Assembly: GCA_049322355.1 (NCBI GenBank)
Contig: JBMORG010000001.1
Span: 19,410 to 83,409, forward strand
Source of the DNA: Thermodesulfobacteriota bacterium
Lineage (GTDB): Bacteria > Desulfobacterota > Desulfobaccia > Desulfobaccales > 0-14-0-80-60-11
Length of the DNA stretch: 64,000 bases
Reading direction: 5' to 3'
The translations under genes were made by a program, and so were the position numbers. This document shows positions 1 to 64,000 of the stretch, one piece after another. Within the stretch, counting starts at the first letter, position 1; each line of letters begins with the position of its first letter. Under the pieces are notes generated by a model. The model ran no database searches. It had not been told where the DNA came from and saw nothing but the letters and a program-made list of their open reading frames with translations.

Positions 1-2
1 AC

Positions 3-527
3 GTCAACCGTTTTTTATCGCACATGAACTCCCAGGAAACCATCCTTTACATTGACCACCGCCTGAAACAGGTGCGCTCCAGCTTCGCCTCTGTCTTTGA
101 ACCGAAATGTCAAGATCTGATTTTCCGGTTGACCGGAGGAGTGCCCCGCCGGGTCAATCAAATTTGTGATAACGCTCTACTGATTGCCATGGCCGAAGGC
201 GCAAGCAAGGTTACCCCAAAAATTCTGAAAAAGGCCGAGGAGGCTGCTCAAACCGATTTAATTTTTACCCCGAAATCTACCAAAGCTGGGGTTGGGTATT
301 TTAAGAGATTTTTCGGCCTCCGCAGCGCCATAACGTCTATTCTGGCTATTTTGGTTTTAGGGATAACTGCCCTTTTGGGAATAATTGCCCTTAACGGTGG
401 TTTTTTGGGAAAAAAGGGGACTCATGTAAGTTACCAAAATTCTGAATTAATTCAGACTTCCCCCGTTACCCAGGCCCATCCTCTGGAGCTGCCCAAAGGG
501 AGAAGTGAACACACTGATAGTCAATGA
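3..527 (+). CDS. ExeA-like AAA ATPase (EPS/PEP-CTERM-locus type), 3' portion only; the gene begins upstream of the window
   Basis: The frame is open from base 3 with no stop before the listed Met at 24. ...YIDHRL... and LTGGVPRRVNQICDNALLIA resemble the C-terminal lid of ExeA/GspA-type ATPases. A hydrophobic segment (ITSILAILVLGITALLGIIAL) lies near the C-terminus. Confidence 0.55.
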   Translation, partial: VNRFLSHMNSQETILYIDHRLKQVRSSFASVFEPKCQDLIFRLTGGVPRRVNQICDNALLIAMAEGASKVTPKILKKAEEAAQTDLIFTPKSTKAGVGYFKRFFGLRSAITSILAILVLGITALLGIIALNGGFLGKKGTHVSYQNSELIQTSPVTQAHPLELPKGRSEHTDSQ

Positions 528-668
528 AGAAGCCTGAGACAGCCGGTGAAGAGTCGAGAATGTCCATCGCATTTTTCTGGCTGGGTTTAATGTCGAAAAG
601 TATTTGGCCAGTCCCCTCAAACACGGAAACTCAAGGGGAAGGTCAGGGTAAGGGAGGGTAAGGACAAC

Positions 669-2012
669 GTGACGCGACGACAAAAACCAATTTTTTCCTC
701 CTTGGAGGGTCTAGACGCCGATTCTCCCCCGGGGAAAACTATACTTGCCGAACCTGCGCCGGTTAATGTTGCCATAGAGCCTTCCGAGTCAAGCTCTGGC
801 CCGAAAGATTACGGTGCTCCTATCATTAGCCGGCTTGAGAGTCCAACCGTTGAACCAGAACCTGCAAGCCAGGAGGTTTCCCCCCAGCCCTTGGGAAAGG
901 TAAGGCTTTCGGGGGATTATTGCGATTTCGGACAAGTCTTAATCGGCGAGTATCTGGACCGGGTGATTACGGTATACAACGATAGCGCTAGTGAGATTGT
1001 AATCGAAGCCTTGAATGGCCTGCCCGAAAAAGAGTTTAGTTTGGTTGAGCCGGCGGGCACCCCCCAACGCCTTTCCCCTCACAGTTCCTTAGATATAACC
1101 GTGAGGTTTGCCCCGGCCTTGGCGGGCAGGAAGGCTGTGGCGCTGTCCCTTGTTATCCCAGGGGTGGATGCCACGGTTTCAAGGGTCCAACTGCAGGGGA
1201 TTGCCGTTCAACTTACCCAGGCGCCTGAAATGACAGGTCTTCCAGAATTGAATAGCCAACCCTGTTATACCCGCACCCGGACCGTACCTGTGGTGTTAAG
1301 CACCTTGATTCGCAACCGCCTTATAGCAGGCAGCCCCAATACCATGATTCTCCAGGGTTACAAGTTGCTCCGAACTCACGTCCTTCAAAAAACCTGGGAT
1401 GAGCATCATAATGTATTAATGGTGACCGGCCCCTTGCCCGATGAAGGCAAAACCCTGACTGCCATTAACCTGGCCATCAGCATGGCCCAGGAAATGGATA
1501 AAACCGTGTTGCTGGTGGATGCTGATTTACACTCTCCTTCCATTCACCGCTATTTCGGGATACCCGCCGGAAAGGGATTGGTGGACTATTTGGAAGGTCG
1601 GGCGTCTATACCGGACCTCTTGGTCCATCCTCAAGGATTGGACCGGCTGGTGATTCTTCCTGGCGGCAAGCCCACAGAGTGGGCCACCGAACTCATCCGT
1701 TCCCCGCAGATGGCCAGGTTGGTGCCGGAACTGAAAGCCTGCTATCCGGATCGCTATGTCTTCTTTGACTTGCCGCCGCTTCTATCCTTTGCCGATGCTT
1801 TGGCGTTTGCTCCTATGGCAGACGGCATCATAGTAGTAGTGAGAGCCAGGAAAACCCCCCGGGAAGACCTGGCCCGCTGCATGGACATGCTCGAAGGTTT
1901 CCCTGTCCTGGGCTATGTATTGAATGGCTTTGACGAAGCGGACTCCTCCCGGTATTACCGCCACAACGGCCACCCGGGGAAAAGTTGGCTTTCTTGGCTA
2001 AGATTAAAATAA
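669..2012 (+). CDS. Exopolysaccharide tyrosine-autokinase-like P-loop ATPase (CpsD/Wzc C-terminal type) with an N-terminal Pro/Ser-rich and Ig-like region
   Basis: GTG start preceded by aagggaggg. MinD/ParA-type Walker A VTGPLPDEGKTLTAINLA and LLVDADL are present. The C-terminal tail has clustered Tyr (SSRYYRH). The N-terminal segment DFGQVLIGEYLDRVITVYNDSASEIVI...ITVRFAP looks like a beta-sandwich. Confidence 0.7.
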   Translation: MTRRQKPIFSSLEGLDADSPPGKTILAEPAPVNVAIEPSESSSGPKDYGAPIISRLESPTVEPEPASQEVSPQPLGKVRLSGDYCDFGQVLIGEYLDRVITVYNDSASEIVIEALNGLPEKEFSLVEPAGTPQRLSPHSSLDITVRFAPALAGRKAVALSLVIPGVDATVSRVQLQGIAVQLTQAPEMTGLPELNSQPCYTRTRTVPVVLSTLIRNRLIAGSPNTMILQGYKLLRTHVLQKTWDEHHNVLMVTGPLPDEGKTLTAINLAISMAQEMDKTVLLVDADLHSPSIHRYFGIPAGKGLVDYLEGRASIPDLLVHPQGLDRLVILPGGKPTEWATELIRSPQMARLVPELKACYPDRYVFFDLPPLLSFADALAFAPMADGIIVVVRARKTPREDLARCMDMLEGFPVLGYVLNGFDEADSSRYYRHNGHPGKSWLSWLRLK

Positions 2013-2013
2013 T

Positions 2014-2871
2014 ATGTCTTCCCAAATGCCATATCATTCTTCCAGTCCCTCTCAGCCTGTCACCATCATCAGGCCTAGCAAGGGGTTGATCTCTCTTAAG
2101 CTGGGGGAGCTCTGGGAATACCGGGATTTGCTCTACTTCCTCATCTGGCGGGATATAAAAGTACGCTATAAGCAGACCGCATTAGGAGCAGCCTGGGCTA
2201 TCCTGCAACCCTTTCTTACTATGGTGGTGTTCACCATTTTCTTTGGGAAGCTTGCCAAGGTGCCCTCCGACGGCATTCCCTATCCAATCTTCACCTACTG
2301 TGCCTTGCTGCCCTGGCAACTTTTTGCTAAGGCCCTGACAGATTCCAGTAACAGCCTGGTCGCCAACCAGCGGTTAATTACCAAGGTGTATTTTCCCCGT
2401 TTGGTGATCCCTATTTCAGCGGTGCTGTCGGGACTGGTGGATTTTGGCATCGCTTTTACGGTGTTGCTGGGGATGATGCTGTATTATGGCATTGCGCCCA
2501 ACCTCCACCTTCTGGCCCTGCCGCCATTTCTCCTGATGGCCATCGCGACAGCCCTGGCTGTCGGACTCTGGCTCTCCGCGCTGAACGTCCAATACCGGGA
2601 CGTGCGGCATACCACTCCATTTTTGGTACAGTTCTGGCTCTTTGCCACTCCCATTGCCTATCCCAGCAGCCTGGTGCCGGAGAAGTGGCGGCTGTTGTAT
2701 GGTCTCAATCCCATGGCCGGGGTGGTGGAGGGGTTCCGTTGGTCCTTGTTGGGCAAAGCCGGGGGATTAGGTCCCATGATGATTGTTTCGTGGGCCATGG
2801 TCTTTATTCTGCTCATCACTGGGCTGATCTATTTTCGCAATATGGAAAAGACTTTTGCAGATATTGTGTGA
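2014..2871 (+). CDS. wzm: ABC-2 type polysaccharide export permease
   Basis: N-terminal WEYRDLLYFLIWRDIKVRYKQTALGAAWAILQP is typical of Wzm/TagG permeases. There are about six hydrophobic helices. It lies directly upstream of the ATPase gene. Confidence 0.85.
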   Translation: MSSQMPYHSSSPSQPVTIIRPSKGLISLKLGELWEYRDLLYFLIWRDIKVRYKQTALGAAWAILQPFLTMVVFTIFFGKLAKVPSDGIPYPIFTYCALLPWQLFAKALTDSSNSLVANQRLITKVYFPRLVIPISAVLSGLVDFGIAFTVLLGMMLYYGIAPNLHLLALPPFLLMAIATALAVGLWLSALNVQYRDVRHTTPFLVQFWLFATPIAYPSSLVPEKWRLLYGLNPMAGVVEGFRWSLLGKAGGLGPMMIVSWAMVFILLITGLIYFRNMEKTFADIV

Positions 2872-2874
2872 CCT

Positions 2875-4155
2875 ATGAGCGATGTAGCCATTCGGATTGA
2901 GAATCTGGGGAAGCAGTATAAGATCGGCAAGCGGGAGAAATATTACACTCTGCGCGACAGCCTGACCCGATTCTTGTCAAATCCTTTCCGCAGGAATAAT
3001 GGCAACGGGGCACTGGATGATGGAAGCGAGGACCATATCTGGGCCCTCAAAGACGTTTCCCTGGAGATTAAACGGGGGGAGGTCATTGGAATTATCGGGC
3101 GCAATGGCGCCGGCAAATCCACTCTGCTTAAAATTCTCTCCCGCATCACCGAACCCACCGAAGGACGGGCGGAAATTTTCGGGCGGGTAGGTTCCCTCCT
3201 GGAAGTGGGCACCGGCTTTCATCCGGAGCTCACCGGCCGGGAGAATATTTACCTCAACGGGGCCATACTGGGGATGAGAAAGGCTGAGATCCAGCAAAAA
3301 TTTGATGAGATCGTAACCTTTGCTGAAGTCGAGAAGTTTCTGGATACCCCGGTGAAGCACTATTCTTCCGGCATGTACGTGCGTCTGGCCTTTGCCGTCG
3401 CAGCCCACCTTGACCCGGAAATCCTCCTGGTGGACGAAGTGCTGGCTGTGGGGGACGCCGCCTTCCAGAATAAATGTTTGGGGAAGATGAAGAATGTGGC
3501 CAGTGAGGGCAGAACGGTGCTTTTTGTAAGTCACAATATGAGTGCTATAAGCAACCTTTGTGAGCGCTCAATTTTGTTAGATCACGGGAAAAATAAATTT
3601 GATGGGGAAAGCCAGTCGGTTATAGACCGTTATTTATCATTATTTAGTGATAATACCAGTTCAATTCGATCTATGATTTCAGCGACGAGGTCGGGGATCG
3701 GTGGTGGAAAAATTGAAAGATTGGAAATAGAAACCAGTGATGGACGGAAAACAAATATATTAGGCATTGGAGATGCATTATGTGTCAAAATTTATGCTAA
3801 AATCATTGATAGATTACCAAGTATCGTGGTTGGGCTAGAGTTAAAAACTGATAATGGTACTCCAATACTAAACTTGCGTAGTGATAGTAATGGACAGTAT
3901 TTTGGTCCTTACAAGGAAGGAACAATAGTATTATTTACATTTAATATTCCTTCCTTACCTTTTTATCCCGGTAGTTATCTTCTTGAACCTTGGTTTGGGG
4001 AGAAAAAAGGAAAACGTATTGACCATGTACATGAACCTATTTCAATTGTACTTGAACCAATTGGAAAATTTAAGTCTGAAGCCATGATTCAAAAAGGCAG
4101 AGGACTTTTAATGATGGATTGTGAAATTTTTGATACTTTGCTTAACAGTACTTAG
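2875..4155 (+). CDS. wzt: ABC polysaccharide export ATP-binding protein with an extra C-terminal (glycan-binding-type) domain
   Basis: Walker A GRNGAGKST, signature YSSGMYVRLAFA and Walker B ILLVDEVLAVGD are present. About 170 extra C-terminal residues lie beyond the nucleotide-binding domain, and their coding DNA is visibly AT-rich from ~3530. Confidence 0.85.
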   Translation: MSDVAIRIENLGKQYKIGKREKYYTLRDSLTRFLSNPFRRNNGNGALDDGSEDHIWALKDVSLEIKRGEVIGIIGRNGAGKSTLLKILSRITEPTEGRAEIFGRVGSLLEVGTGFHPELTGRENIYLNGAILGMRKAEIQQKFDEIVTFAEVEKFLDTPVKHYSSGMYVRLAFAVAAHLDPEILLVDEVLAVGDAAFQNKCLGKMKNVASEGRTVLFVSHNMSAISNLCERSILLDHGKNKFDGESQSVIDRYLSLFSDNTSSIRSMISATRSGIGGGKIERLEIETSDGRKTNILGIGDALCVKIYAKIIDRLPSIVVGLELKTDNGTPILNLRSDSNGQYFGPYKEGTIVLFTFNIPSLPFYPGSYLLEPWFGEKKGKRIDHVHEPISIVLEPIGKFKSEAMIQKGRGLLMMDCEIFDTLLNST

Positions 4156-4160
4156 AAACA

Positions 4161-5354
4161 ATGAAAATCGGCTTAAGAATTTGCGAAGTTTCTTACAACT
4201 GGCCGGCAGAGGTCTTTATCCAACGGCATATTCATGCCCTCGGGAACCATATGCCTCTCAAGTTAGTTGCCCGGCACAATAGTCTTATTGCGGGGGAATC
4301 CGCCAGTATACAAGACCCCTTAAACAATATTTCGGCAGCCATTATGCCCAATTTCAACCATCTGTCCCTGTTACGAAAGGCATGGACTCTTCGCAATCTG
4401 CTTAAAACAAGAAATTACTCCAAGTGCAATGGCTCCTTGAGAGATCGGGTGTTGCTGGCTTTTTTTGAAAAATTAAACCCCTCATTAATTCACTTCCACT
4501 TCGGAACGTTGGCGGTTTCGATGCGCTGGATCGCCCAGGCCATGAACATTCCGTTCACTGTCAGCCTGCGCGGCTCAGATATCCAGGTGCATCCCTTGCG
4601 GTCGGATGATGACCGGCAGGAACTTTATCAAACGCTCCGGGAAGCTGCCGGTATCCATACCGTATGCGATAAATTCAATCAGGAAATCCGCCAGCAGGTC
4701 CAAGATTGTGTGATCCCGGAAACTATCTATACCACAATCCCTTTTCCCCAAAAATTGCCTCCATATCGACCTCCGGGAGACGGTGAACTACATTTTCTCG
4801 CAATCGGACGCCTTCAATGGCGAAAAGACTTTGTATCTCTTCTGAAAGCCTTGCGACTGCTCAGAGAGCAACGAGTCGATGCCCGCCTGACCCTCGTGGG
4901 AAGCGGACCGGATGAAGACCAGATTAGATACTGGGTCTCCCATCTGGAGTTGCAGCCTTACGGCCACCTGATAGGCAAAGCGGATTTTGCCCGTATTACC
5001 GACTTATTTGCCCGGTCCCATGCCTATGTGCAGTCCTCCATTGCCGAGGGTTTGAGCAATTCCCTGGCCGAAGCTATGGGTTGGGGGTGCCCGGTCTTTG
5101 CCACTGATGTCGGAGGGACTTCAGAAATAGTCATTGATGGTGAAAACGGCTTCCTGCTGCCTCCCGGAGAACCTGAAGTATGGGCGGCAAAGCTGCCTCT
5201 GGCATTAAACGGGCCACTGATGGAAAAAGTTCGCCAAAAAGCCCATGAAACATCCAAGCAATTCTTTACTCCCGAGCGGCATCAGCAGAAATTTATTGAG
5301 TTCTATGACCAGTCCGCGCAAAGGTTTTTGGAGAAGAAACCTGGAACTTTATGA
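4161..5354 (+). CDS. Glycosyltransferase, GT4 (GT-B) family
   Basis: C-terminal E-x7-E region EGLSNSLAEAMGWGCPVFATDVGGTSEIVIDGENGFLLPPGE. Confidence 0.8.
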   Translation: MKIGLRICEVSYNWPAEVFIQRHIHALGNHMPLKLVARHNSLIAGESASIQDPLNNISAAIMPNFNHLSLLRKAWTLRNLLKTRNYSKCNGSLRDRVLLAFFEKLNPSLIHFHFGTLAVSMRWIAQAMNIPFTVSLRGSDIQVHPLRSDDDRQELYQTLREAAGIHTVCDKFNQEIRQQVQDCVIPETIYTTIPFPQKLPPYRPPGDGELHFLAIGRLQWRKDFVSLLKALRLLREQRVDARLTLVGSGPDEDQIRYWVSHLELQPYGHLIGKADFARITDLFARSHAYVQSSIAEGLSNSLAEAMGWGCPVFATDVGGTSEIVIDGENGFLLPPGEPEVWAAKLPLALNGPLMEKVRQKAHETSKQFFTPERHQQKFIEFYDQSAQRFLEKKPGTL

Positions 5355-5396
5355 GCGGTGGTTAAAAACCTATTTTAACAAATAAATTGGAATACA

Positions 5397-6644
5397 ATGA
5401 AAGTTCTTTATATTAATGGGATTTTGGAGGAGCACCCGAAACCATTTCGGCCTTTACCACCGTTAGATTCTGGCGCTCCCATTAGCAATATGTTTAGATT
5501 AATCGAAGAACTGTCAAAGGACTCTTACGACTTAGATATTTCTGCTATCTCGGGAATATCATCAGAAATGTTAAATTACATGAATATCAAATGGCCTTTG
5601 GGAAGTTATAGAGGGAATTATTGTTGGGTTAAAGTTCCAGCTAAATTGAGAAAATTGAGTCACATCCTTGTAAGCAATTATATTATTTCTGGTATTTTAA
5701 ATAGACTTATAGGAGTTTATTCACTGCAATCCTCTTATTATTTGCTTAAAATTTATAGAAATATATTAAAAATCAAGCCAGATATTGTTGTGTTAGACGC
5801 CGGTGGTCAATTTATAAAAGGTCTATGTAACTTATTACCGAGTAGTGTTAGTATGCTCTTCTTTTGTCGAGGTGAGTCAGGTTATATAACCCGAAGTTCT
5901 ATGCATTTATGCAAAGCCGTCTTAGTTACCAATAACAAATTTAGCGAGTGGGTAACAAGTGTAAATATAAATGTGAAGGATATATTTATCATACCAAATT
6001 CATTAGATGAAAAGTATTTAAAGTTACCTAAGAATCAAGGAAGGTTTAATAATAACGAAAAACGAATTATTTTCGCTGGCCGCTTACATCCGGTCAAAGG
6101 TATAGAATTTCTTATAAAAGCGTTTTCTAAAGTGGTTAAAGTTTTTCCTGAGGCTCGTCTTGTCATAGTGGGGAAGGCAGTAGAAGTGCCAAAAATTATT
6201 GATCAGAATTTATATACTTCCAAATATGAAGATGAAATAAAACTTCTTGCTAAAAATATCCTTCCAAAAAACAGTTGCATTTGGATGGGATGGCTTGAGC
6301 AAGCTGACCTTATAAATGAATACCAAAAAGCTTACATGGCGGTATATCCTTCTGTTTGGGTTGAAGCTTTTGGAATGGTTGCATTAGAGGCAATGGCATT
6401 AGGTTTACCAGTAATAGCATCGAAGCGTCCAGGGTTCCAAACCTTACTCAGTGAAGAATGTGGAATTTTGATTGATGATCCAATGGATATAGAAGCACTG
6501 GGGGAGGCAATGGTAAAATTGCTGAGTGATCAAAATTATGCTGAGCGTCTTGGATTTAATGCTTACCATAAAGCGAGAAAATATTCAGTAGAAAAAGCCG
6601 CGAAAGAATTTATCAATATTATACAATCATTTGTTAAAAATTAG
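5397..6644 (+). CDS. Glycosyltransferase, GT4 family (AT-rich cassette)
   Basis: EAFGMVALEAMALGLPVIASKRPGFQTLLSEECGILIDDP. Strongly AT-rich codon usage relative to its neighbours. Confidence 0.75.
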   Translation: MKVLYINGILEEHPKPFRPLPPLDSGAPISNMFRLIEELSKDSYDLDISAISGISSEMLNYMNIKWPLGSYRGNYCWVKVPAKLRKLSHILVSNYIISGILNRLIGVYSLQSSYYLLKIYRNILKIKPDIVVLDAGGQFIKGLCNLLPSSVSMLFFCRGESGYITRSSMHLCKAVLVTNNKFSEWVTSVNINVKDIFIIPNSLDEKYLKLPKNQGRFNNNEKRIIFAGRLHPVKGIEFLIKAFSKVVKVFPEARLVIVGKAVEVPKIIDQNLYTSKYEDEIKLLAKNILPKNSCIWMGWLEQADLINEYQKAYMAVYPSVWVEAFGMVALEAMALGLPVIASKRPGFQTLLSEECGILIDDPMDIEALGEAMVKLLSDQNYAERLGFNAYHKARKYSVEKAAKEFINIIQSFVKN

Positions 6645-6654
6645 CGGTAATTGA

Positions 6655-7827
6655 GTGTTGGAAATGAAGATTTGTTTTGTTTGCAATGAATATCCTCCAG
6701 CTCCACATGGTGGTATAGGCACATTTATTTATAATCTTGCCCATGAATTAGTTAAAAATAATTTCGAAGTATTTGTTATTGGGTTCGATTCAAGAGTCAA
6801 TAAAAAAAGCCAGTGGTATGAAGAAGTTGGAATAAAAGTTTTTAGAATTTATTCACCGTTTCGTAACTTTCCAATAATGAGAATTAAGAATTACGAAATA
6901 AGCTTGCTCTTTTTATTAGAAAGAACTTATTTATCAAATATTATTAAAAAATATAATAAACAATATCGTTTCGATATTATAGAAAGTTACGATTGGAGCG
7001 GACCACTCATGTTTAAACCAAGTGAACCTTTAATTATAAGATTTCACGGAGCCAATACTGCATATCAATATTATGAGGGATTAAAAATTAGTCACTTATT
7101 AAAATATATTGAAAAACGAAATGTTTTAATGGGAGATGCACTTGTCAGTGTGTCAAAACATATCGGTGATGTTACTCTACAATCATTAGCTATTCATAAT
7201 AGAAACTACTCAGTAATATATAATGGCATCAATACAAATCATTTCATGCCTAATTATAATAAAATAAAATCTTATGAAGTGCTATATGTCGGTAGTATTA
7301 CTCGCCGTAAAGGAATTTATAGTTTATTAAAAATAATACCTCTGGTGCTAGAAAAAGTTCCCGAGGCAAGTTTTCATTTAATAGGGAAGTTTCCATCAGA
7401 GGATGAGGGAAAAAGAATTAAAAATCAACTTCAATCATCCCTAAGTGATTCGATGCGTCAAAGGGTAAATTTTTTAGGGGTTATCCCTTATGGGGAGATT
7501 GCTGAATGGTTTTCGCGGGCAGCAGTTTCAGTTTTTCCCGCCTACGCAGAAGCGTGCCCTATGGTCTGGCTGGAATCAATGGCTTGTGGAAGTCCTATAG
7601 TTTTAACTAATCGCGCCAGTGGCCCGGAAATAATTGAAGACGGTAAATCTGGTCTCATTGCTGATCCAGATAAACCTGATGAATTTGCTGGCAAAATAGT
7701 TCAAATACTACAGGACCATTCGCTATCTAAATATTTAAGTAATAATGTACGTCAGCGAGTAATAGAAGAGTTCGATATTAAGGTAATATCCAAACAAAAT
7801 ATCGAATATTATAAAGAAGTACTATAA
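6655..7827 (+). CDS. Glycosyltransferase, GT4 family (AT-rich cassette); an alternative ATG start lies at 6664
   Basis: N-terminal GGIGTFIYNLAHEL and C-terminal EACPMVWLESMACGSPIVLTNRASGPEIIEDGKSGLIADP. Confidence 0.75.
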   Translation: MLEMKICFVCNEYPPAPHGGIGTFIYNLAHELVKNNFEVFVIGFDSRVNKKSQWYEEVGIKVFRIYSPFRNFPIMRIKNYEISLLFLLERTYLSNIIKKYNKQYRFDIIESYDWSGPLMFKPSEPLIIRFHGANTAYQYYEGLKISHLLKYIEKRNVLMGDALVSVSKHIGDVTLQSLAIHNRNYSVIYNGINTNHFMPNYNKIKSYEVLYVGSITRRKGIYSLLKIIPLVLEKVPEASFHLIGKFPSEDEGKRIKNQLQSSLSDSMRQRVNFLGVIPYGEIAEWFSRAAVSVFPAYAEACPMVWLESMACGSPIVLTNRASGPEIIEDGKSGLIADPDKPDEFAGKIVQILQDHSLSKYLSNNVRQRVIEEFDIKVISKQNIEYYKEVL

Positions 7828-7851
7828 TAAATTATTAAGGTTATTATCTCA

Positions 7852-8961
7852 ATGTATAAAAAAATAAAGTTTATTTTATGCATCTGCACCTACAAACGGG
7901 CGCAGTTGCTTAAGAAACTTCTGCAAGATGTAGCGGTTCAGACGCAATGGCCGGATGCCGTGATCATCGTTGATGGGGACCCGGCTGTGCGGGAGGTTGC
8001 CTCTCTGCTGGCCGCGATGGATTTACCGTCAGCCTGGCGCCTTCTGTATTTGCCTTCAAACTACGCCAATCTCTCCTATCAGCGTTACTTGGGCTATAAG
8101 GCGGCCAAAAATCTCAATGCACAGGTCTTGCTTTATTTGGATGACGACCTGCGCATTTCTCAGACTGATGCCATAGAAAAAGTTGTTGCGCCGCTCAAAG
8201 ATGAAGCGGGTAGGGTTGTTGGAGTTACAGCTCCCTCCCGAACGGGTGGGTTTGAAAACATTCGGGAGGCTGAAGCACTCATCGATCAGGACCATCAGAG
8301 TCGAGCGGGGACACCTTTGCTGGTAAAGATGTTCGGTGCAGCCCGGAGAATACCTCCTGGGGGCTTAAGTCCATCGGGGCACCGGCGGTTTCCTTTAAAC
8401 CAGGGAGATAAATATAGGCCGGTCGAATGGCTACAGGGTAGAGTCATGGCCTACTCCATGCAAGTCTTATCCGAGGAATGTTTTTCAGAGGATTTATTTG
8501 CCCTCGATCATATTCGGTGTGGGCTGGGGGAAGATACTTTTTTATCCAGAAAGGTCTGGAGCAAAGGTCAGCTGCTCTTGGCATTTTGCGCCCAGTTCGA
8601 ACATCCAGATGATGATCTGCCCAAATCTTACCCTTATCAGGCCTACAAATTAGGCTACGCTTCGGCCTACAGCCGGCGACTGCTCAATGATCATTACCGG
8701 GGCTTTGACCCGCCCCTCTTGTCGGACCGATTCGCTTTAGTCAAAAGCTATCTCGGAACTGCCTGCCTCAATTGGTGGCGGGCGGTTACCGGACCGAAGC
8801 GTCACCGCTTTGCCTACGCCTGGGGGTATAGTCGAGGGGCCCTGCGGGGGCTGCTGCAAAAACCTACCGCCAGGAATCTCACGCCCCAGATCAACTGGCG
8901 CCGGGACGCGGAGGCGGCGCTGAAGAATCTCGTGGTGGTACAGCATGGCCAAGACTCTTAA
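7852..8961 (+). CDS. Glycosyltransferase, GT2-like
   Basis: N-terminal ILCICTYKRAQLLKKLLQDV fold signature and the acidic motif LYLDDDL. Confidence 0.6.
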   Translation: MYKKIKFILCICTYKRAQLLKKLLQDVAVQTQWPDAVIIVDGDPAVREVASLLAAMDLPSAWRLLYLPSNYANLSYQRYLGYKAAKNLNAQVLLYLDDDLRISQTDAIEKVVAPLKDEAGRVVGVTAPSRTGGFENIREAEALIDQDHQSRAGTPLLVKMFGAARRIPPGGLSPSGHRRFPLNQGDKYRPVEWLQGRVMAYSMQVLSEECFSEDLFALDHIRCGLGEDTFLSRKVWSKGQLLLAFCAQFEHPDDDLPKSYPYQAYKLGYASAYSRRLLNDHYRGFDPPLLSDRFALVKSYLGTACLNWWRAVTGPKRHRFAYAWGYSRGALRGLLQKPTARNLTPQINWRRDAEAALKNLVVVQHGQDS

Positions 8962-10324
8962 ATCCATCACTGCAACTGTGCCGCCCGCCTGGGTGCGTTC
9001 AAAATCCGGCCGGACCCTGGCACCAACCCAGGGGGAGGCCCTCTCCCGTAGCACGCAATTCCTCTTCCTGATCTTTGTGGCCTATACCGCCTGCCCCATC
9101 ATTGAGGTTCCCGGTCTGGATCTGTCGCTGTCCGCCTTGATCCTCCTGTTTATTGCCATCGAGATTTTTTTAAGCGGGTCGTTCGGTTGGGTGCAGCAAT
9201 ATTCCGGCTGGATTATCCTGGCGGGGTTTTTCTGGCTGGGCATCCTGCTGTCGCTGGTGGGGAATATCTTTTTGGGGGAAGGGGCCGCCTTCGACCTGGA
9301 CAACTGGAAACAGGTGCTTCGCTATGCCTACTGGATGGTGGCCTTCGTTACGACCATTTATGTGGTCTCCACGGCCAGGATGGGCCCCCGGGTGGTTAAA
9401 GCCATCACCTGGGCCATTCTAATCACGGCGCTATTCCGCTGGGGGGAGGCGGTCCTGTTCGGCAAGGTCGGAGCCTGGACTATGGGGGGCCTTTTTGCTT
9501 TAACGCAAAACATGTACGGCATCCTCTTTTCCACCTATGCTCCTTGCCTCTTGGTTCCCCTGGTATCCCGGGAAGGGCGGCGGTGGCCGGCAATCCTTGC
9601 CGCGCTCATTGTCTGGGGGGCGGTGGCCATCAACGGCTCCCGGAGCTCCTGGATTGCCGTGAGCCTGGGAATCTTCGTGTTCATGGGTTTGTACGCGGTG
9701 GCGCAGCCTGCCCGGATGCAGCGTCTGCTCCCTCTTATATTGCTTCCTGTAGTGCTATGCGGTCTGCTCTGGCTGGCCCCCCAGGTTTACACCGAAAAAG
9801 TCGCGGAACGCTTCGACACCTTTCACCACCTGGAGCAAGACAAATCCTACAATATACGCAAACTCATGATTCAAAAAGGCTGGCGCATGTTTCTGGATTC
9901 ACCACTATTTGGCGCCGGGGCGGGCAATTTTCGTAAGGAAATGGTCAAACTGGATATAGACAAAGGGACGCTCTCCGGCTCCCAGAAACATTTCAATAAG
10001 AAATCCTCACACAATTCCTACATTGCCCTGCTGGGGGAGACCGGGCTGGCCGGTTGCCTCCCCTTCGGGATTTTATTGCTGCTTCTGGTGGTAAAAGGCC
10101 ACAAAGCGGCGATGATTTTATCCCGGCAGGAGGAAACCTGGGCTTTAGGCATTTACGTGGGCTTCCTGATGATGAGCCTGCACCTGTGGGCCTTAAGCGG
10201 TTTGACTGGTACCGGCACTTGGGTGATGTATGGGATAGTGGCCGCACTGATATCATCTGCCCGCAAGGATTCAGACGATATGCAAACCATACCCCAGTCT
10301 ATAGCCCGACGGGCCAAAAAATAG
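8945..10324 (+). CDS. O-antigen ligase / Wzy-like polymerase family membrane protein
   Basis: About 10 hydrophobic helices. GSRSSWIAVSLG and the loop HNSYIALLGETGLAG are typical of the O-antigen ligase (Wzy_C) family. Confidence 0.7.
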   Translation: MAKTLKSITATVPPAWVRSKSGRTLAPTQGEALSRSTQFLFLIFVAYTACPIIEVPGLDLSLSALILLFIAIEIFLSGSFGWVQQYSGWIILAGFFWLGILLSLVGNIFLGEGAAFDLDNWKQVLRYAYWMVAFVTTIYVVSTARMGPRVVKAITWAILITALFRWGEAVLFGKVGAWTMGGLFALTQNMYGILFSTYAPCLLVPLVSREGRRWPAILAALIVWGAVAINGSRSSWIAVSLGIFVFMGLYAVAQPARMQRLLPLILLPVVLCGLLWLAPQVYTEKVAERFDTFHHLEQDKSYNIRKLMIQKGWRMFLDSPLFGAGAGNFRKEMVKLDIDKGTLSGSQKHFNKKSSHNSYIALLGETGLAGCLPFGILLLLLVVKGHKAAMILSRQEETWALGIYVGFLMMSLHLWALSGLTGTGTWVMYGIVAALISSARKDSDDMQTIPQSIARRAKK

Positions 10325-10328
10325 CGTT

Positions 10329-11537
10329 ATGTCTTTACGCTTGGGCTTCCATTACCATGTCCCGGCTCTTTCCCTGAATGGTCAGATATTTCTTCCCGGG
10401 TATTTGGGGAGGTTTATCGACAGCCTGGCGACACACTGTGAAGAGGTGGTATGCTTCCTCCATGCGCCCCTCCCAGGGGAACATGTCCTGATCGACTACC
10501 CTGTGCGGTCAGCCAAGGTCTCCTTAATTGACATCGGCCCTCACGTCTCTGTCCCACGGCGGCTGCTGTCCTCCCGCCAGGTTGCCAGCAAAATCCGTAA
10601 TGAATGCCAAGGCCTGGACGTGATGCTCATTCGCGGGCCCACGCCCCTGATGGCCACTATCGCCCAAGCCGTTGAGGGAGTACCCGTGGCCTTGCTATTG
10701 GTGGGAGATTATCTGGCGGGCGTCAACGACCTGCCCCAACCCTACTGGCGCAAGGAAGCGGTTCGGCTCTGGGCCTGGTGGAATTACCGGCAGCAACTGC
10801 GTCTGGCCCGGCGCAGCCTCACCTTGGTTAACAGCCGGCTGCTCTATGAGCAACTGCAGCCACTGGTGCCTGAATTGCATGAGGTCCGCACCACCACCCT
10901 GACGTCGAACGATTTTTTCATTCGGGAAGACACCTGCCAGACGCCGCCGTACCATCTCTTGTACACCGGCCGCATGGACCGGGCCAAAGGCCTGTTTGAG
11001 ATGGTGGAAGCGATAGCGCTGCTGGTCTCCCAAGGTGAAGATGTGATCCTGGATTTGGTAGGCTGGCCAGCCGAGAATGACAGCATAATGACTGAGCTTG
11101 CCAATCTGGCCCAAGCCCGGGGGGTGTCTGAGCAAGTCATTTATCACGGTTACAAACAGGTGGGCCCCGAGCTATTTGCCTATTATAAACAGGGAGATGT
11201 TTTTGTTATTGCCTCCCGTTCTTCTTTTGAAGGTTTTCCCCGCAGTATCTGGGAGGCCATGGCCCACAGCCTGCCGGTGGTGGCGACGCGGGTAGGGTCT
11301 ATTCCTTATTTTTTGGGAGGAGCAGTAGAGTTTATTGAACAAAACGATGGAAATTGTTTAGCCGCATCCATCCGCAAGATCCTGCATGATCAGGCAAGGA
11401 GACGACATCTCATTCAAGCTGGTTCGCGCATGGCTCGGGAAAATACCCTGGAAGTGCAAGGTGAAAAACTCATAGGCATCATTAACAGGTGGTTGGACAA
11501 AAAACATGGGAAAAATAGCCAGGCTTGTAAGGCATGA
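10329..11537 (+). CDS. Glycosyltransferase, GT4 family
   Basis: EGFPRSIWEAMAHSLPVVATRVGSIPYFLGGAVEF. Confidence 0.75.
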   Translation: MSLRLGFHYHVPALSLNGQIFLPGYLGRFIDSLATHCEEVVCFLHAPLPGEHVLIDYPVRSAKVSLIDIGPHVSVPRRLLSSRQVASKIRNECQGLDVMLIRGPTPLMATIAQAVEGVPVALLLVGDYLAGVNDLPQPYWRKEAVRLWAWWNYRQQLRLARRSLTLVNSRLLYEQLQPLVPELHEVRTTTLTSNDFFIREDTCQTPPYHLLYTGRMDRAKGLFEMVEAIALLVSQGEDVILDLVGWPAENDSIMTELANLAQARGVSEQVIYHGYKQVGPELFAYYKQGDVFVIASRSSFEGFPRSIWEAMAHSLPVVATRVGSIPYFLGGAVEFIEQNDGNCLAASIRKILHDQARRRHLIQAGSRMARENTLEVQGEKLIGIINRWLDKKHGKNSQACKA

Positions 11538-12036
11538 TTGGCCCCTGCATTTCGTTTTACTTTTTACCAACTGGCTGCCTGATAATATTGTTTTTTTGCG
11601 GTTACGGGGATGGTTGGCCAGACCTTTTTTCAGGTCATGCGGCGCTGATTTACGCTTGGGGAGAAATGTGACTTTCTATAACTCCTCCAAGATTGATCTT
11701 GGACAAAATATTTATATTGCCTATGGGTGTTGGATAAGCGCAGGTGAAGAAATTTGCATTGAAGACGAAGTCATATTTGGTCCTTACTGCATTATAAGTT
11801 CAACCAATCACTCTCGGGCAAGAAGGTCTTTCCGGTATGGCCCCCCCAAACAAGAAGCAATAAGAATCGGCAAAGGAAGTTGGATAGCCTCCCATGTTAT
11901 TATCACTGCCGGCAGTGAAATCGGCCCTGGCTCCCTCATTGCTGCGGGGGCAGTAGTGAATGGAAAGATAGCCGCGGACTCCCTGGCAGGAGGCATACCG
12001 GCCAGGTTTTTAAAAGAACTTTCTGATGGCGAATGA
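11506..12036 (+). CDS. Hexapeptide-repeat (LbH) O-acetyltransferase
   Basis: Left-handed beta-helix repeats IRIGKGSWIASHVIITAGSEIGPGSLIAAGAVVNGKIAADSLAGGIPARF. Confidence 0.75.
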   Translation: MGKIARLVRHDWPLHFVLLFTNWLPDNIVFLRLRGWLARPFFRSCGADLRLGRNVTFYNSSKIDLGQNIYIAYGCWISAGEEICIEDEVIFGPYCIISSTNHSRARRSFRYGPPKQEAIRIGKGSWIASHVIITAGSEIGPGSLIAAGAVVNGKIAADSLAGGIPARFLKELSDGE

Positions 12037-13087
12037 AATTGCAGGCAATCAACGAATATTGATCATCGGGAATTTTCTTTCCCGCTCGCATTTTACTTGG
12101 ACAATTTCAGAAGAATTGTTCCATAGGTTATCTGAAAAAGGCTGGTCGGTTATTACAACTTCAGCTAAAAATAATAGAATTGCAAGGTTGTTCGACATGA
12201 TTTATACAACTTGGATTAATAAGAAAAAATACTCTTGTGCTCAAGTGGATGTCTATAGTGGCCCCGCTTTTTTATATGCGGAAGCGGTAAGTTTGTTCCT
12301 GCGCATACTCAGAAAGCCGTTTCTTCTTACCCTACACGGGGGAAATTTGCCTGCCTTTGCGCAGCGTTGGCCAATTAGACTGCACAATTTGCTGAAAGGG
12401 GCGGATGCGGTAGGAACTCCATCATTATATATTCAAATGAATTTAAAAAGCTCCAGAGAGGATATCATATATCTGCCTAATGGCATAAACCTAAACCGAT
12501 ATAATTTCCGACTTCGATCTCAGCCGGCTTTCAGAATGGCTTGGCTGCGGGCCTTTCATCAAATTTATAACCCGGCCATGGCAGTCAGAACCTTGGCCCT
12601 ATTAGCCAAGGAATATCCTGATATACAATTACAAATGACCGGGCCCGACAAAGGCGATGGTTCGCTCCCCGAAGTGAGAAATTTGGCTGAGCAATTTGGG
12701 ATTGGCAAAAATCTTCACATTACTCTCGGAATACCTAAGGAGGAGGTTCCAAGGCATTTATGTGGCTTTGATATTTTCCTTAATACTACTAATTACGAAA
12801 GCTTTGGGGTATCCGTGATGGAGGCAGCTGCTTCCGGAATGTGTATAGTCACCACTAACGTGGGGGAGCTTTCTTATTTATGGCAAGATGGCCATGATGC
12901 CCTGCTGGTGCCTCCCAATGATCCTGAGGCCATGGCTGCAGCGGTGCGCCGCATTTTGACGGAACCGGGATTGGCCGAGAGACTCTCCTTTAATGCCCGC
13001 AAGAAAGCGGAGCAGTTTGACTGGTCAATTATTCTGCCACAATGGGAAGCCCTGTTGACCAAGGTAGCGCAAGGGAAAGAGAAGTGA
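12026..13087 (+). CDS. Glycosyltransferase, GT4 family
   Basis: ESFGVSVMEAAASGMCIVTTNVGELSYLWQDGHDALLVPPND. Confidence 0.75.
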   Translation: MANEIAGNQRILIIGNFLSRSHFTWTISEELFHRLSEKGWSVITTSAKNNRIARLFDMIYTTWINKKKYSCAQVDVYSGPAFLYAEAVSLFLRILRKPFLLTLHGGNLPAFAQRWPIRLHNLLKGADAVGTPSLYIQMNLKSSREDIIYLPNGINLNRYNFRLRSQPAFRMAWLRAFHQIYNPAMAVRTLALLAKEYPDIQLQMTGPDKGDGSLPEVRNLAEQFGIGKNLHITLGIPKEEVPRHLCGFDIFLNTTNYESFGVSVMEAAASGMCIVTTNVGELSYLWQDGHDALLVPPNDPEAMAAAVRRILTEPGLAERLSFNARKKAEQFDWSIILPQWEALLTKVAQGKEK

Positions 13088-14496
13088 AGGATTCACTCCT
13101 TAAGGTCTACCACCATGCCCCATATACTCTGAAAGTGCTGGCCGCCAGTGCCTGGGGCTATTACCTGCGCTGGTGGCGGTATGGTCCCGAGACCGAGAGG
13201 CTGGTGGACGAGGCTCGGGAACGGGAATATTGGAGACCGGAGCAATGGCAGACCTGGCAGGAAAACCGGCTAGGTTACGTGCTACATCGGGCCGCCACCC
13301 GGGTGCCCTACTACCGGGAGCAATGGGCGGAACGGCGGCGGCGAGGTGATCGTGCTTCCTGGGAATACCTGGAAAACTGGCCGATTCTGGAGAAGGAGCC
13401 GCTGCGGCAGAACCCCAAGGCCTTTGTGGCTGATGACTGTAACCTTAAGAATATGTTGGAGGACCATACCAGCGGCACCACTGGCAAACCCCTGGTTCTC
13501 TGGATGAGCCGGAATACGGTCCAGGTCTGGTATGCTCTTTTTGAAGCCCGCTGGCTCCGTTGGTATGGCCTTAACCGGCATGACCGCTGGGCCCATATTG
13601 GAGGGCGGTTGGTGACGCCCGTTACAAGCCGACAACCTCCCTTTTGGGTCTGGAACGCCGGGTTAAACCAGCTTTATATGTCATCTTATCACCTCGCACC
13701 TGATCTTATTTCTCATTATGTTGAAGCCCTAAAACGTTATCGGGTCAAATATCTGCTCGGATATTCGTCTTCCCTTTATACGCTGGCGCAGGAAGTCCTG
13801 CGCCGGCAACTGGATGAAACAAATATTTCCGCAGCAATTACCGATGCAGAACCCTTATTTGACTACCAAAGAAAGGCAATTGTCCAGGCGTTCCGGTGTA
13901 AGGTTCACCAAACCTATGGGATGTCAGAAATGGTGGCCGCGGCCAGTGAATGTGAATCCGACTCCCTCCACCTGTGGCCCGAAGCTGGGTGTCTGGAACA
14001 TATTAATGATGGACATGAAGTTGGGTCTGCCTCTGGACAACTTATTAGCACCGGCCTGATCAACCCCGATATGCCCCTGATCCGCTATCGGGTAGGAGAT
14101 CGCACCGCCCAAACAATCAGCAATCATGAATGCCCATGTGGGCGAAACCTTCCGGTTCTCCCTGCCATTCAGGGAAGAATAGATGATTTATTGTATACCA
14201 AGGACGGCCGAAAAATTGGCCGGCTTGATCCTGTATTTAAAACCGATTTGCCCATCCTGGAAGCTCAAATTATTCAGGAATCTCTGGATTTAATTAAAAT
14301 TCGCATTGTGCCAGCGCTTGGTTTTTCCGAAGCAGCTACAGGTTTGATTGTTGATAGACTAAGAGAGAGAATGGGTCAGGTGGATGTTCTTGTGGAACAA
14401 GTATCGGAGATTCCACGGGGGGCTCATGGAAAATTTAGGGCTGTAGTCTGTAATTTGTCTGATGAGGAAAAAGCCAGATTGAGCAAGATTGGTTAG
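13042..14496 (+). CDS. PaaK/CapK-like adenylate-forming enzyme (phenylacetate-CoA ligase family); the start may be the GTG at 13084, which overlaps the upstream stop
   Basis: AMP-binding motif HTSGTTGKPL. Length and layout match PaaK/F390-synthetase-like proteins found in capsule loci. Confidence 0.7.
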   Translation: MGSPVDQGSAREREVKDSLLKVYHHAPYTLKVLAASAWGYYLRWWRYGPETERLVDEAREREYWRPEQWQTWQENRLGYVLHRAATRVPYYREQWAERRRRGDRASWEYLENWPILEKEPLRQNPKAFVADDCNLKNMLEDHTSGTTGKPLVLWMSRNTVQVWYALFEARWLRWYGLNRHDRWAHIGGRLVTPVTSRQPPFWVWNAGLNQLYMSSYHLAPDLISHYVEALKRYRVKYLLGYSSSLYTLAQEVLRRQLDETNISAAITDAEPLFDYQRKAIVQAFRCKVHQTYGMSEMVAAASECESDSLHLWPEAGCLEHINDGHEVGSASGQLISTGLINPDMPLIRYRVGDRTAQTISNHECPCGRNLPVLPAIQGRIDDLLYTKDGRKIGRLDPVFKTDLPILEAQIIQESLDLIKIRIVPALGFSEAATGLIVDRLRERMGQVDVLVEQVSEIPRGAHGKFRAVVCNLSDEEKARLSKIG

Positions 14497-14507
14497 AAAG
14501 AATCCAA

Positions 14508-15569
14508 ATGGATAAACTTCCCTTTGTTTCGATCATCATGCCGATCCGAAACGAAGCAAATTATATCGCCCGGAGTCTCGGATCGGTTTTAGCTCAGGAT
14601 TATCCACCGGAACGCATGGAAATTTTGGTTGCTGACGGCATGTCTGAGGACGCAACCCGGCATATGATTGATAAGACAATAAGGGAAATGGGAATTGCTG
14701 CTGCTGGAGGTCAGCACGAAAAGGCAAATCCGGTTCTACCTGTGGTGCAGGTTCTGGACAATCCTGGGCGAATTGTGCCCACTGGGTTTAACCTCGCCCT
14801 CAAACATGCCCGGGGAGAGATTATTATTCGGGTGGACGGTCACTGTGAGATTCAACCCGATTATGTGCGACGTTGTGTGGAACTGCTCTTGCAAACCGGG
14901 GCGGACAATGTGGGGGGGCTGCAAGCCGCCGGAGCTAAAGATAGTGTTGGCAAAGCCATTTCTCTGGCTACCAGTTCTCCCTTTGGCGTTGGTGGGGCGA
15001 AATTCCATTATGCGACCCAGCCGGGCTGGGTAGATACAGTCTATTTAGGTGCTTACCGTCGGGAGGTTTTTGAACGCCTTGGGGGGTTTGATGAAGAGCT
15101 GGTGCGCAATCAGGATGATGAATTTAATTTTCGCCTCATCCAGAGCGGCGGCAAAATCTGGCTCGATCCATCCCTAAAAACGGTTTATTACAGCCGGGCC
15201 AGCTTCGGAAAGCTCTGGCGGCAATATTTTCAATACGGGTTTTACAAGGTGCGGGTGATCCAAAAGCGGAGAGCGGTTGCTTCCTGGCGTCATCTAGTGC
15301 CAGCCGGCTTCGTTTTGGGATTAGGCGTTACTATGTTGTTGGGCTTGGCCACCGGCAACCAGCGGTGGGTTTTTACTATCACCGGGCCCTATCTCATCGC
15401 CAATTTAACCGCCAGCCTCTGGACAACCAAAAAGGATTGGCGGTTCTTGCCTCTGTTGTCTCTTAGTTATCTAATATTACATCTTTCTTATGGGGCAGGT
15501 TTTTTATGGGGTTTGTGGATATGGCGTCACCGGTGGCGAAATTCTGCTCACAATTCATCATTATCTTAA
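14508..15569 (+). CDS. Glycosyltransferase, GT2 family with C-terminal membrane helices
   Basis: VSIIMPIRNEANYIARSLGSVLAQDYP, IIIRVDGH and NQDDEFNFRL, followed by hydrophobic C-terminal helices. Confidence 0.8.
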   Translation: MDKLPFVSIIMPIRNEANYIARSLGSVLAQDYPPERMEILVADGMSEDATRHMIDKTIREMGIAAAGGQHEKANPVLPVVQVLDNPGRIVPTGFNLALKHARGEIIIRVDGHCEIQPDYVRRCVELLLQTGADNVGGLQAAGAKDSVGKAISLATSSPFGVGGAKFHYATQPGWVDTVYLGAYRREVFERLGGFDEELVRNQDDEFNFRLIQSGGKIWLDPSLKTVYYSRASFGKLWRQYFQYGFYKVRVIQKRRAVASWRHLVPAGFVLGLGVTMLLGLATGNQRWVFTITGPYLIANLTASLWTTKKDWRFLPLLSLSYLILHLSYGAGFLWGLWIWRHRWRNSAHNSSLS

Positions 15570-15651
15570 TGACTTGGCACTCCCAGGATACAGATGCTGT
15601 ACGACAATTCCCTTGCTGAGTACCTATTATTTTGGCCTGATCAGAAAGTTG

Positions 15652-17598
15652 ATGCTTTCTTTTAAACTCCTTTCATTGGTAGTTATTCTTGTCTTCTGGC
15701 CATATGTCAGTTGGGGGGGGCAGACCCAAAAGATTACAGGAACATATAAGATCGAAGACCTGGGAAAAATCATCCAATCAGCTACCCTGGAACATCGTTT
15801 CCAGGTTCATCTCCTTCAAACAGATCAGACTCATCTGCTCCTCTATTATGTTCTCAAAGATTGTGGCAAGCAGCCCTTCCAGATCTTGGATGTCAACCTG
15901 AACAACGGTCAGACGCGGGTTGCTGATGCAATCTTAGGTCGTCCGGGTCCCGTTGCCACCATCTTGCACTCCAATGGCTTGATCTACATTGGTTCAGGCG
16001 CCCCGGGGTATTTTATGGTCTATAATCCGGAGACCGGGCAGACCCGGCAGATCGCCAATCTGGCCGAGGGGGCGCAATACATTATTGAAGGTGACGACGG
16101 CGCCATCTATATCGGCGAGTGTACAAAAGGTTATGTCGAACGCTATGACCCCAAGACCCAGGCCTGGGAAAATTATGGGATCATCGACGACCCCGGTCCC
16201 CCTTACTATCGATATGCCTATAGCCTGGGTGCTGATGAACGTTACATATATATTGCAATAGGCCAAAAACCCTGGTACCTGGCGATATTCGACCGCCAAA
16301 ACCGCAGTACCCAACTCTTTTGGAAGGAACTGAACCCCACCTTTGTAGGAGTATCCCGGGGGAAAGATGGCCGCTGGTACTCCCAATGCTTTGCGAAAGA
16401 AGGTAAACGCTGGTATCGCCTGAACGGTCAGCGACCTCCGGAGTTGATTCCAAAGGAACCTGTACTCACGCACGGCTGGCTTACGCGCCTTCCTCAGCCG
16501 CTTAATGCTTATGAAGTTGACCTTACCCAAGCCTATCCTGATAGTGGTAACGAAGGTAAGGTCATGGTGCGCTGGCGGCGGCGGGGCCAGATTGAATGGC
16601 GGGAAGCTACAGTCCAGGTTCGCCTCGGCCCCATCGACATCAAACGCCTGTATGCCTGGGATGATAATCGGCTGTTAGGGTTTACGTCATTTTATGGGCC
16701 GGTTTTTCTCTATGACCCGGCCAAGCGCCAGACCACCTTCCTGGGCCGCACGGAGAGAAGCCTCTATGACGCCTTGTTTTCTCAGGGCCGGTGGTGGCTG
16801 GCGGGATATCCAACGGCAACGATGGTATATGATCCACTTCGTCCTTGGACTTTAACCGCTTCCACGAAAGATCTCTTTTCCAGTTTGGTCAACCCGCATT
16901 TGCTACGGCTGCCGCCGGATGGTTCGGCCAAATACCATTACTATTTGGCGGCCGGGACCGACAACTGCATTTATATAGGGGGCCACCGAGAGAGAGACAG
17001 CGTCGGCGGCACCTTAGGGTGGTACAATCCCCACACAAGAATGACCGGAGGCTTAAGGCAACCATTTCTCCAGTATGAAATTCGTGATTTACTCCCGATC
17101 ATCAATGGCACCAAAATACTGATAAGCACCGTGGCGCGAGATAGAGGCACCGATGGTAAGTTATTTCTCTTTAACTGTCAGCAGAAAAAACTGGAAGCCG
17201 AATTTCTGCCTTTATCTGGAGAAACTGATGCTGGCAAGGTAGTAGAGATTGAACCCGGCTTAATCCTGGGCTTGATTAGAGGGTCGCCCAAAAGCCGGGT
17301 CTATAAATTTGACCTCCAGGCTGGGAAGCTAGTTTTTGTGAAAGACCTGGACGGAAAAATGTTCGGAGAGGTTCGCAGTTATGACCGCCGGGCAATTAAA
17401 GGCCCTGACGGCCATGTCTGGTTATACATTGACAATACGATCTGCCGCATCAATCCAGCTGATGGAACTGTACAGAGGGTTCTGGAGGCCCTGCCGGCGG
17501 GTAACTTGTTATTTTTTAAAAATGACCTTTACATTTATGGAGATTACAACCTAAGGCGGGTTTCCAATATCTTTACTGAGGCCCTTCCAAAGCCTTAG
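15652..17598 (+). CDS. Secreted hypothetical protein with beta-propeller-like repeats
   Basis: The ATG at 15652 gives a signal-peptide-like N-terminus, MLSFKLLSLVVILVFWPYVSWGG. IYIG-containing repeats recur (NGLIYIGSG, DGAIYIGEC, ERYIYIAIG, DNCIYIGGH). The listed upstream extension from 15490 overlaps the preceding gene. Confidence 0.6.
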   Translation: MLSFKLLSLVVILVFWPYVSWGGQTQKITGTYKIEDLGKIIQSATLEHRFQVHLLQTDQTHLLLYYVLKDCGKQPFQILDVNLNNGQTRVADAILGRPGPVATILHSNGLIYIGSGAPGYFMVYNPETGQTRQIANLAEGAQYIIEGDDGAIYIGECTKGYVERYDPKTQAWENYGIIDDPGPPYYRYAYSLGADERYIYIAIGQKPWYLAIFDRQNRSTQLFWKELNPTFVGVSRGKDGRWYSQCFAKEGKRWYRLNGQRPPELIPKEPVLTHGWLTRLPQPLNAYEVDLTQAYPDSGNEGKVMVRWRRRGQIEWREATVQVRLGPIDIKRLYAWDDNRLLGFTSFYGPVFLYDPAKRQTTFLGRTERSLYDALFSQGRWWLAGYPTATMVYDPLRPWTLTASTKDLFSSLVNPHLLRLPPDGSAKYHYYLAAGTDNCIYIGGHRERDSVGGTLGWYNPHTRMTGGLRQPFLQYEIRDLLPIINGTKILISTVARDRGTDGKLFLFNCQQKKLEAEFLPLSGETDAGKVVEIEPGLILGLIRGSPKSRVYKFDLQAGKLVFVKDLDGKMFGEVRSYDRRAIKGPDGHVWLYIDNTICRINPADGTVQRVLEALPAGNLLFFKNDLYIYGDYNLRRVSNIFTEALPKP

Positions 17599-18075
17599 CG
17601 GATATTTGTGGTAATTCCAACCGAAAAATGACCCCTCGCGACAACCCAAAATTGACCCCCCTTGCCGTTTAGATTTTGATAAACTGTTTATTGCCTGGGC
17701 GGAGGATAAGGCACTGCTGGAGGGCAACCTGAGCGCCGCCGCAGGTGACCAATTTTCGGTTGGCATTACCATCTTTTCTTTACCTGCCTCTCCGGAAATC
17801 ACCAAAGCGATAAACTCCGGGGGTGCGGGGGCAGAGCCCCTGCCTATGATTGGTTCAGGGCATCTGAGTACTGCATTCTCTCCGGATATCATTGGGCTCC
17901 ATGATCGCGCCCAGTGGTCGAGGCAGCACTTCTGTGGCCAGCAGAATCTTCCTCCAGCCATTGATCATTGAAGGTTAGGATGGCCTTGGCGCACCATGCA
18001 CTCGCCGCTGCAGGGTTCGTAATTGGTTATCGGCCGCGTTTGACAAAGGTCTCCAGGATATAATGCGGCAGCGGC

Positions 18076-18489
18076 TCAGGTGAGGGAAATAACCTTGTCC
18101 GCCAGTTGCATCGAGGTGATGATATCCAGCATGTTAGTGACTTCGCCCACCTGGTTTTTCTCATACAGACCAAAGGCCTTCAAGCAGGGGCCGCAGACCA
18201 TGATGTTTAGGCCATTTTGGGCCAATTCTTGCAAGTGGGGCAAACCTTCCGACCCCGCCACGGTATGTTTGACTGCCCCGTTCAACAGGATCAGGCGCCA
18301 GAGATCGTCTTTCATTTCCTTCATTTTCATGATGAAATTGACGACGATATGCTGCCCCAGGGCCTCATCGGGTTTACCCAGGCTATCCGTGGCCAGCAGG
18401 ACCGCGATTTTCTTCCCGGCTTGGGCCTGCCCCTCGGGAACCGCGCCACAAGCCTCACCTATTGGATTGCTTTGTTTTTTTTCGCTCAT
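18076..18489 (-). CDS. DsrE/DsrF-like (YedF C-terminal-like) family protein
   Basis: KKIAVLLATDSLGKPDEALGQHIVVNF...ILLNGAVK...MVCGPCLKAFG resembles the DsrE-fold sulfur/selenium-relay-like domain. Confidence 0.5.
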   Translation of the reverse strand: MSEKKQSNPIGEACGAVPEGQAQAGKKIAVLLATDSLGKPDEALGQHIVVNFIMKMKEMKDDLWRLILLNGAVKHTVAGSEGLPHLQELAQNGLNIMVCGPCLKAFGLYEKNQVGEVTNMLDIITSMQLADKVISLT

Positions 18490-18533
18490 TTCAGTTCTCC
18501 TTTGTCTTTAGTAGTGTCAATCATGTTGTTGGG

Positions 18534-19421
18534 TTATTTTGCCTTAAGCATTGCCGTTCCAGGGCCACTTGGCGTTAATTCAATTTTCTCTCGATATTCA
18601 AACCCTCCTTTATTGTTCAAGCCGATTTTGGCTGCCTGTCTGAAGGCATCGTGCGCAAACACCAGTAGCCAATTTTCCTCACGGGCCCGCACCAGAATTG
18701 ATTCCTTCTCCTTTAGGGTAATTAGCGGCTCATTGTCATAAGCCATAATAAAAGGGAGATGAATATGCGCCGCAGTTGGGATAAGATCGGCGCAGTACAG
18801 TAACTTTTCTCCACCATCCTCGATTATTACGACTTGCATTGCCTGGGTATGCCCAAACAGTGGTTTGACCACGATCCCCGGATAAATTTCTCCCTCGCCT
18901 TCGACTAGTTCCACCAGTCCGTCGGCAATCAAGGGAAGATAATTATCGGGAATGAATGAGGCGGCATCTTTAGGGCTGGGCGATTTAACCGATTCTAAAT
19001 GATCCTTCTGCACGTAATACCTGGCGTTAGGGCAGGTTGGCGCCACTCTGCCATTCTCTTTTGTGGTGGCTCCTCCGGCATGGTCAAAGTGCAGATGGGT
19101 AAGAATGACGTCTGTAACATCCTCCGCTTTAAGGCCAAATGGCCTGAGGGCATAATCGATCGAAGATTTTTCCCGATCAATCCCGTAAATCCTGCAGAAC
19201 TTCTCATCCATCTTGGTGCCGTTGCCCACATCGATCAGCAGGACATGATCTTCCCACCTAACCAAGAGCAAGCGGGCTGCCAGCGGAATCCGGTTCATTT
19301 CATCTCCGGGATGATAGGCCTTGGACCACACCGGCTTGGGCACAATCCCGAACATGGCCCCGCCATCAAGGGCGAAGGAGCCGGTTTCGACTGCATCAAT
19401 GGTGAATTTCTCAAGAATCAT
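18534..19421 (-). CDS. MBL-fold metallo-hydrolase
   Basis: Zinc motif THLHFDHAGG, with downstream His/Asp positions (FGHT..., CADL...). Confidence 0.8.
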   Translation of the reverse strand: MILEKFTIDAVETGSFALDGGAMFGIVPKPVWSKAYHPGDEMNRIPLAARLLLVRWEDHVLLIDVGNGTKMDEKFCRIYGIDREKSSIDYALRPFGLKAEDVTDVILTHLHFDHAGGATTKENGRVAPTCPNARYYVQKDHLESVKSPSPKDAASFIPDNYLPLIADGLVELVEGEGEIYPGIVVKPLFGHTQAMQVVIIEDGGEKLLYCADLIPTAAHIHLPFIMAYDNEPLITLKEKESILVRAREENWLLVFAHDAFRQAAKIGLNNKGGFEYREKIELTPSGPGTAMLKAK

Positions 19422-19562
19422 AAGGACCTCCGATGTTGCTTATGTCTCGTTATGAACCAGCAGTGATTAATGGATTGACCCGCTCTTGCCACTGGCCATC
19501 GATACATTTCAGAATCTTGGCGCCCGCCATAATCTCTGAGCCATGCGGATAGAACTTGCCGT

Positions 19563-19712
19563 TCAGATGGCAAGGCTTTGGTTTTGTTTTGCAGACTCAA
19601 ATCCCATGGACTCGAATTCCATCTCGAAGGTCTTATAAAAGGCCAACAGGATGGCCTGGGGGAATTTCAGGCCATTTTTAAAGGCCTTCACTGCCCGCAG
19701 TATCAGATTCAT
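19563..19712 (-). CDS. Small hypothetical protein (49 aa from the Met with a strong RBS)
   Basis: The ATG at 19712 is preceded by ggagaaggagg. This is the first gene of the minus-strand operon divergent from lysR. See the finding on a possible frameshifted continuation. Confidence 0.35.
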   Translation of the reverse strand: MNLILRAVKAFKNGLKFPQAILLAFYKTFEMEFESMGFESAKQNQSLAI

Positions 19713-19744
19713 GGCAACCTCCTTCTCCATATTTTTAGTTGAAT

Positions 19745-19830
19745 CGATTATCAATCGTGATATAAGATTATATAGTCTTAATTATCGTGTCCAACGATTT
19801 GTTTCGATCTTATCAATCGAAAAAATTGAT
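19745..19830. promoter_or_regulatory. Divergent control region with candidate LysR-type binding sites
   Basis: The 10-bp direct repeat TTATCAATCG occurs at 19748-19757 and 19810-19819. A dyad ATCAAT-N7-ATTGAT lies at 19812-19830 and CGATT-N3-AATCG at 19745-19757. The region sits between divergent genes. Confidence 0.4.
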
Positions 19831-19846
19831 CGGCAGGGGAAGAAAG

Positions 19847-20740
19847 ATGGAAATTCGGCAGCTCAGATCATTTCAGGCAGTGGCCAATCTCTTGAGCTTC
19901 AACAAGGCCGCAGATCGCCTTAACTACGCCCAATCCAGCATCTCGGCGCAGATTCAAGCCCTGGAAGAAGAACTCAGGGTGCAACTTTTTGATCGTTTGG
20001 GTAGGCGGGTGCTGTTGACTGAAGCCGGAACGCAGTTGCTGGAATATGCCAATAAGATTTTGGACCTGGTTGATGAATCTCACTCTGAAATGGCGGGCGC
20101 CAAAGAACCGCTGGGATCGTTGACCATCAGAATTCCGGAGACCTTTGGGGTGCATCGGCTGCCGGCCGTGATCCAAGAGTTCCATACCCGGTTCCCGAAA
20201 ATTCAGCTAAACTTCATTACCTGCGCCCATGAGGGTCTGGAAAAGGACCTACGCAAGGGACTGACCGACTTGGCCTTCCTCCTGACGGAGTCTTTCCAGA
20301 CTGCGGACCTGCTGTCGGAAACCCTGGGCTTTGAGTCCGTGGTCCTCGTCGCCGGTAGCGATCATCCCCTGGCGGCGAAAGTGGCCGTGCACACCCGGGA
20401 GCTGGCCGGAGAAACGATCCTGCTTTCGAAGGTGGACTGTAGTTATCGGAAATCCTTTGAACGACTCTTGCATGAGGAAGGCATCGGCAAGTTAACCAGG
20501 CTGGAGTTTCATAGCGTTGAGACTATCAAACGGAGCGTCAGGGCAGGAGTGGGAATCACGGTGATTCCCGAGATTGCCGTGGCGGAAGAGGTTGCCGCCC
20601 AAAAATTAGTGATTCTCCCCTGGACGGAAGGCCCCATCGAGGTGGCGCTCCTGATGATCTGGTACCGGGACCGTTGGCTGTCGCCCACCTTGAGGGCGTT
20701 CATGGAAGTAGCGAAGCGGGTGCTGGCCCAGGCTGCCTGA
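19847..20740 (+). CDS. LysR-family transcriptional regulator
   Basis: MEIRQLRSFQAVANLLSFNKAADRLNYAQSSISAQIQALEEEL is the canonical LysR wHTH N-terminus, and a substrate-binding domain follows. The ATG at 19847 is preferred over the listed 19787. Confidence 0.9.
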   Translation: MEIRQLRSFQAVANLLSFNKAADRLNYAQSSISAQIQALEEELRVQLFDRLGRRVLLTEAGTQLLEYANKILDLVDESHSEMAGAKEPLGSLTIRIPETFGVHRLPAVIQEFHTRFPKIQLNFITCAHEGLEKDLRKGLTDLAFLLTESFQTADLLSETLGFESVVLVAGSDHPLAAKVAVHTRELAGETILLSKVDCSYRKSFERLLHEEGIGKLTRLEFHSVETIKRSVRAGVGITVIPEIAVAEEVAAQKLVILPWTEGPIEVALLMIWYRDRWLSPTLRAFMEVAKRVLAQAA

Positions 20741-20798
20741 AGAAGCAAAGGGAAAAATGGAGAGGAGGGGCGGGGTCTGATGGCATAGGCGTTCAGCG

Positions 20799-22166
20799 TT
20801 AGGCCGGATAATCTTGTGCCAAGGTCTTCAACCGCTTCATAAGGTTCCCATAAGCTTTGAAAAGTGACGGTAATTCCCGAAGACGATATTTACGCATGAG
20901 CCTGATCTGATTTCTCAGGGACCGGGAGCGTTTGACCAGCGACGTCAGTTCAGCATAAAAATCCTTCAGCGGCAGTTTGGTGGGCAGTAAGGTATGAAAA
21001 AAATCGAAATAGTCGAAATTGGCGTTGATGAGATTATCCCGAACCTCGTCATACAGATCGGTCCCCGGCAAGGGAGTCAATACGGAAAAACCGATAAAAT
21101 CGAGATCCAGGCCGAGGCAGTATTTCCGTAAGTCGGTGAAGTCCTTCCGGTCGAACTCGGGCCTGATCATGAACATGGGCCAGATATCGATGCCGAGATC
21201 TTTGAGTATGCGCACCGCCTTTTCATTGTTTTCCACGGTCGCGCCCTTGTGTACCATTTTCAGATCCTGGTCCCTGATGAACTCAAGCCCTACAAAGACC
21301 CTTTCTAACCCTGCCTTCTTCCATTTTTCCAGCAGGTCGGGATGATGGGCAATGGTATCGCTGCGCCCGTAAAGAAAAAAACGTTTTCTGATCCCGGCCC
21401 GCTGGATGAGATCCGCCAGGATTCCCATGCGCGACGTATCCAACAGCGATTCATCATCCGCAAAGAATACATACTTCTCCTGGATGGTCCCCAACTCCTC
21501 CACAATGCGCTCGGGCTTCCTGGCGAGGTACCGCCCGCCGGTCAATTTCCACAGTGCACAGAATTGGCAGCGGAAATGGCAGCCCTTGGAGGTGCGGATG
21601 GACGCCAGGGGCCTCATCCACTCGCTGAAATAAGATGGTCGGTAGGCCGCAGTGAGATCCCGCCGGGGGAAGGGAAAAGCGTCCAGGTCCAGGCTTACAT
21701 CTTCCTGATGGAGAAGAATGGCGCCGTTTTCCAGACCGACAGCCCCCGGAATCTCCGACAAGGCCTGGTTTTTTTCCAGCCGAACCATGGCCTCCCGGAA
21801 GGGAAAGACACCTTCCCCCGAGATGATGAGGTCAATAAACGGGGTATAAAAATCCTCCGGACTTACGGTGGCGTGATGCCCGCCGACCACGGTGCAGATT
21901 TCCGGGTTGAAAGATTTGATCTGTTCAAAAAGCCTATTCACCGTGTTGACATGGACCGTATAGGAGGTGATGCCCGCAACATCGGGCCGAAAGTCACGAA
22001 GGTACGAGTCAAGATCGGGATCGAGCCGCATGTCGAGAATGCGCACATCGTGGTCCGGGGCGACCCCCGCCGCCAGATATTCCAGGGCCAGCGGCTCAAA
22101 AATGGAAAAGTCCTCGCCTCCCAAGGCCTTCTCGGGTTTGGCGGGTTGTATCAGCAGAAGGTTCAT
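20799..22166 (-). CDS. B12-binding domain-containing radical SAM protein
   Basis: The N-terminal Rossmann-like B12-binding region is followed by SKGCHFRCQFCALW (the CxxxCxxC radical-SAM cluster motif). Confidence 0.8.
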   Translation of the reverse strand: MNLLLIQPAKPEKALGGEDFSIFEPLALEYLAAGVAPDHDVRILDMRLDPDLDSYLRDFRPDVAGITSYTVHVNTVNRLFEQIKSFNPEICTVVGGHHATVSPEDFYTPFIDLIISGEGVFPFREAMVRLEKNQALSEIPGAVGLENGAILLHQEDVSLDLDAFPFPRRDLTAAYRPSYFSEWMRPLASIRTSKGCHFRCQFCALWKLTGGRYLARKPERIVEELGTIQEKYVFFADDESLLDTSRMGILADLIQRAGIRKRFFLYGRSDTIAHHPDLLEKWKKAGLERVFVGLEFIRDQDLKMVHKGATVENNEKAVRILKDLGIDIWPMFMIRPEFDRKDFTDLRKYCLGLDLDFIGFSVLTPLPGTDLYDEVRDNLINANFDYFDFFHTLLPTKLPLKDFYAELTSLVKRSRSLRNQIRLMRKYRLRELPSLFKAYGNLMKRLKTLAQDYPA

Positions 22167-22197
22167 TGCTGCCTTATTGCGGTAAGTTCAAAATCTG

Positions 22198-22806
22198 TTA
22201 ACGGGTGCTCCTGCTTATGCCCTTAAGGTAAGGTTCAGTCATGGCCGCGAGAATTTCCGCCGCCAGGTCTACGGTCATTTCCGGATTTCGAAAAAGCAAG
22301 ATGAGGGCGCCGAGGTACAGCGAGAATATCGCCCCCGCGGCCACTTCGGTATTCACATCCTCCCTGATAGTGCCCCGGACCTTTTCCTCTGCCAACATGC
22401 CGGACAAGAAAAGGAGATATTGTTCAGACAGTCGGGACAGGTTTGGGGTTTCGCCTGCGGGTTCGAATATGGTTTGGCGGATAAAGGCCCGGTAGAGGTC
22501 GCGGTTCTTATCATAGAGCCGGAAGAATCCCTGCGCCAGGTGCATCAGGCGCCCAAGGAGTGCCAAATCCTTGGGTAACGAGGCCATAAGTTCAGATAGA
22601 GCCTTGCCAATATCCCGGTTGAGGGCCTCTTCCAGCAATGCAGTCTTGCTTTTGAAATGCACCACCACCGAAGCTGGAGAGACCCCGGCTTGCCTGGCTA
22701 TGTCCCTGATAGTGCATTCCTCCATCCCTTTTTGGGCAAAAAGCCGGCGTGCCGCTTTTAAGATGAGCTCCCTGGTTTCTTTTTTTGAGGCTTCGCGGCG
22801 ATTCAT
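22198..22806 (-). CDS. TetR/AcrR-family transcriptional regulator
   Basis: N-terminal HTH KETRELILKAARRLFAQKGMEECTIRDIARQAGVSPASVVVHF. Confidence 0.9.
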   Translation of the reverse strand: MNRREASKKETRELILKAARRLFAQKGMEECTIRDIARQAGVSPASVVVHFKSKTALLEEALNRDIGKALSELMASLPKDLALLGRLMHLAQGFFRLYDKNRDLYRAFIRQTIFEPAGETPNLSRLSEQYLLFLSGMLAEEKVRGTIREDVNTEVAAGAIFSLYLGALILLFRNPEMTVDLAAEILAAMTEPYLKGISRSTR

Positions 22807-22820
22807 TTATCTAAACCAGT

Positions 22821-22844
22821 TTATTAAATAAACATATTTAATAA
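22821..22844. promoter_or_regulatory. Perfect palindrome, candidate TetR operator
   Basis: TTATTAAATA-aaca-TATTTAATAA (10-bp arms, 4-bp spacer) lies 15 bp upstream of the tetR start. Confidence 0.45.
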
Positions 22845-22859
22845 AATTGGGAGCTCTCT

Positions 22860-23220
22860 GTCAAGCGAAAAAACAAGAATCAGGAGCGGCACGGCAAAAC
22901 CGGCATCGGACCGAAAGAGGATCAGGGTTTCGGGATAGGCTTTTTTTCAGTTTCTTAATTAAACGCACTGACAGCCCCTTGGAGGCGTGGGTATTGCCAG
23001 AGCGCAGCATCGCGGCCAGGGGAAAGCCATCGCGGCCAGGGGAAAGCCATCGCGGCCGTCGAAGACGAGGAGCGGATGGTGCATATGCTCTTTGTAATAG
23101 CCATGGAAGAAGCTGAGTTGCTGTTTCCCGTGAGTAGGGTCATCGACGACCGGGAGTTTTAATTGTCGCTCATCACAAGGCGGTTCCAGAAAGTGATGGA
23201 TTGCAAAAGAAATCCTTTCC
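22860..23220 (-). pseudogene. IS1380-family (DDE group 1) transposase relic, internal fragment with frameshifts
   Basis: The minus-strand translation reads ...LKLPVVDDPTHGKQQLSFFHGYYKEHMHHPLLVFDGRDGFPLAA... . Once one copy of a 20-bp duplication is removed it continues ...MLRSGNTHASKGL..., and in another frame FRSDAGFAVPLL. These blocks match conserved IS1380-type transposase motifs. No start codon or full-length frame is present. Confidence 0.55.
23017..23056. repeat. 20-bp tandem duplication inside the transposase relic
   Basis: catcgcggccaggggaaagc occurs twice in tandem, followed by a partial third copy (catcgcggcc). A 20-bp insertion breaks the reading frame. Confidence 0.8.
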
Positions 23221-23561
23221 TTTCTTCATAGGGATAAAAAACTCCTATTCCTCTTTCCTCTCCAAATTAGATAAGCTTTAAAGTATGTACTGTACAGATG
23301 TATAGTATAATTAAGGAGATTATGCCAACGGGGCAATTGATGCACAGTGGGCGATAGCGCTGGAAGGATAAGGAATGTTTGTGTAAAAGACCTCGACATG
23401 ACCAGGTGTTCACTCTTAAGATTATTCATTCTACCCGTGTTAAGGCCGAAAGGTAGCGGCTCGCTTAACCGGATATAATTATCTTTGCTTAAATATCGGT
23501 GGAGATGCGCCAGGTAACAGTCTTAATGAATAAATTCTATTTGTGATTTAAAGTGGGGCTG

Positions 23562-24344
23562 TCAGCTTCCTTTATTAATCCACAAGAGAGATAGGACAAA
23601 TCCATAGTTTGCCGAGCTAACTGAATGTTCCATTATCTTATTAAAACCATAACCATTACCACCAATCCATGCATCGCTCTCAACTTCCACTGGTTCATCG
23701 GGAAGGGCATTTCCTTGGAAGAAGCGCGATGCGATTGTTCTATTGTCAAGATTATGTATGGGTATGTATGATAAAAAATAATCATTTTTACGGAACCACC
23801 TAATTTGCGCTTCTTTTGAAAACACCAAGGCGCATGATTGATTACAGAAACGCACGAATCGCATAGCAGTTGCGGTTAGGGATGTGTTGAAAATCTCAGT
23901 AAGTCTTTTTATATGATCTAAGCTAACTTGTTCAACCTGGCATTTTCGTTCAATTAAAGTTCTTGGGAGCAATAATTCCTGTGCAAAAGCATTTGCTTCC
24001 TTTTCTTCCTTACATAATTTCTCAGACTCCCAAATATCATTATGTTCAAGTATGTGCATTGATACTCCATGATTCAACACAAAATGCCCAAGTTCATGAG
24101 CTATGCTGAATCGTCTACGGGCTAAGTTTGTTTCTGAATCAGCAATTCTGATTGTCCCACGATCTCCATAGCGAACTAAACGCGCAGCAGCGCCATCAAG
24201 TTGACCTAAAATAACTTTGACCCCCAGAGCATCACACAGAGCCTCAATTTTGATCTCATCAGGGATTGTAATGGCAAACCTATCAATTATCTCTAATGCT
24301 TTACGCTCGGCAGCCAATAAATTTGGTTCGATATTCTTCGGCAT
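23562..24344 (-). CDS. ImmA/IrrE-family zinc metalloprotease with an extra C-terminal domain
   Basis: HEXXH motif in FSIAHELGHFVLNHG, with downstream EEKEANAFAQELLLP. About 120 additional C-terminal residues follow. Confidence 0.8.
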   Translation of the reverse strand: MPKNIEPNLLAAERKALEIIDRFAITIPDEIKIEALCDALGVKVILGQLDGAAARLVRYGDRGTIRIADSETNLARRRFSIAHELGHFVLNHGVSMHILEHNDIWESEKLCKEEKEANAFAQELLLPRTLIERKCQVEQVSLDHIKRLTEIFNTSLTATAMRFVRFCNQSCALVFSKEAQIRWFRKNDYFLSYIPIHNLDNRTIASRFFQGNALPDEPVEVESDAWIGGNGYGFNKIMEHSVSSANYGFVLSLLWINKGS

Positions 24345-24347
24345 TTT

Positions 24348-24773
24348 TTACTCTTTGTTTTCCATCCTTGCTTTTGCCATTTCCAAGTCCTCCAATAAAG
24401 ACAATAGATCATCTTTAGATTGAGACTCGAGACCCCGGTAAGCTACCGCGAAAGTCCTCTCAGGCATGGTGGTCAATTCCCTAATTCTCGATATAATCTT
24501 TTCCTTAGTCCAGTGGAGCCTCTCTGAGAAATTTTCCGGCCAGGGTCCTGGTGATAAGCTTTTCTCCTGCGCTTCTTCGGGCACCTGAGCTTTGGCGGCA
24601 GCTTGGATGCCCTTGAGCCTCTCCATCAACCGCCCCTTAACTGCTTCATAATCTACCCCAGATGCTCTCAGGTCATCTATCACCTCTTCGAGTGTCTGAC
24701 CATCGCTGCGTGCCATGAATTCCGTCACGGTGTTAAGAAAAGACCACATTCTTTTTTTATTGTCCAGTTCCAT
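24348..24773 (-). CDS. Hypothetical protein, no recognisable HTH
   Basis: The ORF is tightly packed between the sigma-like gene and the ImmA-like gene, with 3-4 nt gaps. Its composition is more GC-rich than either neighbour. Confidence 0.5.
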   Translation of the reverse strand: MELDNKKRMWSFLNTVTEFMARSDGQTLEEVIDDLRASGVDYEAVKGRLMERLKGIQAAAKAQVPEEAQEKSLSPGPWPENFSERLHWTKEKIISRIRELTTMPERTFAVAYRGLESQSKDDLLSLLEDLEMAKARMENKE

Positions 24774-24777
24774 GAAG

Positions 24778-25434
24778 TTACCTTTTATGAAATAGTTGAT
24801 TATATAAAGGTCTTACCCTTCTGCGTAATTTTTTCATGATGCGATAAACATCATTGATACCTATATTTGTTTCCTCAGATATAAGTTTCGGAGTATATAC
24901 CCCATCATATAATGCAGAAAGTATCAACATTATTTCCTTATCATCTTTACATAAATCGTTTATGCACGTATAGATATTTTTCAATTCATCATTTCGTTCC
25001 AAAAGCTTCTCAGGATTCCCAAAATCAATATCGTCATGGCATAAATTATTTATATCATAAGGTCCATTTGGATCGTCAAGTGAGACAGGATTATGAACTA
25101 GCTTTTTTAAATATTGTAATTTGTGGTTTATTATGCTATCAATAATACTCATTATAAAAGACTTTGGATCTAAGTATTTATCTTTGTTCCAATTTCTATA
25201 GGCAAAATCTTTGCCTATCCCATATGCGGAGGCGATGGATTCCATTGTTATATCCTCAGGATCTAATATTATATCACCATTCCTTATTCTATTGTAATTA
25301 GTTTTAATTCTAGCATATTTGAATAGTTGAGGCATGAGTTCAGCCCAATCTACCTGGTTTAATTGGTCCCGGTTTCCCTTGTCGTATTTTTTGTTTTCCT
25401 CCAAATCCACTGCATAGCCTCCGCAAAATCCCAA
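24778..25434 (-). CDS. Sigma-70/ECF-like protein (region 2-like and region 4-like HTH)
   Basis: The C-terminal EIMLILSALYDGVYTPKLISEETNIGINDVYRIMKKLRRRV looks like a sigma region 4 HTH. The N-terminal WAELMPQLFKYARIKT is region 2-like. The gene is AT-rich. Confidence 0.45.
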   Translation of the reverse strand: MGFCGGYAVDLEENKKYDKGNRDQLNQVDWAELMPQLFKYARIKTNYNRIRNGDIILDPEDITMESIASAYGIGKDFAYRNWNKDKYLDPKSFIMSIIDSIINHKLQYLKKLVHNPVSLDDPNGPYDINNLCHDDIDFGNPEKLLERNDELKNIYTCINDLCKDDKEIMLILSALYDGVYTPKLISEETNIGINDVYRIMKKLRRRVRPLYNQLFHKR

Positions 25435-26120
25435 TGATTTTTCTGAGGGAAATATTTTTACCTAAAGATTTTGCTTTCGTGGCAAAAAATTAATTCTCAT
25501 GGGCATATAAATATTAGGAGGACGGGCATGAGAATCAACATATCAATAAAAAAGGAAGGCTGGAGCAGGCAGCTCCTCTTCCATTGCCATAGCCATGAAT
25601 CAAAAATTGAATACTGCAAAAATAAAAAGGAGTCAAGTATTTTTATAAAATAAATAATAATATTTTTTAACTAAGCAGTATCCTCCAAAAAATTCCCCTT
25701 ATGGAATTAAGCTAAGAAACCCATCTTTACTAAAAATTAATCTCTTGCTACTGCCTTCTGTAAACAATCATTCAAAATAATTACCGCTTAGTTAAGAATG
25801 CCGGAAACCAGAGTTCTCTAGTTAATAATGCCCTTAAGAAGGCGATAGAAATAATCATATACTCGTCATGGCAAGTTATGGTAACTTATGAATGATTCTT
25901 TTAAAATCAATGTAACATGTAAATAATTTGACAAAGAAAGTTTACGCGTCAGTGTTGTGATCCTACTCCCTTGAAAACTTTAGAAAATGCAGACTCAGAA
26001 AAATCAAATTACGGTCATTTATAGGATATATTGTTGGAGATTCAGCTATCAATATATTCAGGAGGTTATGAATGTTTTGAAAAATTACGATGAATTAAAA
26101 TTACAAATTGCACATTTTAG

Positions 26121-27474
26121 CAGGCTGATGAAAAACCACTTCGATTAAGCCGTGTCATCTTCTTAGAAGACGGTTTTGGTACCCTTATGACGGGCAAAGT
26201 CTCGAGAAAATCTGGGCTGCGTCCTCCATCAGATGTTGGTTGTAGGCAGAGCTATCGCTTTCCCGATAGCTGCCGTGGTTCAAAGAGAAACCACCGTCGC
26301 CATGTTACGGATGCGCACCAGGTTGTACGCCGCCGCAGTCAGGGTGAACATCCAGCCCACCCGGTCAAGGCCTCGGTGCCGGGTCTTGCGGAGATTGCCC
26401 ACGGTCTTCATCCAGCCGAAGATTTCCTCCACCCTCTTCCGGAGGCGCTGGCTGACGGCGTAGCCCGGATGGCGGGTGGTGCGGCCGTCAATGGCGGACT
26501 TCCGGCCGTGACAGTTTTGGGCCACATGGGGCACGGCCTTCAGGGCCCGCAGAGAGTGGACAAATTCCTGAGTATCGTAGGCCTTGTCTGCGCCCACGGT
26601 AATGCGATGCCGGCCGGGAACGCCCCCCACCATGTCCTCTGCTGCCTCCCGCTTGGCCGTGCCGGTGGCTGCGGTGAGCCGGGGCCAGACCACCAGGCCG
26701 TGGCGGTTCTCCATGAGTACATGCCCCATGAAGCAGAGCTTGGCCTCTTTGCCTTTGCCCTTCTTGAACAGCCGGGCCTCGGGGTCGGTGGTGGAGGCAT
26801 GCGTCTGGTTCAGGCGCTTGTCCCCATGAAAGTCCACTTCCGGGTTGCGGCCGCCGCCGCCCTCGGGGGGCGGGGCGTCTTTGGGGCGGAAACTCTTCAG
26901 GGAGGCCCAGGCCTCGATTAAGGTGCCGTCCACGGTGAAATGCTCATCCGACAGCAACCCGGCGGCCGCCGCCTGCTTCAGGATGCGGGCGAAAAAGGCC
27001 GCGGCCAGGTCCGAATCGAGGAAGCGTTCCTGGTTTTTGGAAAAGACGGAATGGTCCCAGACCTTGTCGTCCATGGAAAGACCGACAAACCAGCGAAACA
27101 GGAGATTGTAATCAAGTTGCTCCATCAACAGGCGGGCGCTGCGGATGGTGTAAAGGATTTGCAGCACCAAGGCGCGCAGCAGCTTCTCCGGGGGGATGGA
27201 AGGGCGTCCTTCCCGGGAATACATGGCCTGAAACTCTCCGGACAGTTCGGCCAGGGCTTGATTCACCATGTCCCGGATGGGTCTTAAGGGGTGATCCCGG
27301 GGCACACGGGCTTCGGGAGAAAGGTAGCTGAACATGGCTTGCTGTTGCACATCCTTGCCGCGCATACTGGCTGCCTCTAGATAACATATTGTTATCATTG
27401 ACTATAGCACCTTTTAGCCATTAAAGACAGCCTTATTTAAGGATCATAAATAAAAGAGTTTTTCAACAGCCTGT
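26121..27474 (-). mobile_element. Intact IS5-family insertion sequence (1,354 bp)
   Basis: Terminal inverted repeats are caggctgAtgaaaaac (26121-26136) and the reverse complement of gtttttcaAcagcctg (27459-27474), matching at 15 of 16 positions. They are flanked by a direct TTAG at 26117-26120 and 27475-27478, which fits the YTAR 4-bp target of IS5-type elements. The body is GC-rich within an AT-rich context. Confidence 0.85.
26280..27365 (-). CDS. IS5-family DDE transposase (DUF772-type N-terminus)
   Basis: QQAMFSYLSPEARVPRDHPLRPIRDMVNQAL... and LLFRWFVGLSMDD... are typical of IS5/IS1182-group transposases. The likely start is MRGKD at 27365. Confidence 0.9.
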   Translation of the reverse strand: MRGKDVQQQAMFSYLSPEARVPRDHPLRPIRDMVNQALAELSGEFQAMYSREGRPSIPPEKLLRALVLQILYTIRSARLLMEQLDYNLLFRWFVGLSMDDKVWDHSVFSKNQERFLDSDLAAAFFARILKQAAAAGLLSDEHFTVDGTLIEAWASLKSFRPKDAPPPEGGGGRNPEVDFHGDKRLNQTHASTTDPEARLFKKGKGKEAKLCFMGHVLMENRHGLVVWPRLTAATGTAKREAAEDMVGGVPGRHRITVGADKAYDTQEFVHSLRALKAVPHVAQNCHGRKSAIDGRTTRHPGYAVSQRLRKRVEEIFGWMKTVGNLRKTRHRGLDRVGWMFTLTAAAYNLVRIRNMATVVSL

Positions 27475-27881
27475 TAGAGGGAGAATCTATCTTCAAATCT
27501 ACTGGTTCCGGAAAACGGCCAACCGGTTTTGACTTAAATTGTGCAACCTGCGGATCTTAAAATCTTTAATGAATAAAAACAATTATAGGCTTTAACAGGG
27601 CTATAAAAGTAACTGATAATAAAAAGAGGAGGTCAACACTGTGGTCAAAAATCGGGGTAACTAAGCAATGACTGCATACGTTCTTTAAAACCCCACCTTG
27701 TTGTATCGATCAAGTTCAGCGACAGATTAATCTGGATTTAATTAGCTGATCTTTACAGTCAGCTGCATGGATAACTGTTGGTTTTTATAGCCAATCCCAA
27801 ATATTCTCTTCTCAGATTGAAGTACTCTTCAGGCAATCTCAAGAAAAGCTGAGAATAATTTACTGCGAGGATAAGTATGCT

Positions 27882-28124
27882 ATGAAACAAAATCGAAGTG
27901 CAAAGTTTCAGAACCCTAATGTTAATGCGCAGCTATTAAACATCGATGATGCTGCCGAACGCCTCAACATCTCCAGTCACACCGTAAGGGGGCTGGTGCG
28001 GCAAAGAAAGATCACCTTTGTTAAGCTTGGAGCCCGGGTATTATTTCGTCCCCAGGACCTGGAAGAGTTTATCAAATCCCATTTGGTCCCCGCCCAGGCC
28101 GGAGGCCAGGAGGAGACCCCGTGA
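27882..28124 (+). CDS. Excisionase-family helix-turn-helix DNA-binding protein
   Basis: LLNIDDAAERLNISSHTVRGLVRQRKITFVKLGARVLFRPQDLEEFI. Confidence 0.75.
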   Translation: MKQNRSAKFQNPNVNAQLLNIDDAAERLNISSHTVRGLVRQRKITFVKLGARVLFRPQDLEEFIKSHLVPAQAGGQEETP

Positions 28125-30826
28125 AACCCCAGTTTTCGCAGGCTAAATCACGTAAATCCGGATGCCAGGGAAGGATCACGGTCGCAGACATCGCCGCAGA
28201 CCTGGAATGCCGCAGACCTGGCTGCAGTTGCCACCATGAAGGGCCTAACGGCTGGCAAACCCATTGCCCCGCTCATGCAGATGAGCACCCCTCAATGTCC
28301 CTTTCGGAAAGTGATGACGGCAAAGTTTTGGTCCACTGCTATGCCGGCTGTGACCAGATGGAGGTAATCCAGGCGCTAAAGGACATGGGGCTGTGGCCAT
28401 CCCAGGCAAATACCTCGGGGACTGATCCCTCCCGGCCACCTAGGGGAGAACTGGTGGAGGCCTATAGTTATTTGGATGAAGCAGGAAAGCTGCGCTACCA
28501 GTCCTGCCGGTTTATACCAAAGATTTTTCGACTGCGGAAACCCATTGGCCAGGGCGATTGGGAATACAATCTCAAAGGTGTTGACCGGATTCCCTACAAT
28601 CTTCCAGACGTCATCGGGTCCGAAGTGGTCTTCATCGCCGAGGGCGAGAAAGACTGTAACAATTTAAAGAAGGTGGGGATTTCCGCCACTACTAACCCGA
28701 TGGGCGCTTTGAAATGGCGCAAGGAATACAACCGCTATTTTGAAAACAAGCAGGTCGTCATCCTTCCAGACAATGATGAGCCTGGCCGCAAACACGCCGA
28801 TTCCGTGGCCCGGCATCTCCATGGGGTCGCAGCTTCGGTCAAAATCCTGGAGCTTCCGAATCTGCCGGAAAAGGGCGATGTCTCTGACTGGCTGGCAGCC
28901 GGCGGCACTGCCGAGGAGTTGCGGAAACTGGCGGAGAAAGCCCCGGAATGGCAGCAGGCGGCCAAGGTTGGACCGCAGAAGGAAAACGGCTCCAAGGGAT
29001 CCCGGGCAAGTGGGATTTTGCGCCCGGTGGACCCCGACGAAAAACCGGAACTGCCCCCGGTTAATGCCACGCTTCCAAATGCCCCGGTGCTCAAAAACAT
29101 TACGATTCCGGCGGGATGGTCCCTGACTCCAGAGGGCGTGGGCAAAATCATCAAGATCAAGGAGGGGTTGGAACACCGCCTGGTGGCACCCGCTCCCATC
29201 ATGATTGCCGGACGTCTAGTAGATCAGGTCGATGATACCGAGTTCCTCAAGTTGACCTGGTTACGGGATGGCAGGTGGAAGGAACAAACGATAAGCAGGA
29301 AGGTAATCGCCACCACCAGGGCGATAACCGAACTGGCAGAAGTGGGCCTGCCGGTCACCAGCAAGAACGCCGGCGACCTCGTGGAATTTTTGGCGGCTTT
29401 TGAAGCTGAAAACATCGGTATGCTCCCCCTGGCTCGGGTTTCCCCGCATCTGGGCTGGCAGGGAGAAGCAGGAAACCTTGAGTTTTTATGGGGCAAGACC
29501 TTGCTTCGGCCGGGTCTGGACCGGCAGGCAATCGACCTGGAAATGCTGCCTACCAAGCAATGGCAGCGGGATGTGGTCACTTTCCGGGGTACAGACCTCG
29601 GGGATGAACAGATAGCCGCAGCCTTTTGTTCCCAAGGCTCCTTTGAAGGCTGGGTACAGGCCGTAAAGCTGGTCGCCGATTATCCACGGGTGATGTTAGG
29701 TCTTTACGGCGCCCTGACACCGCCTTTACTGGAGATCTTTGGCTGTCCCAATTTCATCTTGGATTGGTCGTGCAGAAGCAGCGTTGGGAAAACCTCATTG
29801 CTCCGGGGCGGGGGCTCCTGCTGGGGCAACCCGGATGAACAGGCGGACGCCTCGGTGATTGCCTCCTGGGATGCCACCCGGGTGTGGATTAATCGGGCGG
29901 CCGTGACATTACATAGCTTGCCCCTCTTCCTGGACGAGACCAAGCGGGTCAAGTATCCGGCAGAAATAGGCAGGATTCTTTATGACATAGCCCAAGGCCG
30001 GGACAGGGGCCGGGGATCAAAAATGGGGACGCGCCGGTCCGACACTTTCAGAACCGTTTTACTCTCCACCGGTGAAACCCCGGCTGTGTCCTTCACCAAC
30101 GACGGCGGCACCCGGGCCCGGGTTTTGACACTGTGGGGGCACCCCTTTGGCAAAGCCGACCAAGAAACGGCAAAGCTGGTCAATACCTTGAACCTGGCGG
30201 TAAAGCAAAATTACGGTCATGCCGGTCCCTTGTTCGTCCAATTCCTCCTCTCCCATCAGAGTGATTGGGAGATGTGGCGGAAGAAGTATTACGCAGTGAA
30301 TGCAGCCTACCAGGACATGGCCGGAGCCAATCCTGTCGCCAGCCGATTGTGTGCCTACTTTTCGGCCTTAAACCTGACCGCGGCCATCGCACACGCCGCT
30401 TTGGACCTGCCCTGGACTTATCAGGATCCGGTGGAAGCCTTATGGGAGGATCTGGTTTCGGAAACCGACACGGCTGATGTCGCCAGCCAAGCCCTGGCAA
30501 TGGTAGTGAGCTGGGCCCGAGCCCATGAAACCAGCTTCTCCGGGCGCGAGAGAGATGGTAGGCCATCATTCCAGGGCTGGGCCGGCCGATGGGATCCCGG
30601 TGAATCCTGGGAGTATATCGCTTTCCTGCCGCATCAGCTCAAGGCGCTGATCAAGGAATTCGGCTTCGATTTCGAAGCGGTAACCAGATCATGGCTCGAT
30701 TCTGGATGGCTGGAAGTTGACAGAGGCCCTAGGAAGACCCGCCAGAAGCAGATCCGTATTAACGGTGAAAAAACCGGGGCTTATGTGATTCGTCGCAGCG
30801 CCATTAAAGCCCTGGAAAGCGAATAG
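28121..30826 (+). CDS. Primase/helicase-like replication protein (Zn-binding N-terminus, Toprim, DUF927-type P-loop C-terminus)
   Basis: Zn-binding region HCPAHADEHPSMSL...VHCYAGC. Toprim motifs VVFIAEGEKD and VVILPDNDEPGRKHA. P-loop WSCRSSVGKTSLL in a DUF927-like region. Confidence 0.8.
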   Translation: MKPQFSQAKSRKSGCQGRITVADIAADLECRRPGCSCHHEGPNGWQTHCPAHADEHPSMSLSESDDGKVLVHCYAGCDQMEVIQALKDMGLWPSQANTSGTDPSRPPRGELVEAYSYLDEAGKLRYQSCRFIPKIFRLRKPIGQGDWEYNLKGVDRIPYNLPDVIGSEVVFIAEGEKDCNNLKKVGISATTNPMGALKWRKEYNRYFENKQVVILPDNDEPGRKHADSVARHLHGVAASVKILELPNLPEKGDVSDWLAAGGTAEELRKLAEKAPEWQQAAKVGPQKENGSKGSRASGILRPVDPDEKPELPPVNATLPNAPVLKNITIPAGWSLTPEGVGKIIKIKEGLEHRLVAPAPIMIAGRLVDQVDDTEFLKLTWLRDGRWKEQTISRKVIATTRAITELAEVGLPVTSKNAGDLVEFLAAFEAENIGMLPLARVSPHLGWQGEAGNLEFLWGKTLLRPGLDRQAIDLEMLPTKQWQRDVVTFRGTDLGDEQIAAAFCSQGSFEGWVQAVKLVADYPRVMLGLYGALTPPLLEIFGCPNFILDWSCRSSVGKTSLLRGGGSCWGNPDEQADASVIASWDATRVWINRAAVTLHSLPLFLDETKRVKYPAEIGRILYDIAQGRDRGRGSKMGTRRSDTFRTVLLSTGETPAVSFTNDGGTRARVLTLWGHPFGKADQETAKLVNTLNLAVKQNYGHAGPLFVQFLLSHQSDWEMWRKKYYAVNAAYQDMAGANPVASRLCAYFSALNLTAAIAHAALDLPWTYQDPVEALWEDLVSETDTADVASQALAMVVSWARAHETSFSGRERDGRPSFQGWAGRWDPGESWEYIAFLPHQLKALIKEFGFDFEAVTRSWLDSGWLEVDRGPRKTRQKQIRINGEKTGAYVIRRSAIKALESE

Positions 30827-30838
30827 AACCTGTTTTAG

Positions 30839-31106
30839 TGTGGACAATGAGAACAGGCTGCGGACAGTGAGCTAATGTATAATCGCTGTAATACCAGATA
30901 GTTATACCATTGTCCGCATCGTTCTCATTGTCCTCATGGGGTTAGACCGTTGGTTATGGTCGCGAAATTACCCGGCGCCGATCAGGATATGGTGCCTGCA
31001 AAAAGTGGGTGAGCAAAAAATCACTGAGGACAATGCGGACAAAATGTTAAGTGGCTTAATTTATTGCTTTAAAGTCGTACGCGCTGTCTACATTGTCCAC
31101 ATTGCC
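30839..31106. repeat. GGACA(A/G)T repeat cluster including a large imperfect palindrome (candidate origin or operator of element 1)
   Basis: Left arm tggacaatgagaac...gcggacagtgag (30841-30871). Right arm ccattgtccgc...gttctcattgtcc (30907-30933). Further copies lie at 31028-31047 (ggacaatgcggacaaaatg) and 31091-31106 (cattgtccacattgcc). Confidence 0.6.
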
Positions 31107-31123
31107 TATATAGGAGGAAAATT

Positions 31124-31564
31124 ATGACCGTTTTACTGGATGATGAGTTTCTACGAAGTTTGGGGATCAGAGAGGGGTGCTTGCCCCGATGGTCCGCCCC
31201 CACCAAGGAGCCGGTGACCGGCGTCGGGCAGAACCTGCCGATGGCCGAGGACAAACCTGTCCCGCCGGAAGTTCTCGATCTTACCCCGGAAGAACTGGAA
31301 AAATTGATCAAGGAGGACCACAGCGAGGAAAACCCGTATGTGTTTTTGATGCCGGGGGGCCGTCACACGGCTGCAGTTTATCCTGGTGACACCAAAGAAT
31401 TGCCGGAAACCATGGACAAGTATGACATGGTGTTGAAAGCTAACCAATTTATGAACATGGTTGACTTATGTAAAACAGGCCAGAAGAAGTTCATGGGCTA
31501 TAAGACCAGAACCGGCGAGTGGTTCGACCTAAAAGGAGGAATTTTGGAATGTTTAAAGATCTAA
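31124..31564 (+). CDS. Hypothetical protein
   Basis: ORF with RBS taggaggaaaatt before the ATG. No recognisable motif. Confidence 0.5.
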   Translation: MTVLLDDEFLRSLGIREGCLPRWSAPTKEPVTGVGQNLPMAEDKPVPPEVLDLTPEELEKLIKEDHSEENPYVFLMPGGRHTAAVYPGDTKELPETMDKYDMVLKANQFMNMVDLCKTGQKKFMGYKTRTGEWFDLKGGILECLKI

Positions 31565-32025
31565 AGGAGTTGGTCAAGTTGTTCGAGCTTGACCCTGACG
31601 TCCGCAGCGCTGTACTGCAACTGGACCATTATCTGGTCTTGGAGGCGAGGACTGAAGCGGCAGAATCTTTTTTGTCTCAACTGATTTGGGGGTTGTATCT
31701 GCCATTCACCGTCTCCTGGCTATCAGAGGCGGGCTTCACAGTGCGGCTCTATAAAAATCCTTATGAAAAATCTTTTACAAACCCGCTCGCGGCAGACAGG
31801 TTTGGGATCCGCACTTTATACGGGCCTAGAGATCGCATCGCAGTCCCCAGGTCTTATGACGGCGAAGATGAAGAATCGCTGCTGGAAGAACCGGTGGCGG
31901 CGCTGCCAGAAAAAACTCTAACATTGTTGGGCCTTATGGATGATCTCTGTGACAAGCTAATTTTTCACGAATCTGTGCCCCCTGATGTTGCACCGCAAGA
32001 TGCAACCTACCGCAACATCATCTGA
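31549..32025 (+). CDS. Hypothetical protein
   Basis: The ATG at 31549 is preceded by aaaggagga. The listed start at 31519 is less likely. Confidence 0.5.
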   Translation: MFKDLKELVKLFELDPDVRSAVLQLDHYLVLEARTEAAESFLSQLIWGLYLPFTVSWLSEAGFTVRLYKNPYEKSFTNPLAADRFGIRTLYGPRDRIAVPRSYDGEDEESLLEEPVAALPEKTLTLLGLMDDLCDKLIFHESVPPDVAPQDATYRNII

Positions 32026-32187
32026 CTCGTAGGAGCTTAAGGACTACATAACCAAAATATATCGATGGACCGGCTGCTCGTAAAAGTGCAATTAAGCCGG
32101 TCCATATCTTTTAAGACGTAAGCCGATTTATCCGGCTGCGTTTCCCTCCTGAGCTCCCATTTTTCGACCTGGCCATTCGGCTGGGTA

Positions 32188-32562
32188 TTGGGAGAAACAA
32201 CATTCATGGCGTCATCTGCAATTGAATCTGCGCACCAGTATGAGATAATGACCCTTGAGGAGGTTGCTCAATTTCTCCGGAAAAGTGAAAGTTGGGTTTA
32301 CAAAAATTGGAGGGTATTGGGCGGCAGGAAGCTCAGGGGTTCTCTCATTTTTCCTTCAAAGGAGGACCTCTATGGGCGTCTATTTCCAAAAGGGGAAGGG
32401 GTGGAGATACGACTTCATCCTGAAAGGCCAGCGCTACAGCAAGTGCTGGTTCAAAACCAAGGCCGAAGCCCGGCAGGCCGAGGCAAAAAAACGGGAGGAA
32501 CTGAAAAACCCGCCGCCAGCGGTGGAGATCCCAACCGACATGGCCTTCTTGGACTTGGTTAA
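32188..32562 (+). CDS. Helix-turn-helix (excisionase/AlpA-like) protein; start (32206 or 32248) and functional 3' end are uncertain because the tail overlaps the int start
   Basis: MTLEEVAQFLRKSESWVYKNWRVLGGRKL is an HTH-like segment. The ORF continues in an alternative frame over the integrase 5' end. Confidence 0.4.
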   Translation: MGETTFMASSAIESAHQYEIMTLEEVAQFLRKSESWVYKNWRVLGGRKLRGSLIFPSKEDLYGRLFPKGEGVEIRLHPERPALQQVLVQNQGRSPAGRGKKTGGTEKPAASGGDPNRHGLLGLG

Positions 32563-33454
32563 TCTGCGGCTGGACTATGTGAAGGCGTATAAGTCCCAGA
32601 AATATTACGTCGACCATATCTATACCGTCAAAAGGTTTGTAAAGGAATGGCGGAACCTTAGTTGCCGTGAAATAACGATGCAGATGGTCCAGCGCTATCT
32701 CATCAGACGAGCCAGGGTGTCGGCTTTCACTGCCAACAAGGACCTACGGTATCTCCGGGCCCTGTTCAACTTTGGAATCAAACAGAATCTGGTGAAGTAC
32801 AACCCTACCCAGGGAATGGAGTTTATGCCGGTGGAGCGCAAGCTCAAATACGTTCCTCCGAAAGAAGATGTGGCCAAGGTGCTTCTGGCAGCAAACCCGG
32901 ATGCCCAGGACTACCTGATAGCCATCATGGACACCATGGGCCGGATGAGCGAAATAAACCGTCTGACCTGGGAGGACGTAGACCTAAAAACAAAGAGCGT
33001 GGTGCTCTATACCCGAAAGAAAAAGGGCGGGCACTTGACCCCCAGACAGGTACACATGACCACCAGGCTCTTTGGCATGCTTGTCAAACGGTATAAGAAC
33101 CGTGACAAAACCAAACCCTGGGTCTTCTGGGACCGGCGCTGGAGCCGCAAAGTGGGGAAGTTCGTAGAAGGCCCCTACCAGCATCGCAAAAACCTTATGG
33201 CCAAACTGTGCCAGCAGGCCGGGGTGCGGCACTTCGGCTTTCACGCCCTGCGTCACCTCGGAGCTTCCATCATGGACCGGGCAAACGTACCAATTGGCTC
33301 CATCCAGCGGATCCTGGGACATGAAAACCGGACTACCACGGAGATCTATCTCCATTCCATCGGCGAGGCCGAGCGGGAAGCCATGGCCATCTATGAGCGG
33401 GCCTGGCAGGATGATCTCCAGGAAAAAAGTCACACACAAAGTCACACACAGTAA
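32372..33454 (+). CDS. int: Tyrosine recombinase / site-specific integrase (element 1)
   Basis: The ATG at 32372 is preceded by aaaggagga. Catalytic signature RMSEINRLTWEDVD ... HALRHLGASIM ... LGHENRTTTEIYLH (R...HxxR...H...Y). Confidence 0.9.
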   Translation: MGVYFQKGKGWRYDFILKGQRYSKCWFKTKAEARQAEAKKREELKNPPPAVEIPTDMAFLDLVNLRLDYVKAYKSQKYYVDHIYTVKRFVKEWRNLSCREITMQMVQRYLIRRARVSAFTANKDLRYLRALFNFGIKQNLVKYNPTQGMEFMPVERKLKYVPPKEDVAKVLLAANPDAQDYLIAIMDTMGRMSEINRLTWEDVDLKTKSVVLYTRKKKGGHLTPRQVHMTTRLFGMLVKRYKNRDKTKPWVFWDRRWSRKVGKFVEGPYQHRKNLMAKLCQQAGVRHFGFHALRHLGASIMDRANVPIGSIQRILGHENRTTTEIYLHSIGEAEREAMAIYERAWQDDLQEKSHTQSHTQ

Positions 33455-33462
33455 AAGAAGGA

Positions 33463-33494
33463 GGGGTTAGCCCAATAGCTAACCCCTTGATTTT
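33463..33494 (+). terminator. Rho-independent terminator-like hairpin after int
   Basis: ggggttagc-ccaata-gctaacccc (9-bp perfect stem) followed by ttgatttt. Confidence 0.55.
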
Positions 33495-33496
33495 AC

Positions 33497-33546
33497 TGGA
33501 GCCGGCAGGGGGATTTGAACCCTCGACCTGCTGATTACGAATCAGG
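33497..33546 (-). other. 3' fragment (anticodon arm to CCA) of a tRNA-Thr(CGU)-like gene; att-site remnant, not a functional tRNA
   Basis: The minus strand reads cctga-ttCGTaa-tcagc aggtc gaggg-ttcaaat-ccccc tgccggc t cca. That gives an anticodon loop with CGT, a variable loop, a T arm with the TTCAAAT loop, a 7-nt acceptor strand, a discriminator and CCA. No matching 5' acceptor or D arm follows at 33547-33580. The T stem has an A:C mismatch. Confidence 0.7.
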
Positions 33547-33685
33547 GCAAATATCATTTCAAACCGTTTTTTACCTTCCCATGACTATCCTTTTAATTAC
33601 TAAAAAATCTTGACAAATGGCATTGTTATGAATATCTTTTGGTCTAAGATGTTTCCCTATGTCCCTTGCGCTGCCAGGTTAAAAA

Positions 33686-33710
33686 TGCTACCCCAGTTGC
33701 TACCCCAGAA
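33686..33710. repeat. Left copy of the 25-bp direct repeat (tandem TGCTACCCCA motifs), candidate att or arm site
   Basis: tgctaccccaGttgctaccccagaa lies 18 bp upstream of the int2 start. Its partner at 63944-63968 differs at one base. Confidence 0.6.
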
Positions 33711-33727
33711 ATTGGAGAGGCGACCAG

Positions 33728-34948
33728 ATGAAAAAATTCACCGATAAGAAGATCCAAAATCTCAAGCCCAAAGCCCAGCGGTATGAAGAATGGGAAGGAA
33801 ATGGCTTTGGAGTCCGGGTTTCTCCCAAGGGGATAAAGAGCTTCGTTTTTATCTATAGATTTGAGGGGAAACCCCGGAGACTTACTCTGGGAAACTATCC
33901 AACCATGACTTTGGCAGATGCCCACGAGGCCCATGCCAAGGCCGTAAAGAAGTTGGAGAAGGGAATTGACCCAGGAGCCGAGACTGTGTCTGAACGTCAG
34001 GAGGAACGCAAAGCTCCCACTGTGGCACACTTGGTTGAGGAGTACATGGAGAAGTGGGCCAAAACAAGAAAACGTAGCTGGAAAGAAGATGACCGTATCC
34101 TAAAAAAGGATGTGCTTCCGACATGGGGCCACCGCAAAGCCAAAGAGATTAGCAGGCGCGATGTTATTCGGCTACTCGATGACATTTTTGACCGTGGTGC
34201 CGGCATCATGGCAAACCGAACTTTAGCGGTTGTTCGCAAGATGTTTAACTTCGCCGTAAGCCGAGATATTGTGTCTGTTTCCCCCTGCTTGGCTGTCCGC
34301 GCACCGGCACCTGAGCAACGTCGGGATCGGGTTTTGACCACAGATGAAATTCGAGCTCTTTGGCAAGGTTTGGCTGGCGCTAAGATGATGGCAGAGGGAA
34401 CCAAATTGGCCATAAAACTGCAATTGGTGACTGCACAAAGAAAGGCCGAAATCGTCAGTGCGGCCTGGGATGAAATTGATTTGACCGAAAAATGGTGGAC
34501 TATCCCGCCCGAGAAGGCCAAGAATAAGATGGCACATAGAGTTCCTCTATCTCCCCTGGCTTTGGAGCTTCTGGAGAGGGCTAAAGATTTTTCGGGCAAT
34601 TCATCATGGGTTTTTCCTTCACCCCGCACAGACCGGCATATTACCCCGGAAGCCGTTGATCATGCACTGCGGCGCCCTGGCCTGAATGCCTTAGGTTTCT
34701 CTTTTGTACCTCATGATTTGAGAAGAACTGCGGCTAGTCACATGACCGGGATGGGTATATCCCGGCTGGTAGTTAGCAAAATACTCAACCATATTGAGCG
34801 CGGTGTAACAGCCGTATACGACCGCCATAGTTATGATCGGGAAAAGCGTCAAGCCTTGGAATCCTGGGGCTCCAAGCTTAAGTCTATCATTGAAGATGCT
34901 GAGATAAAGGTGATCCCGATGGTTCGTGGCGGTCTTATTAAGAGCTGA
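33728..34948 (+). CDS. int: Tyrosine integrase, P4/CP4-57 type (element 2)
   Basis: The N-terminal arm-binding-type domain is KKIQNLKPKAQRYEEWEGNGFGVRVSPKGIKSFVFIYRFEGKPRRLTLGNYP. Catalytic TAQRKAEIV..., HDLRRTAASHM and LNHIERGVTAVYDRH are present. Confidence 0.9.
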   Translation: MKKFTDKKIQNLKPKAQRYEEWEGNGFGVRVSPKGIKSFVFIYRFEGKPRRLTLGNYPTMTLADAHEAHAKAVKKLEKGIDPGAETVSERQEERKAPTVAHLVEEYMEKWAKTRKRSWKEDDRILKKDVLPTWGHRKAKEISRRDVIRLLDDIFDRGAGIMANRTLAVVRKMFNFAVSRDIVSVSPCLAVRAPAPEQRRDRVLTTDEIRALWQGLAGAKMMAEGTKLAIKLQLVTAQRKAEIVSAAWDEIDLTEKWWTIPPEKAKNKMAHRVPLSPLALELLERAKDFSGNSSWVFPSPRTDRHITPEAVDHALRRPGLNALGFSFVPHDLRRTAASHMTGMGISRLVVSKILNHIERGVTAVYDRHSYDREKRQALESWGSKLKSIIEDAEIKVIPMVRGGLIKS

Positions 34949-35035
34949 GCCTGCCCATCCACTCCAAGCCGATCGCCAGGGAGACCTCATTACGTTGGGC
35001 AGGATGCTTTCTGGGGATCATAAGATGAGGTAAGT

Positions 35036-35734
35036 ATGTCCCATAAAACAAAAAATCTTTTCCATCAGCGCAAAAAGGGCGAGCCCATTACCTATGATGG
35101 GAACATCGAACCCATACCCTTTCCGCTGGGAAGCCGGGAAGGGCCGAACGCTCTCACATTAAAAATTACCGCCTCCCCAGAAGACTGGCAGACCCTTTTC
35201 CTCTTGGCGGAAGCAGATCCGGAGCATCTTGGCAAGTTGATCAAATTTTACATTACCAACCCTATCTATGAGCATTATCTTACCAAGGAAGAAATTAATC
35301 AAACTCGCGGAGTTCACGATATTGCTGAGCGAAATTTCATGGACAGGGCCCGAAGGTATGCAGTGGCTACCTATACCGTTCTCTCACAATGGGCTAAGGG
35401 CCCCATGGCAAGCTGGCCAGAATATTTGCAAGCTTTAATTCGAGAAGCGGAAAAAACCATGGGCAAGGAAAATGTCTGGCCTCCCGAAAAGGAGGCGCCA
35501 GATGTTATTACTATGGTGAGGTGTCTGATAGCCTTAAAATACGGGAACCAGATTAAACAGTTTCGGCTTACTGAACCGGAGTTTATGGACAATGAAGTCT
35601 TCCGTAAAACTTATCTTGATAAGAACAAGTTAAAAGCAGCAAAATTTTATATACAGGAATATGGAGATAAGATGACTGTTGAGTGGTTATTTGACATTCT
35701 ACCAGAATTTCCTTGGGTAGCAGAGGATGAGTAA
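35036..35734 (+). CDS. Hypothetical protein
   Basis: ORF with RBS gaggt before the ATG, followed by a strong terminator. No recognisable motif. Confidence 0.5.
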   Translation: MSHKTKNLFHQRKKGEPITYDGNIEPIPFPLGSREGPNALTLKITASPEDWQTLFLLAEADPEHLGKLIKFYITNPIYEHYLTKEEINQTRGVHDIAERNFMDRARRYAVATYTVLSQWAKGPMASWPEYLQALIREAEKTMGKENVWPPEKEAPDVITMVRCLIALKYGNQIKQFRLTEPEFMDNEVFRKTYLDKNKLKAAKFYIQEYGDKMTVEWLFDILPEFPWVAEDE

Positions 35735-35778
35735 TGTAACTTAGACATTCTAAAACAATAAGTCTTGGGCATCAGAAA

Positions 35779-35809
35779 GCCAATCCTTTATAGGGATTGG
35801 CTTTTTTTT
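35779..35809 (+). terminator. Rho-independent terminator
   Basis: gccaatcc-tttatag-ggattggc followed by tttttttt. Confidence 0.7.
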
Positions 35810-35837
35810 GCAAAATAGCAATTTTAGACTTCCAAGC

Positions 35838-35856
35838 ATTTGCAATTTTTGCAAAT
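35838..35856. promoter_or_regulatory. Palindromic TTGCAA operator-like site upstream of alpA
   Basis: atttgcaa-ttt-ttgcaaat (8-bp arms). An additional ttgcaaaa lies at 35808-35815. Confidence 0.35.
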
Positions 35857-35941
35857 TAAGGATTCCCGGTACTCATGAAAACTTATGATAGGTTCTGCAT
35901 TTAATAGAAACAAAAAGAATGGATCAATAAGGAGTGTTGAT

Positions 35942-36181
35942 ATGAGTAATTTAATATGGCGAGAACCTAAAGTCAAGGAAGAAACTGGTCTCTCAAAATC
36001 AACGAGATGGCGGCTTATGAAAGCCGGCCTTTTTCCTCAAAAGATTCAGCTTGGCCCCCGAGCTGTTGGATGGCGGGCTGAAGAAGTCATCGAATGGTGC
36101 CGGACCAGGCAAGAAGCAAAGGCCGAACCTGTGGCGAAGAAGAATCCCGACTCAACCGAAAATCAAGAGCTCCTGGCGTAG
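35942..36181 (+). CDS. alpA: AlpA-family phage/island transcriptional regulator (HTH)
   Basis: The ATG at 35942 is preceded by aataaggag. KVKEETGLSKSTRWRLMKAGLFPQKIQLGPRAVGWRAEEVIEWC is the typical AlpA/Phage_AlpA motif. Confidence 0.8.
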   Translation: MSNLIWREPKVKEETGLSKSTRWRLMKAGLFPQKIQLGPRAVGWRAEEVIEWCRTRQEAKAEPVAKKNPDSTENQELLA

Positions 36182-36206
36182 CTGGCCAGAAAAAAGGACG
36201 AAGAGA

Positions 36207-36962
36207 ATGGCTTGGTCCGATGCTTGTAAGTTAGAAGCGGTGGCGCAGATTGATAAAAGAAAGGAAAAACTTGGATCGGTTCGCGCCGCCATTAGAGAAA
36301 TTTCTGAAGAAAGCGGAATCCCTCAAAACACGCTTAAAAGATGGAAGTACCCCGAGACAGATTATAAGTGTACCAGAAATGGTACACCCTATCCCTCAAC
36401 AGAAAGTGAAACCTGCGCCACTTACCCCCTTTACACCCAGGACTTTGACTCTGGCCGTAAAAAGCTGGTGTATGGGGTTTGTGAAAGCCATGGTAACCGG
36501 CTTTTTACGATAAAGGAATATCGGGTGACACGAGATGGCAAGGAAGTCGCTACCAGGAATCGGCTCATCTTACCCTTGGATCTCTTCTGCCAGTTCCTGG
36601 TCCATTCAGTAATGATTAAAGAGGAACTCTCAGGAAAATCTGAGGCTGATAGTCCAGGCTACAATGAGGACGAAGTAGGGCCACCGGATGGTGAAAATGC
36701 AAGTGTTTCGCTGGGCGATGCAATTGGACCCGAAAACGAGGCCACGGAAATATCTCCTAAACCAGCCGATAGCGCCGAAGACACCGCTGTTGAGGCTGAA
36801 CTTGTCCAATGTGCCGATTGTTTGCATTTTGCCGCGAAGAAATGGGCCCCCGAAGAGAATGGGGCTTGCAATGCAAGATCAGGTCCTTGGAATGGGAAGA
36901 TTTTCCAGCCGCCTTATGTGCCGCATATTTGTCCAAACTTCCAAGACAAACACTCCGAGTAG
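36207..36962 (+). CDS. Hypothetical protein (Cys-rich C-terminus)
   Basis: The ATG at 36207 avoids overlap with alpA. The C-terminal CADCLHF...CNARSG...HICPNF suggests metal binding. Confidence 0.45.
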   Translation: MAWSDACKLEAVAQIDKRKEKLGSVRAAIREISEESGIPQNTLKRWKYPETDYKCTRNGTPYPSTESETCATYPLYTQDFDSGRKKLVYGVCESHGNRLFTIKEYRVTRDGKEVATRNRLILPLDLFCQFLVHSVMIKEELSGKSEADSPGYNEDEVGPPDGENASVSLGDAIGPENEATEISPKPADSAEDTAVEAELVQCADCLHFAAKKWAPEENGACNARSGPWNGKIFQPPYVPHICPNFQDKHSE

Positions 36963-36971
36963 GATACGGAT

Positions 36972-39494
36972 ATGAATGATTCCCCTTTTCTCGAACGTTT
37001 GGCTGACCGCCTTCGGGCAAGCGATTATAAAAGTCCTCGCTTCAAAGATAACGGCCAGTATATGTCCAATTTGATTTGTCCGGAATGCGGGGATCCCTCT
37101 GCCTGGGCGTATTCCAATGCGCCGTGGTCAATCAATTGTAACCGGCTTAATAAATGCGGCACCAGAACAAAGACCTTAGACCTTTTTCCCGAGCTAATCA
37201 GCAACGTTGAGAAGGAATACACCCCCGAGGACGAAAACCGGCCCGCAACGATCTACTTGCAAAGAAGAGGTCTGAATAAATCCTTGAAGGGGCTGAAATA
37301 CCGCTACATGGCCAACTTGCGAGGCCTCAGCGGCGGCGTTATGTTCCCGGTAGGCCAAGATGAGCATGGTCAGCCCATCTTTAATGGGCGGCTTTTCGAC
37401 CCTCCCCCGAAAGAGGCGAAAGGCCACAACATCGGTTCCACTTCCGGCATGTTTTGGAAACACCCTGGTATCACCTATCACCCAGAAGAGGAGACGTTTG
37501 TCACCGAAGGCATAATTGACGCCCTTTCCCTAATCGAAATCGATCGCCAGGCCATCGCTGTTCTCTCTTCTGGCCAGGACCCCACGAAACTGGACCTCGG
37601 GGAATTTTCCAAATTGGTAACCGCCTTCGATAAAGACGAGGCAGGGAAAAAAGCCGCACAACGCTGGCACAAGGCATTTAAAGGTAAAATTAAAACGATA
37701 ACTCCCATTAAAGGGGACTGGAATGATCTTTTGACCAGTCGGCCTAAAGAAGAGGCGAAGAAATACTTCGAAGAAAAGATAGAGGAATTTAGGGTCCGGG
37801 GAAAACTGGCACTCGCAAAAACCGCGGGAGAGTATGCCCAAATCTTCTGCGATTTTTACCGTCGCCTCCTCGGCCTATTTCCTTTTGAGAAGCAATACTA
37901 CTACTCACAGGAGAGGAATGGTCCTCATGGGCCTGTGCTAATAACCAATCGCGTCTCAAACTTCACGCTCGATGTTCGACACTTTCAGCTTGAAACCGTT
38001 AACCAGGAGGAGCCGGTCAATAGATTTTCCCTCGAAATTAAGCCGCGCAAAGGGCAATCGACAGCCTGTTCGGTTACTGCTGAGGAGATTGCATCGCCTC
38101 ACGGCCTGACGACCATGTTCCTCCAGCGCGCCAGGGTGCTATGGATGGGCGGCAAACCGGAATCGTTGGCCCTGGCTGAATTGATTGTCGAGTCCGGCGC
38201 TCCCGTTGTTCGGCAATTACAGGCAACTGGCTATGACTCGGAATCGGGATGCTATGTTTTCAAAACTTTCCTGATCACCCCCAAGGGGCAAATGCTGCTG
38301 CCTAACAACCACGGCTTTTTCGAGGCAACTCGTGCACTTTATATACGGCCTGCCCCTCACCCCACTTTGAGCCCGGTTAAGGGCATCGCACCCAAAGAAG
38401 TGTGGTGGTTGATTTCTCTGGCCTGGGGGGATAAGGGCGTGGTGGCCGTGGTGTGGGTAGTGGCGAGTTGGTTTGTGAATCAGATAAAGAAAAGAATCGG
38501 CTTCTTCCCGTTCGCATCATTACACAAGGACCCCCAAACTGGAAAAACCCGCCTTGTGAGGACCCTGAACGCAATGCAGGGTCTTGATGAAGAAGGTTTG
38601 CCGATGGTGAAGGTTAACACGAGTAAGGGCGAAGTCCGTCAACTGGCGCAACGGTCTGGCCTGTTCAAGGCCCTGCTGGAAGGCAACAACGCAGAAAAGA
38701 TGCGATTTGATATGGAGACGATCCTGCCCTTGTATAACTCGAACCCATTACAAATAACGGCCAAAAAAACACTCGACATCCAAACCAGGGATGTACCCTT
38801 CCTATCGTCACTCATGTTTGTCCAAAACGTAGAACAATTCAGGTCTCGGGCGCAGCGGGAACGAGTAATATCATTGAAATTCGAGAAAAAAGACCTCACT
38901 GTTGAAACTAAAAAGGCGCTGGATGACTTATTGAAAATACCATTGGCACAACTATCACATTTTTTCGTTGATGTAATGGCTCATCGAAACCAAATTGAGG
39001 ATGAATGGTATGACGAATTTAAACACTGCCAAGAAGAGTTATATGAGGCAATTCCTGATAACCGCCTGAATGAAAATTACGCTCTGATATTAGCATTTCA
39101 TCGGTTGTTATGCAAGATCATCGAAATTGAATATGATCTAAGGCCATATATTGAACAGCTTGGTAAAGAGAAGTATGAAGAATGTAACCGGAGAGATGAA
39201 ACAGTTGCTGATCACTTTTTTAACTTACTTCTTGGTCTCGATCACGATGAAAGGGACCAACAAGCATGTTATAGAACAATAGCAGAGAACAATCAGCTAT
39301 TTATTCATATAGGCAAGGCATTAAAGAGGATTGACGATGCTGGATACCGCTTTACCGTGCAACTGAAGGACCTGCATGCATCGTTAAAAGAGCACCCTTC
39401 CTTTATTAAGAGCAATGACGGTCGGCAGCTGGGTGGAACGTATCAAAAGGGTTGGCTCTTTGACTATGAAAAGATTGTCACTGATGAGGGGTAA
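36972..39494 (+). CDS. Toprim-domain DNA primase / replication initiator of element 2
   Basis: Zn ribbon CPECGDPSAWAY...CNRLNKCG. Toprim motifs FVTEGIIDALSL and VTAFDKDEAGKKAA. A large C-terminal domain of unknown type follows. The gene is immediately followed by iterons. Confidence 0.8.
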   Translation: MNDSPFLERLADRLRASDYKSPRFKDNGQYMSNLICPECGDPSAWAYSNAPWSINCNRLNKCGTRTKTLDLFPELISNVEKEYTPEDENRPATIYLQRRGLNKSLKGLKYRYMANLRGLSGGVMFPVGQDEHGQPIFNGRLFDPPPKEAKGHNIGSTSGMFWKHPGITYHPEEETFVTEGIIDALSLIEIDRQAIAVLSSGQDPTKLDLGEFSKLVTAFDKDEAGKKAAQRWHKAFKGKIKTITPIKGDWNDLLTSRPKEEAKKYFEEKIEEFRVRGKLALAKTAGEYAQIFCDFYRRLLGLFPFEKQYYYSQERNGPHGPVLITNRVSNFTLDVRHFQLETVNQEEPVNRFSLEIKPRKGQSTACSVTAEEIASPHGLTTMFLQRARVLWMGGKPESLALAELIVESGAPVVRQLQATGYDSESGCYVFKTFLITPKGQMLLPNNHGFFEATRALYIRPAPHPTLSPVKGIAPKEVWWLISLAWGDKGVVAVVWVVASWFVNQIKKRIGFFPFASLHKDPQTGKTRLVRTLNAMQGLDEEGLPMVKVNTSKGEVRQLAQRSGLFKALLEGNNAEKMRFDMETILPLYNSNPLQITAKKTLDIQTRDVPFLSSLMFVQNVEQFRSRAQRERVISLKFEKKDLTVETKKALDDLLKIPLAQLSHFFVDVMAHRNQIEDEWYDEFKHCQEELYEAIPDNRLNENYALILAFHRLLCKIIEIEYDLRPYIEQLGKEKYEECNRRDETVADHFFNLLLGLDHDERDQQACYRTIAENNQLFIHIGKALKRIDDAGYRFTVQLKDLHASLKEHPSFIKSNDGRQLGGTYQKGWLFDYEKIVTDEG

Positions 39495-39790
39495 GGTTTC
39501 AGAGGTTTCACCAAGGTTTCATATAAGGTTTCAGTGAATAACCAGTATTTATCTATATCTTATATATATTGAAACCTCTGAAACCTCTAAAACTATATAT
39601 CAATTTATAGGGGTGACATAGATCAATGACAACCGGATATGAAAAAATTCTTGACCTGATGCACAGGAAAAACAAAATTTCCGATTCGAGGTTTCAGAGG
39701 TTTCACGGCAACTTAATTAGTTGTTATAATTCAGAAAAGAATGAAACCTCTCCCGAAACCTCAGAGGTTTCACCCGAAGTTTCAGCGGCT
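39495..39790. repeat. Iteron-type replication origin candidate: 12 GGTTTCA/TGAAACC heptamers around an AT-rich core
   Basis: Direct copies lie at 39495, 39504, 39515 and 39527. The AT-rich tract accagtatttatctatatcttatatatat spans 39541-39569. Inverted copies lie at 39570 and 39579. Further copies lie at 39690, 39699, 39742, 39754 (degenerate), 39766 and 39778 (degenerate). The 13-mer TCAGAGGTTTCAC occurs three times. Confidence 0.7.
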
Positions 39791-40594
39791 GCGCCCCCCA
39801 TTTCCTCCTCTTTAATTCCCGAAATCCAAGCCTGGATCGCCAGCGTCGTCGAGCTCGCCCTAATCGGGAAGCTGACCGAGGCCGTAGCGCTCTCCGTAAA
39901 ACCGGCATTTCAGTCAATCTTGGGTGAAGGTCCGGTGTGGTTCTGCCCGGACCAGGTGACTGCCGACAGTAAGGCCCCTGACTTGGCTTTTACCGGCGAA
40001 GAACTAGCTGTGGTCATCCCGCTCTTACACCACGGGGATCGGCAACTTGCGGAGGCGGTGGTCATGGCAAAGAGAATCCTGGGAGGGACCATCATGGTCT
40101 CTTCTTTAGACCCGGAAGCAGCGCAGCCTTCCGATGACCTGGCGGTTTTGAGTTCGCAGGAAGAGGCAAAGGATGATGGCAGCACAGGCCAGCAAAAGGG
40201 CGGGGTGAGTCAGTCAACCCCAGAGGGACTCGCCAGCCCCGGCCGGCATCTGGTGAAAATTTCCAAGGTGCTCTGCTACCTGCATAATTTTCCTGAATAC
40301 ACAGGCCCCAGAGCCCGCCTAGAGATGGAAATTCTCGAAGGTCCCGATACCGGTAAAACCATCGTCGATAACATCTCTTTGCCGCACCCGCAGGAACCAC
40401 CGGGCAGGAAGAAGCGCCGGATCGAAATTGCTTACCGCCTTGGCCTGATCCCGCATGGGGCAAGGGGTACCGTCAAGATAGATTGGAATTGCTTGGAAGG
40501 CAAAATCGGTCTGGCGCATTACGGTTATAAAACCATTTCCGGGCGTGTATTCCCCACGGTGGAGTGGGAAAAATATGAACACAAGGAGAGTTGA
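39626..40594 (+). CDS. Hypothetical protein; the 5' ~160 nt overlaps iterons, so the true start may be downstream
   Basis: A long ORF with no recognisable motif. The N-terminal peptide (RFQRFHG, ETSPETSEVSPEVS) is dictated by the repeat DNA. Confidence 0.4.
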   Translation: MTTGYEKILDLMHRKNKISDSRFQRFHGNLISCYNSEKNETSPETSEVSPEVSAAAPPISSSLIPEIQAWIASVVELALIGKLTEAVALSVKPAFQSILGEGPVWFCPDQVTADSKAPDLAFTGEELAVVIPLLHHGDRQLAEAVVMAKRILGGTIMVSSLDPEAAQPSDDLAVLSSQEEAKDDGSTGQQKGGVSQSTPEGLASPGRHLVKISKVLCYLHNFPEYTGPRARLEMEILEGPDTGKTIVDNISLPHPQEPPGRKKRRIEIAYRLGLIPHGARGTVKIDWNCLEGKIGLAHYGYKTISGRVFPTVEWEKYEHKES

Positions 40595-40595
40595 A

Positions 40596-40844
40596 ATGGA
40601 TACTACTGACTGGAATGACCCAATGGTAAAGGAAGTTTTGAAGCGGATGGACATCAGGAAGGAATTTGAACGATGGGGCGGCAAAATCCTGCCAGGCGCA
40701 GAGCCTAATTCTAAAGGCTGGATTGAAAGCGAGGCTATGTTTAATCAGGGTTATAGGGCTTTTATTAATATTGGCAACGGGCCAGATCGGGGAGCGTACG
40801 TTGAATTTCCTCCCGACGATTTCCCGGATAAATTGGACGGCTGA
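40596..40844 (+). CDS. Hypothetical small protein
   Basis: The ATG at 40596 is preceded by aaggagag. Confidence 0.4.
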   Translation: MDTTDWNDPMVKEVLKRMDIRKEFERWGGKILPGAEPNSKGWIESEAMFNQGYRAFINIGNGPDRGAYVEFPPDDFPDKLDG

Positions 40845-40881
40845 CCCCACCGACAAACCAACGATAAAAGGGAGACATAAA

Positions 40882-41337
40882 ATGACATATAAAGACGATG
40901 ATTCGAGAATGTCGCCTCGCGAGCTGAAATTCCTGGAGCATTATTTCTCAGGCTCCACGATGAAGGACGCCGTTAAAGCTGCAGGCTATAGAGGGGCAAG
41001 TGCCCCGGCACTTTGTAACACTGGGAGAGCGATTTTGACAAGATATGAGCAAAACACAAGCGCTCAGGAAATATTTCGCCGGGTAGGGGCCAGTGAGACC
41101 CGGATCGCCCAGCTTCTTCTGAATCTGGCCGAAAACGCGGAGTCTGAGGGCACACGAGTCCATGCACTGGGTATTCTGTCGAAATGTATGGGCCTGCAGC
41201 GGGAATCGAATGAACCCGTCCGGGGTGCAAAGATTATTATTTCAGGTCCTGATCTACCAAATGAGCCCGGCCCACCTCCTAACACAGGCCAGATGACTCA
41301 TCTTAAACAAACAACTCCTCTTAAGATTACGAGATGA
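40882..41337 (+). CDS. terS: Phage terminase small subunit-like protein (Terminase_2 type)
   Basis: The ATG at 40882 is preceded by aaagggaga. MSPRELKFLEHYFSGSTMKDAVKAAGYRGASAPALCNTGRAIL matches the LxPxxxxFxxxY...A...AGY...A...G pattern of small terminases. Confidence 0.65.
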   Translation: MTYKDDDSRMSPRELKFLEHYFSGSTMKDAVKAAGYRGASAPALCNTGRAILTRYEQNTSAQEIFRRVGASETRIAQLLLNLAENAESEGTRVHALGILSKCMGLQRESNEPVRGAKIIISGPDLPNEPGPPPNTGQMTHLKQTTPLKITR

Positions 41338-41437
41338 CGCACACTGTAATGAGGGGATGGTCACGGATCGAAAAAATGGACCCTCCCCTCAATATTCATT
41401 AATTTTCATATGTAACTTTGAATGGACATAAGGAAAA

Positions 41438-41866
41438 ATGACCAAATTTTCGGCAAAAAAACAGCTTAAAGGCAAGCCCCGTGGAAGACCGTTTCCGCCA
41501 GGTGTATCTGGTAACCCACGGGGCAGACCGAAAGGCAGGTTGAACAAAAGCAGCCTTTCTGTGCTGGAGGGGGTCGAAAAGGCGCTGGCGAAGATTAAAC
41601 GGGCTGAAGAAGAGCGGGCCAAGCCCCTGATTCTGGACAAAACGCGGCATTTTGAAGCCTGGTCAGACTGTTACATCCAAGATGGCATGCGGTTCCGCAA
41701 GGACAACTTGGAACGGGTAAACCCCAACGGCGACATCCCCCTCCGACCGAAGCGGTTAAATATAAGGGAGAATAGGCAGGCGGTGCTTTGGGGAGGGCGC
41801 AGATATTGGAGTCAATATGGCTGGTTGTTCGATCCATCCACATGGAAAGCAGTGAATCCTGATTAG
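41438..41866 (+). CDS. DUF5681-like phage-associated protein
   Basis: N-terminal GKPRGRPFPPGVSGNPRGRPKGRLNK (the GNPxGRPKG motif). Confidence 0.5.
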   Translation: MTKFSAKKQLKGKPRGRPFPPGVSGNPRGRPKGRLNKSSLSVLEGVEKALAKIKRAEEERAKPLILDKTRHFEAWSDCYIQDGMRFRKDNLERVNPNGDIPLRPKRLNIRENRQAVLWGGRRYWSQYGWLFDPSTWKAVNPD

Positions 41867-42054
41867 GGAGGCCGCTTGGCAGCAATTCCACGACCATTAT
41901 CACGTGTTAATTAGCCACATCTCCCCTCATTCCAAATCCAACCTCATTTATCGTATTCCCACGGGATGCCGATAGCTTCACAAAACCATTTGACCTATTG
42001 TTGCAAATGGCAATATGATGAAAAACAGCTTATCACATCAATGAGGAAGACTGT

Positions 42055-43569
42055 ATGGATGTGACCCGTGCGAATGGTAGCAGCCTCACCCTGTCTCAAC
42101 TCGAATCGCACCTTTGGGAAGCAGCCAACATTCTGCGCGGACCGGTTGATGCCGCCGACTTCAAGACCTACGTTTTTCCCCTCCTCTTTTTTAAGCGCAT
42201 TTCTGACGTACACGATGAGGAGTACCAAGCGGCATTGTCTGAGTCGGGAGGGGACGAAGAGTATGCCAGGTTCCCTCAAAATTACCGCTTTCAAGTCCCA
42301 GAAGATTGTCATTGGCGCGATGTCCGGGCGGTGACGACCAATGTTGGTCAGGCCTTCCAAACTGCCATGCGTGGTATTGAAACCGCAAACCCGGAAACGC
42401 TTTATGCTATCTTCGGCGATGCCCAGTGGACGAACAAGGACCGTCTCTCTGACACGCTATTGCGTGACCTAATTGAGCATTTCTCCCGGATCAACTTGGG
42501 CAACGAAGCGGCGCAGGCCGACATCCTCGGACAGTCTTACGAATATCTCATAAAAAAGTTTGCTGATCTCACCAATAAGAAGGCAGGAGAGTTTTACACC
42601 CCGCGTTCGGTTGTCCGGCTAATGGTAAACATCCTTGATCCCCAAGAGAGTGAATCTATCTATGATCCCGCTTGTGGCACCGGAGGGATGCTATTAGAGG
42701 CGATACACCATGTTCGAGAGCACCACGGTGACGACCGTACTCTCTGGGGCAGGCTTTCGGGCCAGGAAAAGAATCTGACCACCGCCGCCATTGCCCGCAT
42801 GAATCTTTTTCTACATGGGGCTGCTGATTTCAATATCGTGCGCGGCGATACATTGCGAAATCCAGCTTTTTTTTCAGGCGATAATCTCGCCACTTTCGAC
42901 TGCGTCATCGCCAATCCGCCATTCTCCCTTGAAAAGTGGGGAGAGGAAGTCTGGGCCAGTGATCCCTTTGGTCGGAACTTCGCCGGCATGCCCCCGGCTA
43001 AGAGTGGCGACTTCGCCTGGGTCCAGCACATGATTAAATCCATGGCACCGAAAACTGGCCGCATGGCGGTAGTCCTGCCCCACGGGGTTCTGTTTCGCAT
43101 GGGGGCCGAAGGCAAGATTCGCCAAGAACTTCTCAACATGGACCTTCTCGAAGCCGTTATCGGCCTTGGACCAAATCTCTTTTATGGCACCGGCCTCGCA
43201 GCCTGCATTCTGGTCTTCCGCCGGCGTAAAGCACTGGAGCGCAAGAACAAGGTACATATCATTGACGCTTCTCGGGAGTTCAAGAAAGGCCGGGCCCAGA
43301 ACGAATTACTCCCGGAACACGTTGACCGCATTTATCGGTTGTACCAGGATTATGCCAATGTCGATGGGGTTGCCCGAGTGGTCAACCTGGAGGAGATCGC
43401 ATCAAACGATTACAACCTCAATATTCCCCGCTATGTTGAGCCCAAAGTGGAACACGAGGTGCTCACGGTGGAGGAGGCCAAGGGACATCTGCGGCTTAGC
43501 GCTGATGGGGCCTTTGAGGCAGAGGAAAAACTCATCAGCCTGCTCAAGAGCGAGGGGCTTCTGACTTAA
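42055..43569 (+). CDS. hsdM: Type I restriction-modification N6-adenine DNA methyltransferase subunit (free M subunit)
   Basis: HsdM N-terminal domain LESHLWEAANILRG. Motif I is YDPACGTGGML and motif IV is VIANPPFS. Confidence 0.9.
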   Translation: MDVTRANGSSLTLSQLESHLWEAANILRGPVDAADFKTYVFPLLFFKRISDVHDEEYQAALSESGGDEEYARFPQNYRFQVPEDCHWRDVRAVTTNVGQAFQTAMRGIETANPETLYAIFGDAQWTNKDRLSDTLLRDLIEHFSRINLGNEAAQADILGQSYEYLIKKFADLTNKKAGEFYTPRSVVRLMVNILDPQESESIYDPACGTGGMLLEAIHHVREHHGDDRTLWGRLSGQEKNLTTAAIARMNLFLHGAADFNIVRGDTLRNPAFFSGDNLATFDCVIANPPFSLEKWGEEVWASDPFGRNFAGMPPAKSGDFAWVQHMIKSMAPKTGRMAVVLPHGVLFRMGAEGKIRQELLNMDLLEAVIGLGPNLFYGTGLAACILVFRRRKALERKNKVHIIDASREFKKGRAQNELLPEHVDRIYRLYQDYANVDGVARVVNLEEIASNDYNLNIPRYVEPKVEHEVLTVEEAKGHLRLSADGAFEAEEKLISLLKSEGLLT

Positions 43570-43621
43570 TTGCAACGACGAGCATGGAACCTGAAATTAC
43601 CTAAGGGGTTGTCACGGAAAT

Positions 43622-45853
43622 ATGAGAGACGCACAAAAACCTGACCATATTAGCCTTAATACGCTTATTGGAAGACTCAAGGAAGGACGGTTCGTTATTC
43701 CAGACTTCCAGCGCGAATTTGAATGGCGCCCTTGGGACATCCGGGACTTGATGCGCTCCATTTTTCTCGACTATTACATCGGTAGTCTTCTCCTGTGGAA
43801 AGGCAAGAAAGAGAACTTCGCAGCTCTCTCGTGTCAAGCGATTCATGGGTTCGAGGGAGAAGAGAGACCCGAATCCATCGTGCTCGATGGCCAGCAGCGC
43901 CTCACTGCGATGTATTACGCCTTTCTCGCACCCGATGTTCCACTACCTCACCGGGCCAGTCGCGCCTTTTATTTCATCAATATTGAGAAATTCATGGCTG
44001 AGGTATACGACGAGGCCTTTGGCTACGATTGGCTTTCACGCCGATGGTTGAAAATCCTCGGTAACCGGGAGGCCCAATATGCGGACCATATCTTCCCTCT
44101 ATCGGTCGTAGGTGCAGGTGGGCGTGATCTGTGGAAATGGATAGATGGTTATGAGAAGTTTTGGCTTAGAAAAGCATCGGAAGCGGAATCCTCAGGCGAT
44201 ACAGCAAAATTCGTTGCCGCAACCCAGCATGCTGAAAATGCGATCGCCTTCGACGAACATCTCAGGGGGATCACTGAACAATACCAAATCTCTTACATAG
44301 AGCTGGATCAAGACCTCAGTATTGACAAGGTATGTGATATCTTCACGCAAATCAATAGCCGGGGTATTCGCCTCGACATTTTTGATCTCATGAATGCGCT
44401 ATTGAAGCCCAAAGACCTCAAACTCAAAAAAATGTGGCGTGACGCTGCTCCGCGTCTTGAGTTCGTCAATAGCGAGAAGATGAATGTCTATATCCTCCAA
44501 GTCATGTCCATCCTGAGACAAAATTACTGCTCGCCCAAGTACCTTTATTTTCTTCTCCCTGGTCAAGAGAAAACAGTCCGCAATCCGGATGGCACCCGCC
44601 AAAAGGAGATTCTGATCGCAGACATTGCCGAATTCGAGAGGCTTTGGAACCAAGCTGTCTCTTCCCTGGAAGCTGCCATCTATGTGTTGCGACAGCCCCA
44701 AGAATTTGGTGCCCTCTCCTCTGATTATTTGCCATATGTCTCCATCCTGCCAATTTTCGCCGCTCTTCAGGCTCACGTTAAAACGATTCCGGCAATGCGT
44801 CGCCTCGATGCCCAACGCAAGATTCGCCACTGGTATTGGGCCTCCGTCTTCAATAACCGCTATTCAGGCGCTGTAGAATCCACCAGCGCCCGTGATTTTC
44901 TTGACCTCAAGGCATGGATTGATGATGACGCCGCCGAACCGCCCTTAGTCTTTGAGTTTGCCAACACTTTCCGCAACCTGGATCTTCGCAAGGAAACCAA
45001 GCGCGGAACTTCGGTTTATAACGGAATATTTAATCTCTTGGTTCTTCAGGGCGCTCGGGATTGGATGAGCGGCACAGTCCCACAACATAACAATCTGGAT
45101 GATCACCATATTGTTCCCGCGTCCTGGGGCGCCAGAAATATCGAAGGTGGATTGGGTCACACAATCCTGAACCGGACGCCTTTGACGGCCGAAACCAACC
45201 GGCAGGTGATCCGCGACCGCCTGCCCAACGCCTACCTGCCGGAACTCATTGGGGCAAGCGGAGAAGGGACCGTTCGTGCCATCTTGGAGTCACACTTTAT
45301 TTCGCCTGCCGCATTCGCTATCCTACTGCGAAATCCCTTTGGTCCCGAAGATTTTCAATCCTTTATCTCTGAGCGCCAGAAGACGATCCTTGAAGCCATT
45401 GAAAACCTGCTTATAAAGGAACGGCTGGACTTACCACCGCAGCTTCGAGAGCTCGATGCGGCGATTGAGCAAATAGAGTTATCTATCCGTGAAGCAATCC
45501 AATCAACTCTCAACGGCGATATATCTCTTATCCCTTCCCATGTGCTCGTGAAAGTTGAAGAACGTATTTCACGGGCGACCAAAAAGACCGCGGCCCTCAA
45601 TGGGGATTATTATCAAACCTTGACCGGCAAGTTGGAATACTTTGATTTGCGAGAACTCCAAGACACCATCACCAACAGTTCTCTCTGGCCACATTTCCAA
45701 CCGCAATTCGTAAATAAAGAAACCTTTGTTAAAAAGTTCGACCAGCTCGGTGAACTGCGGAATGGCATTCGACACAGCCGGACGGTGGACGACATTACCC
45801 GGAAAGAGGGTGAAGCCTCAATACTCTGGTTTAAGCAAGTGCTTGGTAAATGA
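43622..45853 (+). CDS. DUF262 (ParB-like NTPase/nuclease) plus DUF1524 (His-Me/HNH-like) plus C-terminal HEPN-like domain protein
   Basis: DUF262 motifs FVIPDFQREFEW and LDGQQRLTAMY. DUF1524-like DDHHIVP...NRTPLTAETNR. The C-terminal ELRNGIRHSR is an Rx4H HEPN-type motif. The stop overlaps the next start (ATGA at 45850-45853). Confidence 0.75.
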   Translation: MRDAQKPDHISLNTLIGRLKEGRFVIPDFQREFEWRPWDIRDLMRSIFLDYYIGSLLLWKGKKENFAALSCQAIHGFEGEERPESIVLDGQQRLTAMYYAFLAPDVPLPHRASRAFYFINIEKFMAEVYDEAFGYDWLSRRWLKILGNREAQYADHIFPLSVVGAGGRDLWKWIDGYEKFWLRKASEAESSGDTAKFVAATQHAENAIAFDEHLRGITEQYQISYIELDQDLSIDKVCDIFTQINSRGIRLDIFDLMNALLKPKDLKLKKMWRDAAPRLEFVNSEKMNVYILQVMSILRQNYCSPKYLYFLLPGQEKTVRNPDGTRQKEILIADIAEFERLWNQAVSSLEAAIYVLRQPQEFGALSSDYLPYVSILPIFAALQAHVKTIPAMRRLDAQRKIRHWYWASVFNNRYSGAVESTSARDFLDLKAWIDDDAAEPPLVFEFANTFRNLDLRKETKRGTSVYNGIFNLLVLQGARDWMSGTVPQHNNLDDHHIVPASWGARNIEGGLGHTILNRTPLTAETNRQVIRDRLPNAYLPELIGASGEGTVRAILESHFISPAAFAILLRNPFGPEDFQSFISERQKTILEAIENLLIKERLDLPPQLRELDAAIEQIELSIREAIQSTLNGDISLIPSHVLVKVEERISRATKKTAALNGDYYQTLTGKLEYFDLRELQDTITNSSLWPHFQPQFVNKETFVKKFDQLGELRNGIRHSRTVDDITRKEGEASILWFKQVLGK

Positions 45854-48504
45854 CCCGCATTTCTCAGCAGCAACTGGAATCCTATCTCTGGGGCGCGGCC
45901 ACCCTCTTACGGGGGACCATTGACGCCGGAGACTACAAGCAGTTTATCTTCCCACTGCTGTTCTACAAACGGCTTTGCGACGTTTTCGATGAGGAGACCT
46001 TGTTGGCCCTGGCTGAGTCCGGAGGGGATGCCGACTTCGCCGCCTATCCGGAGAACCACCGGTTCCAGATCCCGGTTGAGGCCTATTGGCGAGAAGTGCG
46101 GCAAGTAGCCAGGGACGTGGGACGTACCCTGCAAAACGCCCTCCGGGCCATAGAAACCGCCAATCCTGATAAGCTCTACGGCATCTTCGGCGATGCCCAA
46201 TGGACCAACAAGGACCGCCTCCCCGACGCCATGCTACGGGACCTGATCGAGCACTTTTCCTCTCTCCATCTCACCCTGACCAACCTGCCGGAAGACGAGC
46301 TGGGCAACGGCTACGAATACCTCATCAAGAAGTTCGCCGACGACTCCGGTCACACTGCCGCCGAGTTCTACACCAACCGCACGCTGGTCCACCTTATGAC
46401 TGAAATGCTGGACGTGCAACCCGGGGAATCCGTCTACGACCCCACCTGCGGTTCCGGTGGCATGTTGCTTTCCTGCATTGCCCATCTGCGCCGGCAGAAT
46501 AAGGAGTGGCGAAACGTCCGCCTCTACGGGCAGGAGCGGAACCTTATGACTTCCGCCATCGCCCGGATGAACTGCTTCCTCCACGGCGTCGAGGACTTTC
46601 ACATCGTGCGCGGCGACACCCTGGCCTCGCCCAAGTTCGTGGAGGGTGACCGCCTCCGGCGCTTTGACGTGGTGCTGGCCAATCCGCCCTATTCCCTCAA
46701 GCAGTGGAACCGTAGCGCCTTCACCAATGATCCCTGGGGCCGCAACCTCTTCGGCACCCCGCCCCAGGGCCGGGCCGACTATGCCTTCTGGCAGCATATT
46801 ATCTGCAGCCTGGCGCCCCGGACTGGCCGCTGCGCCATCCTTTTTCCCCATGGCGTGCTCTTTCGCCAGGAAGAAGCGGACATGCGCTCCAAACTCATCG
46901 AGGCCGACCTCATCGAGTGCGTTCTGGGCCTGGGGCCGAACCTCTTCTACAACTCGCCCATGGAGGCCTGCGTTGTCGTCTGCCGGACGGCAAAACCCAA
47001 GGCCCGCAAAGGCAAGATCCTCTTCATCAACGCGGTCAACGACGTCACCCGGGAACGGGCCCAGAGTTTCCTTAATGATGCGCATATTCAGCGCATCCTC
47101 GCCATTTACCAGGCGTTCCAGGATGAGTCAGGTTTTGCCCGCGCGGTATCCATCGAAGAAATACGCTCCAAAGGCGGCAACCTGAGCATCCCGCTTTACG
47201 TCTCCGCACCAAAAGCTAACGGACAACTCCAGGTTTCGGCAAACGGCTCTTTGTCAGAATCGCTTACCGCGTGGCTGTCGTCAGCCCGCAACGCCCGAAG
47301 TGCTATTGCCGCCGTCCTTGAGTCTAAAGCGATCAAGGAAAATGACAGCTTAGCTGCCAAGCCGACCAATACATTGCCCGCATGGCTGAAACGGGATGAA
47401 TGGAAGAGGCTGCCGTTTAGCTGCTTCGCGGAGAACGTCAACCAGCGTGTCGAGCCCATCGAGGCGGGGGATGAAATTTACGTGGGATTGGAGCATCTCG
47501 ACTCAGAGAATCTGCATATACGGAGGTGGGGCAAAGGAAGCGATGTCATCGGCACCAAGTTAAGGTTCCGCAAGGGAGATCTGATTTTCGGCCGGCGCCG
47601 CGCTTACCAGCGCAAACTGGCGGTGGCCCAGTTCGACGGTATCTGCTCAGCGCACGCCATGGTGGTGCGCGCCAAGCCGGACGAGGTGCTGCCGGAGTTC
47701 TTGCCCTTCCTGATGATGAGCGACCGCTTCATGAATCGGGCGGTGGAGATTTCCGTCGGCTCACTCTCGCCCACCATCAATTGGAAGACCTTGAAGTTTG
47801 AAGAGTTCTCCCTCCCCCCACTGGACCAGCAGCGGCGCATTGCAGAAATTCTTTGGTCGGTGGATGAGGTGGAACAACGGTTGCAGCAACTAAATCAAGC
47901 TGTAGCCGGAGCCATGGATTCATGGTTGGACGAGCAGCTTTCTTATAACGTCCGTGAGATTAGAATCAATGATTTTGGCGAAGTAGTTACTGGAACTACA
48001 CCCAAAACATCTGGAAAGCATTTTTACGATCCCCCGGAACGCCTATTTGTTTCTCCTGCTGATATAACTGACTCTCGCTACGTGACGACAACGGAAAAAC
48101 GTGTTTCCCAAACTGGACTGGAATCGGGACGCCCAATTCCACGTGATGCTATCATGGTTGTCTGCATAGGTTCTACCATAGGTAAGGTCGCGATGGCCAG
48201 CGAGCTGTGCATCACGAACCAACAGATAAACTCAGTAATCTGCAACTCTGAATATCATCCTTTGGTTGTCTACCACTTATTGCGCCGCCAGCATAACTTG
48301 TTCCGGCAGACAGCAGGATGTACAGCACTTCCCATCCTTAACAAAGGCCAATTTGGGTCTCTACGGATTCGAGTCCCTAAACCTGGAAGGGACCAACAAA
48401 TCGCCAAAAAAATGATTGAGTTTGAACAAGCAGTCAATACGACCATAGAGGAATTAACCATCGCAAGAAACCTAAAAACCACAATGGTCAACTATCTATT
48501 ATGA
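45850..48504 (+). CDS. hsdM-hsdS: Type I R-M methyltransferase (second HsdM paralogue) fused in frame to a complete HsdS specificity subunit
   Basis: The N-terminal ~470 aa parallel the first HsdM (FGDAQWTNKDRL, LRDLIEHFS, YEYLIKKFAD, YDPTCGSGGML, VLANPPYS, GLGPNLFY). The C-terminal ~400 aa have two target-recognition-like regions separated by the conserved spacer LPPLDQQRRIAEILWSVDEVEQRL. The C-terminal helix is QQIAKKMIEFEQAVNTTIEEL. Confidence 0.8.
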   Translation: MTRISQQQLESYLWGAATLLRGTIDAGDYKQFIFPLLFYKRLCDVFDEETLLALAESGGDADFAAYPENHRFQIPVEAYWREVRQVARDVGRTLQNALRAIETANPDKLYGIFGDAQWTNKDRLPDAMLRDLIEHFSSLHLTLTNLPEDELGNGYEYLIKKFADDSGHTAAEFYTNRTLVHLMTEMLDVQPGESVYDPTCGSGGMLLSCIAHLRRQNKEWRNVRLYGQERNLMTSAIARMNCFLHGVEDFHIVRGDTLASPKFVEGDRLRRFDVVLANPPYSLKQWNRSAFTNDPWGRNLFGTPPQGRADYAFWQHIICSLAPRTGRCAILFPHGVLFRQEEADMRSKLIEADLIECVLGLGPNLFYNSPMEACVVVCRTAKPKARKGKILFINAVNDVTRERAQSFLNDAHIQRILAIYQAFQDESGFARAVSIEEIRSKGGNLSIPLYVSAPKANGQLQVSANGSLSESLTAWLSSARNARSAIAAVLESKAIKENDSLAAKPTNTLPAWLKRDEWKRLPFSCFAENVNQRVEPIEAGDEIYVGLEHLDSENLHIRRWGKGSDVIGTKLRFRKGDLIFGRRRAYQRKLAVAQFDGICSAHAMVVRAKPDEVLPEFLPFLMMSDRFMNRAVEISVGSLSPTINWKTLKFEEFSLPPLDQQRRIAEILWSVDEVEQRLQQLNQAVAGAMDSWLDEQLSYNVREIRINDFGEVVTGTTPKTSGKHFYDPPERLFVSPADITDSRYVTTTEKRVSQTGLESGRPIPRDAIMVVCIGSTIGKVAMASELCITNQQINSVICNSEYHPLVVYHLLRRQHNLFRQTAGCTALPILNKGQFGSLRIRVPKPGRDQQIAKKMIEFEQAVNTTIEELTIARNLKTTMVNYLL

Positions 48505-51476
48505 AAACCTTCACCGAATCCAACACCGTCGAACAGATGATCCTGGATGCCGCCACGTCGCCATTGGGCGCGGGCGAAGTCCGACAGGGCTATGCAGTAG
48601 ATTCGCTGGGCAGAGAGTTTCGACCGGCCCAGTGGAAGTACGTCCCTGCCACCGAACTCCCCCGCCAAAGCGCAGACGTCATGATCGAGACCTGGGTTCG
48701 AGAAGCGCTAATCAGGCTCAATCCCGAGATCGCTGCCCAGCCTGAACGGGCCGACGAGGTCATTTATAATCTGCGGGCCTGCATCCTCTCGGTGCAAGCC
48801 GATGGCATCGTGCGCGCCAACGAAAATTTCATGGCCTGGCTCCGGGGCGAAAAGACCATGCCCTTCGGGCCGGGTGGTGAACACGTCCCTATCCGTTTGG
48901 TAGATGCCGACCAGCCGGGCAACAACCGTCTTATCGTCACCAACCAATGGACATACCAAGCCGGACCGGTGGAGAAACGGTTCGATGTGGTCTTTGTGGT
49001 CAACGGCCTGCCCCTGGTCGTCGGCGAGGCTAAGACCCCTTCCCGCAGCGCGGTTACCTGGTTTGATGGCGCCTTTCAGATCAACCAGATCTATGAAAAA
49101 GAGGCGCCGGCCATGTTTGTTCCCAACGTCTTTTCCTTTGCCACCGAAGGCAAGCGCTACCGCTACGGCGCAGTGCGCATGCCTATCGACCTGTGGGGCC
49201 CCTGGCGGGATGAGGAAAACCAGGAGGAAGGGCAACTCCACCATGTCAAGGCTACGGTCCAGAGCATGCTCCGGCCCGAAGTGGTGCTGGACATCTCCCA
49301 GAACTTCACCCTGTTCGCCACCGATAAGAAACATCGCCGCATCAAAATCATCTGCCGTTACCAGCAGTATGAAACTGTCAATAAGATGGTGGCCCGGGTG
49401 GTGGCAGGCTACCCCAAGAAAGGCCTGATCTGGCATTTCCAGGGTAGCGGCAAATCCCTGCTCATGGTCTTTGCGGCTCAAAAGCTCCGGCTGCATGAGA
49501 AACTTCTTAATCCCACGGTAATCATCGTGGTGGACCGCATCGACCTGGACACCCAGATCACCGCCACTTTCAACGCCGCAGACGTGCCCAACATGGTGGG
49601 GGTGGCGACTCGCCAGGAGTTGCAGACTCTGCTGGGCCAGGACGTGCGTAAGGTGCTCATTACCACTATCCACAAATTCGCCGAGGCGGACGACAGACTG
49701 AATGAGCGGTCCAACATCATCGTGATGGTGGACGAAGCCCACCGCACCCAGGAAGGGGACCTGGGGCGCAAGATGCGCGCCGCGCTGCCCAATGCTTTCC
49801 TCTTTGGCCTCACCGGCACACCCATCAACAAGGCCGACCGGAACACCTTCTGGGCCTTCGGCGCCGACGAGGACGAGAAGGGCTATATGAGCCGCTACTC
49901 GTTTGAGGAATCCATCCGGGACCGGGCCACCCTGCCCCTGCATTTTGAGGCCCCGGAAGTCAAGCTGAAGATTAACAAGGCAGCCATTGACGAAGCCTAC
50001 GCCCAGCTTACCGACCAACTGAGTGAGCAGGATAAAGATGATCTGGCCAAACGAGCCGCCAAAATGGCCGTGTTGGTGAAAAACCCCGAGCGGGTGCGGG
50101 CCGTAGTCCAGCATATCGTCTCGCACTTCCAATCTAAAGTAGAGCCCAATGGTTTCAAAGCGCAGGTAGTGACCTTCGACCGGGAGTGCTGTGTCCTTTA
50201 TAAGCAGGTGATGGACGAGTTAATCGGCGAGGAAGCCAGCGCGATTGTTATGCATTACGCAGCGGGCGATCCCTCGGCATGGAAGCCGTATGCGCTCAAC
50301 CGTGATGAAGAAGAGAAATTGCTGGATCGGTTCCGGGACACGGCCGACCCGCTGAAGTTCGTCATTGTCACCTCAAAACTCCTGACAGGCTTCGACGCCC
50401 CCATCCTTCAGGCGATGTATCTCGACAAACCCATGAAGGACCATAACCTCCTGCAGGCCATCTGCCGGACCAACCGCACCTATGGCCAGACCAAGACCCA
50501 TGGCCTGATTGTGGACTATATAGGCATTTTTGACGATGTGGCCCGGGCCCTGGACTTTGACGAAAAGGCGGTCCAGAAGGTGGTGAGCAACATTGACGAA
50601 CTGCGTCAGGCGCTCCCAATGCAGATGCAGAAATGCCTCGCCTTTTTCGCCGGCGTAGATCGTACCGTAGGGGGTTATGAGGGCCTGATGGCCGCCCAGC
50701 AGTGCCTACCAAACAATGAGACCCGGGATAAATTTGCGGCTGAATTCTCGGTACTGGGCACCATTTGGGAGGCGCTCTCACCTGATCCGTGTCTGGGTCC
50801 TTATGAAAAGGATTACCGGTGGCTGACCCAGGTTTATGAATCGGTGAAGCCACCCAGCGGTAATGGCAAGCTACTCTGGCACGCCCTGGGGGCCAAGACG
50901 GTGGAGCTCATCAACCAGAACGTGCACGTGGAGTCTGTCCGTGACGACCTGGAGACGCTGGTGCTCAACGGCCAGGTATTGGAAGACTTCCTCAAGGATA
51001 TTGAACCGGGCAAAAGGGCGAAGGAAGTCGAGATTAAGCTGGTGGCCCGGTTGCGCAAGCATCTTGGCAACCCCAAATTTACCGCCCTGGGCGAGCGCCT
51101 GGAAAAGATCAAAGAGCGCCATGAACAGGGCCTTATTACCAGCCTGGAGTTCCTAAAGCAAATTCTCGAGCTGGCCAAAGATGTGGTTGAAGCCGAGAAG
51201 GAAACCGACCCCGAGGAGGAGCGGGATAAAGCCAAAGAGGCCCTTACTGAGCTGTTTAAGGAAGCTAAGGGGACAAACACCCATATTATCGTTGAACGTA
51301 TTGTGGCGGACATCGACGACATCGTGAAGAAGGTTCGTTTCCCCGACTGGCAGCGTACCACCCAGGGCGAACGCCTGGTACAAAAGGAACTGAGGAAGGT
51401 ATTGCTTAAGTACCAGCTTCATCGCGACCAGGAGCTTTTTGATAAGGCTTACGCTTACATAAGGCAATATTATTGA
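48501..51476 (+). CDS. hsdR: Type I restriction enzyme R subunit (SF2 translocase plus nuclease)
   Basis: FQGSGKSLLM (Walker A), MVDEAHRTQ (DEAH), LTGFDAP and QAICRTNR are present. The start overlaps the upstream stop (ATGA at 48501-48504). Confidence 0.9.
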   Translation: MKTFTESNTVEQMILDAATSPLGAGEVRQGYAVDSLGREFRPAQWKYVPATELPRQSADVMIETWVREALIRLNPEIAAQPERADEVIYNLRACILSVQADGIVRANENFMAWLRGEKTMPFGPGGEHVPIRLVDADQPGNNRLIVTNQWTYQAGPVEKRFDVVFVVNGLPLVVGEAKTPSRSAVTWFDGAFQINQIYEKEAPAMFVPNVFSFATEGKRYRYGAVRMPIDLWGPWRDEENQEEGQLHHVKATVQSMLRPEVVLDISQNFTLFATDKKHRRIKIICRYQQYETVNKMVARVVAGYPKKGLIWHFQGSGKSLLMVFAAQKLRLHEKLLNPTVIIVVDRIDLDTQITATFNAADVPNMVGVATRQELQTLLGQDVRKVLITTIHKFAEADDRLNERSNIIVMVDEAHRTQEGDLGRKMRAALPNAFLFGLTGTPINKADRNTFWAFGADEDEKGYMSRYSFEESIRDRATLPLHFEAPEVKLKINKAAIDEAYAQLTDQLSEQDKDDLAKRAAKMAVLVKNPERVRAVVQHIVSHFQSKVEPNGFKAQVVTFDRECCVLYKQVMDELIGEEASAIVMHYAAGDPSAWKPYALNRDEEEKLLDRFRDTADPLKFVIVTSKLLTGFDAPILQAMYLDKPMKDHNLLQAICRTNRTYGQTKTHGLIVDYIGIFDDVARALDFDEKAVQKVVSNIDELRQALPMQMQKCLAFFAGVDRTVGGYEGLMAAQQCLPNNETRDKFAAEFSVLGTIWEALSPDPCLGPYEKDYRWLTQVYESVKPPSGNGKLLWHALGAKTVELINQNVHVESVRDDLETLVLNGQVLEDFLKDIEPGKRAKEVEIKLVARLRKHLGNPKFTALGERLEKIKERHEQGLITSLEFLKQILELAKDVVEAEKETDPEEERDKAKEALTELFKEAKGTNTHIIVERIVADIDDIVKKVRFPDWQRTTQGERLVQKELRKVLLKYQLHRDQELFDKAYAYIRQYY

Positions 51477-51569
51477 AGTTCATATATTACAAAAAACATT
51501 GTTAAGTTTGTATGAAGAAACGCAAAGTGGATTGTCATTCATTGATCAATCCTGGGTCCATTCATAGAG

Positions 51570-54500
51570 GTGGCAAGTTCAATGACAGATGAGGAAAAGA
51601 GCCTATCCCTCCTGCGATTTCTGAAGGATGTAGTTTCCATCAGAAGGCAACGTCTGCCGCGTTATACCGACAACGATAAGCTTATATGGTTTACCAAGCT
51701 CCCTCGAGAACGCCAGGAATGCCGTTCCCCCCTTCTTTTTTGGGAATCAGAGGAGACGCCTGATTTTTGGTTAGAAGTTAAGAAGACCCGCCCGCCATTA
51801 CGAGCGTCCCTCCCCGGAGAACTTACTGATTGGATTGACTCCAAAGAATTGGAAGATGTAAACAAAGAACCTGAAATCCCCTCCTCCATTACTGTCTTTG
51901 TCGAACAGAACGTGCCGGACCCGGAAGCACCGCCAGGGCAACAACGTATTATTACGGAAAAAGTTCCAGTCCAGCACCACCTTGAGGATTACCCTAAGCT
52001 GCAAGAAGCATGGCTCAATTATCTTGTTAATGAATGGGAGCCATGGGCTGAGAAGAAACGTCGTTGGCAAGAAGTTCAAACTATTTATGAAGACGTTGAC
52101 TTCATGCGGCGGCGGCTGGAAGAATCTGAAGAGCGTTTTGAACTGTTTTTAGGCCTTGGATTACTTGTTTGGAAAGATTCTACGGAGAAACTAGTCCGAC
52201 GTCATCTTCTCACTGGACTTGCTGAAATAGACTTTGATGCTGCCCGTGGGATTCTCCGAGTTGTTCCGGCCGCTACTTTTGAGACATTCCGCATTGAAAT
52301 GGACATGCTTGAACTCCAGGATCGCCCACGGATTGACGAACAACAAATCCAAAAAAAACTTGAAGATTTAGATATCAATGCCTGGGATACATGCAAGGTA
52401 GGGGAAATCCTGCGTGAAATTGCCAATAGGGCTAAAGGAGACTCCCAGGTAGATGAGGATTCTTTTGAAATCCCGCGGCCTGGAGATAACACTCTTAGGG
52501 TTTCTTTTGCGCCAGCTTTTGTTTTACGTGAACGTCGTTTCACCGCACCGGAAGAGGTAATCGGGCGACTTTTGGATCGAATAAGCGACTCACCTAACGA
52601 AACCACTAAGCCCTGGGACCAATTTTTAGCCGAAGGAGTTTCAAATGATCAAGAGGTTAATAATGTTTTTGGAGAGAACACTATCACTTACCCCCAATCG
52701 GTTGAACGCATATTCTTTCCTCGGCCCACAAATGAGGAGCAGCGTCAAATAATTCATCGCCTTCAAGCCTCGTCATCCGTAGTGGTGAAAGGTCCACCAG
52801 GTACCGGGAAAAGCAATACCATAGCCAACCTTATAAGCCATCTTTTGGCTACTGGGGAACGGGTCCTGGTGACTGCCCAGGCACCTAAGGCGCTCGATGT
52901 CCTTCGGAACATGGTTCCCCGAGGTCTTCAGAACCTGTGTCTTACTGCATTGAGTTCCTCCAGAGAGGATCAACGCCTCTTGGAGGAAGGGGTTCGGGGT
53001 ATTGTTGGTCGAAAAAATGATTGGGAAACGGAAAAGGAGAACTGGCCTCACGAGATAACAGAACGAGATCTTCGATTAAACCATCTGGAAAAAGAACTGG
53101 CAAACACCGAGCGTCAATTGAGGGAATACCGTGAGGCTGAAACTTTCCCTCATATCTTGCCAGGTGGTTACGAGGGGACCGCAGCCCAAATCGCCAGACA
53201 ACTGGAGCAAGAGCGTGAAACCCTGGGGTGGTTCCCCGAAGTTGTTCAGAGCCAAAATAATTTTCCCTTATCTGAAGATGAATTACTACTCTTGGCTGAA
53301 ATGCATAGAAAATTAACTCCTGAGAACGAACAAGAGCTGGATTTGGAAACCGGAGATTTTGACCTCCTCAGCCCTTCGGATTTTTCACACGTTTTGACTG
53401 GCTTAGAGGAGGCAATTGAAAAGGCCGACACTGCCTCACAAAGTGCTGATCCCGACAAATTGGAAATTTTGAAAGATTCCGCTACCGAGACCATCAACAA
53501 GACAGCAATCACTCTTAAAACAATAGAAGAAAATTGGCTACGCTCTACCCGTGCCTTGGGGGAGATGGCTCATTCAGTATATGAAGATTTATTGGTGACC
53601 CATCGAAGCCATTGGAATCTTCTTTATCAACACACTAAGACAATCCTTGAGCAAATCGAAGTCAATCAGGAAAGACTTGCCGGGGCTGAAGTACATATCC
53701 CCCCAGAGTTGAGCCTTCCTCAGCTTTTAAGCGATACAGAGCGTCGCTTAGATCACCTTGTTAAGGGGGGTCGGATAGGCATATGGTTTTTTCAACCAAA
53801 AATCATCAGGGAGACCAATTATCTCGAAGAACAATGCCGAGTGAATGGTTGTCGACCGCAAGAGCAAGAGCATCTCGAAAGGATAATAGCCTGTCTACGT
53901 TTGCAAGCTAACATACAAGAATTCCAGGCACAATGGCCCCAACCCATCGATATTATGAATGGGGATAATATCCGGGCTGCCATGGCCGCCCGAGAGTTGG
54001 TGACCGAATTGGAACACATCCTGTCTCTGTTTGATGATTTCGGTAATGACGTCGTTCCATGTATACCGGTATCGTTTAGAGCCACTCTGGGTAGTCAAGC
54101 GCAACGGTTAATTTGGCTTAAAGCCATTGAAGCAGAACTTGCCCGCCGTGATCTTGAAACCCATCAGGAACCACTGTCTGATTGCCACCAGCAAATCCAG
54201 AGTTGCCTCAATAGTGGTAGGGCCCATCCATCCTTGTCCAGACTTGCTGAAGCCATATATGCTCACGACCGTGCAGCTTGGCATGGAGCTTGGGAACAGC
54301 GAGAAATTGTTAAGGAAAACCGCCTGCGCCTGAAAAAGTATCGTGAACTGATTAGTCGGCTCAGACCCCTTAGCCCCGGTTTGCCAGAGTTGTTACAGAC
54401 CCATCAAGGCGATCAAGAATGGACACCTCGGCTTTTGGCATTGGAGAAAGCCTGGCATTGGGCTTTAGCCTGCAACTGGATTGCGGCAACTTCAGACCCA

Positions 54501-57263
54501 CATCGATATGAGGAGCTGATGCTGCATAGCCACCGTCTTCAGGAGAAGATTGAGAGTCAAACTGAAGAAACAGCTATCTTGCGGGCCTGGAACACCTTCT
54601 TTTCCCGCTTAGACTCCCGTACCACTCAGAACCTTGGAGCCTGGACTAAAGCAATAGCCCGTATTGGCAAAGGCACGGGAAAATACGCGTACCGCCGTCG
54701 CCGGGAGGCACGTAAGTACCTGATGGAATGTATCCCTAAAATGCCCGCCTGGGTTATGCCCCTCCACAAACTGTGGGAAACTGTGGAGGCCGTCCCGGGG
54801 CTTTTCGACACCATCATTATAGATGAAGCTTCCCAGGCAGGGATAGAGTCTTTGGTTCTTCTATTGCTCGGCAAACGAATCATTGTGGTTGGCGATGATA
54901 AACAGAATAGCCCCGAGGCGGTAGGAGTACTCGAAGACGACATCGCCAGACTGGTTAGGGAACATCTGGAAGAATTCCACTTCCGGTACGAGTATCGCCC
55001 GGATACCAGTCTTTTTGATCATGCCGAACGCGCCTTCGGAAACCTTATTTCCCTTCGGGAACATTTCCGGTGCGTACCAGAAATTATCCGATTCAGCAAT
55101 GACTTGTGTTATAGAGAAGCGCCCCTGATTCCCTTGCGCCAAGCACCGCCTGAGCGCCTTTCTCCCTTGCGCCATACTTTTGTGCCCAATGGTACCTGTC
55201 AAGGGGACGGTCAGAGAATTCGCAATCTCCCCGAAGCTGAGGAACTCGTCCTAACCATCAAACAATGCCTGGAAGACGAAGCCTATGAAGGGAAATCCAT
55301 GGGCGTGATCGTATTGCAAGGGAAAGCACAGGGGGAACTTATTGAAAGGATACTGGCTTTGGAACTCGATCCTCAGGTCATCGCTGAACGGAGACTTCGT
55401 TGCGGCGTCCCAGCCACCTTTCAGGGGGATCAGCGTGATGTTATCTTCCTTTCTATGGTAATCGCTCCTGATAAGCACATCACCGCCCAAACTACGCTTC
55501 CTGCCCAACGTCGGTACAACGTTGCCATGAGTCGCGCCCGTGACCAGGTATGGTTGTTTCACAGTATGCAACCTCATGACCTTAGCAAAGACTGCCTACG
55601 GCGTCGCTTGCTGTTCTTCTTCCTGCGTCCATCAATTTTATCTCTGGAAACTGAGGAACTGGAGCGTCTGGAAAAGGAGGCTCTAAGGACCCCAAGGCGG
55701 ATAGGTAGCCAACCAACCCCTTATGAAAGTTGGTTTGAAGTCGATGTTGCTCTTGAGTTGTTGCGCCGCAATTATCGTGTTCACCCCCAATATGAAGTGG
55801 CCGGGAAAAGGATTGATCTGGTAATCGAAGGGACTGAATCCCGTTTGGCAGTGGAATGTGATGGCGATGCATGGCACGGACCGGAAGAATATGACCGGGA
55901 CATGGCACGGCAACGACAGCTTGAGCGCGCCGGCTGGACATTTTTCCGCGTTAGAGAGTCGGAATTTTATATCGATCGTAACCGGACTACCCAAGACATC
56001 ACTCGGGTATGCAATGAATTGGGGATTATCCCGGAGAGGCAGGAGTCAGAGCTTGAGACCGATATGGCGGTCTCGGGACAAGAAATAGAAACAGATGCTG
56101 AAGCCTTTCAAGCCTCTGAGCCTATAGAAAATAATGGCCAGCCGAGCCTTGATTTTCCAGAGTCAGAAGAAGGCCCCTTTACTGGATACTCTGGGCTTAA
56201 TTTTTCCGATCCCAGGGAGGCCTCCCCGGTAGATCTGAGGGAGACGCTGATGAGAATCATTAGCCAGGATGGCCCTCTTTCTCGGGAATCTATTTATCGG
56301 TTGTACGCCGAAGGGTGTCCCCATCTGCACCGTATCACCAAGACTATTCGAGAAAAAATCAACCGCACCCTTGGAGCCATGTTGCGGACAGGGGAAATTG
56401 TGCACGAAGATGAACTGGGTAAAGGTCGACCTCAGGGGATGATTGTCCGGCGGACAGGAACTCCGTTAGTACGATTAAGGCCTGCAGGGCGCCGCGACTT
56501 AGAGGAGATACCTCCTTCAGAAATTTTGCTGCTTTTGGAGAGACTCAAAATAGATGCTTCTACACGTGATTTCTTCGGAGAGGATTTGATTTTCCGCAAG
56601 ATTTTGGATCATTATGGGTTTCAGAAACTGACAAGATCAAGACGAAAACATCTCCAAGCTGTATTATTTTCCTCACGACAGAAGAACTTATTTCAACCAT
56701 TAGTGTCCGATAGAACAGTTATGGACAAAGAGGAGATTAGCAAGTTACATCAGGACAGGCATTTACGGTATGGATCCAATTTTTTTGAAGAGCATCAGGC
56801 ACGAGATGGAATAGAGGATTCAGAAAATGCAAAAGGCTGGAACGAATCTTCATTTTTTCAAGATATGAGGACTAAAGGTTTTGAAGCGGTTTTAGATGTA
56901 GCTTTCAATATGTTGGAATGGATTAAATCAAAGAAAGTTGATCTGGAATATGGCAAGGGCGCGGTTACTGGTTCTTTTTATCCGGTGATTGATTCCAAAG
57001 GCAAAAGATATAGACTTTTTACCGTTTATTCTGACGGACGAATGGAAATTTGGTTCGCTTATATAAAACAGATCCCACCCTTCGATCAAGAACAAAACCT
57101 TTCAGAATTACTTTTCCGTTTGAATCAAATTGCAGGGGTTTCTCTTGCAAAAGAATCCGTAAATCGCTATCCCGGCATTAAATTATCTGTATTTGCAGAA
57201 GGTCAGGCTTTAAAGCAGTTTTTTGCCATATTTGATTGGGTATTCCAAGAAATCAATGTGTAG
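51570..57263 (+). CDS. Giant SF1 (Upf1-like AAA_11/AAA_12) helicase with a DUF4011-like N-terminus, a DUF559/Vsr-like endonuclease domain and additional C-terminal modules (Hhe-like); an alternative start lies at 51582
   Basis: DUF4011-like ELFLGLGLLVWKD...LLTGLAEIDFD. Walker A VVKGPPGTGKSNT, motif II IIIDEASQ, FRCVPEIIRFSN, ATFQGDQRDVIFLSMV and RRYNVAMSRARDQVWLF are present. The nuclease core is RIDLVIEG...LAVECDGDAWHG...RQRQLERAGWTFFRV. Confidence 0.8.
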   Translation: MASSMTDEEKSLSLLRFLKDVVSIRRQRLPRYTDNDKLIWFTKLPRERQECRSPLLFWESEETPDFWLEVKKTRPPLRASLPGELTDWIDSKELEDVNKEPEIPSSITVFVEQNVPDPEAPPGQQRIITEKVPVQHHLEDYPKLQEAWLNYLVNEWEPWAEKKRRWQEVQTIYEDVDFMRRRLEESEERFELFLGLGLLVWKDSTEKLVRRHLLTGLAEIDFDAARGILRVVPAATFETFRIEMDMLELQDRPRIDEQQIQKKLEDLDINAWDTCKVGEILREIANRAKGDSQVDEDSFEIPRPGDNTLRVSFAPAFVLRERRFTAPEEVIGRLLDRISDSPNETTKPWDQFLAEGVSNDQEVNNVFGENTITYPQSVERIFFPRPTNEEQRQIIHRLQASSSVVVKGPPGTGKSNTIANLISHLLATGERVLVTAQAPKALDVLRNMVPRGLQNLCLTALSSSREDQRLLEEGVRGIVGRKNDWETEKENWPHEITERDLRLNHLEKELANTERQLREYREAETFPHILPGGYEGTAAQIARQLEQERETLGWFPEVVQSQNNFPLSEDELLLLAEMHRKLTPENEQELDLETGDFDLLSPSDFSHVLTGLEEAIEKADTASQSADPDKLEILKDSATETINKTAITLKTIEENWLRSTRALGEMAHSVYEDLLVTHRSHWNLLYQHTKTILEQIEVNQERLAGAEVHIPPELSLPQLLSDTERRLDHLVKGGRIGIWFFQPKIIRETNYLEEQCRVNGCRPQEQEHLERIIACLRLQANIQEFQAQWPQPIDIMNGDNIRAAMAARELVTELEHILSLFDDFGNDVVPCIPVSFRATLGSQAQRLIWLKAIEAELARRDLETHQEPLSDCHQQIQSCLNSGRAHPSLSRLAEAIYAHDRAAWHGAWEQREIVKENRLRLKKYRELISRLRPLSPGLPELLQTHQGDQEWTPRLLALEKAWHWALACNWIAATSDPHRYEELMLHSHRLQEKIESQTEETAILRAWNTFFSRLDSRTTQNLGAWTKAIARIGKGTGKYAYRRRREARKYLMECIPKMPAWVMPLHKLWETVEAVPGLFDTIIIDEASQAGIESLVLLLLGKRIIVVGDDKQNSPEAVGVLEDDIARLVREHLEEFHFRYEYRPDTSLFDHAERAFGNLISLREHFRCVPEIIRFSNDLCYREAPLIPLRQAPPERLSPLRHTFVPNGTCQGDGQRIRNLPEAEELVLTIKQCLEDEAYEGKSMGVIVLQGKAQGELIERILALELDPQVIAERRLRCGVPATFQGDQRDVIFLSMVIAPDKHITAQTTLPAQRRYNVAMSRARDQVWLFHSMQPHDLSKDCLRRRLLFFFLRPSILSLETEELERLEKEALRTPRRIGSQPTPYESWFEVDVALELLRRNYRVHPQYEVAGKRIDLVIEGTESRLAVECDGDAWHGPEEYDRDMARQRQLERAGWTFFRVRESEFYIDRNRTTQDITRVCNELGIIPERQESELETDMAVSGQEIETDAEAFQASEPIENNGQPSLDFPESEEGPFTGYSGLNFSDPREASPVDLRETLMRIISQDGPLSRESIYRLYAEGCPHLHRITKTIREKINRTLGAMLRTGEIVHEDELGKGRPQGMIVRRTGTPLVRLRPAGRRDLEEIPPSEILLLLERLKIDASTRDFFGEDLIFRKILDHYGFQKLTRSRRKHLQAVLFSSRQKNLFQPLVSDRTVMDKEEISKLHQDRHLRYGSNFFEEHQARDGIEDSENAKGWNESSFFQDMRTKGFEAVLDVAFNMLEWIKSKKVDLEYGKGAVTGSFYPVIDSKGKRYRLFTVYSDGRMEIWFAYIKQIPPFDQEQNLSELLFRLNQIAGVSLAKESVNRYPGIKLSVFAEGQALKQFFAIFDWVFQEINV

Positions 57264-57397
57264 ATCTTACCCAAGCGAGTGGTCGGTCAACCCCAAGCGA
57301 CTGCACGTGAGGTCGTTAGGGATCACATTGCGAGCCGCACTATGAAATTGTGAAAAAACTGACCAGGGTTGGTTCTTGGCATGTCTTTTCCACTCCG

Positions 57398-60300
57398 TCA
57401 AGCTCCGGCAGGCGGGAATTTCCATTGCCGCGAGTCTGTGGACTGGTTTTGGGTATTAGTTTTTCGCTGCAAGAATACATCAATGTCTTTAATCTCAAAA
57501 AAGGCTATCGCTGCTTGGTCTTGCCCATGTAAATGAATAATTTGTCTATCGAAAGGTTTTTTATAAGGTGCGTAGGCATTACTACCGCCATACTTGCCGT
57601 TATTTGCAACAATGACCATCTGAAACATATGATAGTGCAAGGCCATCGCCATATTGTCAAAAGTGTTTACATCTTTATTCATCGCTGGAACAGCGAAAAT
57701 ATCCGAGCGATTCCGTAAATCAGCAGCGAGTGTGATATCCGTAGCGTCGTAACAGATGGAAGCTGTGAGCCATAATGGCCGGGTTTGATCTCGACTACAC
57801 CATTCATAACCTACTAACCACTGGCATGGTCTAAAACTTTGGATGACTTGTCCTCGTCCCGATCTATTCGACTCCACCTCCTCTTGGGCGAGGTGGTACT
57901 TGCCTTGTTCGCGAATATAAATCCGTAAACCATGTGTTTCGGACCATGCCGGAATTACCCAAAGTGCCGAGTTTACTAAAGGTGGCTGACCCGCCAAGAG
58001 TTCTTTATAGGTTAATCCCACTGTAATTATTGCCTTATGTGCACGAGCGAAAGGTACAAGATGCGTTGGGATGTCTTTTGGATGGACGGAAAGCTCTGGT
58101 AAAATTAACCAATCAAGGCGCCTTCCAAGCGTCTTGTGTGTCTCTCGGAGTGTCAACAATCTCTCGATTGCAACCAACGTTGCCGATAGATGATTGCGGT
58201 GGCGTCTGCGGATATTCGGGCCTGGTAGAGTGAGGTCTGCCGGGGGTTTGAATTCATCATCGGTTGGAATTACGGTTTGGGCAACGCATACCCTCAAAGG
58301 CCGGTCCACATCAGTCTTGTCGAGTCGGGGTGCTTCAAGATTGAGCATCAATACATGGCTTGATCTTCCCACGATTATCTTTTTAAAAAATTTATCAATG
58401 AGGTCTCGTGTTCTCTTAATTCCATCGCGAACATACTCAACGATCTCGGATACCTCGGAGTTTCGACAACCAGGCCAATGGAGCAAGGCGAATAGAAGTT
58501 GTTCAGTCCAGTACGAGATTGGTAACCAGTAATCACCGAAAGCGGAATGCTCGTTAAGCAGACCGTAGAGTCTTTGATACCAATGGCTGCAAGGAGCCCG
58601 ATATATTGCCATTTCTTCTTTCCAATGAGGCAACCGTACCACCAGCGTGAAGTCTTGCCGAGCCGTCAGAATGAACCTCATAAGATACCCGAGTTGTAAA
58701 CGCCAGCGTTCTTCAGGCGGGCACCACGACGGTGGTCGGTACATCGATCCCTTGGGATCGACTCGACTTGGAACTATCTCAATTTCATCGACTGTGGACA
58801 ACGGGTCGTTTAAATCTGAGAGCCTGACATAAATGTCTGATGGAGTGACAACCTCGTTATCGTTGAATTCGGGCCATTTTTCTAAAAGCTTTATTGCGAA
58901 TGAGATAATCGCAACTTCATTTCGGAGTTGGTTCTTTGGACCTTTTTGAAGTACCAAATCCGCGAGTGTTGACCACTGATCCTCCTTAACTTTTTTTTCT
59001 AAACATAAGTCACTGCGAACTCTCGGAGAGACCTCTACGGACAGCTCAGGTTTTGATTCAAGGATTTCAATTACAAAAGAGGGGTCTCGTTCTGCAATTT
59101 GGTTCAAAAGATGAGGGGTTATATTTTGTTCAATTAGTTTGATCGCTGCCTTTTGGTCAAGAAATGATCGTCGCGACAAAGTAGACAAGGTGGCAAAATC
59201 AGCATTGTTTAAGCCATCACTTTCACCACTTAAGAAATTAATTAATTCAATGTAATGTTTGGTCTCAGAATCATGTTCCGCGCGAAGGATTGATACTTGC
59301 GTGGGATTGTTTGCAGCGAGGAACAAAAGAACTTGCTGCCTAAGATACCACGGCAGAGTAATGGCAGGCAGTGAAAGGAGTCGCTTAGCTTCTTCCAAAA
59401 GAACTGAACGATAATCCGCAAGTTTTATTCCATTTGGAAGAGATGAATTGTCATCAACAAATCCTGTTTCGGTGGCGCCTGCACGGAAAATCTCGGATAA
59501 ACAGTACCAAGCTACGCGGCAGAGAGCCTTGCGGGGCGCACCAGTTTCGGTAAAAGGCCTCAACAAGTTCAAAACATTTTCTAGAACATCCTTAGCAGGC
59601 CAAAGGTCCAGCCCGATGCGAAGAAGACGCACATTAGACGGATCTTCAACCCATGTCTCTATGAGTCCAAGGGCGAATGCTTTTACTTCTTCATCAAGAT
59701 CAGCTTGGGTGCGAAGCGACCCGAAATTATCTGTCCGACATGCATCAGGCTCTTTTTCGAGTTGTTCTTTTTTGGGGCCACAGTCCTCTAAAAGTGGTCT
59801 AAGTGAACGATAAGTACTTCTGAATCGTCCTGCTGCGAAACGTGCAACTGTCTCATCTCGAACGTCCGGAATTGGAGAGAAAGCCCATCCATTTTCCTTC
59901 AAACGTTCCTCAGAATAGCGCCGCTGGGACCGTATCAACCCCTGGATAGAATATAGGATATCTTGCCCAGCGACGGCATCGAATCCCCCGGAGATCGCGC
60001 CCTGTATGCGCTTCATCTTTTTGCTTTGCATCAAAATTGGAGGCTCGTCAACACCAAATGCAGCAGCTTTGGTCTTATCCTTGGATACTTTTAACCCACC
60101 CGCATGGATGTCCAGTAATTCCTGAAGCCAACCGACAATATTCTTCTCAAGGTCAGGGAAGTGAATGGCTTGATCAACCGTCAATACGATTCGAAGATCA
60201 TCAACATAACGACAAACATCTATTACTCTGATGCCAGTTTCGATCTCTTGCGTTATAAATTTCCTCAACCCTTGATCGAAGTCAAGGAGGGAGATGTTCG

Positions 60301-61171
60301 CGAAAAATCCCGCAGAAACAAGACCTTGTGGCAGTGCAACTTTCGAGAAATCCCCAAGGTCCTCTGCAGATGCATACCTCATTACTTCATTCTTGTCTTT
60401 CGCATGCCAGGTCCAAGACAAAAGCCTTTTGACAAAATCATAAAATCCTGGATCGTCATCTGTTGTTTTTAAGGCTTCAATTTTCTCATTCAGCAGGGCT
60501 GGCCGAACCCTGTCGTAGAACTGGCTTAAATCCGAATACACAATCGTGACTCGAGTTCCTGGGGAATTGTTGACAGCCTCAGCCCGACCAACAAATTCCG
60601 GTCTCTCAAGGAATTTTTGGTAATCCTGAAAATAGGCGCGGTAGAGCTTTCCCGAACCCCATCGGTGATGTAATGTTCCGTCACAGCTTTTGTCACAAAA
60701 AAGGCGGTTTCCATAGGAAATAACCTTGTATCTATCGGTGGCTTCTTTAATTGAGGAGCTTGGATCTCCCTGGATTGTTTCTGTCCGATCAGCAAGGCAC
60801 AACATAACAGCAGTAGCGGCAACTTGATCCTTAAGGCTCACATGGGCCAACGGACGGAGTTTTACGGAGTTTTCTCTCTTCTTTGCTGGCTTCGGCTTCC
60901 ATTCGTTTGTTTGAGGATTAACAAGCCACTGTTGGCTCTTTGGGGCAGGCACAAGCCGGATTGGGTCATTTAACCATTGTTCGGGAGTCATTAGCTCTTC
61001 GGCCAAATCGGCAAGGAATTGCCGGAGGTTAACCGTAGCTCGATCTAACTCGAGGGTGTCAGAGTACCAGTTATGGTTACGGATATATGAGGAGGTCTTC
61101 TTCCATGCCTGTATGAGGACCTCTTCCCGGCACAGGTTCTCAAGGCGAGGAAGGAGGAATTCATCATCCAT
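57398..61171 (-). CDS. Reverse transcriptase fused to a C-terminal nitrilase (CN-hydrolase) domain; DRT type 1 / UG1-like defence RT
   Basis: RT motifs are SDLSQFYDRV (A), LPQGLVSAGFFANI (B) and RYVDDLRIV (C; the YVDD codons at 60197-60208 were verified). The nitrilase triad context is LRVCVAQT..., WLILPELSVHP and SICYDATD (Cys codon at 57752-57754). Confidence 0.8.
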   Translation of the reverse strand: MDDEFLLPRLENLCREEVLIQAWKKTSSYIRNHNWYSDTLELDRATVNLRQFLADLAEELMTPEQWLNDPIRLVPAPKSQQWLVNPQTNEWKPKPAKKRENSVKLRPLAHVSLKDQVAATAVMLCLADRTETIQGDPSSSIKEATDRYKVISYGNRLFCDKSCDGTLHHRWGSGKLYRAYFQDYQKFLERPEFVGRAEAVNNSPGTRVTIVYSDLSQFYDRVRPALLNEKIEALKTTDDDPGFYDFVKRLLSWTWHAKDKNEVMRYASAEDLGDFSKVALPQGLVSAGFFANISLLDFDQGLRKFITQEIETGIRVIDVCRYVDDLRIVLTVDQAIHFPDLEKNIVGWLQELLDIHAGGLKVSKDKTKAAAFGVDEPPILMQSKKMKRIQGAISGGFDAVAGQDILYSIQGLIRSQRRYSEERLKENGWAFSPIPDVRDETVARFAAGRFRSTYRSLRPLLEDCGPKKEQLEKEPDACRTDNFGSLRTQADLDEEVKAFALGLIETWVEDPSNVRLLRIGLDLWPAKDVLENVLNLLRPFTETGAPRKALCRVAWYCLSEIFRAGATETGFVDDNSSLPNGIKLADYRSVLLEEAKRLLSLPAITLPWYLRQQVLLFLAANNPTQVSILRAEHDSETKHYIELINFLSGESDGLNNADFATLSTLSRRSFLDQKAAIKLIEQNITPHLLNQIAERDPSFVIEILESKPELSVEVSPRVRSDLCLEKKVKEDQWSTLADLVLQKGPKNQLRNEVAIISFAIKLLEKWPEFNDNEVVTPSDIYVRLSDLNDPLSTVDEIEIVPSRVDPKGSMYRPPSWCPPEERWRLQLGYLMRFILTARQDFTLVVRLPHWKEEMAIYRAPCSHWYQRLYGLLNEHSAFGDYWLPISYWTEQLLFALLHWPGCRNSEVSEIVEYVRDGIKRTRDLIDKFFKKIIVGRSSHVLMLNLEAPRLDKTDVDRPLRVCVAQTVIPTDDEFKPPADLTLPGPNIRRRHRNHLSATLVAIERLLTLRETHKTLGRRLDWLILPELSVHPKDIPTHLVPFARAHKAIITVGLTYKELLAGQPPLVNSALWVIPAWSETHGLRIYIREQGKYHLAQEEVESNRSGRGQVIQSFRPCQWLVGYEWCSRDQTRPLWLTASICYDATDITLAADLRNRSDIFAVPAMNKDVNTFDNMAMALHYHMFQMVIVANNGKYGGSNAYAPYKKPFDRQIIHLHGQDQAAIAFFEIKDIDVFLQRKTNTQNQSTDSRQWKFPPAGA

Positions 61172-61765
61172 AATAAAGAGGCTCTTCGAAAATTTCTTTC
61201 GGAATTTAAAAATCCAAATGCATAGGTTCTATGATTTATTTTTCTAACCAAATTTTCTTGTCAAGGCATGCTATCATAAAATTGGTCCCAGCGGGGGGAT
61301 ATCTGTCAGGAACTCTCCCAGACAAAAAGGAATAAATTGATTGTTGGGCGCGGTGTCCGGATCAAGCATATACGGGGAGGGGGAGTCCCAGTCCCCGTTT
61401 TCGAGTTTTTCTTCTTCCTAATATATTGCGTATTTTTGAACACCTTAGTGGGCACTGGGTAGTTAGCATCAGCCCTTTGCCATTGCCCTGGCCCCCGACG
61501 CAAGTGGCGGCGCCGGGCAGTCAGTCAAGGCTAAGGGTTCTTTTGGGGGGAGGGTAAGGTCAGGGGCCGAGGGAGATCGTCTCCTTGGGTTCTGAGGATG
61601 CGGTGCATCCAAATTTATGTAAACGTATTTTGTTGCCGAAACCATGTTTCTCGATCAATTTATAAGGACTTAGCTTAAGAAACTGAAGTTTTTGGGATTT
61701 TTCCGGGCAAAGAGGCTCCAAAAAAGTTGTATAGAAGAGAGAAATTCAGACATATACAATACAGA

Positions 61766-62932
61766 TCATGGCTTTATGTCCACTCCTGGAGGCCTTATGT
61801 CTTTTCTATACGTTATATCACGGATATATTCGCGGTTTATTCCAATAAGTTCCACCTTCTTCCCATAAGTTAAGTCTCTAAAAAAATCAGATTTTTGTGC
61901 TTCTACAATATTGGCTACAAATATAGTTTCATTTGTCTCATTAATTAAAATGACTGGTCCAGTCTCAATGCATGGCGCAGATTGCGTTTCATGGTTATTA
62001 GAAAATTTTTTCATTATTTTCTCTGGCATTTCTCTATGGCAGTATAAATTTACTATTGGTGCAGTACTATAATCTGCTCCACCTTTTTCAATAGGGATAT
62101 ATGGATAAAAGAATACCGCAAAGGTATGTATACTAAAAATATAAAGAATAAAAACCATAGAAAATGAAATAGCTGTAGCGAAACTCTTAAACCCTTTTGA
62201 AACACTATGCTCTGCAATAAACATATCGACAATCTTGTATATTATAATTCCAAGTAAAAAGATAATTAATAAAAAATTATAACCATATCTACAAAATACC
62301 ATCGTATACAATTTTTTAAACATAGCTGGAAATACATTAATATTAACTATAGTACAAATTACCATTATTTGTAGCGCAAATATTGTTATGCAGAAAGCAC
62401 AGTTTGCCCTACTAAGGAAATCATCTTTATTAACTATTTTAAAGTTATGTAATAGGTCAATAATATTTCTCAGCATAAATATCATAAAAATGGGCACAAA
62501 ATTGAAACCAATTAAGATGGGGTTTGCCCTTAATTCACCGTGAACTGAATAAAAGGCAAATGAAAAAAAGGTAATGAGAGATAGAAATATTGTTATTAAT
62601 GAGCATCCGATTGTCCAAAAATAAATTATTCTGTCTTCTCCCCAAAAAATACCAAAAAGATTAATCCTTTTTTTATTTTCATTACATACTTTTAGAAAAT
62701 AGAAAAAAATAATCCAAGGAACAAGTAATATAATTACTAATATTGAGTAAATAGTGCCTATATGAATATATTTCAACTTAATAAATGATCCTAAATCTAA
62801 TAGCCCTAACCTACTAAAATGTGTATATACGATTAAAAAACCAGAACCATAAACAAAAGCAACCAATAAAATAAACCACTTAGGGCCTTCAAACTTAATC
62901 CCGCTTAAATGATCTTCCATAAGCCGCCTCAC
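61766..62932 (-). CDS. Orphan polytopic membrane protein (about 8-9 TM helices plus a ~100-aa soluble C-terminal domain), extremely AT-rich
   Basis: Hydrophobic helices run throughout (FILLVAFVYGSGFLIVY, IYSILVIILLVPWIIFFYF, LITIFLSLITFFSFAFY and others). No recognisable catalytic motif. Confidence 0.55.
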   Translation of the reverse strand: MRRLMEDHLSGIKFEGPKWFILLVAFVYGSGFLIVYTHFSRLGLLDLGSFIKLKYIHIGTIYSILVIILLVPWIIFFYFLKVCNENKKRINLFGIFWGEDRIIYFWTIGCSLITIFLSLITFFSFAFYSVHGELRANPILIGFNFVPIFMIFMLRNIIDLLHNFKIVNKDDFLSRANCAFCITIFALQIMVICTIVNINVFPAMFKKLYTMVFCRYGYNFLLIIFLLGIIIYKIVDMFIAEHSVSKGFKSFATAISFSMVFILYIFSIHTFAVFFYPYIPIEKGGADYSTAPIVNLYCHREMPEKIMKKFSNNHETQSAPCIETGPVILINETNETIFVANIVEAQKSDFFRDLTYGKKVELIGINREYIRDITYRKDIRPPGVDIKP

Positions 62933-63474
62933 ACGAGGAATGAATTATTACAAGTAGCAGATTTATGCAAAGAATCTAAAACGAGTTACTATATAACTTA
63001 GCGTAATCACAAAAAATACTCTCGTTTTATGGTGGAGCTTTCAGCCAGAGAGGAGGATAGCATAAATTTTAAATGATTTATAATAAATGAAACATCAAAT
63101 ATAATTTTTTCAAAATTTTATTCCTAAACCGACCTTCACCCGCTCTACTCCCCGACCGAAAAATCGAAAAATTCCCAGACCGATCATATTAACCAGGGGG
63201 GAGTAGGAGTCCCGTCTCCGGTTTTTACTCTGGGGTGGGAAGAAAGGGATGTAAGGGAGGGGGCTGGGGTCTGAGTAGACAGGGGTAAGTCAATCCATTC
63301 TCCCCTTGTTGGCCGGCGGCGGAAAGGGGACCGTTGTGGGGGTGGCATGAGAAGCCAGGACTGCAGGACCGAATGGACAGGAAAAGATTGGGGAGGGGCA
63401 CCGGACAAAGCGGTAAAGGTGCGATCTTAATATGAAGGGATCTTTCGATCCCTGATCCCCATCAATAATAATCT

Positions 63475-63685
63475 TTAATCCCTGCCCGGAGGTTTCCGAG
63501 TTTCAACGGTAAAGGCTTTGATGAGGTTGTCCAGGTCGTTGGGTTAAACAGGGTGCGCCGTCCAATTTTTGCGTAAGGGATTCGGCGCCGGCTAACCCAC
63601 CCCGCAATGAGTATTTACTGATTCCCAGACGCTGGGCTGCCTCGTCAACGGTGAGCAAGCCCTTGGGCATTTCCTTTTGCACCAA
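63475..63685 (-). pseudogene. Decayed excisionase-family HTH gene (two frameshifts)
   Basis: Frame 1 reads MPKGLLTVDEAAQRLGISKYSLRG. A second frame reads WVSRRRIPYAKIGRRTLFNP. A third frame reads DLDNLIKAFTVETRKPPGRD-stop. Spliced together, the three pieces recreate a typical excisionase HTH like the intact one at 27882. Confidence 0.55.
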
Positions 63686-63943
63686 ATCGTTTTCTCATTG
63701 CCGGACTTGCCCCGCGCACATCTGAGTCCGCTCCAAAGCAATCACTAACCGATCAATGAGTTCCACAAATTTTGGATTCACCTTGCACAACCAAAGGGTC
63801 TAATCAGTTTCCAAATTATCTCTCCTTGCGTGAGCTTATGTACCCGTGATTTGGCCGGTGATACCCCAAGCTGCTACCCCAATAATTTTTTGTTAAGGCT
63901 TGTGATATGGGAGGTCCTGTCAAAGCTCTACCAGAGGCAATTT

Positions 63944-63968
63944 TGCTACCCCAATTGCTACCCCAGAA
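63944..63968. repeat. Right copy of the 25-bp direct repeat (tandem TGCTACCCCA motifs), candidate att or arm site
   Basis: tgctaccccaAttgctaccccagaa. Extra related motifs lie at 63860-63881 (gataccccaag ctgctacccca). Confidence 0.6.
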
Positions 63969-64000
63969 CATAAATGAGGTTAAACCTATCGGCTAACCCC

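Follow-up and report, generated by a model that had tools for sequence, protein, structure and literature searches.

The 64-kb stretch of DNA analysed here, which we call the window, comes from the MAG of an uncultured Thermodesulfobacteriota bacterium, a relative of sulfate reducers, and raises the question of whether its integrase, replication and defence genes form one mobile unit and, if so, of what kind. We think it probable that window positions 33546 to ~64040 are a single integrative element of ~30.5 kb, and, judging from gene content and order, we favour to a similar degree the reading that this element is a putative satellite resembling phage-inducible chromosomal islands (PICIs) and loaded with defence cargo. 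Within a discrete integrated unit, genes encoding integrase, AlpA and primase, a replication origin and packaging-like genes follow one another in the absence of virion genes (Table 1), and the order int, alpA, pri-rep, terS agrees with the published definition of PICIs. A preliminary description of this DNA had reported that capsid, portal, tail and large-terminase (TerL) genes are lacking, which was borne out: no ORF matched any of them in Pfam, PHROGs, PADLOC or NCBIfam profile searches.

Table 1. Features of the element and its junctions, in window coordinates.
Feature	Position	Strand	Evidence
49-nt 3' fragment of tRNA-Thr(CGT), anticodon stem to CCA; left junction	33497-33545	-	sequence reading
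Sigma-70-like promoter upstream of int (TTGACA, 17 nt, TATCTT)	33610-33638	+	
Left 25-bp repeat: two GCTACCCCA 9-mers 12 bp apart, between int promoter and start codon	33686-33710	+	
Tyrosine integrase, P4 type	33728-34948	+	Arm-DNA-bind_3, Phage_int_M, Phage_integrase
Hypothetical, 232 aa	35036-35734	+	
AlpA-family regulator/excisionase	35942-36181	+	PF05930 E 1e-15; phrog_2790
Hypothetical, 251 aa	36207-36962	+	gene call
Toprim primase/replicase, 840 aa	36972-39494	+	Toprim_2/3; phrog_1139
Replication origin: ~12 copies of 9-bp iteron (A/G)AGGTTTCA, both orientations	39494-39794	.	
Hypothetical, 311 aa	39659-40594	+	
Hypothetical, 82 aa	40596-40844	+	
TerS-like protein, 151 aa: N-terminal HTH, then helical core	40882-41337	+	remote homology
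DUF5681-like protein, 142 aa: R/G-rich N-terminal motif, long helix, small beta domain	41438-41866	+	
Type I restriction-modification (RM) cluster	42055-51476	+	
HsdM	42055-43569	+	
GmrSD_N/DUF262 protein, weak HEPN-like C-terminus	43622-45853	+	
HsdM-HsdS fusion	45850-48504	+	
HsdR	48501-51476	+	
1897-aa SF1 helicase (AAA_11/AAA_12) with MTES_1575/DUF559 nuclease domain	51570-57263	+	
Drt1a: UG1 reverse transcriptase, nitrilase-like C-terminal domain	57398-61171	-	PADLOC 1288 bits; RVT_1
384-aa multi-pass membrane protein, ~36% GC, upstream of drt1a	61766-62920	-	
Conserved non-coding segment, right end of element	63140-63260	+	nhmmer and alignment with L010, L048, L059, L049
Frameshifted HTH_17 (excisionase-family) pseudogene	63503-63685	-	
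Right-end motif cluster: single GCTACCCCA at 63873, pair at 63945/63957	63873-63968	+	
Degenerate copy of GGGGTTAGC...GCTAACCCC hairpin, ahead of right tRNA-Thr copy	63976-64000	.	

Where the element ends had been answered by a 25-bp direct repeat said to bracket it, with a circular junction predicted between 63968 and 33686. The repeat exists and is identical at 24 of 25 positions, but its copies are set in from the junctions, by 140 bp on the left and by 43 bp on the right (63944-63968, containing the right-hand 9-mer pair), so it does not bracket the unit. We ruled it out as the attachment site, which leaves the predicted junction unsupported; the real ends are the tRNA-Thr 3' fragment on the left, unique in the window, and, on the right, another copy of the tRNA just outside the window. 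ARAGORN found no complete tRNA in the window. The 3' end of the second, fuller tRNA-Thr copy is at window-equivalent 64011, 11 bases beyond the window; from there the copy extends into the D-arm, and we read it as far as base 64069. The two copies share an identical 19-bp core, CCTGCTGATTACGAATCAG, which is the anticodon stem-loop, and mismatch at five T-arm positions, which would be expected of copies with different origins. This comparison places the att core in the anticodon stem-loop (33527-33545 and 64041-64059), with the predicted crossover inside the 19 bp. The attP junction would then read ...CCCCCGGCCTGCTGATTACGAATCAG followed directly by GGCAAATATC..., and the island-free junction ...CCCTCGACCTGCTGATTACGAATCAG followed directly by CTGCTCTACC....

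One public Logan contig covers exactly 33516-64069. Its left end lies 30 bases ahead of the left junction, the branch point of a k=31 assembly graph given a coexisting island-free allele. Only at the left is the coincidence exact (the right end is off by one base), and another tRNA-Thr gene with the same 30-mer would explain the contig end equally well.

The arrangement of the ends recurs in relatives. A hairpin before the tRNA is found in the same layout at four junctions, counting those of the island and of relatives, and the distance from the second 9-mer to the tRNA 3' end is 44-46 nt at four junctions. GCTACCCCA is enriched in the window (six copies against 0.4 expected) and occurs at both island ends. 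Three relatives (L008, L015 and L044), whose integrase homologues are 60-75% identical, carry another 9-mer, GGTAGCCCA, twice and also 12 bp apart at the same place upstream of int, and keep the TTGACA of the int promoter in position. The GCTACCCCA pairs are probably arm-type sites for Int or operator sites. L044 is also inserted at tRNA-Thr, with an identical junction base. Because the left flank of our element is a second, unrelated integrative element (element A), the tRNA-Thr locus carries a tandem array of integrative elements; L015 and L044 likewise have tandem neighbours. The preliminary description had missed this tandem element on the left flank at the same tRNA.

What does the core module encode? 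The gene order given earlier stood for int, alpA, the Toprim primase, the iteron origin and the DUF5681-like gene; its small terminase is recognisable by remote homology only. In the primase, Pfam Toprim_2/3 matches residues 176-257 and phrog_1139, 'DNA primase', spans residues 351-781 (E 1e-81). The iteron array begins at the primase stop codon and flanks an AT-rich core (39535-39620) on either side; all seven exact GAGGTTTCA copies in the window fall in 39502-39772, with 0.78 expected. Neither the 232-aa protein (Pfam, PHROGs, PADLOC, NCBIfam) nor the 251-aa protein (Pfam, PHROGs, NCBIfam) matched any family in the searches named. The same was true of the 311-aa protein in Pfam and PHROGs; its residues 58-149 are similar to the N-terminal region of PolA-type replicases in L007 and L011. 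The 82-aa gene is also conserved in L008, upstream of its TerS-like gene.

The small terminase announced at 40882 has no direct match in Pfam (blank even at E<=10), PHROGs or NCBIfam. In a PDB profile search, however, the top three matches are SPP1-like TerS proteins (E 0.007-0.018), and the best Foldseek match is the TerS 3zqq (E 0.087). Terminase_2 is matched by 12 of 112 remote homologues (best E 7e-8), more than any other Pfam family (the next has four members); other remote homologues match generic HTH families. Its identity as TerS, suggested by E values of 0.007-0.09 and transitive matches, is therefore a remote assignment and weaker than had been stated. The DUF5681-like protein scores 26.0 bits, slightly below the Pfam cut-off of 27.5, and the majority of its close homologues contain PF18932. 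TerL is immediately preceded by a gene with the DUF5681 motif in at least 10 of 16 IMG/VR loci and, where sequence is available, followed by portal; our protein has only its N-terminal 30-60 residues in common with these phage proteins, and its C-terminal domain matched no fold in PDB or BFVD. The two genes stand side by side in unchanged order in eight independent contexts besides the window. The pair is not obligatory: ~12 relatives lack the TerS-like gene but have the DUF5681-like one, and four show the reverse.

Downstream of this module, 42-63 kb had been described as holding defence genes only. The RM cluster, the helicase-nuclease and Drt1a fit that description, but the stretch also holds a membrane protein of 384 aa that matched no family in Pfam, PADLOC or PHROGs, two ~590-bp non-coding gaps and the HTH_17 pseudogene (PF12728 E 1e-11 once the frameshift is repaired). 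The helicase-nuclease is a candidate defence protein (PADLOC PDC-S37 E 2e-65; Hhe, MkoA and MkoC weaker), and the membrane protein is a possible partner of Drt1a. The conserved segment near the right end shows no convincing RNA structure and no Rfam match. It follows directly after the DUF5681-like gene in relatives without cargo there (L010, L048, L059); in L049 the two are separated by 6.9 kb of cargo, and here by ~21 kb. By this alignment the segment marks the far side of a cargo slot, which appears family-wide and extends from the DUF5681-like gene to the segment. Several relatives hold defence genes in the same slot, at least four with identifiable systems, in keeping with the earlier claim of a defence cargo downstream of the module: BREX (L007), DpdE/F-like helicases (L011) and a type IIG RM enzyme (L013) come directly after it, as do a methyltransferase (L003) and HsdM (L036, L037, L050).

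These relatives come from delta-proteobacterial MAGs and metagenomes, and more than ten have the same compact layout without virion genes. Five types of replicase stand beside the packaging-like genes: Prim-Pol, PolA, NrS-1-like/DUF5906, zinc-finger primase and Toprim. Close relatives are nearly absent from IMG/VR (two weak TerS-like and two primase matches, on short contigs), and no match to the element was found among cultured phages. The suggestion that the host might belong to an uncultured lineage proved apt, and no paper in the literature we searched links phage satellites with Desulfobacterota.

Compared to known systems, the element is closest in layout to Gram-negative PICIs such as EcCICFT073: int, alpA, primase-replicase, iteron origin and a small-terminase-like gene lie on the same strand, tail, holin, portal and TerL are lacking, and accessory or defence genes follow the terS position. 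Unlike those PICIs, it lacks a capsid-morphogenesis gene, has an extra DUF5681-like gene and a TerS that can be identified by remote homology only, and comes from a phylum not known to have described satellites. At 30.5 kb it is longer than every PICI delimited by SatelliteFinder (median 9.5 kb, maximum 28 kb). With thresholds like those of Pfam/PHROGs, it would probably count only three PICI components, that is, SatelliteFinder 'Type C', a class that the program's authors call ambiguous. It shares with P4-like satellites a P4-type integrase with an arm-binding domain, AlpA, tRNA insertion and a defence hotspot; however, the 'P4-like' label given earlier is not supported, as no homologue of Psu, Delta, Sid, epsilon or P4-alpha was found and the primase has no detectable D5-type helicase domain of P4-alpha. 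PICMIs of Vibrionaceae likewise have a minimal core of int, alpA and primase, lack a capsid-remodelling gene, are expected to use headful packaging into full-size capsids and have a defence hotspot downstream of the primase side, but they insert next to fis, have no terS-like gene and are much smaller, at one-eighth of a ~49-kb helper genome, whereas our element occupies a tRNA and carries two genes of packaging-like type. Tycheposons of marine cyanobacteria, both PICI-like and cargo-carrying, resemble it, by their description, in having tyrosine recombinases that target tRNAs, ends marked by full and partial tRNAs, tandem arrays from successive integrations and a modular make-up in which xis, primase/helicase, terS and cargo are combined. 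They differ in that terS-like genes and large cargo, joined here, are described as separate types, and our element has a P4-type integrase and cargo for defence rather than nutrient uptake.

Does the element need a helper phage at all? It could instead be an integrative defence island that excises and replicates by itself through its integrase, AlpA, primase and origin and travels by transformation, vesicles, conjugative mobilisation, or lateral or generalised transduction, with the TerS-like and DUF5681-like proteins acting as ordinary DNA-binding regulators. We consider this less likely, though it is the rival we take most seriously. The remoteness of the TerS assignment, the homologues matching generic HTH families, the C-terminal domain without a fold match, the dispensable pairing and the scarcity of relatives in viral contig collections all favour it, as do published reports that cargo-carrying tycheposons are not found in viral fractions and that lateral transduction can move defence islands that are not satellites. 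Against this, Terminase_2 is by far the commonest family among the remote homologues, small terminases head both the PDB sequence and Foldseek matches, and in at least 10 of the 16 phage contigs it is the gene upstream of TerL that bears the DUF5681 motif. Both genes also close the core module in constant position and order despite replicase swaps, like terS in PICIs, and profile searches of the element found no conjugation genes, relaxase or coupling protein.

It is improbable that the locus is a composite, in which an ~8-kb core adjoins remains of other elements or chromosomal defence genes piled up at the tRNA, and the 42-63 kb genes no longer move with the core. The uneven GC of the cargo (59% at 46-48 kb, 36% at 61-63 kb), the opposite-strand excisionase-type pseudogene near the right end and the tandem elements at this and related loci point that way. 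Yet the stretch from 33546 to 64010 contains neither a tRNA fragment nor a hairpin nor a second integrase, the pair beside the right-hand tRNA matches the pair at the element's own integrase promoter and no other 9-mer, and the right-end segment belongs to the core in cargo-less relatives, with L049 repeating the order core, cargo, segment. A decayed prophage that lost its structural genes seems very improbable: an integrase, a primase, small terminase-like genes and one pseudogene would suit it, but not even fragments of genes for TerL, portal, capsid, tail or lysis were found in the element, the virion-free layout is common to more than ten relatives, and the element has an intact set of core genes and clear-cut ends.

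How would a satellite of this kind move? The island brings its own tRNA 3' part together with a terminator-like hairpin, which presumably leaves the tRNA whole at the right end; the displaced 49-nt fragment stays behind at the left. The P4-type integrase may bind the GCTACCCCA pairs in both arms and, given the position of the left pair between promoter and start codon of int, binding there could also autoregulate int. AlpA may be an activator or excision factor and, as such standard genes suggest, the Toprim primase would fire the adjacent iteron origin. The TerS-like and DUF5681-like proteins would divert TerL and capsids of a headful-packaging helper phage to island DNA, and this helper would possess its own gene order DUF5681, TerL (Terminase_6N), portal. 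No capsid-remodelling gene is evident in the element, so packaging would use full-size heads, which would tolerate the 21-kb cargo. The cargo would shield the host, and with it the island, against phages other than the helper.

The ends of the island, which the preliminary description had placed at 33547-63968, can be set from two copies of the 3' part of a tRNA-Thr gene. On the minus strand, 33497-33545 is the final 49 nt of tRNA-Thr(CGT): it begins on the 3' flank of the anticodon stem, ends with CCA and lacks the 5' half; ARAGORN found no complete tRNA within the window. A public assembly contig that spans the island with identical genes (the Logan contig) extends 69 bases past the window end, and in it a second copy begins at window-equivalent 64011 and runs into the D-arm (GGTAGAGCAGC), visible to 64069. 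Because it reaches the D-arm, this copy is fuller than the left one, and it is probably the intact gene. The two copies share an exact 19-bp identity (CCTGCTGATTACGAATCAG, 33527-45 and 64041-59), which is the anticodon stem-loop, and differ at five T-arm positions. Such a pattern is expected of an element that crosses over in the anticodon loop and imports its own tRNA 3' end, and it places the mobile unit at about 33546-64040, or about 30.5 kb. The predicted island-free junction would read ...GAACCCTCGACCTGCTGATTACGAATCAG joined to CTGCTCTACC..., and the circular or concatemer attP junction ...GAACCCCCGGCCTGCTGATTACGAATCAG joined to GGCAAATATC.... The Logan contig corresponds to 33516-64069. 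It starts exactly 30 bases ahead of the first base that is specific to the island, a hint that a k=31 assembly graph broke there from another continuation, such as an island-free allele. At the right the contig misses the equivalent prediction by one base, and a tRNA sequence in common would in any case break the graph.

A 25-bp direct repeat (33686-33710 and 63944-63968) had been proposed as the bracket of the unit. The repeat exists and is identical at 24 of 25 positions, but we rejected it as the att core, since it is internal to both ends and since relatives swap the 9-mer pair that composes it yet keep the tRNA-derived core. Each 25-mer consists of two GCTACCCCA 9-mers at a spacing of 12 bp, with an extra single copy at 63873; the 9-mer occurs six times in the window versus 0.4 expected. 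We compared the junctions of the window with those of three related loci (L008, L015 and L044) whose integrases are 60-75% identical to that of the island. All four share one layout. Outermost is a 9-mer pair, followed by a GGGGTTAGC...GCTAACCCC hairpin and then a tRNA 3' fragment; going inward come a conserved arm, a TTGACA promoter, another 9-mer pair, a ribosome-binding site and the start codon of int. In the three relatives, two copies of GGTAGCCCA replace the two of GCTACCCCA, spaced by 12 bp throughout. L008 and L015 are sited in tRNA-Lys(CTT), and L044 in tRNA-Thr with the junction base as in the island. At the four junctions with an outside pair, the distance from the second 9-mer to the tRNA 3' end is 44-46 nt, and it stays in this range with 9-mers of four related or different sequences and with tRNAs of two kinds. 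The 9-mer at the right end of the island is the one at its own int promoter. From these sequence patterns we infer that the 9-mer pairs are arm-type integrase sites, of which the left pair could also serve as an operator, and the hairpin would be a putative terminator brought by the element for the rebuilt tRNA. Flanking direct repeats were not found in three further relatives (L039, L045 and L049).

Directly to the left of the island, at the same tRNA, lies a second and unrelated integrative element (element A, about 23-33.5 kb; 23500-33496), and the window from 1 to 22.8 kb is chromosomal, with a polysaccharide cluster, LysR and TetR regulators and a radical-SAM enzyme. The right end of element A carries AGTCACACACA twice, at 33428 and 33440 (12 bp apart), then a hairpin and the tRNA fragment. 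This is the layout of the island's right end, and the locus is thus a tandem array. The pair overlaps the final codons of the element A integrase (...SHTQSHTQ, then stop), with a perfect terminator-like hairpin next (33428-33488); since the layout equals that of the island, the C-terminal peptide repeat may have a DNA-level reason. Neither a third tRNA-Thr fragment marking the left end of element A nor TerS-like or DUF5681-like genes within it were found. The island adjoins the tRNA gene, and in tandem arrays the slot beside the tRNA is that of the most recent arrival. Tandem neighbours are also present in L015 and L044, which are unrelated metagenome or MAG loci, so that stacking at tRNA genes seems common for such elements. 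In both, a foreign 9-mer pair and hairpin precede the tRNA fragment that lies left of the integrase (L015 3890-3960, GCTACCCCAGCTGTTACCCC; L044 2515-2585, CTAGCCAAA twice). Two patches of the window have a low GC content (35-37% versus about 50% elsewhere): 5000-8000, inside a glycosyltransferase/O-antigen-type cluster, and 23000-26000, where element A presumably has its left edge.

ORF listing and family searches bore out the earlier map of the left module, with int, alpA and a primase in that order (see table). Zero matches to the four hypothetical proteins of the core were obtained in Pfam, PHROGs and NCBIfam, a capsid-morphogenesis gene was not found among them, and an NCBIfam scan of the core proteins added nothing new. 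The proposed origin also stood: all seven exact GAGGTTTCA copies of the 64-kb window fall within 39502-39772, where 0.78 were expected, and no shuffle reached seven. Including one-base variants, about 12 iterons in both orientations flank an AT-rich core (39535-39620), and the array starts at the stop codon of the primase.

Features of the island, of element A to its left and of related loci, with positions in the window unless another locus is named.
Feature	Locus	Position	Match or remark
ImmA/IrrE-type peptidase	Element A		Peptidase_M78
IS transposase	Element A	26280-27398	minus strand
Primase-helicase	Element A	28121-30826	DUF927/Toprim/HTH_56
HTH_17 gene	Element A	about 32206
Different tyrosine integrase	Element A	32372-33454	ends 43 bp before the tRNA fragment
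int promoter	Island	33610-33638	TTGACA
Tyrosine integrase, P4-type architecture	Island	33728-34948	Arm-DNA-bind_3 (PF13356), Phage_int_M (PF22022), Phage_integrase (PF00589)
232-aa protein	Island	35036-35734	no family match
AlpA	Island	35942-36181	PF05930, E 1e-15
251-aa protein	Island	36207-36962	no family match
Toprim primase, 840 aa	Island	36972-39494	phrog_1139, E 1e-81
311-aa protein	Island	39659-40594	no family match
82-aa protein	Island	40596-40844	no family match
TerS-like protein, 151 aa (earlier named TerS)	Island	40882-41337	remote homology
DUF5681-like protein, 142 aa	Island	41438-41866	26.0 bits versus a cut-off of 27.5
Right-end segment and following stretch	Island	63140-63440
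Right-end segment and following stretch	L010	6440-6740
Right-end segment and following stretch	L059	554-673
Right-end segment and following stretch	L049	17237-17340
Right-end segment and following stretch	L048	2979-3043
Example DUF5681-TerL locus (among L019-L032)	L026	9989-13941	Pfam DUF5681
Example DUF5681-TerL locus (among L019-L032)	L030	1826-5643	Pfam DUF5681

The label of small terminase given to the 151-aa protein was over-confident, although remote homology supports it. The protein had no direct match in Pfam, PHROGs or NCBIfam, even at E<=10 in Pfam. Its close family comprises 11 clusters, and the family profile, searched against PDB, returned SPP1-like small-terminase DNA-binding domains as its top three matches (E 0.007-0.018). 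In the AlphaFold model (pLDDT 68), long helices come after an N-terminal HTH; Foldseek ranked the SF6 small terminase 3zqq first (E 0.087) and placed two more small terminases in the top 25. An exhaustive profile search with the family gave 274 representatives, and among the 112 scanned against Pfam 12 matched Terminase_2 (best E 7e-8), three times the number for any other family. On these PDB profile, Foldseek and Terminase_2 matches we call the protein TerS-like with moderate confidence. The DUF5681-like protein belongs to a well-conserved family in which most members match PF18932. Its confident model (pLDDT 82) combines an N-terminus that is disordered and R/G-rich with a long helix and a small beta domain, with no relative of this fold in PDB or BFVD and no sequence match in PDB. 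The N-terminal motif also occurs in IMG/VR phage contigs, with an overlap of 30-60 residues, and in at least 10 of 16 such contigs the motif gene is the one just upstream of TerL (Terminase_6N), and wherever the contig is long enough TerL is followed by a portal of P22 or SU10 type. The slot directly upstream of TerL is the usual small-terminase position, and from gene position DUF5681 may be an unrecognised small-terminase class. Neither protein matched cultured phage genomes.

Relatives of the module were drawn from delta-proteobacterial MAGs and metagenomes. Besides the window, eight independent contexts have the TerS-like gene and the DUF5681-like gene side by side in the order seen here; the DUF5681-like gene occurs without the TerS-like gene in about 12 contexts and the reverse in four. 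The neighbouring replicase varies, from the Toprim primase of the island to Prim-Pol/DUF3987, PolA, NrS-1-like/DUF5906 and a zinc-finger primase. Defence genes often lie downstream of the module in these relatives: BREX (L007), DpdE/DpdF-like helicases (L011), a type IIG RM enzyme (L013), a methyltransferase (L003) and HsdM (L036, L037 and L050). A conserved stretch of non-coding DNA, about 100 nt long (window 63140-63260), marks the far edge of the cargo. In L010, L048 and L059, where the slot holds no cargo, it directly follows the DUF5681-like gene; in L049 it comes 6.9 kb later, behind the cargo and adjoining a chromosomal enolase; and in the island it comes about 21 kb later. From these positions we conclude that cargo occupies a defined slot within the element. 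The core of the segment (...GACCGAAA..GAAAAAAT.TCCG...GATCATATTGACCAGGGGG..GGAGTCCC...) has a G-rich stretch after it, at the right end of the family members. Candidate roles for the segment are a pac site, a promoter and a regulatory RNA. An RNA structure was tried and rejected, as the consensus fold was weak and the covariation term unfavourable, and Rfam gave no match to the segment or across the whole island. Close to this edge, at 63503-63685 (minus strand), an HTH_17 excisionase-type gene is frameshifted; with one frameshift removed it matches PF12728 (E 1e-11). The frameshift points either to a pseudogene or to a fault in the assembly, and the gene could be the remnant of an older element.

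That the cargo is of defence type was confirmed by family searches, which found restriction-modification, helicase-nuclease and Drt1a genes. The type I restriction-modification set is complete, with HsdM, an HsdM-HsdS fusion (two Methylase_S domains) and HsdR. Its make-up is unusual (42055-51476), in that a stand-alone HsdM accompanies a second HsdM fused to HsdS, and a 743-aa DUF262/GmrSD_N protein with a weak HEPN-like C-terminus is inserted between the two HsdM genes. An SF1 helicase of 1897 aa carries an MTES_1575 nuclease domain, with the candidate family PDC-S37 as its top PADLOC match. A DRT type 1 (UG1) system pairs the RT-nitrilase Drt1a with a partner, Drt1b. Here Drt1a, on the minus strand, scored 1288 bits in PADLOC; the 384-aa multi-pass membrane protein beside it matched no PADLOC model and no family. 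Between these two minus-strand genes is a 594-bp gap (61172-61765) with no convincing ORF and no Rfam match, a possible place for a promoter or a non-coding RNA of the DRT1 system.

How such an element relates to known satellites depends on the definition used. The SatelliteFinder definition of a PICI has five components (PMC10085698), the regulator among them being a homologue of AlpA, MerR or Stl, and with Pfam/PHROGs profiles we found three of them in the island: an integrase, the regulator AlpA, plus a primase-replicase with an adjacent ori. For TerS the matches were remote, and library searches found no capsid-morphogenesis gene, which is also missing from many accepted 'Type B' PICIs (PMC10085698). 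None of the components forbidden in a PICI (tail, holin, portal, head-tail connector) is present. Under Pfam/PHROGs-like profile thresholds the island would probably score as 'Type C', a class that the SatelliteFinder authors treat as ambiguous. At 30.5 kb it exceeds the largest PICI of their survey (median 9.5 kb, maximum 28 kb; PMC10085698), a size tolerable only if full-size heads are packaged; the related DUF5681-bearing phage contigs are 39-45 kb long. The earlier label 'P4-like' did not hold, as there is no match to Psu, Delta, Sid, epsilon (Ash) or the alpha primase-helicase and only integrase and AlpA are in common. Unlike cfPICIs, the island lacks its own capsid, portal, head-tail adaptor/connector and TerL. 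PICMIs lie next to fis with a three-gene core and no terS, whereas the island lies in tRNA-Thr with TerS-like and DUF5681-like genes. Functionally closest are the PICI-like tycheposons, which like it target tRNAs, have partial tRNAs, form tandem arrays and use modular replicases; the tandem stacking described for them matches the arrays at the island locus, L015 and L044.

Taken together, we consider it reasonably probable that the island is a PICI-like satellite, a reading that is plausible and strengthened by the family comparison but unproven. A decayed prophage is very improbable. The claim that virion genes are missing withstood our searches: zero ORFs matched capsid, portal, tail, lysis or TerL families (Pfam, PHROGs, PADLOC, NCBIfam), tblastn with TerL and portal seeds from the related phage contigs found nothing in the window, and holin and head-tail connector genes were not found there by Pfam, PHROGs, PADLOC or tblastn. 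That the island is itself a composite of stacked elements also seems improbable to us. It is unlikely, if less so, that it is a defence island independent of any helper. If it is not a satellite, it would be a cleanly delimited, tRNA-borne defence island of an ordinary kind.

Returning to the satellite reading, it is tempting to go further, and we tentatively entertain the possibility that the island is a cargo-laden member of an undescribed phage-satellite family of Desulfobacterota-type bacteria. This joint proposal has four traits: a packaging module centred on a DUF5681-type protein, which a divergent Terminase_2-like TerS may or may not accompany; freely exchanged replicases; tandem stacking in tRNA genes via a conserved arm (9-mer pair, terminator hairpin and tRNA 3' part); and a dedicated slot for defence cargo from the packaging genes to the conserved right-end segment. 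As a corollary, DUF5681 would be an unrecognised small terminase or terminase-specificity factor of phages with P22/SU10-type portals.

Defence-carrying phage satellites are well documented in enterobacteria, staphylococci and vibrios, and lineages of the sulfate-reducer type are known mostly via metagenomes. The island comes from an uncultured Thermodesulfobacteriota MAG, and the literature that we searched describes no satellites in this phylum. If the satellite family is real, it would offer a concrete route, defined at the level of sequence, for the spread of large sets of immune genes (three or four systems in 21 kb in this case) in anaerobic sediment and groundwater communities. The DUF5681-like and TerS-like genes would then be markers that current satellite finders would miss, and a Pfam domain of unknown function would gain a testable role in packaging.

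Follow-up and report, generated by a model that had tools for sequence, protein, structure and literature searches.

Gene content and order

The window analysed here is a stretch of 64,000 nucleotides of Thermodesulfobacteriota DNA, and the open reading frames named in a first, sequence-only reading of it were all found where that reading had placed them. Four genes follow each other on the forward strand: M1 (42055-43569), a GmrSD-like gene (43622-45853), a fusion of M2 and S (45850-48504) and R (48501-51476). Domain content, motifs, orthology, synteny and conservation pattern were established directly for this locus; domain profiles and reading frames gave a two-M-gene order, with M1 upstream, M2 fused to S, and R downstream.

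The first gene, hsdM1, encodes a free methyltransferase subunit of 504 aa, as had been claimed, with the Pfam domains HsdM_N and N6_Mtase (4.9e-101). A tentative candidate promoter, the sigma-70-like TTGACC-18-TATGAT (10 matches out of 12; 41990-42019, forward strand), lies 36 nt 5′ of its start codon; the region holds no more promoter-like sites than shuffling would predict. The fusion, of 884 aa, contains HsdM_N, N6_Mtase (4.4e-87) and two stretches of Methylase_S (Pfam), and the PADLOC MTase_I model, 896 positions long, matched its residues 1-694. Its M part aligns with M1 at 51% identity over 491 aa (E = 9e-179), in agreement with the earlier description of a homologous, diverged second HsdM, and the common blocks then quoted (FGDAQWTNKDRL, LRDLIEHFS, YEYLIKKFAD, PHGVLFR and GLGPNLFY) all fall within this alignment.

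The last gene, hsdR, whose start overlaps the stop of M2-S (ATGA), encodes 991 aa comprising the nuclease, SF2 motor and C-terminal domains (Pfam HSDR_N, SWI2_SNF2 and T1R_D3-like), and scored 505.9 bits against TIGR00348, for which the cut-off is 284.55. A single-polypeptide R-M-S enzyme, of type ISP or type IIG, was ruled out, HsdR being a separate reading frame and the fusion holding M and S domains only.

Catalytic signatures of the two methyltransferases

Type I systems with two M genes, forming the m4C/m6A subgroup, were described by Morgan et al. 2016 (NAR; PMC5100572), a paper that covers the M1...M2-S-R order, the extra ORFs that separate the M genes, and M2.Dac11109IV, in which M2 and S are naturally fused. 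In these systems M1 carries the m6A signature, made up of AGEF and NPPF, and M2 the m4C signature, made up of AAEF, NPPY and the NSPME loop, which sits next to the flipped base (PMC5100572, PMC9613975). In the window, motif IV of M1 is NPPF rather than NPPY (residues 287-290, nt 42913-42924), and AGEF and NPPF are found in 'KKAGEFYTPR' and 'VIANPPFSLEKW'. The M2 part, which spans the N-terminal and catalytic domains (residues 1-450, 45850-47199, forward strand), has an NPPY of its own, as had been noticed, at fusion residues 278-281 (nt 46681-46692), and the NSPME loop at 368-372; 'HTAAEFYTNR', 'VLANPPYSLKQW' and 'LFYNSPMEACV' hold its three motifs. The NPPF of M1 versus the NPPY of M2, the difference that is diagnostic of the two methylases, had escaped the earlier reading. 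By analogy with the characterised enzymes, this is what the non-equivalence of the two proteins would mean: the NPPF/AGEF M1 is predicted to be an A-MTase forming m6A and the NPPY/AAEF M2 a C-MTase forming m4C, so that in this operon one methylase would mark adenine, and the second, fused to the DNA-recognition subunit, cytosine.

Solved structures point the same way. The best match of M1 was M1 of PacII (7vru_A, 612 bits; PacII M2, 7vru_B, reached 473 bits), and that of the M2 part was PacII M2 (643 bits; PacII M1 reached 450 bits). PacII, from Pseudomonas alcaligenes, is an M1M2S enzyme recognising CCC-N5-RTTGY, with crystal structures 7VRU and 7VS4 (2022; PMC9613975), and shares with the window the two M paralogues, the AGEF/NPPF versus AAEF/NPPY split and these reciprocal best matches. 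Foldseek with an AF2 model of the fusion monomer (pLDDT 82.6) returned 7vru_B first, and 7vru_A and 7vru_C also among the top matches. In 94 fused proteins there is no variation at N278, P279, P280, Y281, N368, M371 and E372, and almost none at S369 and P370.

Related loci

The window was compared with 80 related loci, both bacterial and archaeal and from many phyla. Each M groups with its own family, orthologues being 79-81% identical and paralogues 52%, in agreement with the PacII scores. NPPY was present in 81 M2 orthologues out of 81 and AAEF in 80 of them; NPPF together with AGEF was present in all 68 scored M1 orthologues. HsdR orthologues, at about 1600-1750 bits, lie downstream of S in most of the loci that extend far enough.

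M1 was found upstream of M2 in 72 of the 72 loci with enough upstream DNA, neither absent nor pseudogenised, often directly abutting M2 (4-nt overlap), with intact catalytic motifs and a median identity of 81% to the window M1. This bears on the alternative, put forward in the sequence-only reading, that M1 is a solitary methylase, the remnant of another type I system that has decayed, and is not the partner of M2-S. An unrelated 2.2-kb gene does separate M1 from M2-S, and the list of open reading frames in the window holds no second S or R gene beside M1, as would suit an orphan. However, the constant pairing refutes this idea, extra ORFs separate M1 and M2 in 6 of 10 characterised systems (PMC5100572), and in characterised homologues the fully active enzyme needs both M subunits, M2 and S alone being inactive (PMC5100572, PMC9613975). 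We regard an orphan M1 as extremely improbable.

The maintenance of two intact M paralogues as a pair in these 72 loci also ruled out a classical type I system in which a single hsdM supplies both protomers. Classical systems (EcoKI, EcoR124I; families IA-IE; R2M2S1) have the same domain set as the window, namely HsdM_N and N6_Mtase, a two-TRD S, and an HsdR with nuclease and SF2 motor, and their mode of action (bipartite target, translocation, distant cleavage) is presumed to be the same here; their single M gene gives two identical, m6A-making protomers, whereas the window has two paralogues with different catalytic signatures. [quoted passage not shown] It is a further example of a kind already described, rather than a new one.

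The closest comparison is with Desulfobacca acetoxidans DSM 11109, source of M2.Dac11109IV, the natural M2-S fusion that recognises CCC-N5-RTTC (PMC5100572). From the organism name and the architecture, we infer that D. acetoxidans locus L081 is Dac11109IV. It lies in the complete genome of a cultured isolate. L081 shares the order of the window, with M1, a 743-aa DUF262 gene, an M2-S fusion (896 aa in L081) and R, and the two loci are 87% identical in M1, 80% in the DUF262 protein, 87% in the M2 part and 86% in TRD1. The overlap between the stop of the DUF262 gene and the start of M2-S is identical in both. The two differ in hsdR, which is truncated to 283 aa in L081 and full length in the window.

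The M2-S junction

The earlier claim that M2 continues into a complete two-TRD HsdS was borne out: the C-terminal tail helix of M2 and the linker that follows, which make up the junction (residues 451-515, 47200-47394, forward strand), are in frame and without a stop, and lead into an S part that, at about 375 aa, is as long as a complete S subunit with two TRDs (383 aa for PacII S). In the AF2 model, the junction comprises a helix at 468-490 (pLDDT about 86) between low-confidence segments. It is the least conserved stretch of the M2/TRD1 half: when 31 other fused proteins are compared with the window in blocks of 25 residues, mean identity is 0.23-0.34 there, versus 0.52-0.97, mostly 0.75-0.97, over the M2 part.

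A missed stop or frameshift, in sequencing or assembly, could in principle have joined two real, separate M2 and S genes, all the more so since neighbouring genes of the operon overlap by ATGA, so that a single indel could fuse two of them; the window sequence comes from a MAG, and the length of the fusion is almost exactly that of PacII M2 plus S. The possibility had been raised from the start, and translation and DNA of the junction, compared with D. acetoxidans, revealed neither a stop nor a frameshift. The same continuous frame moreover recurs across phyla and assemblies, in about 40 independent loci and > 120 protein clusters, including the complete D. acetoxidans genome, where the junction is 66% identical with no change of frame; the fusion is also on record for a system whose methylation motif has been measured (PMC5100572). 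An artefact is thus scarcely conceivable. The same fused domain set is shared by > 120 protein clusters whose members are about 890-900 aa long, and M2 is fused to S in 40 of the 81 M2 proteins of the 80 related loci, or about half.

The S part and its predicted target

The S part matches PacII S (7vru_C, 202 bits) over residues 516-782. It begins with TRD1 (residues 516-657, 47395-47820, forward strand), the conserved domain for recognition of the cytosine half-site. Residues 516-675 are 56% identical to PacII TRD1, and the PacII contact residues R75, R76, H94, Y78, Q79 and K81, whose roles are taken from PMC9613975, are all kept in the alignment. Next come the CR1 helix (658-698), TRD2 (699-847), the variable domain for the adenine half-site, and the CR2 helix (848-884), together at 47821-48501 on the forward strand; AF2 places helices at 658-698 and 848-883, and Pfam Methylase_S covers 702-866. 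Like PacII, the window protein thus has a conserved TRD1 with DNA-contact residues, C-terminal-tail helices, and CR1 and CR2 helices.

Identity of the 31 other fused proteins to the window is 0.5-0.7 over 516-675, versus 0.11-0.18 over 676-884. The profile of a highly conserved M2, an intermediate TRD1 and a hypervariable TRD2 agrees with the 2016 paper (PMC5100572). Compared with L081, TRD2 (20% identity), CR1 (39%) and CR2 (16%) are unrelated, and the adenine half-sites of the two systems must therefore differ. By analogy with the homologues, the target is predicted to combine a CCC half-site, carrying m4C, with an adenine half-site. In the m4C/m6A family, TRD1s reading GCC or TCY also resemble each other, which makes CCC a tentative prediction.

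Proposed assembly and mechanism

The methylation chemistry, the CCC specificity, the assembly and the restriction activity proposed here would be those of the characterised homologues. M1 and M2-S may pair 1:1 to form a counterpart of the M1M2S heterotrimer of PacII, with the C-terminal helices of M1 and M2 packing onto the two coiled-coil helices of S. TRD1, directly after M2 in the chain, would read the predicted CCC half-site and hand the cytosine to M2 for N4-methylation, and TRD2 would read a different, adenine half-site on the other strand and hand the adenine to M1 for N6-methylation. HsdR would join the complex at unmethylated sites, translocate DNA and cut at a distance. The sequence-only reading had proposed that a free M plus an M-S fusion hard-wires the stoichiometry. 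Two non-equivalent M protomers (M1M2S, with M2 and S on one chain) do stand; the layout is not a departure from established knowledge, as it is present in Morgan et al. 2016.

PacII has M2 and S as two polypeptides, whereas they form one chain in the window, and the window is less close to PacII than to D. acetoxidans (61% for M2 in Foldseek, 56% for TRD1). Two adjacent genes, for M2 and for S, were probably joined end to end: the fusion has 884 aa, and PacII 504 + 383 aa. Assembly of PacII starts with M1-S, M2 coming second, and M2 alone does not bind S (PMC9613975); the fusion would covalently tether the very subunit that is unable to do so.

Removing that dependency might have altered the enzyme. 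M2-S could then methylate cytosine or bind DNA without M1, M1 becoming dispensable or regulatory, and fused enzymes would form a sub-lineage that differs in function. The fused state is indeed clustered on a neighbour-joining tree (11 state changes, against 26 in shuffles) and widespread, being present in bacteria and methanogenic archaea; yet resolution of the tree is poor, and the fused proteins do not form a monophyletic group. Intact M1 is kept in every fused locus with enough flank, the closed, DNA-bound state of PacII requires the M1-M2 interface (PMC9613975), the M2 tail helix retained in the AF2 model of the fusion suggests the same four-helix-bundle assembly, and Dac11109IV has an ordinary m4C/m6A bipartite motif (PMC5100572). 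We find such a change of function very unlikely, and favour a PacII-like enzyme with a tethered M2.

Fusions of HsdM to HsdS engineered from EcoKI and S. aureus CC398-1 are active, the purified EcoKI fusion requiring added free HsdM for its active complex (PMC6158711). M and S are linked end to end there, as in the window, giving a stoichiometry of one free M plus one M-S, as the sequence-only reading had proposed. These are one-M systems, in which free and fused M are the same protein, whereas the window fusion is natural and its M parts are different paralogues.

The embedded GmrSD-like gene

The gene between M1 and the fusion (43622-45853, forward strand), missed in the earlier reading, encodes a GmrSD/BrxU-family protein of 743 aa with an N-terminal DUF262 domain (Pfam GmrSD_N, 1.9e-30), and its stop overlaps the start of M2-S (ATGA). 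A profile of its family matches BrxU (7p9k, E = 1.3e-12). Pfam gave no match to DUF1524 and a weak one to HEPN_RiboL-PSP, and a HEPN-like RNxxxH is found C-terminally, at 713-718. Foldseek with the AF2 model of the protein, which is poor (pLDDT 67.6), yielded no significant match. A DDHHI motif at residues 493-497 is invariant in the family; its fuller form, DDHHI...N...N, looks like a putative His-Me-finger nuclease motif. We propose that the gene may be an independent defence cargo. It occupies the same slot in L081 and in four other loci (L027, L050, L074 and L086), and relatives are also found in a type I operon with one M (L085) and outside type I systems (L084 and L087).

A type I operon with a free HsdM and an HsdM-HsdS fusion

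From 42 to 51.5 kb, the + strand of the window has four large ORFs instead of three. The first, hsdM1 (42055-43569, +, 504 aa, hereafter M1), carries the HsdM_N and N6_Mtase domains of Pfam and NCBIfam, and the second (43622-45853, +, 743 aa) encodes a protein with the GmrSD_N (DUF262) domain of Pfam, and with a weak match to HEPN at its C-terminal end. The third (45850-48504, +, 884 aa, hereafter M2-S) combines Pfam HsdM_N, N6_Mtase and two Methylase_S stretches, and the last is a full hsdR (48501-51476, +, 991 aa; TIGR00348, 505.9 bits for a cut-off of 284.55). ATGA overlaps join the DUF262 gene to the M-S gene and, likewise, the M-S gene to hsdR. M1 and the methylase portion of M2-S share 51% identity over 491 aa (E = 9e-179), and every sequence block that the sequence-only reading had quoted as common to both lies inside this alignment. 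At the M-S junction (residues 451-515, nt 47200-47394), where a missed stop or frameshift had been envisaged, the assembled sequence contains neither, and the frame is open throughout. The ORFs, the domains, the M1-M2 alignment and the open junction frame thus confirm the presence of a free M next to an M-S fusion. The 743-aa gene sitting between both M genes had been overlooked in that reading.

The window locus matches the m4C/m6A type I family

Type I systems in which two similar M subunits form an M1M2S methylase were described by Morgan et al. in 2016, and more than 300 of these m4C/m6A systems were catalogued in REBASE (PMC5100572). As shown with APPA mutants, the NPPF-containing M1 makes m6A and the NPPY-containing M2 makes m4C; M1 lies upstream, M2 adjoins S and R comes last, and of 10 characterised systems 6 have additional ORFs separating M1 from M2 (PMC5100572). 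An NSPME loop of M2 adjoins the flipped base, the cytosine-recognising components are similar and the adenine TRDs diverse, and M2.Dac11109IV is one recorded case of M2 fused to S (PMC5100572). The crystal structure of the PacII M1M2S-DNA complex, from Pseudomonas alcaligenes, placed an AGEF motif in M1 and AAEF in M2, and showed that TRD1 reads CCC and serves M2, while TRD2 serves M1; during assembly M1 is the first to bind S, M2 being by itself unable to do so (PMC9613975).

All sequence features listed for this family were found in the window proteins. Among solved structures, M1 is closest to PacII M1 (612 bits, versus 473 for PacII M2), the methylase portion of the fusion is closest to PacII M2 (643 bits, versus 450 for PacII M1), and residues 516-782 match residues 8-279 of PacII S. 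The six TRD1 contact residues of PacII, three touching bases (R75, R76, H94) and three the backbone (Y78, Q79, K81; PMC9613975), are all conserved in the aligned fusion. In an AlphaFold model of the fusion (pLDDT 82.6), a tail helix (468-490) is followed by TRD1, a long helix (658-698), TRD2 and a second long helix (848-883), and the top Foldseek matches of this model were 7vru_B, 7vru_A and 7vru_C, which are PacII M2, M1 and S. The window locus is a further predicted m4C/m6A type I system, uncharacterised and with a predicted new specificity. The earlier description of two non-equivalent M protomers, one tethered to S, stands, but the arrangement is already known: the 2016 paper reported it, fusion and interspersed ORF included, and the 2022 structure explained it. 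The locus matters little beyond annotation and opens no long-standing question; its contribution, from the genome of an uncultured member of the Thermodesulfobacteriota, is a probable CCC half-site paired with an adenine half-site that is new.

It had also been envisaged that M1 might be an orphan methylase left by a second, decayed system. Scanning a single genome for each species gave 548 relatives, and ORFs were called in all of the best 80 loci and compared with the window proteins. An M1-type gene was present upstream of the M2-type gene in 72 of the 72 loci having more than about 1.5 kb of sequence upstream of M2, and the eight loci without M1 all begin less than 1.5 kb from a contig end. 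Median identity to the window was 81% for M1 orthologues and 79% for M2 orthologues (relative to the methylase portion of the fusion), and the identity between the two paralogues stays around 52% across loci. NPPF and AGEF were intact in 68/68 M1 proteins of the related loci, and NPPY in 81/81 M2 proteins, 80 of which had AAEF, and these catalytic signatures separate M1 from M2 perfectly. The conserved pairing, the identities and the split of signatures rule out the orphan alternative. HsdR was found downstream of S in most loci extending far enough. Some genes were split into several ORFs in loci from MAGs, namely M1 in L001 (8832-10133) and hsdR in L003, L016, L034 and L063, which could reflect long-read assembly frameshifts or genuine decay; loss or breakage thus affects R more often than M1 and M2.

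The M2-S fusion is common and phylogenetically broad

A search of protein collections returned an identical protein in a Thermodesulfobacteriota MAG (379-kb contig) and more than 120 clusters with 58-82% identity to the fusion, nearly all of about 890-900 aa and with the same three Pfam domains. The best 80 loci of the scan for relatives represent many phyla of bacteria as well as methanogenic archaea, and the fused form was present in no fewer than about 40 species-level genomes, among them those of Thermodesulfobacteriota, Acidobacteriota, Nitrospira and methanogenic archaea. An assembly artefact cannot account for the fusion, since the continuous ORF recurs across independent assemblies, including a complete isolate genome. 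In these best 80 loci, M2 was fused to S in 40 cases and a separate protein of about 500 aa in 41, with S usually further downstream; 40/81 is not a prevalence, because the query was itself fused and skewed the sample towards fused forms. In a neighbour-joining tree of 78 M2 domains, the fused state was clustered (11 state changes, versus 26 in shuffles). The tree was star-like and did not show the fused proteins as monophyletic. Natural M2-S fusion, known from a single published case, is yet common and phylogenetically broad. That it is far commoner and more widespread than this case suggests is a modest addition to the 2016 and 2022 papers, and natural single-chain M2-S scaffolds could conveniently serve as a basis from which to engineer asymmetric type I methylases.

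Conservation along 32 fused proteins was 0.52-0.97 in the M2 catalytic part (residues 1-450, mostly 0.75-0.97), 0.23-0.34 in the tail and linker (451-515), 0.5-0.7 in TRD1 (516-675), and 0.11-0.18 in the remainder (676-884), composed of TRD2 and the helices CR1 and CR2 of S. This profile matches the pattern of the 2016 paper (PMC5100572).

Predicted target site and working of the enzyme

The closest relative is found in the complete genome of Desulfobacca acetoxidans (CP002629.1), at a locus with the same gene order as the window: M1 (499 aa), DUF262 (743 aa, 80% identical to the window protein), M2-S (896 aa) and a 283-aa HsdR remnant. Strain DSM 11109 of this species hosts Dac11109IV, whose target is CCC-N5-RTTC (PMC5100572), and we infer from organism and architecture that the two are the same system. 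Identity between window and D. acetoxidans proteins is 87% for M1 as well as for the M2 catalytic part, 66% for the tail and linker and 86% for TRD1, and falls to 39% for CR1, 20% for TRD2 and 16% for CR2. The window enzyme is thus predicted to recognise CCC in its m4C half-site, and an adenine half-site differing from that of Dac11109IV; the CCC prediction is based on likeness to the TRD1s of D. acetoxidans and PacII only. The gene following M2-S in D. acetoxidans (14928-15779 of the locus) encodes only 283 aa, with Pfam HSDR_N and ArsP_1; genes for thioredoxin and a low-molecular-weight phosphatase (LMWPc) come next. This hsdR appears truncated, which would leave a modification-only system.

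The chemistry and specificity ascribed to the window enzyme are all drawn from homologues. M1 and M2-S would assemble 1:1 into the equivalent of M1M2S, in which the adjoining TRD1 would hold the cytosine half-site for M2 to methylate, and TRD2 the adenine half-site for M1; at unmodified sites, HsdR would supply translocation and cleavage. The fusion is a plain end-to-end join of M2 and S with the M2 tail helix retained (884 aa, against 504 + 383 aa for the separate PacII M2 and S). That M2 rather than M1 is fused fits with the M2 gene adjoining S, and with the inability of M2 to bind S alone. Engineered M-S fusions of EcoKI and CC398-1 are active, and the purified EcoKI fusion required added free HsdM to give an active complex (PMC6158711). 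In a reading that we hold very improbable, the fused form would be a distinct, widespread sub-lineage of the m4C/m6A systems, in which the covalent link would take over from the weak recruitment of M2 that depends on M1 in PacII, and so would alter the order of assembly or permit M2 to methylate cytosine without M1. In the same reading, though separately, the recurrent GmrSD-HEPN gene of the M1-M2 slot could be more than cargo and have a functional tie to the system.

The DUF262 gene and other cargo between operon genes

The 743-aa DUF262 family is tightly conserved (71-92% identity across phyla, 740-743 aa). The N-terminus is related to BrxU (7p9k, E = 1.3e-12, sequence-profile search), and the family has an invariant DDHHI(493-497)...N517...N526 motif, whose sequence looks like that of a His-Me-finger nuclease, as well as an invariant, HEPN-like C-terminal RNxxxH (713-718). 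DUF1524 was not matched by Pfam in this protein, and its AlphaFold model (pLDDT 67.6, below 50 in the N-terminal domain) gave nothing significant with Foldseek against the PDB. The gene occupies the M1-M2 slot in the window, D. acetoxidans and four other loci (L027, L050, L074, L086). Close homologues (72-73% identity) were found at three further loci: L085, a type I operon with one M, L084, beside a PLD-SNF2/MmeI-like system, and L087, beside UvrD/PDDEXK genes. This presence in a one-M operon and outside type I systems led us to reject a dedicated m4C/m6A accessory, and to regard the gene as mobile cargo.

In the 80 related loci, the M1/M2, M2/S and S/R slots contained 0.4-6 kb of variable cargo. 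Recurrent Pfam families among the 95 cargo ORFs were HATPase_c_4 (11) with Schlafen AlbA_2 (10), and also the OLD-like AAA_21 and AAA_15, DUF4062, Mrr_cat, Fic, AbiEii, AIPR and UvrD-helicase. Where M2 and S were separate in this sample, which the fused query biases, at least 1.4 kb of cargo almost always lay between them, and where they were adjacent, they were almost always fused. That three intergenic slots collect many alternative defence genes is a second modest addition to the 2016 and 2022 papers.

Genomic neighbourhood

An integrative element carries the operon as part of a defence island. The mobile-element backbone (23562-41866) lies upstream of the operon, with a low-GC patch at 24-26 kb, and comprises an M78/IrrE-like peptidase (23562-24344, -), a DDE (IS) transposase (26280-27398, -), a Toprim and DUF927 primase-like protein with a Cch HTH (28121-30826), two tyrosine integrases (32255-33454 and 33728-34948), a second Toprim protein of 840 aa (36972-39494) and a small DUF5681-like ORF (41438-41866). 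A tRNA scan of the 64-kb window found no gene from which to deduce an attachment site. A megablast search with the 9.4-kb region matched nothing in E. coli genomes and plasmids, and so provided no near-identical record with annotation. One well-placed promoter-like site was found upstream of M1, in a promoter scan which, like the terminator scan, gave no excess over shuffles.

Directly downstream of hsdR lies a gene for a 1897-aa helicase-nuclease (51570-57263, +) with AAA_11, AAA_12 (SF1) and MTES_1575/DUF559 domains. Its best matches in defence libraries were PADLOC PDC-S37 (219 bits), NCBIfam ProA (228 bits, far under the family cut-off) and Hhe, and it probably forms a single-gene defence system of its own. 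Convergent with it is a DRT type 1 (DRT1a) defence gene (57398-61171, -), encoding a reverse transcriptase-nitrilase of 1257 aa that matches PADLOC Drt1a over its full length (1288 bits). At the other end of the window, positions 1-18000 have a housekeeping look and probably serve exopolysaccharide synthesis: they encode a cluster of glycosyltransferases (GT1/GT4, GT2), an AMP-binding enzyme and a ParA/MinD-like ATPase. A low-GC segment (0.35) lies at 6-8 kb within this cluster. Next come genes for a metallo-beta-lactamase-fold protein, a LysR regulator and a B12-binding radical SAM enzyme.

What the first reader, a model, noticed from the sequence alone, without database searches (positions are those of the whole stretch)
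43622..45853. DUF262-DUF1524-HEPN triple-nuclease gene embedded in, and translationally coupled to, the type I R-M operon
Seen in the sequence:
- A 743-aa ORF lies between the two hsdM genes.
- It carries DUF262 motifs (FVIPDFQREFEW, DGQQR), a DUF1524-type His-Me segment (DDHHIVP...NRTPLTAETNR) and a C-terminal Rx4H motif (ELRNGIRHSR).
- Its stop overlaps the hsdM-S start (ATGA), and hsdM-S overlaps hsdR in the same way.

Established knowledge: DUF262/DUF1524 is the GmrSD/SspE-type modification-dependent nuclease architecture. HEPN domains are RNases of abortive-infection systems. PrrC is a precedent for a suicide nuclease embedded in a type I hsd cassette and held in check by it.

Inference: this could be a PrrC-like second line that is guarded or activated by the R-M complex, combining DNA-targeting and RNA-targeting domains.
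Basis: partly seen in the sequence, partly recalled or inferred. Interest (0 to 1): 0.65.

Follow-up and report, generated by a model that had tools for sequence, protein, structure and literature searches.

The report
GmrSD–HEPN defence nuclease inside R-M operon
A 743-residue bacterial immunity protein joins a BrxU/GmrSD-type DNA-cutting enzyme to a predicted RNA-cutting HEPN domain and sits inside a type I restriction-modification operon; both the architecture and this kind of nesting were already catalogued, and the gene behaves as an independent, widely travelling cassette rather than a PrrC-style captive of the restriction complex.

Summary
ORF 43622..45853 (+) encodes 743 aa, carries every quoted motif, and overlaps the downstream hsdM::hsdS gene by ATGA; that gene overlaps hsdR the same way. 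DUF262 is unambiguous (Pfam E=1.9e-30). The His-Me/HNH nuclease misses Pfam DUF1524 directly. It is supported by a family-profile match to the Cas9 HNH domain, DUF1524 hits in relatives, a ββα element in a confident AlphaFold model, and BrxU as the only significant structural match. The C-terminal HEPN is supported by an invariant R-N-x3-H motif, canonical HEPN topology in the model and an above-threshold HEPN_Swt1 hit in a relative; Foldseek did not confirm it. "Triple nuclease" is a misnomer, since DUF262 is an NTPase/sensor in characterised relatives. The PrrC-like guard idea is not supported. Of 42 homologous loci with adequate flanks, 22 are type I-embedded, 6 sit in other helicase/methylase modules and 13 have no R-M neighbour. 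Contexts interleave on the protein tree. The protein stays 60–73% identical while adjacent Hsd proteins are 22–35% identical. ParB(DUF262)+HNH+HEPN fusions in R-M operons were catalogued in 2013, and GmrSD-like genes embedded in type I operons (TgvAB) work independently. Verdict: new member of a known kind, experimentally uncharacterised.

The parts
41990..42019 (+). Best sigma-70-like promoter match (TTGACC-18-TATGAT, 10/12) 36 nt upstream of hsdM1; candidate operon promoter
   Evidence: Consensus match only; the number of sites in the region is not above the shuffled expectation.
42055..43569 (+). hsdM1, 504 aa, type I N6-adenine methyltransferase subunit (HsdM_N + N6_Mtase; NPPF and DPACGTGG motifs intact)
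43622..45853 (+). Target gene T: 743-aa GmrSD/BrxU-family protein with a C-terminal HEPN domain
43622..44416 (+). T aa 1-265: DUF262/GmrSD_N ParB-like NTPase/sensor domain (QR at aa 30-31, DGQQR at aa 89-93 = nt 43886-43900, FxxxN at aa 241-245)
   Evidence: Pfam E=1.9e-30. The motifs are invariant in 57 diverse relatives. BrxU 7p9k matches by sequence.
44417..45061 (+). T aa 266-480: all-helical middle domain (the 'linker'/GmrSD-M type region)
   Evidence: AF2 model; Foldseek alignment to BrxU spans 663 columns; interpretation as a DNA-binding middle domain comes from PMC12065111.
45062..45415 (+). T aa 481-598: His-Me (HNH/DUF1524-like) nuclease: β1 aa 492-496 ending in H495-H496 (nt 45104-45109), N517, β2 aa 518-522, helix aa 523-530 with N526
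   Evidence: The family profile matches the Cas9 HNH domain 6o56 at E=2.9e-5. 6 of 57 relatives hit GmrSD_C and 1 hits HNH_4. N517 is invariant; P499, H495, H496 and N526 are invariant or nearly so. The ββα element is seen in the model.
45437..45850 (+). T aa 606-743: HEPN domain (Swt1-like/RiboL-PSP-like). R713-N-G-I-R-H718 (nt 45758-45775) lies at the end of helix 3; E619 and R623 in helix 1 are invariant
   Evidence: Foldseek gave no significant match.
45850..48504 (+). hsdM2::hsdS fusion, 884 aa (HsdM_N + N6_Mtase + two Methylase_S target-recognition domains); its start overlaps the T stop by 4 nt
48501..51476 (+). hsdR, 991 aa (HSDR_N nuclease + SWI2/SNF2-type motor); its start overlaps the hsdM2::S stop by 4 nt

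Best explanation
T is a self-contained, single-polypeptide member of the GmrSD/BrxU family of type IV (modification-dependent) restriction enzymes that has gained a C-terminal HEPN ribonuclease domain. It rides inside the type I R-M operon as a passenger, not as a subunit or captive of the Hsd complex. Proposed mechanism: the N-terminal ParB-like DUF262 NTPase and the helical middle domain recognise foreign, probably base-modified, DNA. NTP binding and hydrolysis then switch the protein's conformation or oligomeric state and license the His-Me nuclease (H496/N517/N526) to cut DNA. The HEPN domain (R713/N714/H718) would become active when two copies pair, as HEPN RNases generally require (own knowledge), and would cleave RNA as a second, possibly growth-arresting effector. 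Nesting between hsd genes gives co-transcription, translational coupling and co-transfer. It also gives complementary coverage: type I attacks unmodified DNA and T attacks DNA that escapes through modification. Shown here: the domain identities, conservation of catalytic-type residues, autonomy of the gene across contexts, and operon structure. Inferred from characterised relatives (BrxU, GmrSD, TgvB, SspE, HEC-06): NTP-gated DNase activity and modified-DNA specificity. Purely inferred: HEPN RNase activity and its timing.
For: Family membership: GmrSD_N E=1.9e-30. BrxU is the only significant structural match to a pLDDT-88.8 model (E=7e-12, 663 columns). The family profile hits BrxU at E=1.8e-29, including its C-terminal region, and the Cas9 HNH domain at E=2.9e-5 across DDHHIxP…N…N. 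6 of 57 relatives hit DUF1524. HEPN: R713 and H718 are invariant and N714 nearly so in all relatives that carry the module. The domain model (pLDDT 91) shows two α-hairpins with a helical insert between H2 and H3 and the motif at the end of H3, exactly as HEPN is defined. A relative scores 43 bits on HEPN_Swt1 against a cut-off of 27.5. The C-terminus matches PADLOC PDC-M34B at E=1.2e-7. Four HEPN-bearing relatives have lost the His-Me histidines but keep Rx4H, so the HEPN is under its own selection. Autonomy: of 42 loci with at least 3 kb on both flanks, 22 are type I, 6 are other helicase/MTase modules and 13 have no R-M neighbour. Contexts interleave on the tree. The 'none' neighbours are heterogeneous. 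T is 60-73% identical across loci while adjacent HsdM is 25-35% and HsdR 22-28%. GC3 of T is 0.54 against 0.68 and 0.72 for hsdM2::S and hsdR. Precedents: BrxU acts independently of BREX. TgvAB, a GmrSD-like system embedded in a type I operon, needs its own DGQQR and His-Me residues, and homologues of the pair occur about 17 times more often than the embedded five-gene arrangement. GmrSD-like genes are recurrent embedded passengers.
Confidence: 0.62

Rival explanations
1. PrrC/Ronin-like guard: T is held latent by the type I Hsd complex and is released or activated when a phage anti-restriction factor disables that complex, firing the HEPN RNase and/or the DNase as abortive infection.
For: 52% of adequately flanked homologues are inside type I operons, frequently with 4-nt gene overlaps. 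PrrC's nuclease domain is itself classified as HEPN and is NTPase-regulated. Ronin shows that Hsd-sequestered effectors exist. In the window's own clade (L003, L004, L011) the whole operon is conserved together: M1 81%, M2 79%, T 70-73%.
Against: 31% of adequately flanked loci have no R-M gene within three genes, and their neighbours are heterogeneous. About 15% sit in non-type-I modules. Context switches repeatedly within clades. The host Hsd proteins are only 22-35% identical while T is 60-73% identical, which does not fit a specific co-evolving protein interface. PrrC and RonA are (almost) always hsd-linked. T has no ABC-ATPase domain. Embedded GmrSD relatives tested so far act on their own.
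Confidence: 0.08
2. The HEPN domain is the principal effector and T is essentially an abortive-infection RNase. DUF262 and the middle domain sense phage DNA, and the His-Me domain is auxiliary, used for nicking or binding. This resembles the validated DUF262+HEPN system PD-T4-2.
For: Rx4H is retained in every HEPN-bearing relative, whereas four of about 23 have lost the His-Me histidines. PD-T4-2 combines DUF262 with a PF18735 HEPN without DUF1524 and protects against T4 natively. The window protein's best direct HEPN hit is that same Pfam family, PF18735.
Against: H495, H496, P499 and N526 are invariant or nearly so and N517 is invariant across the wider family, so the DNase is under strong selection in most members, including this one. 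No PADLOC PD-T4-2 model matches any part of T. Most of the family (570-600-aa relatives) works without any HEPN.
Confidence: 0.15
3. The C-terminal domain is a catalytically silent helical module (for dimerisation, RNA or nucleotide binding, or autoinhibition), and T is simply a type IV DNase with an extra regulatory tail.
For: Direct Pfam HEPN scores are sub-threshold. No structural match to solved HEPN RNases was found. Other relatives carry unrelated C-terminal modules at the same position, suggesting a swappable accessory. Inactive HEPN domains exist, for example eukaryotic Swt1.
Against: R713 and H718 are invariant and N714 nearly so down to 23-26% identity, and E619 and R623 are also invariant. 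That pattern is expected for a catalytic site and not for a scaffold. The 2013 survey scores the ParB+HNH-fused Swt1-like HEPN as 'active'.
Confidence: 0.12
4. T is a structural or enzymatic accessory of this particular two-hsdM type I system, for example an extra nuclease or loading factor needed by the M1 + M2::S + R enzyme.
For: T lies between the two hsdM paralogues and is translationally coupled to hsdM2::S. The M1–T–M2 order recurs in L004, L011, L016 and L040.
Against: The same protein occurs with single-hsdM systems, with non-type-I systems and alone. HsdR here has its own complete nuclease and motor domains.
Confidence: 0.03

Closest known systems
BrxU / GmrSD (HEC-05) single-chain type IV restriction enzymes (PDB 7P9K)
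   Same: N-terminal DUF262 with QR/DGQQR/FxxxN motifs, a helical middle region and a C-terminal His-Me nuclease. BrxU is the only significant structural match. Both are found embedded in larger defence operons.
   Different: T has about 145 extra C-terminal residues forming a HEPN domain. The catalytic box reads DHHIVP instead of DHIYP/EHxxP. Pfam DUF1524 does not detect it directly. Structural-alignment identity is only 17%. T's substrate is unknown.
ParB(DUF262)+HNH+Swt1-like HEPN fusions catalogued by Anantharaman et al. 2013 (e.g. VNG7073; also Abi2-type HEPN with ParB+HNH in Victivallis/Fusobacterium), PMC3710099
   Same: The same three-domain order and the same HEPN clade (Swt1/Abi2/RiboL-PSP). 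They are described as 'active', R-M-associated and predicted to be suicidal RNases backing up a DNase. A Victivallaceae homologue of T exists (L050).
   Different: I could not retrieve VNG7073 to test whether it belongs to the same protein family. That paper gives no census of contexts, no structure and no experiment.
TgvAB (Vibrio cholerae VPI-2), a GmrSD-like type IV system embedded in a type I R-M operon, PMC11411939
   Same: DUF262/DUF1524 genes nested between hsd genes. Defence needs the DGQQR and His-Me residues. Homologues occur both inside and (mostly) outside type I clusters.
   Different: TgvAB is a two-protein system without HEPN and is embedded in only about 6% of occurrences. T is one polypeptide with HEPN and is R-M-embedded in about two thirds of sampled loci.
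PD-T4-2 (E. coli ECOR65)
   Same: Combines a DUF262 domain with a PF18735 (RiboL-PSP-type) HEPN; validated anti-T4 defence.
   Different: It is reported as not associated with DUF1524. No PADLOC PD-T4-2 model matched T.
PrrC anticodon nuclease (EcoprrI locus)
   Same: An NTPase-regulated HEPN-class RNase encoded inside a type I hsd operon.
   Different: PrrC has an ABC-ATPase N-domain and no DNase, is almost exclusively type I-embedded and is physically masked by EcoprrI. T has none of these features.
PADLOC candidate PDC-M34B
   Same: The only defence-library model matching T's C-terminal domain (E=1.2e-7, aa 16-128 of the domain against positions 63-174 of a 192-position profile).
   Different: It is a stand-alone protein of about 190 aa from an untested multi-gene candidate, and its function is unknown.

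Membership tests
GmrSD family (type IV restriction; DUF262+DUF1524) | N-terminal DUF262 with the QR, DGQQR and FxxxN motifs | tested here: met
   PF03235 E=1.9e-30, aa 14-261. Q30-R31, D89-R93 and F241/N245 are present and invariant or nearly so in 57 relatives.
GmrSD family (type IV restriction; DUF262+DUF1524) | His-Me finger nuclease: His at the end of β1, Asn in the loop, Asn/His in the α-helix (ββα fold) | tested here: met
   Model: β1 492-496 (H495, H496), N517, β2 518-522, helix 523-530 (N526). The profile aligns these residues to the Cas9 HNH domain 6o56 at E=2.9e-5. N517 is invariant; P499, H495, H496 and N526 are invariant or nearly so.
GmrSD family (type IV restriction; DUF262+DUF1524) | Direct match to Pfam DUF1524/GmrSD_C (PF07510) | tested here: not met
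   No hit at E<=0.1 for the window protein. Only 6 of 57 relatives hit, best E=9.8e-5. The nuclease domain is a divergent HNH rather than a typical DUF1524.
GmrSD family (type IV restriction; DUF262+DUF1524) | Overall fold like the solved family members (BrxU, SspE) | tested here: met
   Foldseek: BrxU 7p9k/7p9m at E=7e-12 to 1e-10 over about 650-663 columns, with no other significant hit. The profile also reaches SspE 6jiv at E=0.0013.
GmrSD family (type IV restriction; DUF262+DUF1524) | NTP-stimulated cleavage of modified DNA; no activity on unmodified DNA | not testable with these tools
   Biochemical property; known for GmrSD and BrxU.
HEPN superfamily | Conserved Rx4-6H motif | tested here: met
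   R713-N-G-I-R-H718. R and H are invariant and N is at least 90% conserved in 23 C-terminal domains down to 23% identity. The motif is present in every relative that carries the module.
HEPN superfamily | Four-helix up-down bundle of two α-hairpins, insert between H2 and H3, motif at the end of H3 and start of the H3-H4 loop | tested here: met
   Domain model, pLDDT 91, pTM 0.84: H1 9-33, H2 42-58, helical insert 59-101, H3 102-120 with the motif at 116-121, H4 127-145. The definition is from PMC3710099. This is a predicted structure, not a solved one.
HEPN superfamily | Significant match to a curated HEPN profile | tested here: inconclusive
   Window domain: HEPN_RiboL-PSP E=1.1e-4, 22.6 bits, below the 28.4 cut-off. 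Aligned relative P0244: HEPN_Swt1 43 bits, above the 27.5 cut-off; P0131: 23.2 bits. 7 of 23 relatives hit RiboL-PSP and 4 of 23 hit Swt1.
HEPN superfamily | Structural similarity to a solved HEPN domain | tested here: inconclusive
HEPN superfamily | Metal-independent endoribonuclease activity | not testable with these tools
   Requires biochemistry.
PrrC/RloC anticodon nucleases | N-terminal ABC-ATPase-type NTPase fused to the HEPN ACNase domain | tested here: not met
   No ABC/AAA_13-type hit. The N-terminus is ParB-like DUF262.
PrrC/RloC anticodon nucleases | (Almost) exclusive embedding in type I hsd operons | tested here: not met
   22 of 42 adequately flanked homologues are type I-embedded and 13 of 42 have no R-M neighbour. 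PrrC is described as almost exclusively type I-embedded.
PrrC/RloC anticodon nucleases | Latency through physical association with the Hsd complex; activation by an anti-restriction factor (Stp) | not testable with these tools
   Indirect evidence is against it: host Hsd proteins are 22-35% identical while T is 60-73% identical.
Ronin (decoy hsdMS + RonA) | Small membrane effector always linked to hsdM/hsdS in a locus lacking hsdR | tested here: not met
   T is a 743-aa soluble multidomain enzyme, hsdR is present, and the linkage is not obligate.
PD-T4-2 | Match to PD-T4-2 component models; DUF262 + HEPN without DUF1524 | tested here: not met
   No PD-T4-2 model appears among the PADLOC hits for the whole protein or its three parts. 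T has a His-Me domain.

The most novel reading that the evidence does not exclude
T is a one-polypeptide 'echeloned' immune enzyme. A single ParB-like NTPase switch senses foreign DNA and gates two chemically different effectors: a His-Me DNase for direct restriction and a HEPN RNase for growth arrest. In addition, its preference for nesting in methylase/helicase operons reflects a real functional dependency, such as reading the host system's methylation state or its inhibition by DNA-mimic anti-restriction proteins, rather than mere co-transfer.
Probability: 0.1. Interest if true: 0.7.

Novelty: new member of a known kind. Interest (0 to 1): 0.35.

Why it matters
GmrSD-family enzymes are among the commonest type IV restriction systems, yet every characterised member (GmrSD, BrxU, SspE, TgvAB, HEC-06) has only a DNase effector. 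This HEPN-bearing branch is large: 2,847 homologues at E<=1e-3, spread over more than 15 bacterial phyla and methanogenic archaea. It is unusually conserved (59-76% identity across phyla and into methanogenic archaea) and has not been tested. It would be a clean model for asking whether one sensor can drive both DNA restriction and RNA-level abortive infection, the 'echeloned defence' idea proposed from genomics in 2013. For annotation, the result warns against reading physical nesting and translational coupling inside an hsd operon as evidence of PrrC-type guarding. The census here shows a promiscuous cassette that plugs into unrelated R-M backbones.

Tried and rejected
(1) Using the window's own HsdM/S/R as phmmer probes for context was too specific. 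I replaced it with iterated local HMMs plus Pfam annotation of neighbour clusters.
(3) A profile search of the PDB sequences with the C-terminal domain gave only coiled-coil noise.
(4) A 5.8-billion-protein search with the C-terminal profile was meant to find independently annotated HEPN relatives or stand-alone versions. It returned only unannotated short proteins, and two context look-ups showed these to be frameshifted or IS-disrupted copies of the full-length gene. I therefore rejected the idea of a natural split or stand-alone form.
(5) I looked for an N-terminal HEPN in the neighbouring 1,897-aa helicase-nuclease, as expected for the published MTES_1575 family, and found none at E<=1.
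(6) PD-T4-2 membership was rejected because no PADLOC model matched.
(7) T as a subunit of the type I enzyme was rejected because it occurs with unrelated systems and alone.
(8) No tRNA attachment site was found in the window, so the island borders remain undefined.
Full report
OBSERVATION. The window holds a plus-strand operon. Its genes are hsdM1 (42055..43569, 504 aa), a 52-nt gap, the target gene T (43622..45853, 743 aa), an hsdM2::hsdS fusion (45850..48504, 884 aa; N6_Mtase plus two target-recognition domains) and hsdR (48501..51476, 991 aa). The T stop and the hsdM2::S start share ATGA, and so do the hsdM2::S stop and the hsdR start. The gene is real. It is 100% identical to a deposited protein from a Thermodesulfobacteriota MAG, and it has 2,847 homologues at E<=1e-3. 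The 120 best listed are about 740 aa long and at least 71% identical.

DOMAINS.
(i) DUF262/GmrSD_N is unambiguous: Pfam E=1.9e-30 for aa 14-261. The three family motifs (QR, DGQQR, FxxxN) are invariant or nearly so in 57 diverse relatives.
(ii) Pfam DUF1524 does not hit the protein directly at E<=0.1. However, a profile built from 57 relatives matches the Cas9 HNH domain (6o56, E=2.9e-5). That alignment places H496, N517 and N526 on the HNH His…Asn…Asn positions. The same profile weakly matches the C-terminal nuclease region of BrxU. Six of the 57 relatives hit GmrSD_C and one hits HNH_4. An AlphaFold model (mean pLDDT 88.8) shows a ββα element: β1 at 492-496 ending in H495-H496, β2 at 518-522 and a helix at 523-530. 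The only significant structural neighbours of the full model are the BrxU chains 7p9k and 7p9m (E=7e-12, 663 aligned columns). Residues 1-600 are therefore a divergent GmrSD/BrxU-type enzyme.
"Triple nuclease" is inaccurate. In characterised relatives DUF262 is an NTPase/sensor that regulates the nuclease.

FAMILY STRUCTURE. An exhaustive search of 1.84 billion cluster representatives gave 5,826 relatives at E<=1e-3.
- Many are 570-600 aa, match only residues 1-597 and have no C-terminal module.
- Some are about 750 aa but diverge after residue 600, so they carry other C-terminal modules.
- Others carry N-terminal additions, including EVE, Schlafen/AlbA_2, Mrr_N, BpuJI_N, DUF4357 and DUF4268. 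By my own knowledge of these families, several are DNA- or modified-base-binding reader modules typical of type IV enzymes.
- Four HEPN-bearing relatives have lost the His-Me histidines yet keep Rx4H. This argues that the HEPN is selected as an effector in its own right.

CONTEXT CENSUS. A scan of one genome per species returned 79 loci from more than 15 bacterial phyla and from methanogenic archaea, at 59-76% full-length identity. I used rough gene calls, iterated HMMs for HsdM/S/R, and Pfam annotation of neighbour clusters. Of the 42 loci with an intact gene and at least 3 kb on both sides:
- 22 are in type I operons. The commonest order is M-T-S-R; M-S-T-R and R-M-S-T also occur.
- 6 are in other SNF2/PLD-helicase + N6_N4-methylase + UvrD/NERD modules.
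- 1 has only an R-like helicase.
- 13 have no R-M gene within three genes.
Neighbours in that last class are a mix of housekeeping genes and unrelated defence or mobile-element genes, with no recurrent partner. On a neighbour-joining tree of T proteins the three context classes are thoroughly interleaved.
Most telling is the conservation contrast. T stays 60-73% identical to the window copy across loci, whereas adjacent HsdM proteins are 25-35% identical and HsdR proteins 22-28% identical. The exception is the window's own small clade (L003, L004, L011), in which the whole two-hsdM operon is conserved. T also differs in codon-position composition from its downstream neighbours: GC3 is 0.54 against 0.68 and 0.72. 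T is therefore a conserved cassette that inserts into many unrelated R-M backbones and also lives alone. Decayed copies exist, either frameshifted or split by an IS element, as expected for a dispensable defence gene.

LITERATURE.
- The 2013 HEPN survey lists, under Swt1-like HEPN, a fusion to "ParB (DUF262) with HNH … (VNG7073), active". [quoted passage not shown] It proposes that a HEPN fused to R-M DNases acts as a suicidal RNase when DNA restriction fails (PMC3710099).
- TgvAB is a GmrSD-like system nested in the Vibrio cholerae type I operon. It restricts phages with hypermodified DNA through its own DGQQR and His-Me residues, and it is far more often found outside type I clusters (PMC11411939).
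- BrxU acts independently of BREX.
- GmrSD-like genes are recurrent "embedded" passengers of Hma, BREX, DISARM and type I systems, while PrrC is almost exclusively type I-embedded (bioRxiv 10.1101/2024.01.29.577857).
- RonA of Ronin is always hsdMS-linked.
- PD-T4-2 pairs DUF262 with a PF18735 HEPN and protects against T4. No PADLOC PD-T4-2 model matches T.
- I found no paper that tests a GmrSD-HEPN fusion experimentally.

MECHANISM. Best-supported (confidence about 0.6): T is an autonomous GmrSD/BrxU-type, NTP-gated, probably modification-dependent DNase with an added HEPN RNase as a second effector. It is nested in the type I operon for co-expression, co-transfer and complementary coverage. 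The domain identities, the residue conservation and the autonomy across contexts are shown here. DNase gating and modified-DNA specificity are inferred from relatives. RNase activity and its timing are inferred only.
Rivals:
- HEPN as the main abortive-infection effector, PD-T4-2-like (0.15).
- HEPN as a silent regulatory tail (0.12).
- A PrrC/Ronin-like guard of the Hsd complex (0.08).
- An accessory subunit of this type I enzyme (0.03).

VERDICT. This is a new member of an already catalogued kind. It is of moderate interest, mainly as an abundant, well-conserved and untested candidate for a single-protein DNA-plus-RNA defence.

Noticed in passing
window 42055-43569 and 45850-48504; L004, L011, L016, L040, L063, L078: Two paralogous hsdM genes (51% identical over 491 aa, both with intact catalytic motifs) flank T, and the second is fused to a full two-TRD hsdS. 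In other loci a short (~500 aa) M1-like gene upstream of T is always accompanied by an M2-like gene downstream; in L011 this is again an M::S fusion of 893 aa. Long (660-820 aa) upstream HsdMs are followed by S and R with no second M. This may be a type I variant whose M2S1 methylase is assembled from one free M and one M::S fusion.
   Followed up: partly
window 51570-57263 (+): 1,897-aa SF1-helicase (AAA_11/AAA_12) + MTES_1575/DUF559 Vsr-like endonuclease protein immediately after hsdR. It matches PADLOC PDC-S37, Hhe and Mokosh MkoA/MkoC models. Relatives sit next to T in L009, L024, L027 and L042. The N-terminal HEPN expected for the published MTES_1575 family was not detected.
   Followed up: partly
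window 57398-61171 (-): 1,256-aa reverse transcriptase-nitrilase protein matching Drt1a (defence-associated RT type 1) at 1,288 bits, so the type I operon lies in a multi-system defence island.
   Followed up: partly
window 28121-30826, 33728-34948, 36972-39494 (+): A tyrosine integrase (Arm-DNA-bind_3 + Phage_integrase) and two Toprim/DnaG-like primase-type proteins lie upstream of the operon, suggesting the island sits on an integrative element. No tRNA gene was found anywhere in the window, so the attachment site and borders are undefined.
   Followed up: partly
L015, L018, L024, L036 (~495-aa gene); L010, L018, L060 (268-276-aa gene): Other genes are co-embedded with T in type I operons. 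One is a Schlafen/AlbA_2 + HATPase_c_4 protein. In the three archaeal loci there is a Hypoth_Ymh (PF09509) protein directly downstream of T. One T-family HEPN domain gave a weak Hypoth_Ymh hit, hinting that Ymh may be HEPN-related.
   Followed up: no
P0130, P0159, P0170, P0220 (relatives of T): These HEPN-bearing relatives have replaced the His-Me 'DHH' box (for example VEVPVVP, VDLPIVP) but keep the Rx4H motif. They are natural variants in which only the HEPN effector looks active.
   Followed up: partly
P0132, P0135, P0139, P0147, P0186, P0193, P0199, P0204, P0223 and others: Relatives of T carry unrelated C-terminal modules in place of HEPN (recurrent 'F(Y/F)xR…N…QPL' and 'RGQYSE' type tails) and assorted N-terminal domains (EVE, AlbA_2, Mrr_N, BpuJI_N, DUF4357, DUF4268, RAMA). 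The DUF262-HNH core is therefore a chassis with swappable ends.
   Followed up: partly
L080-L082 (4352-6582), L083 (3705-6789), L075, L077-L079: Decayed copies of T: frameshift splitting it into 541 + 193 aa, an IS (DDE transposase) inserted in the middle, and multiply fragmented ORFs in several MAGs. Some may be long-read assembly errors rather than true pseudogenes.
   Followed up: partly
window 24-17598 (+): A long run of about 17 co-directional, tightly packed ORFs (150-700 aa) occupies the first 17.6 kb of the window. I did not annotate it.
   Followed up: no
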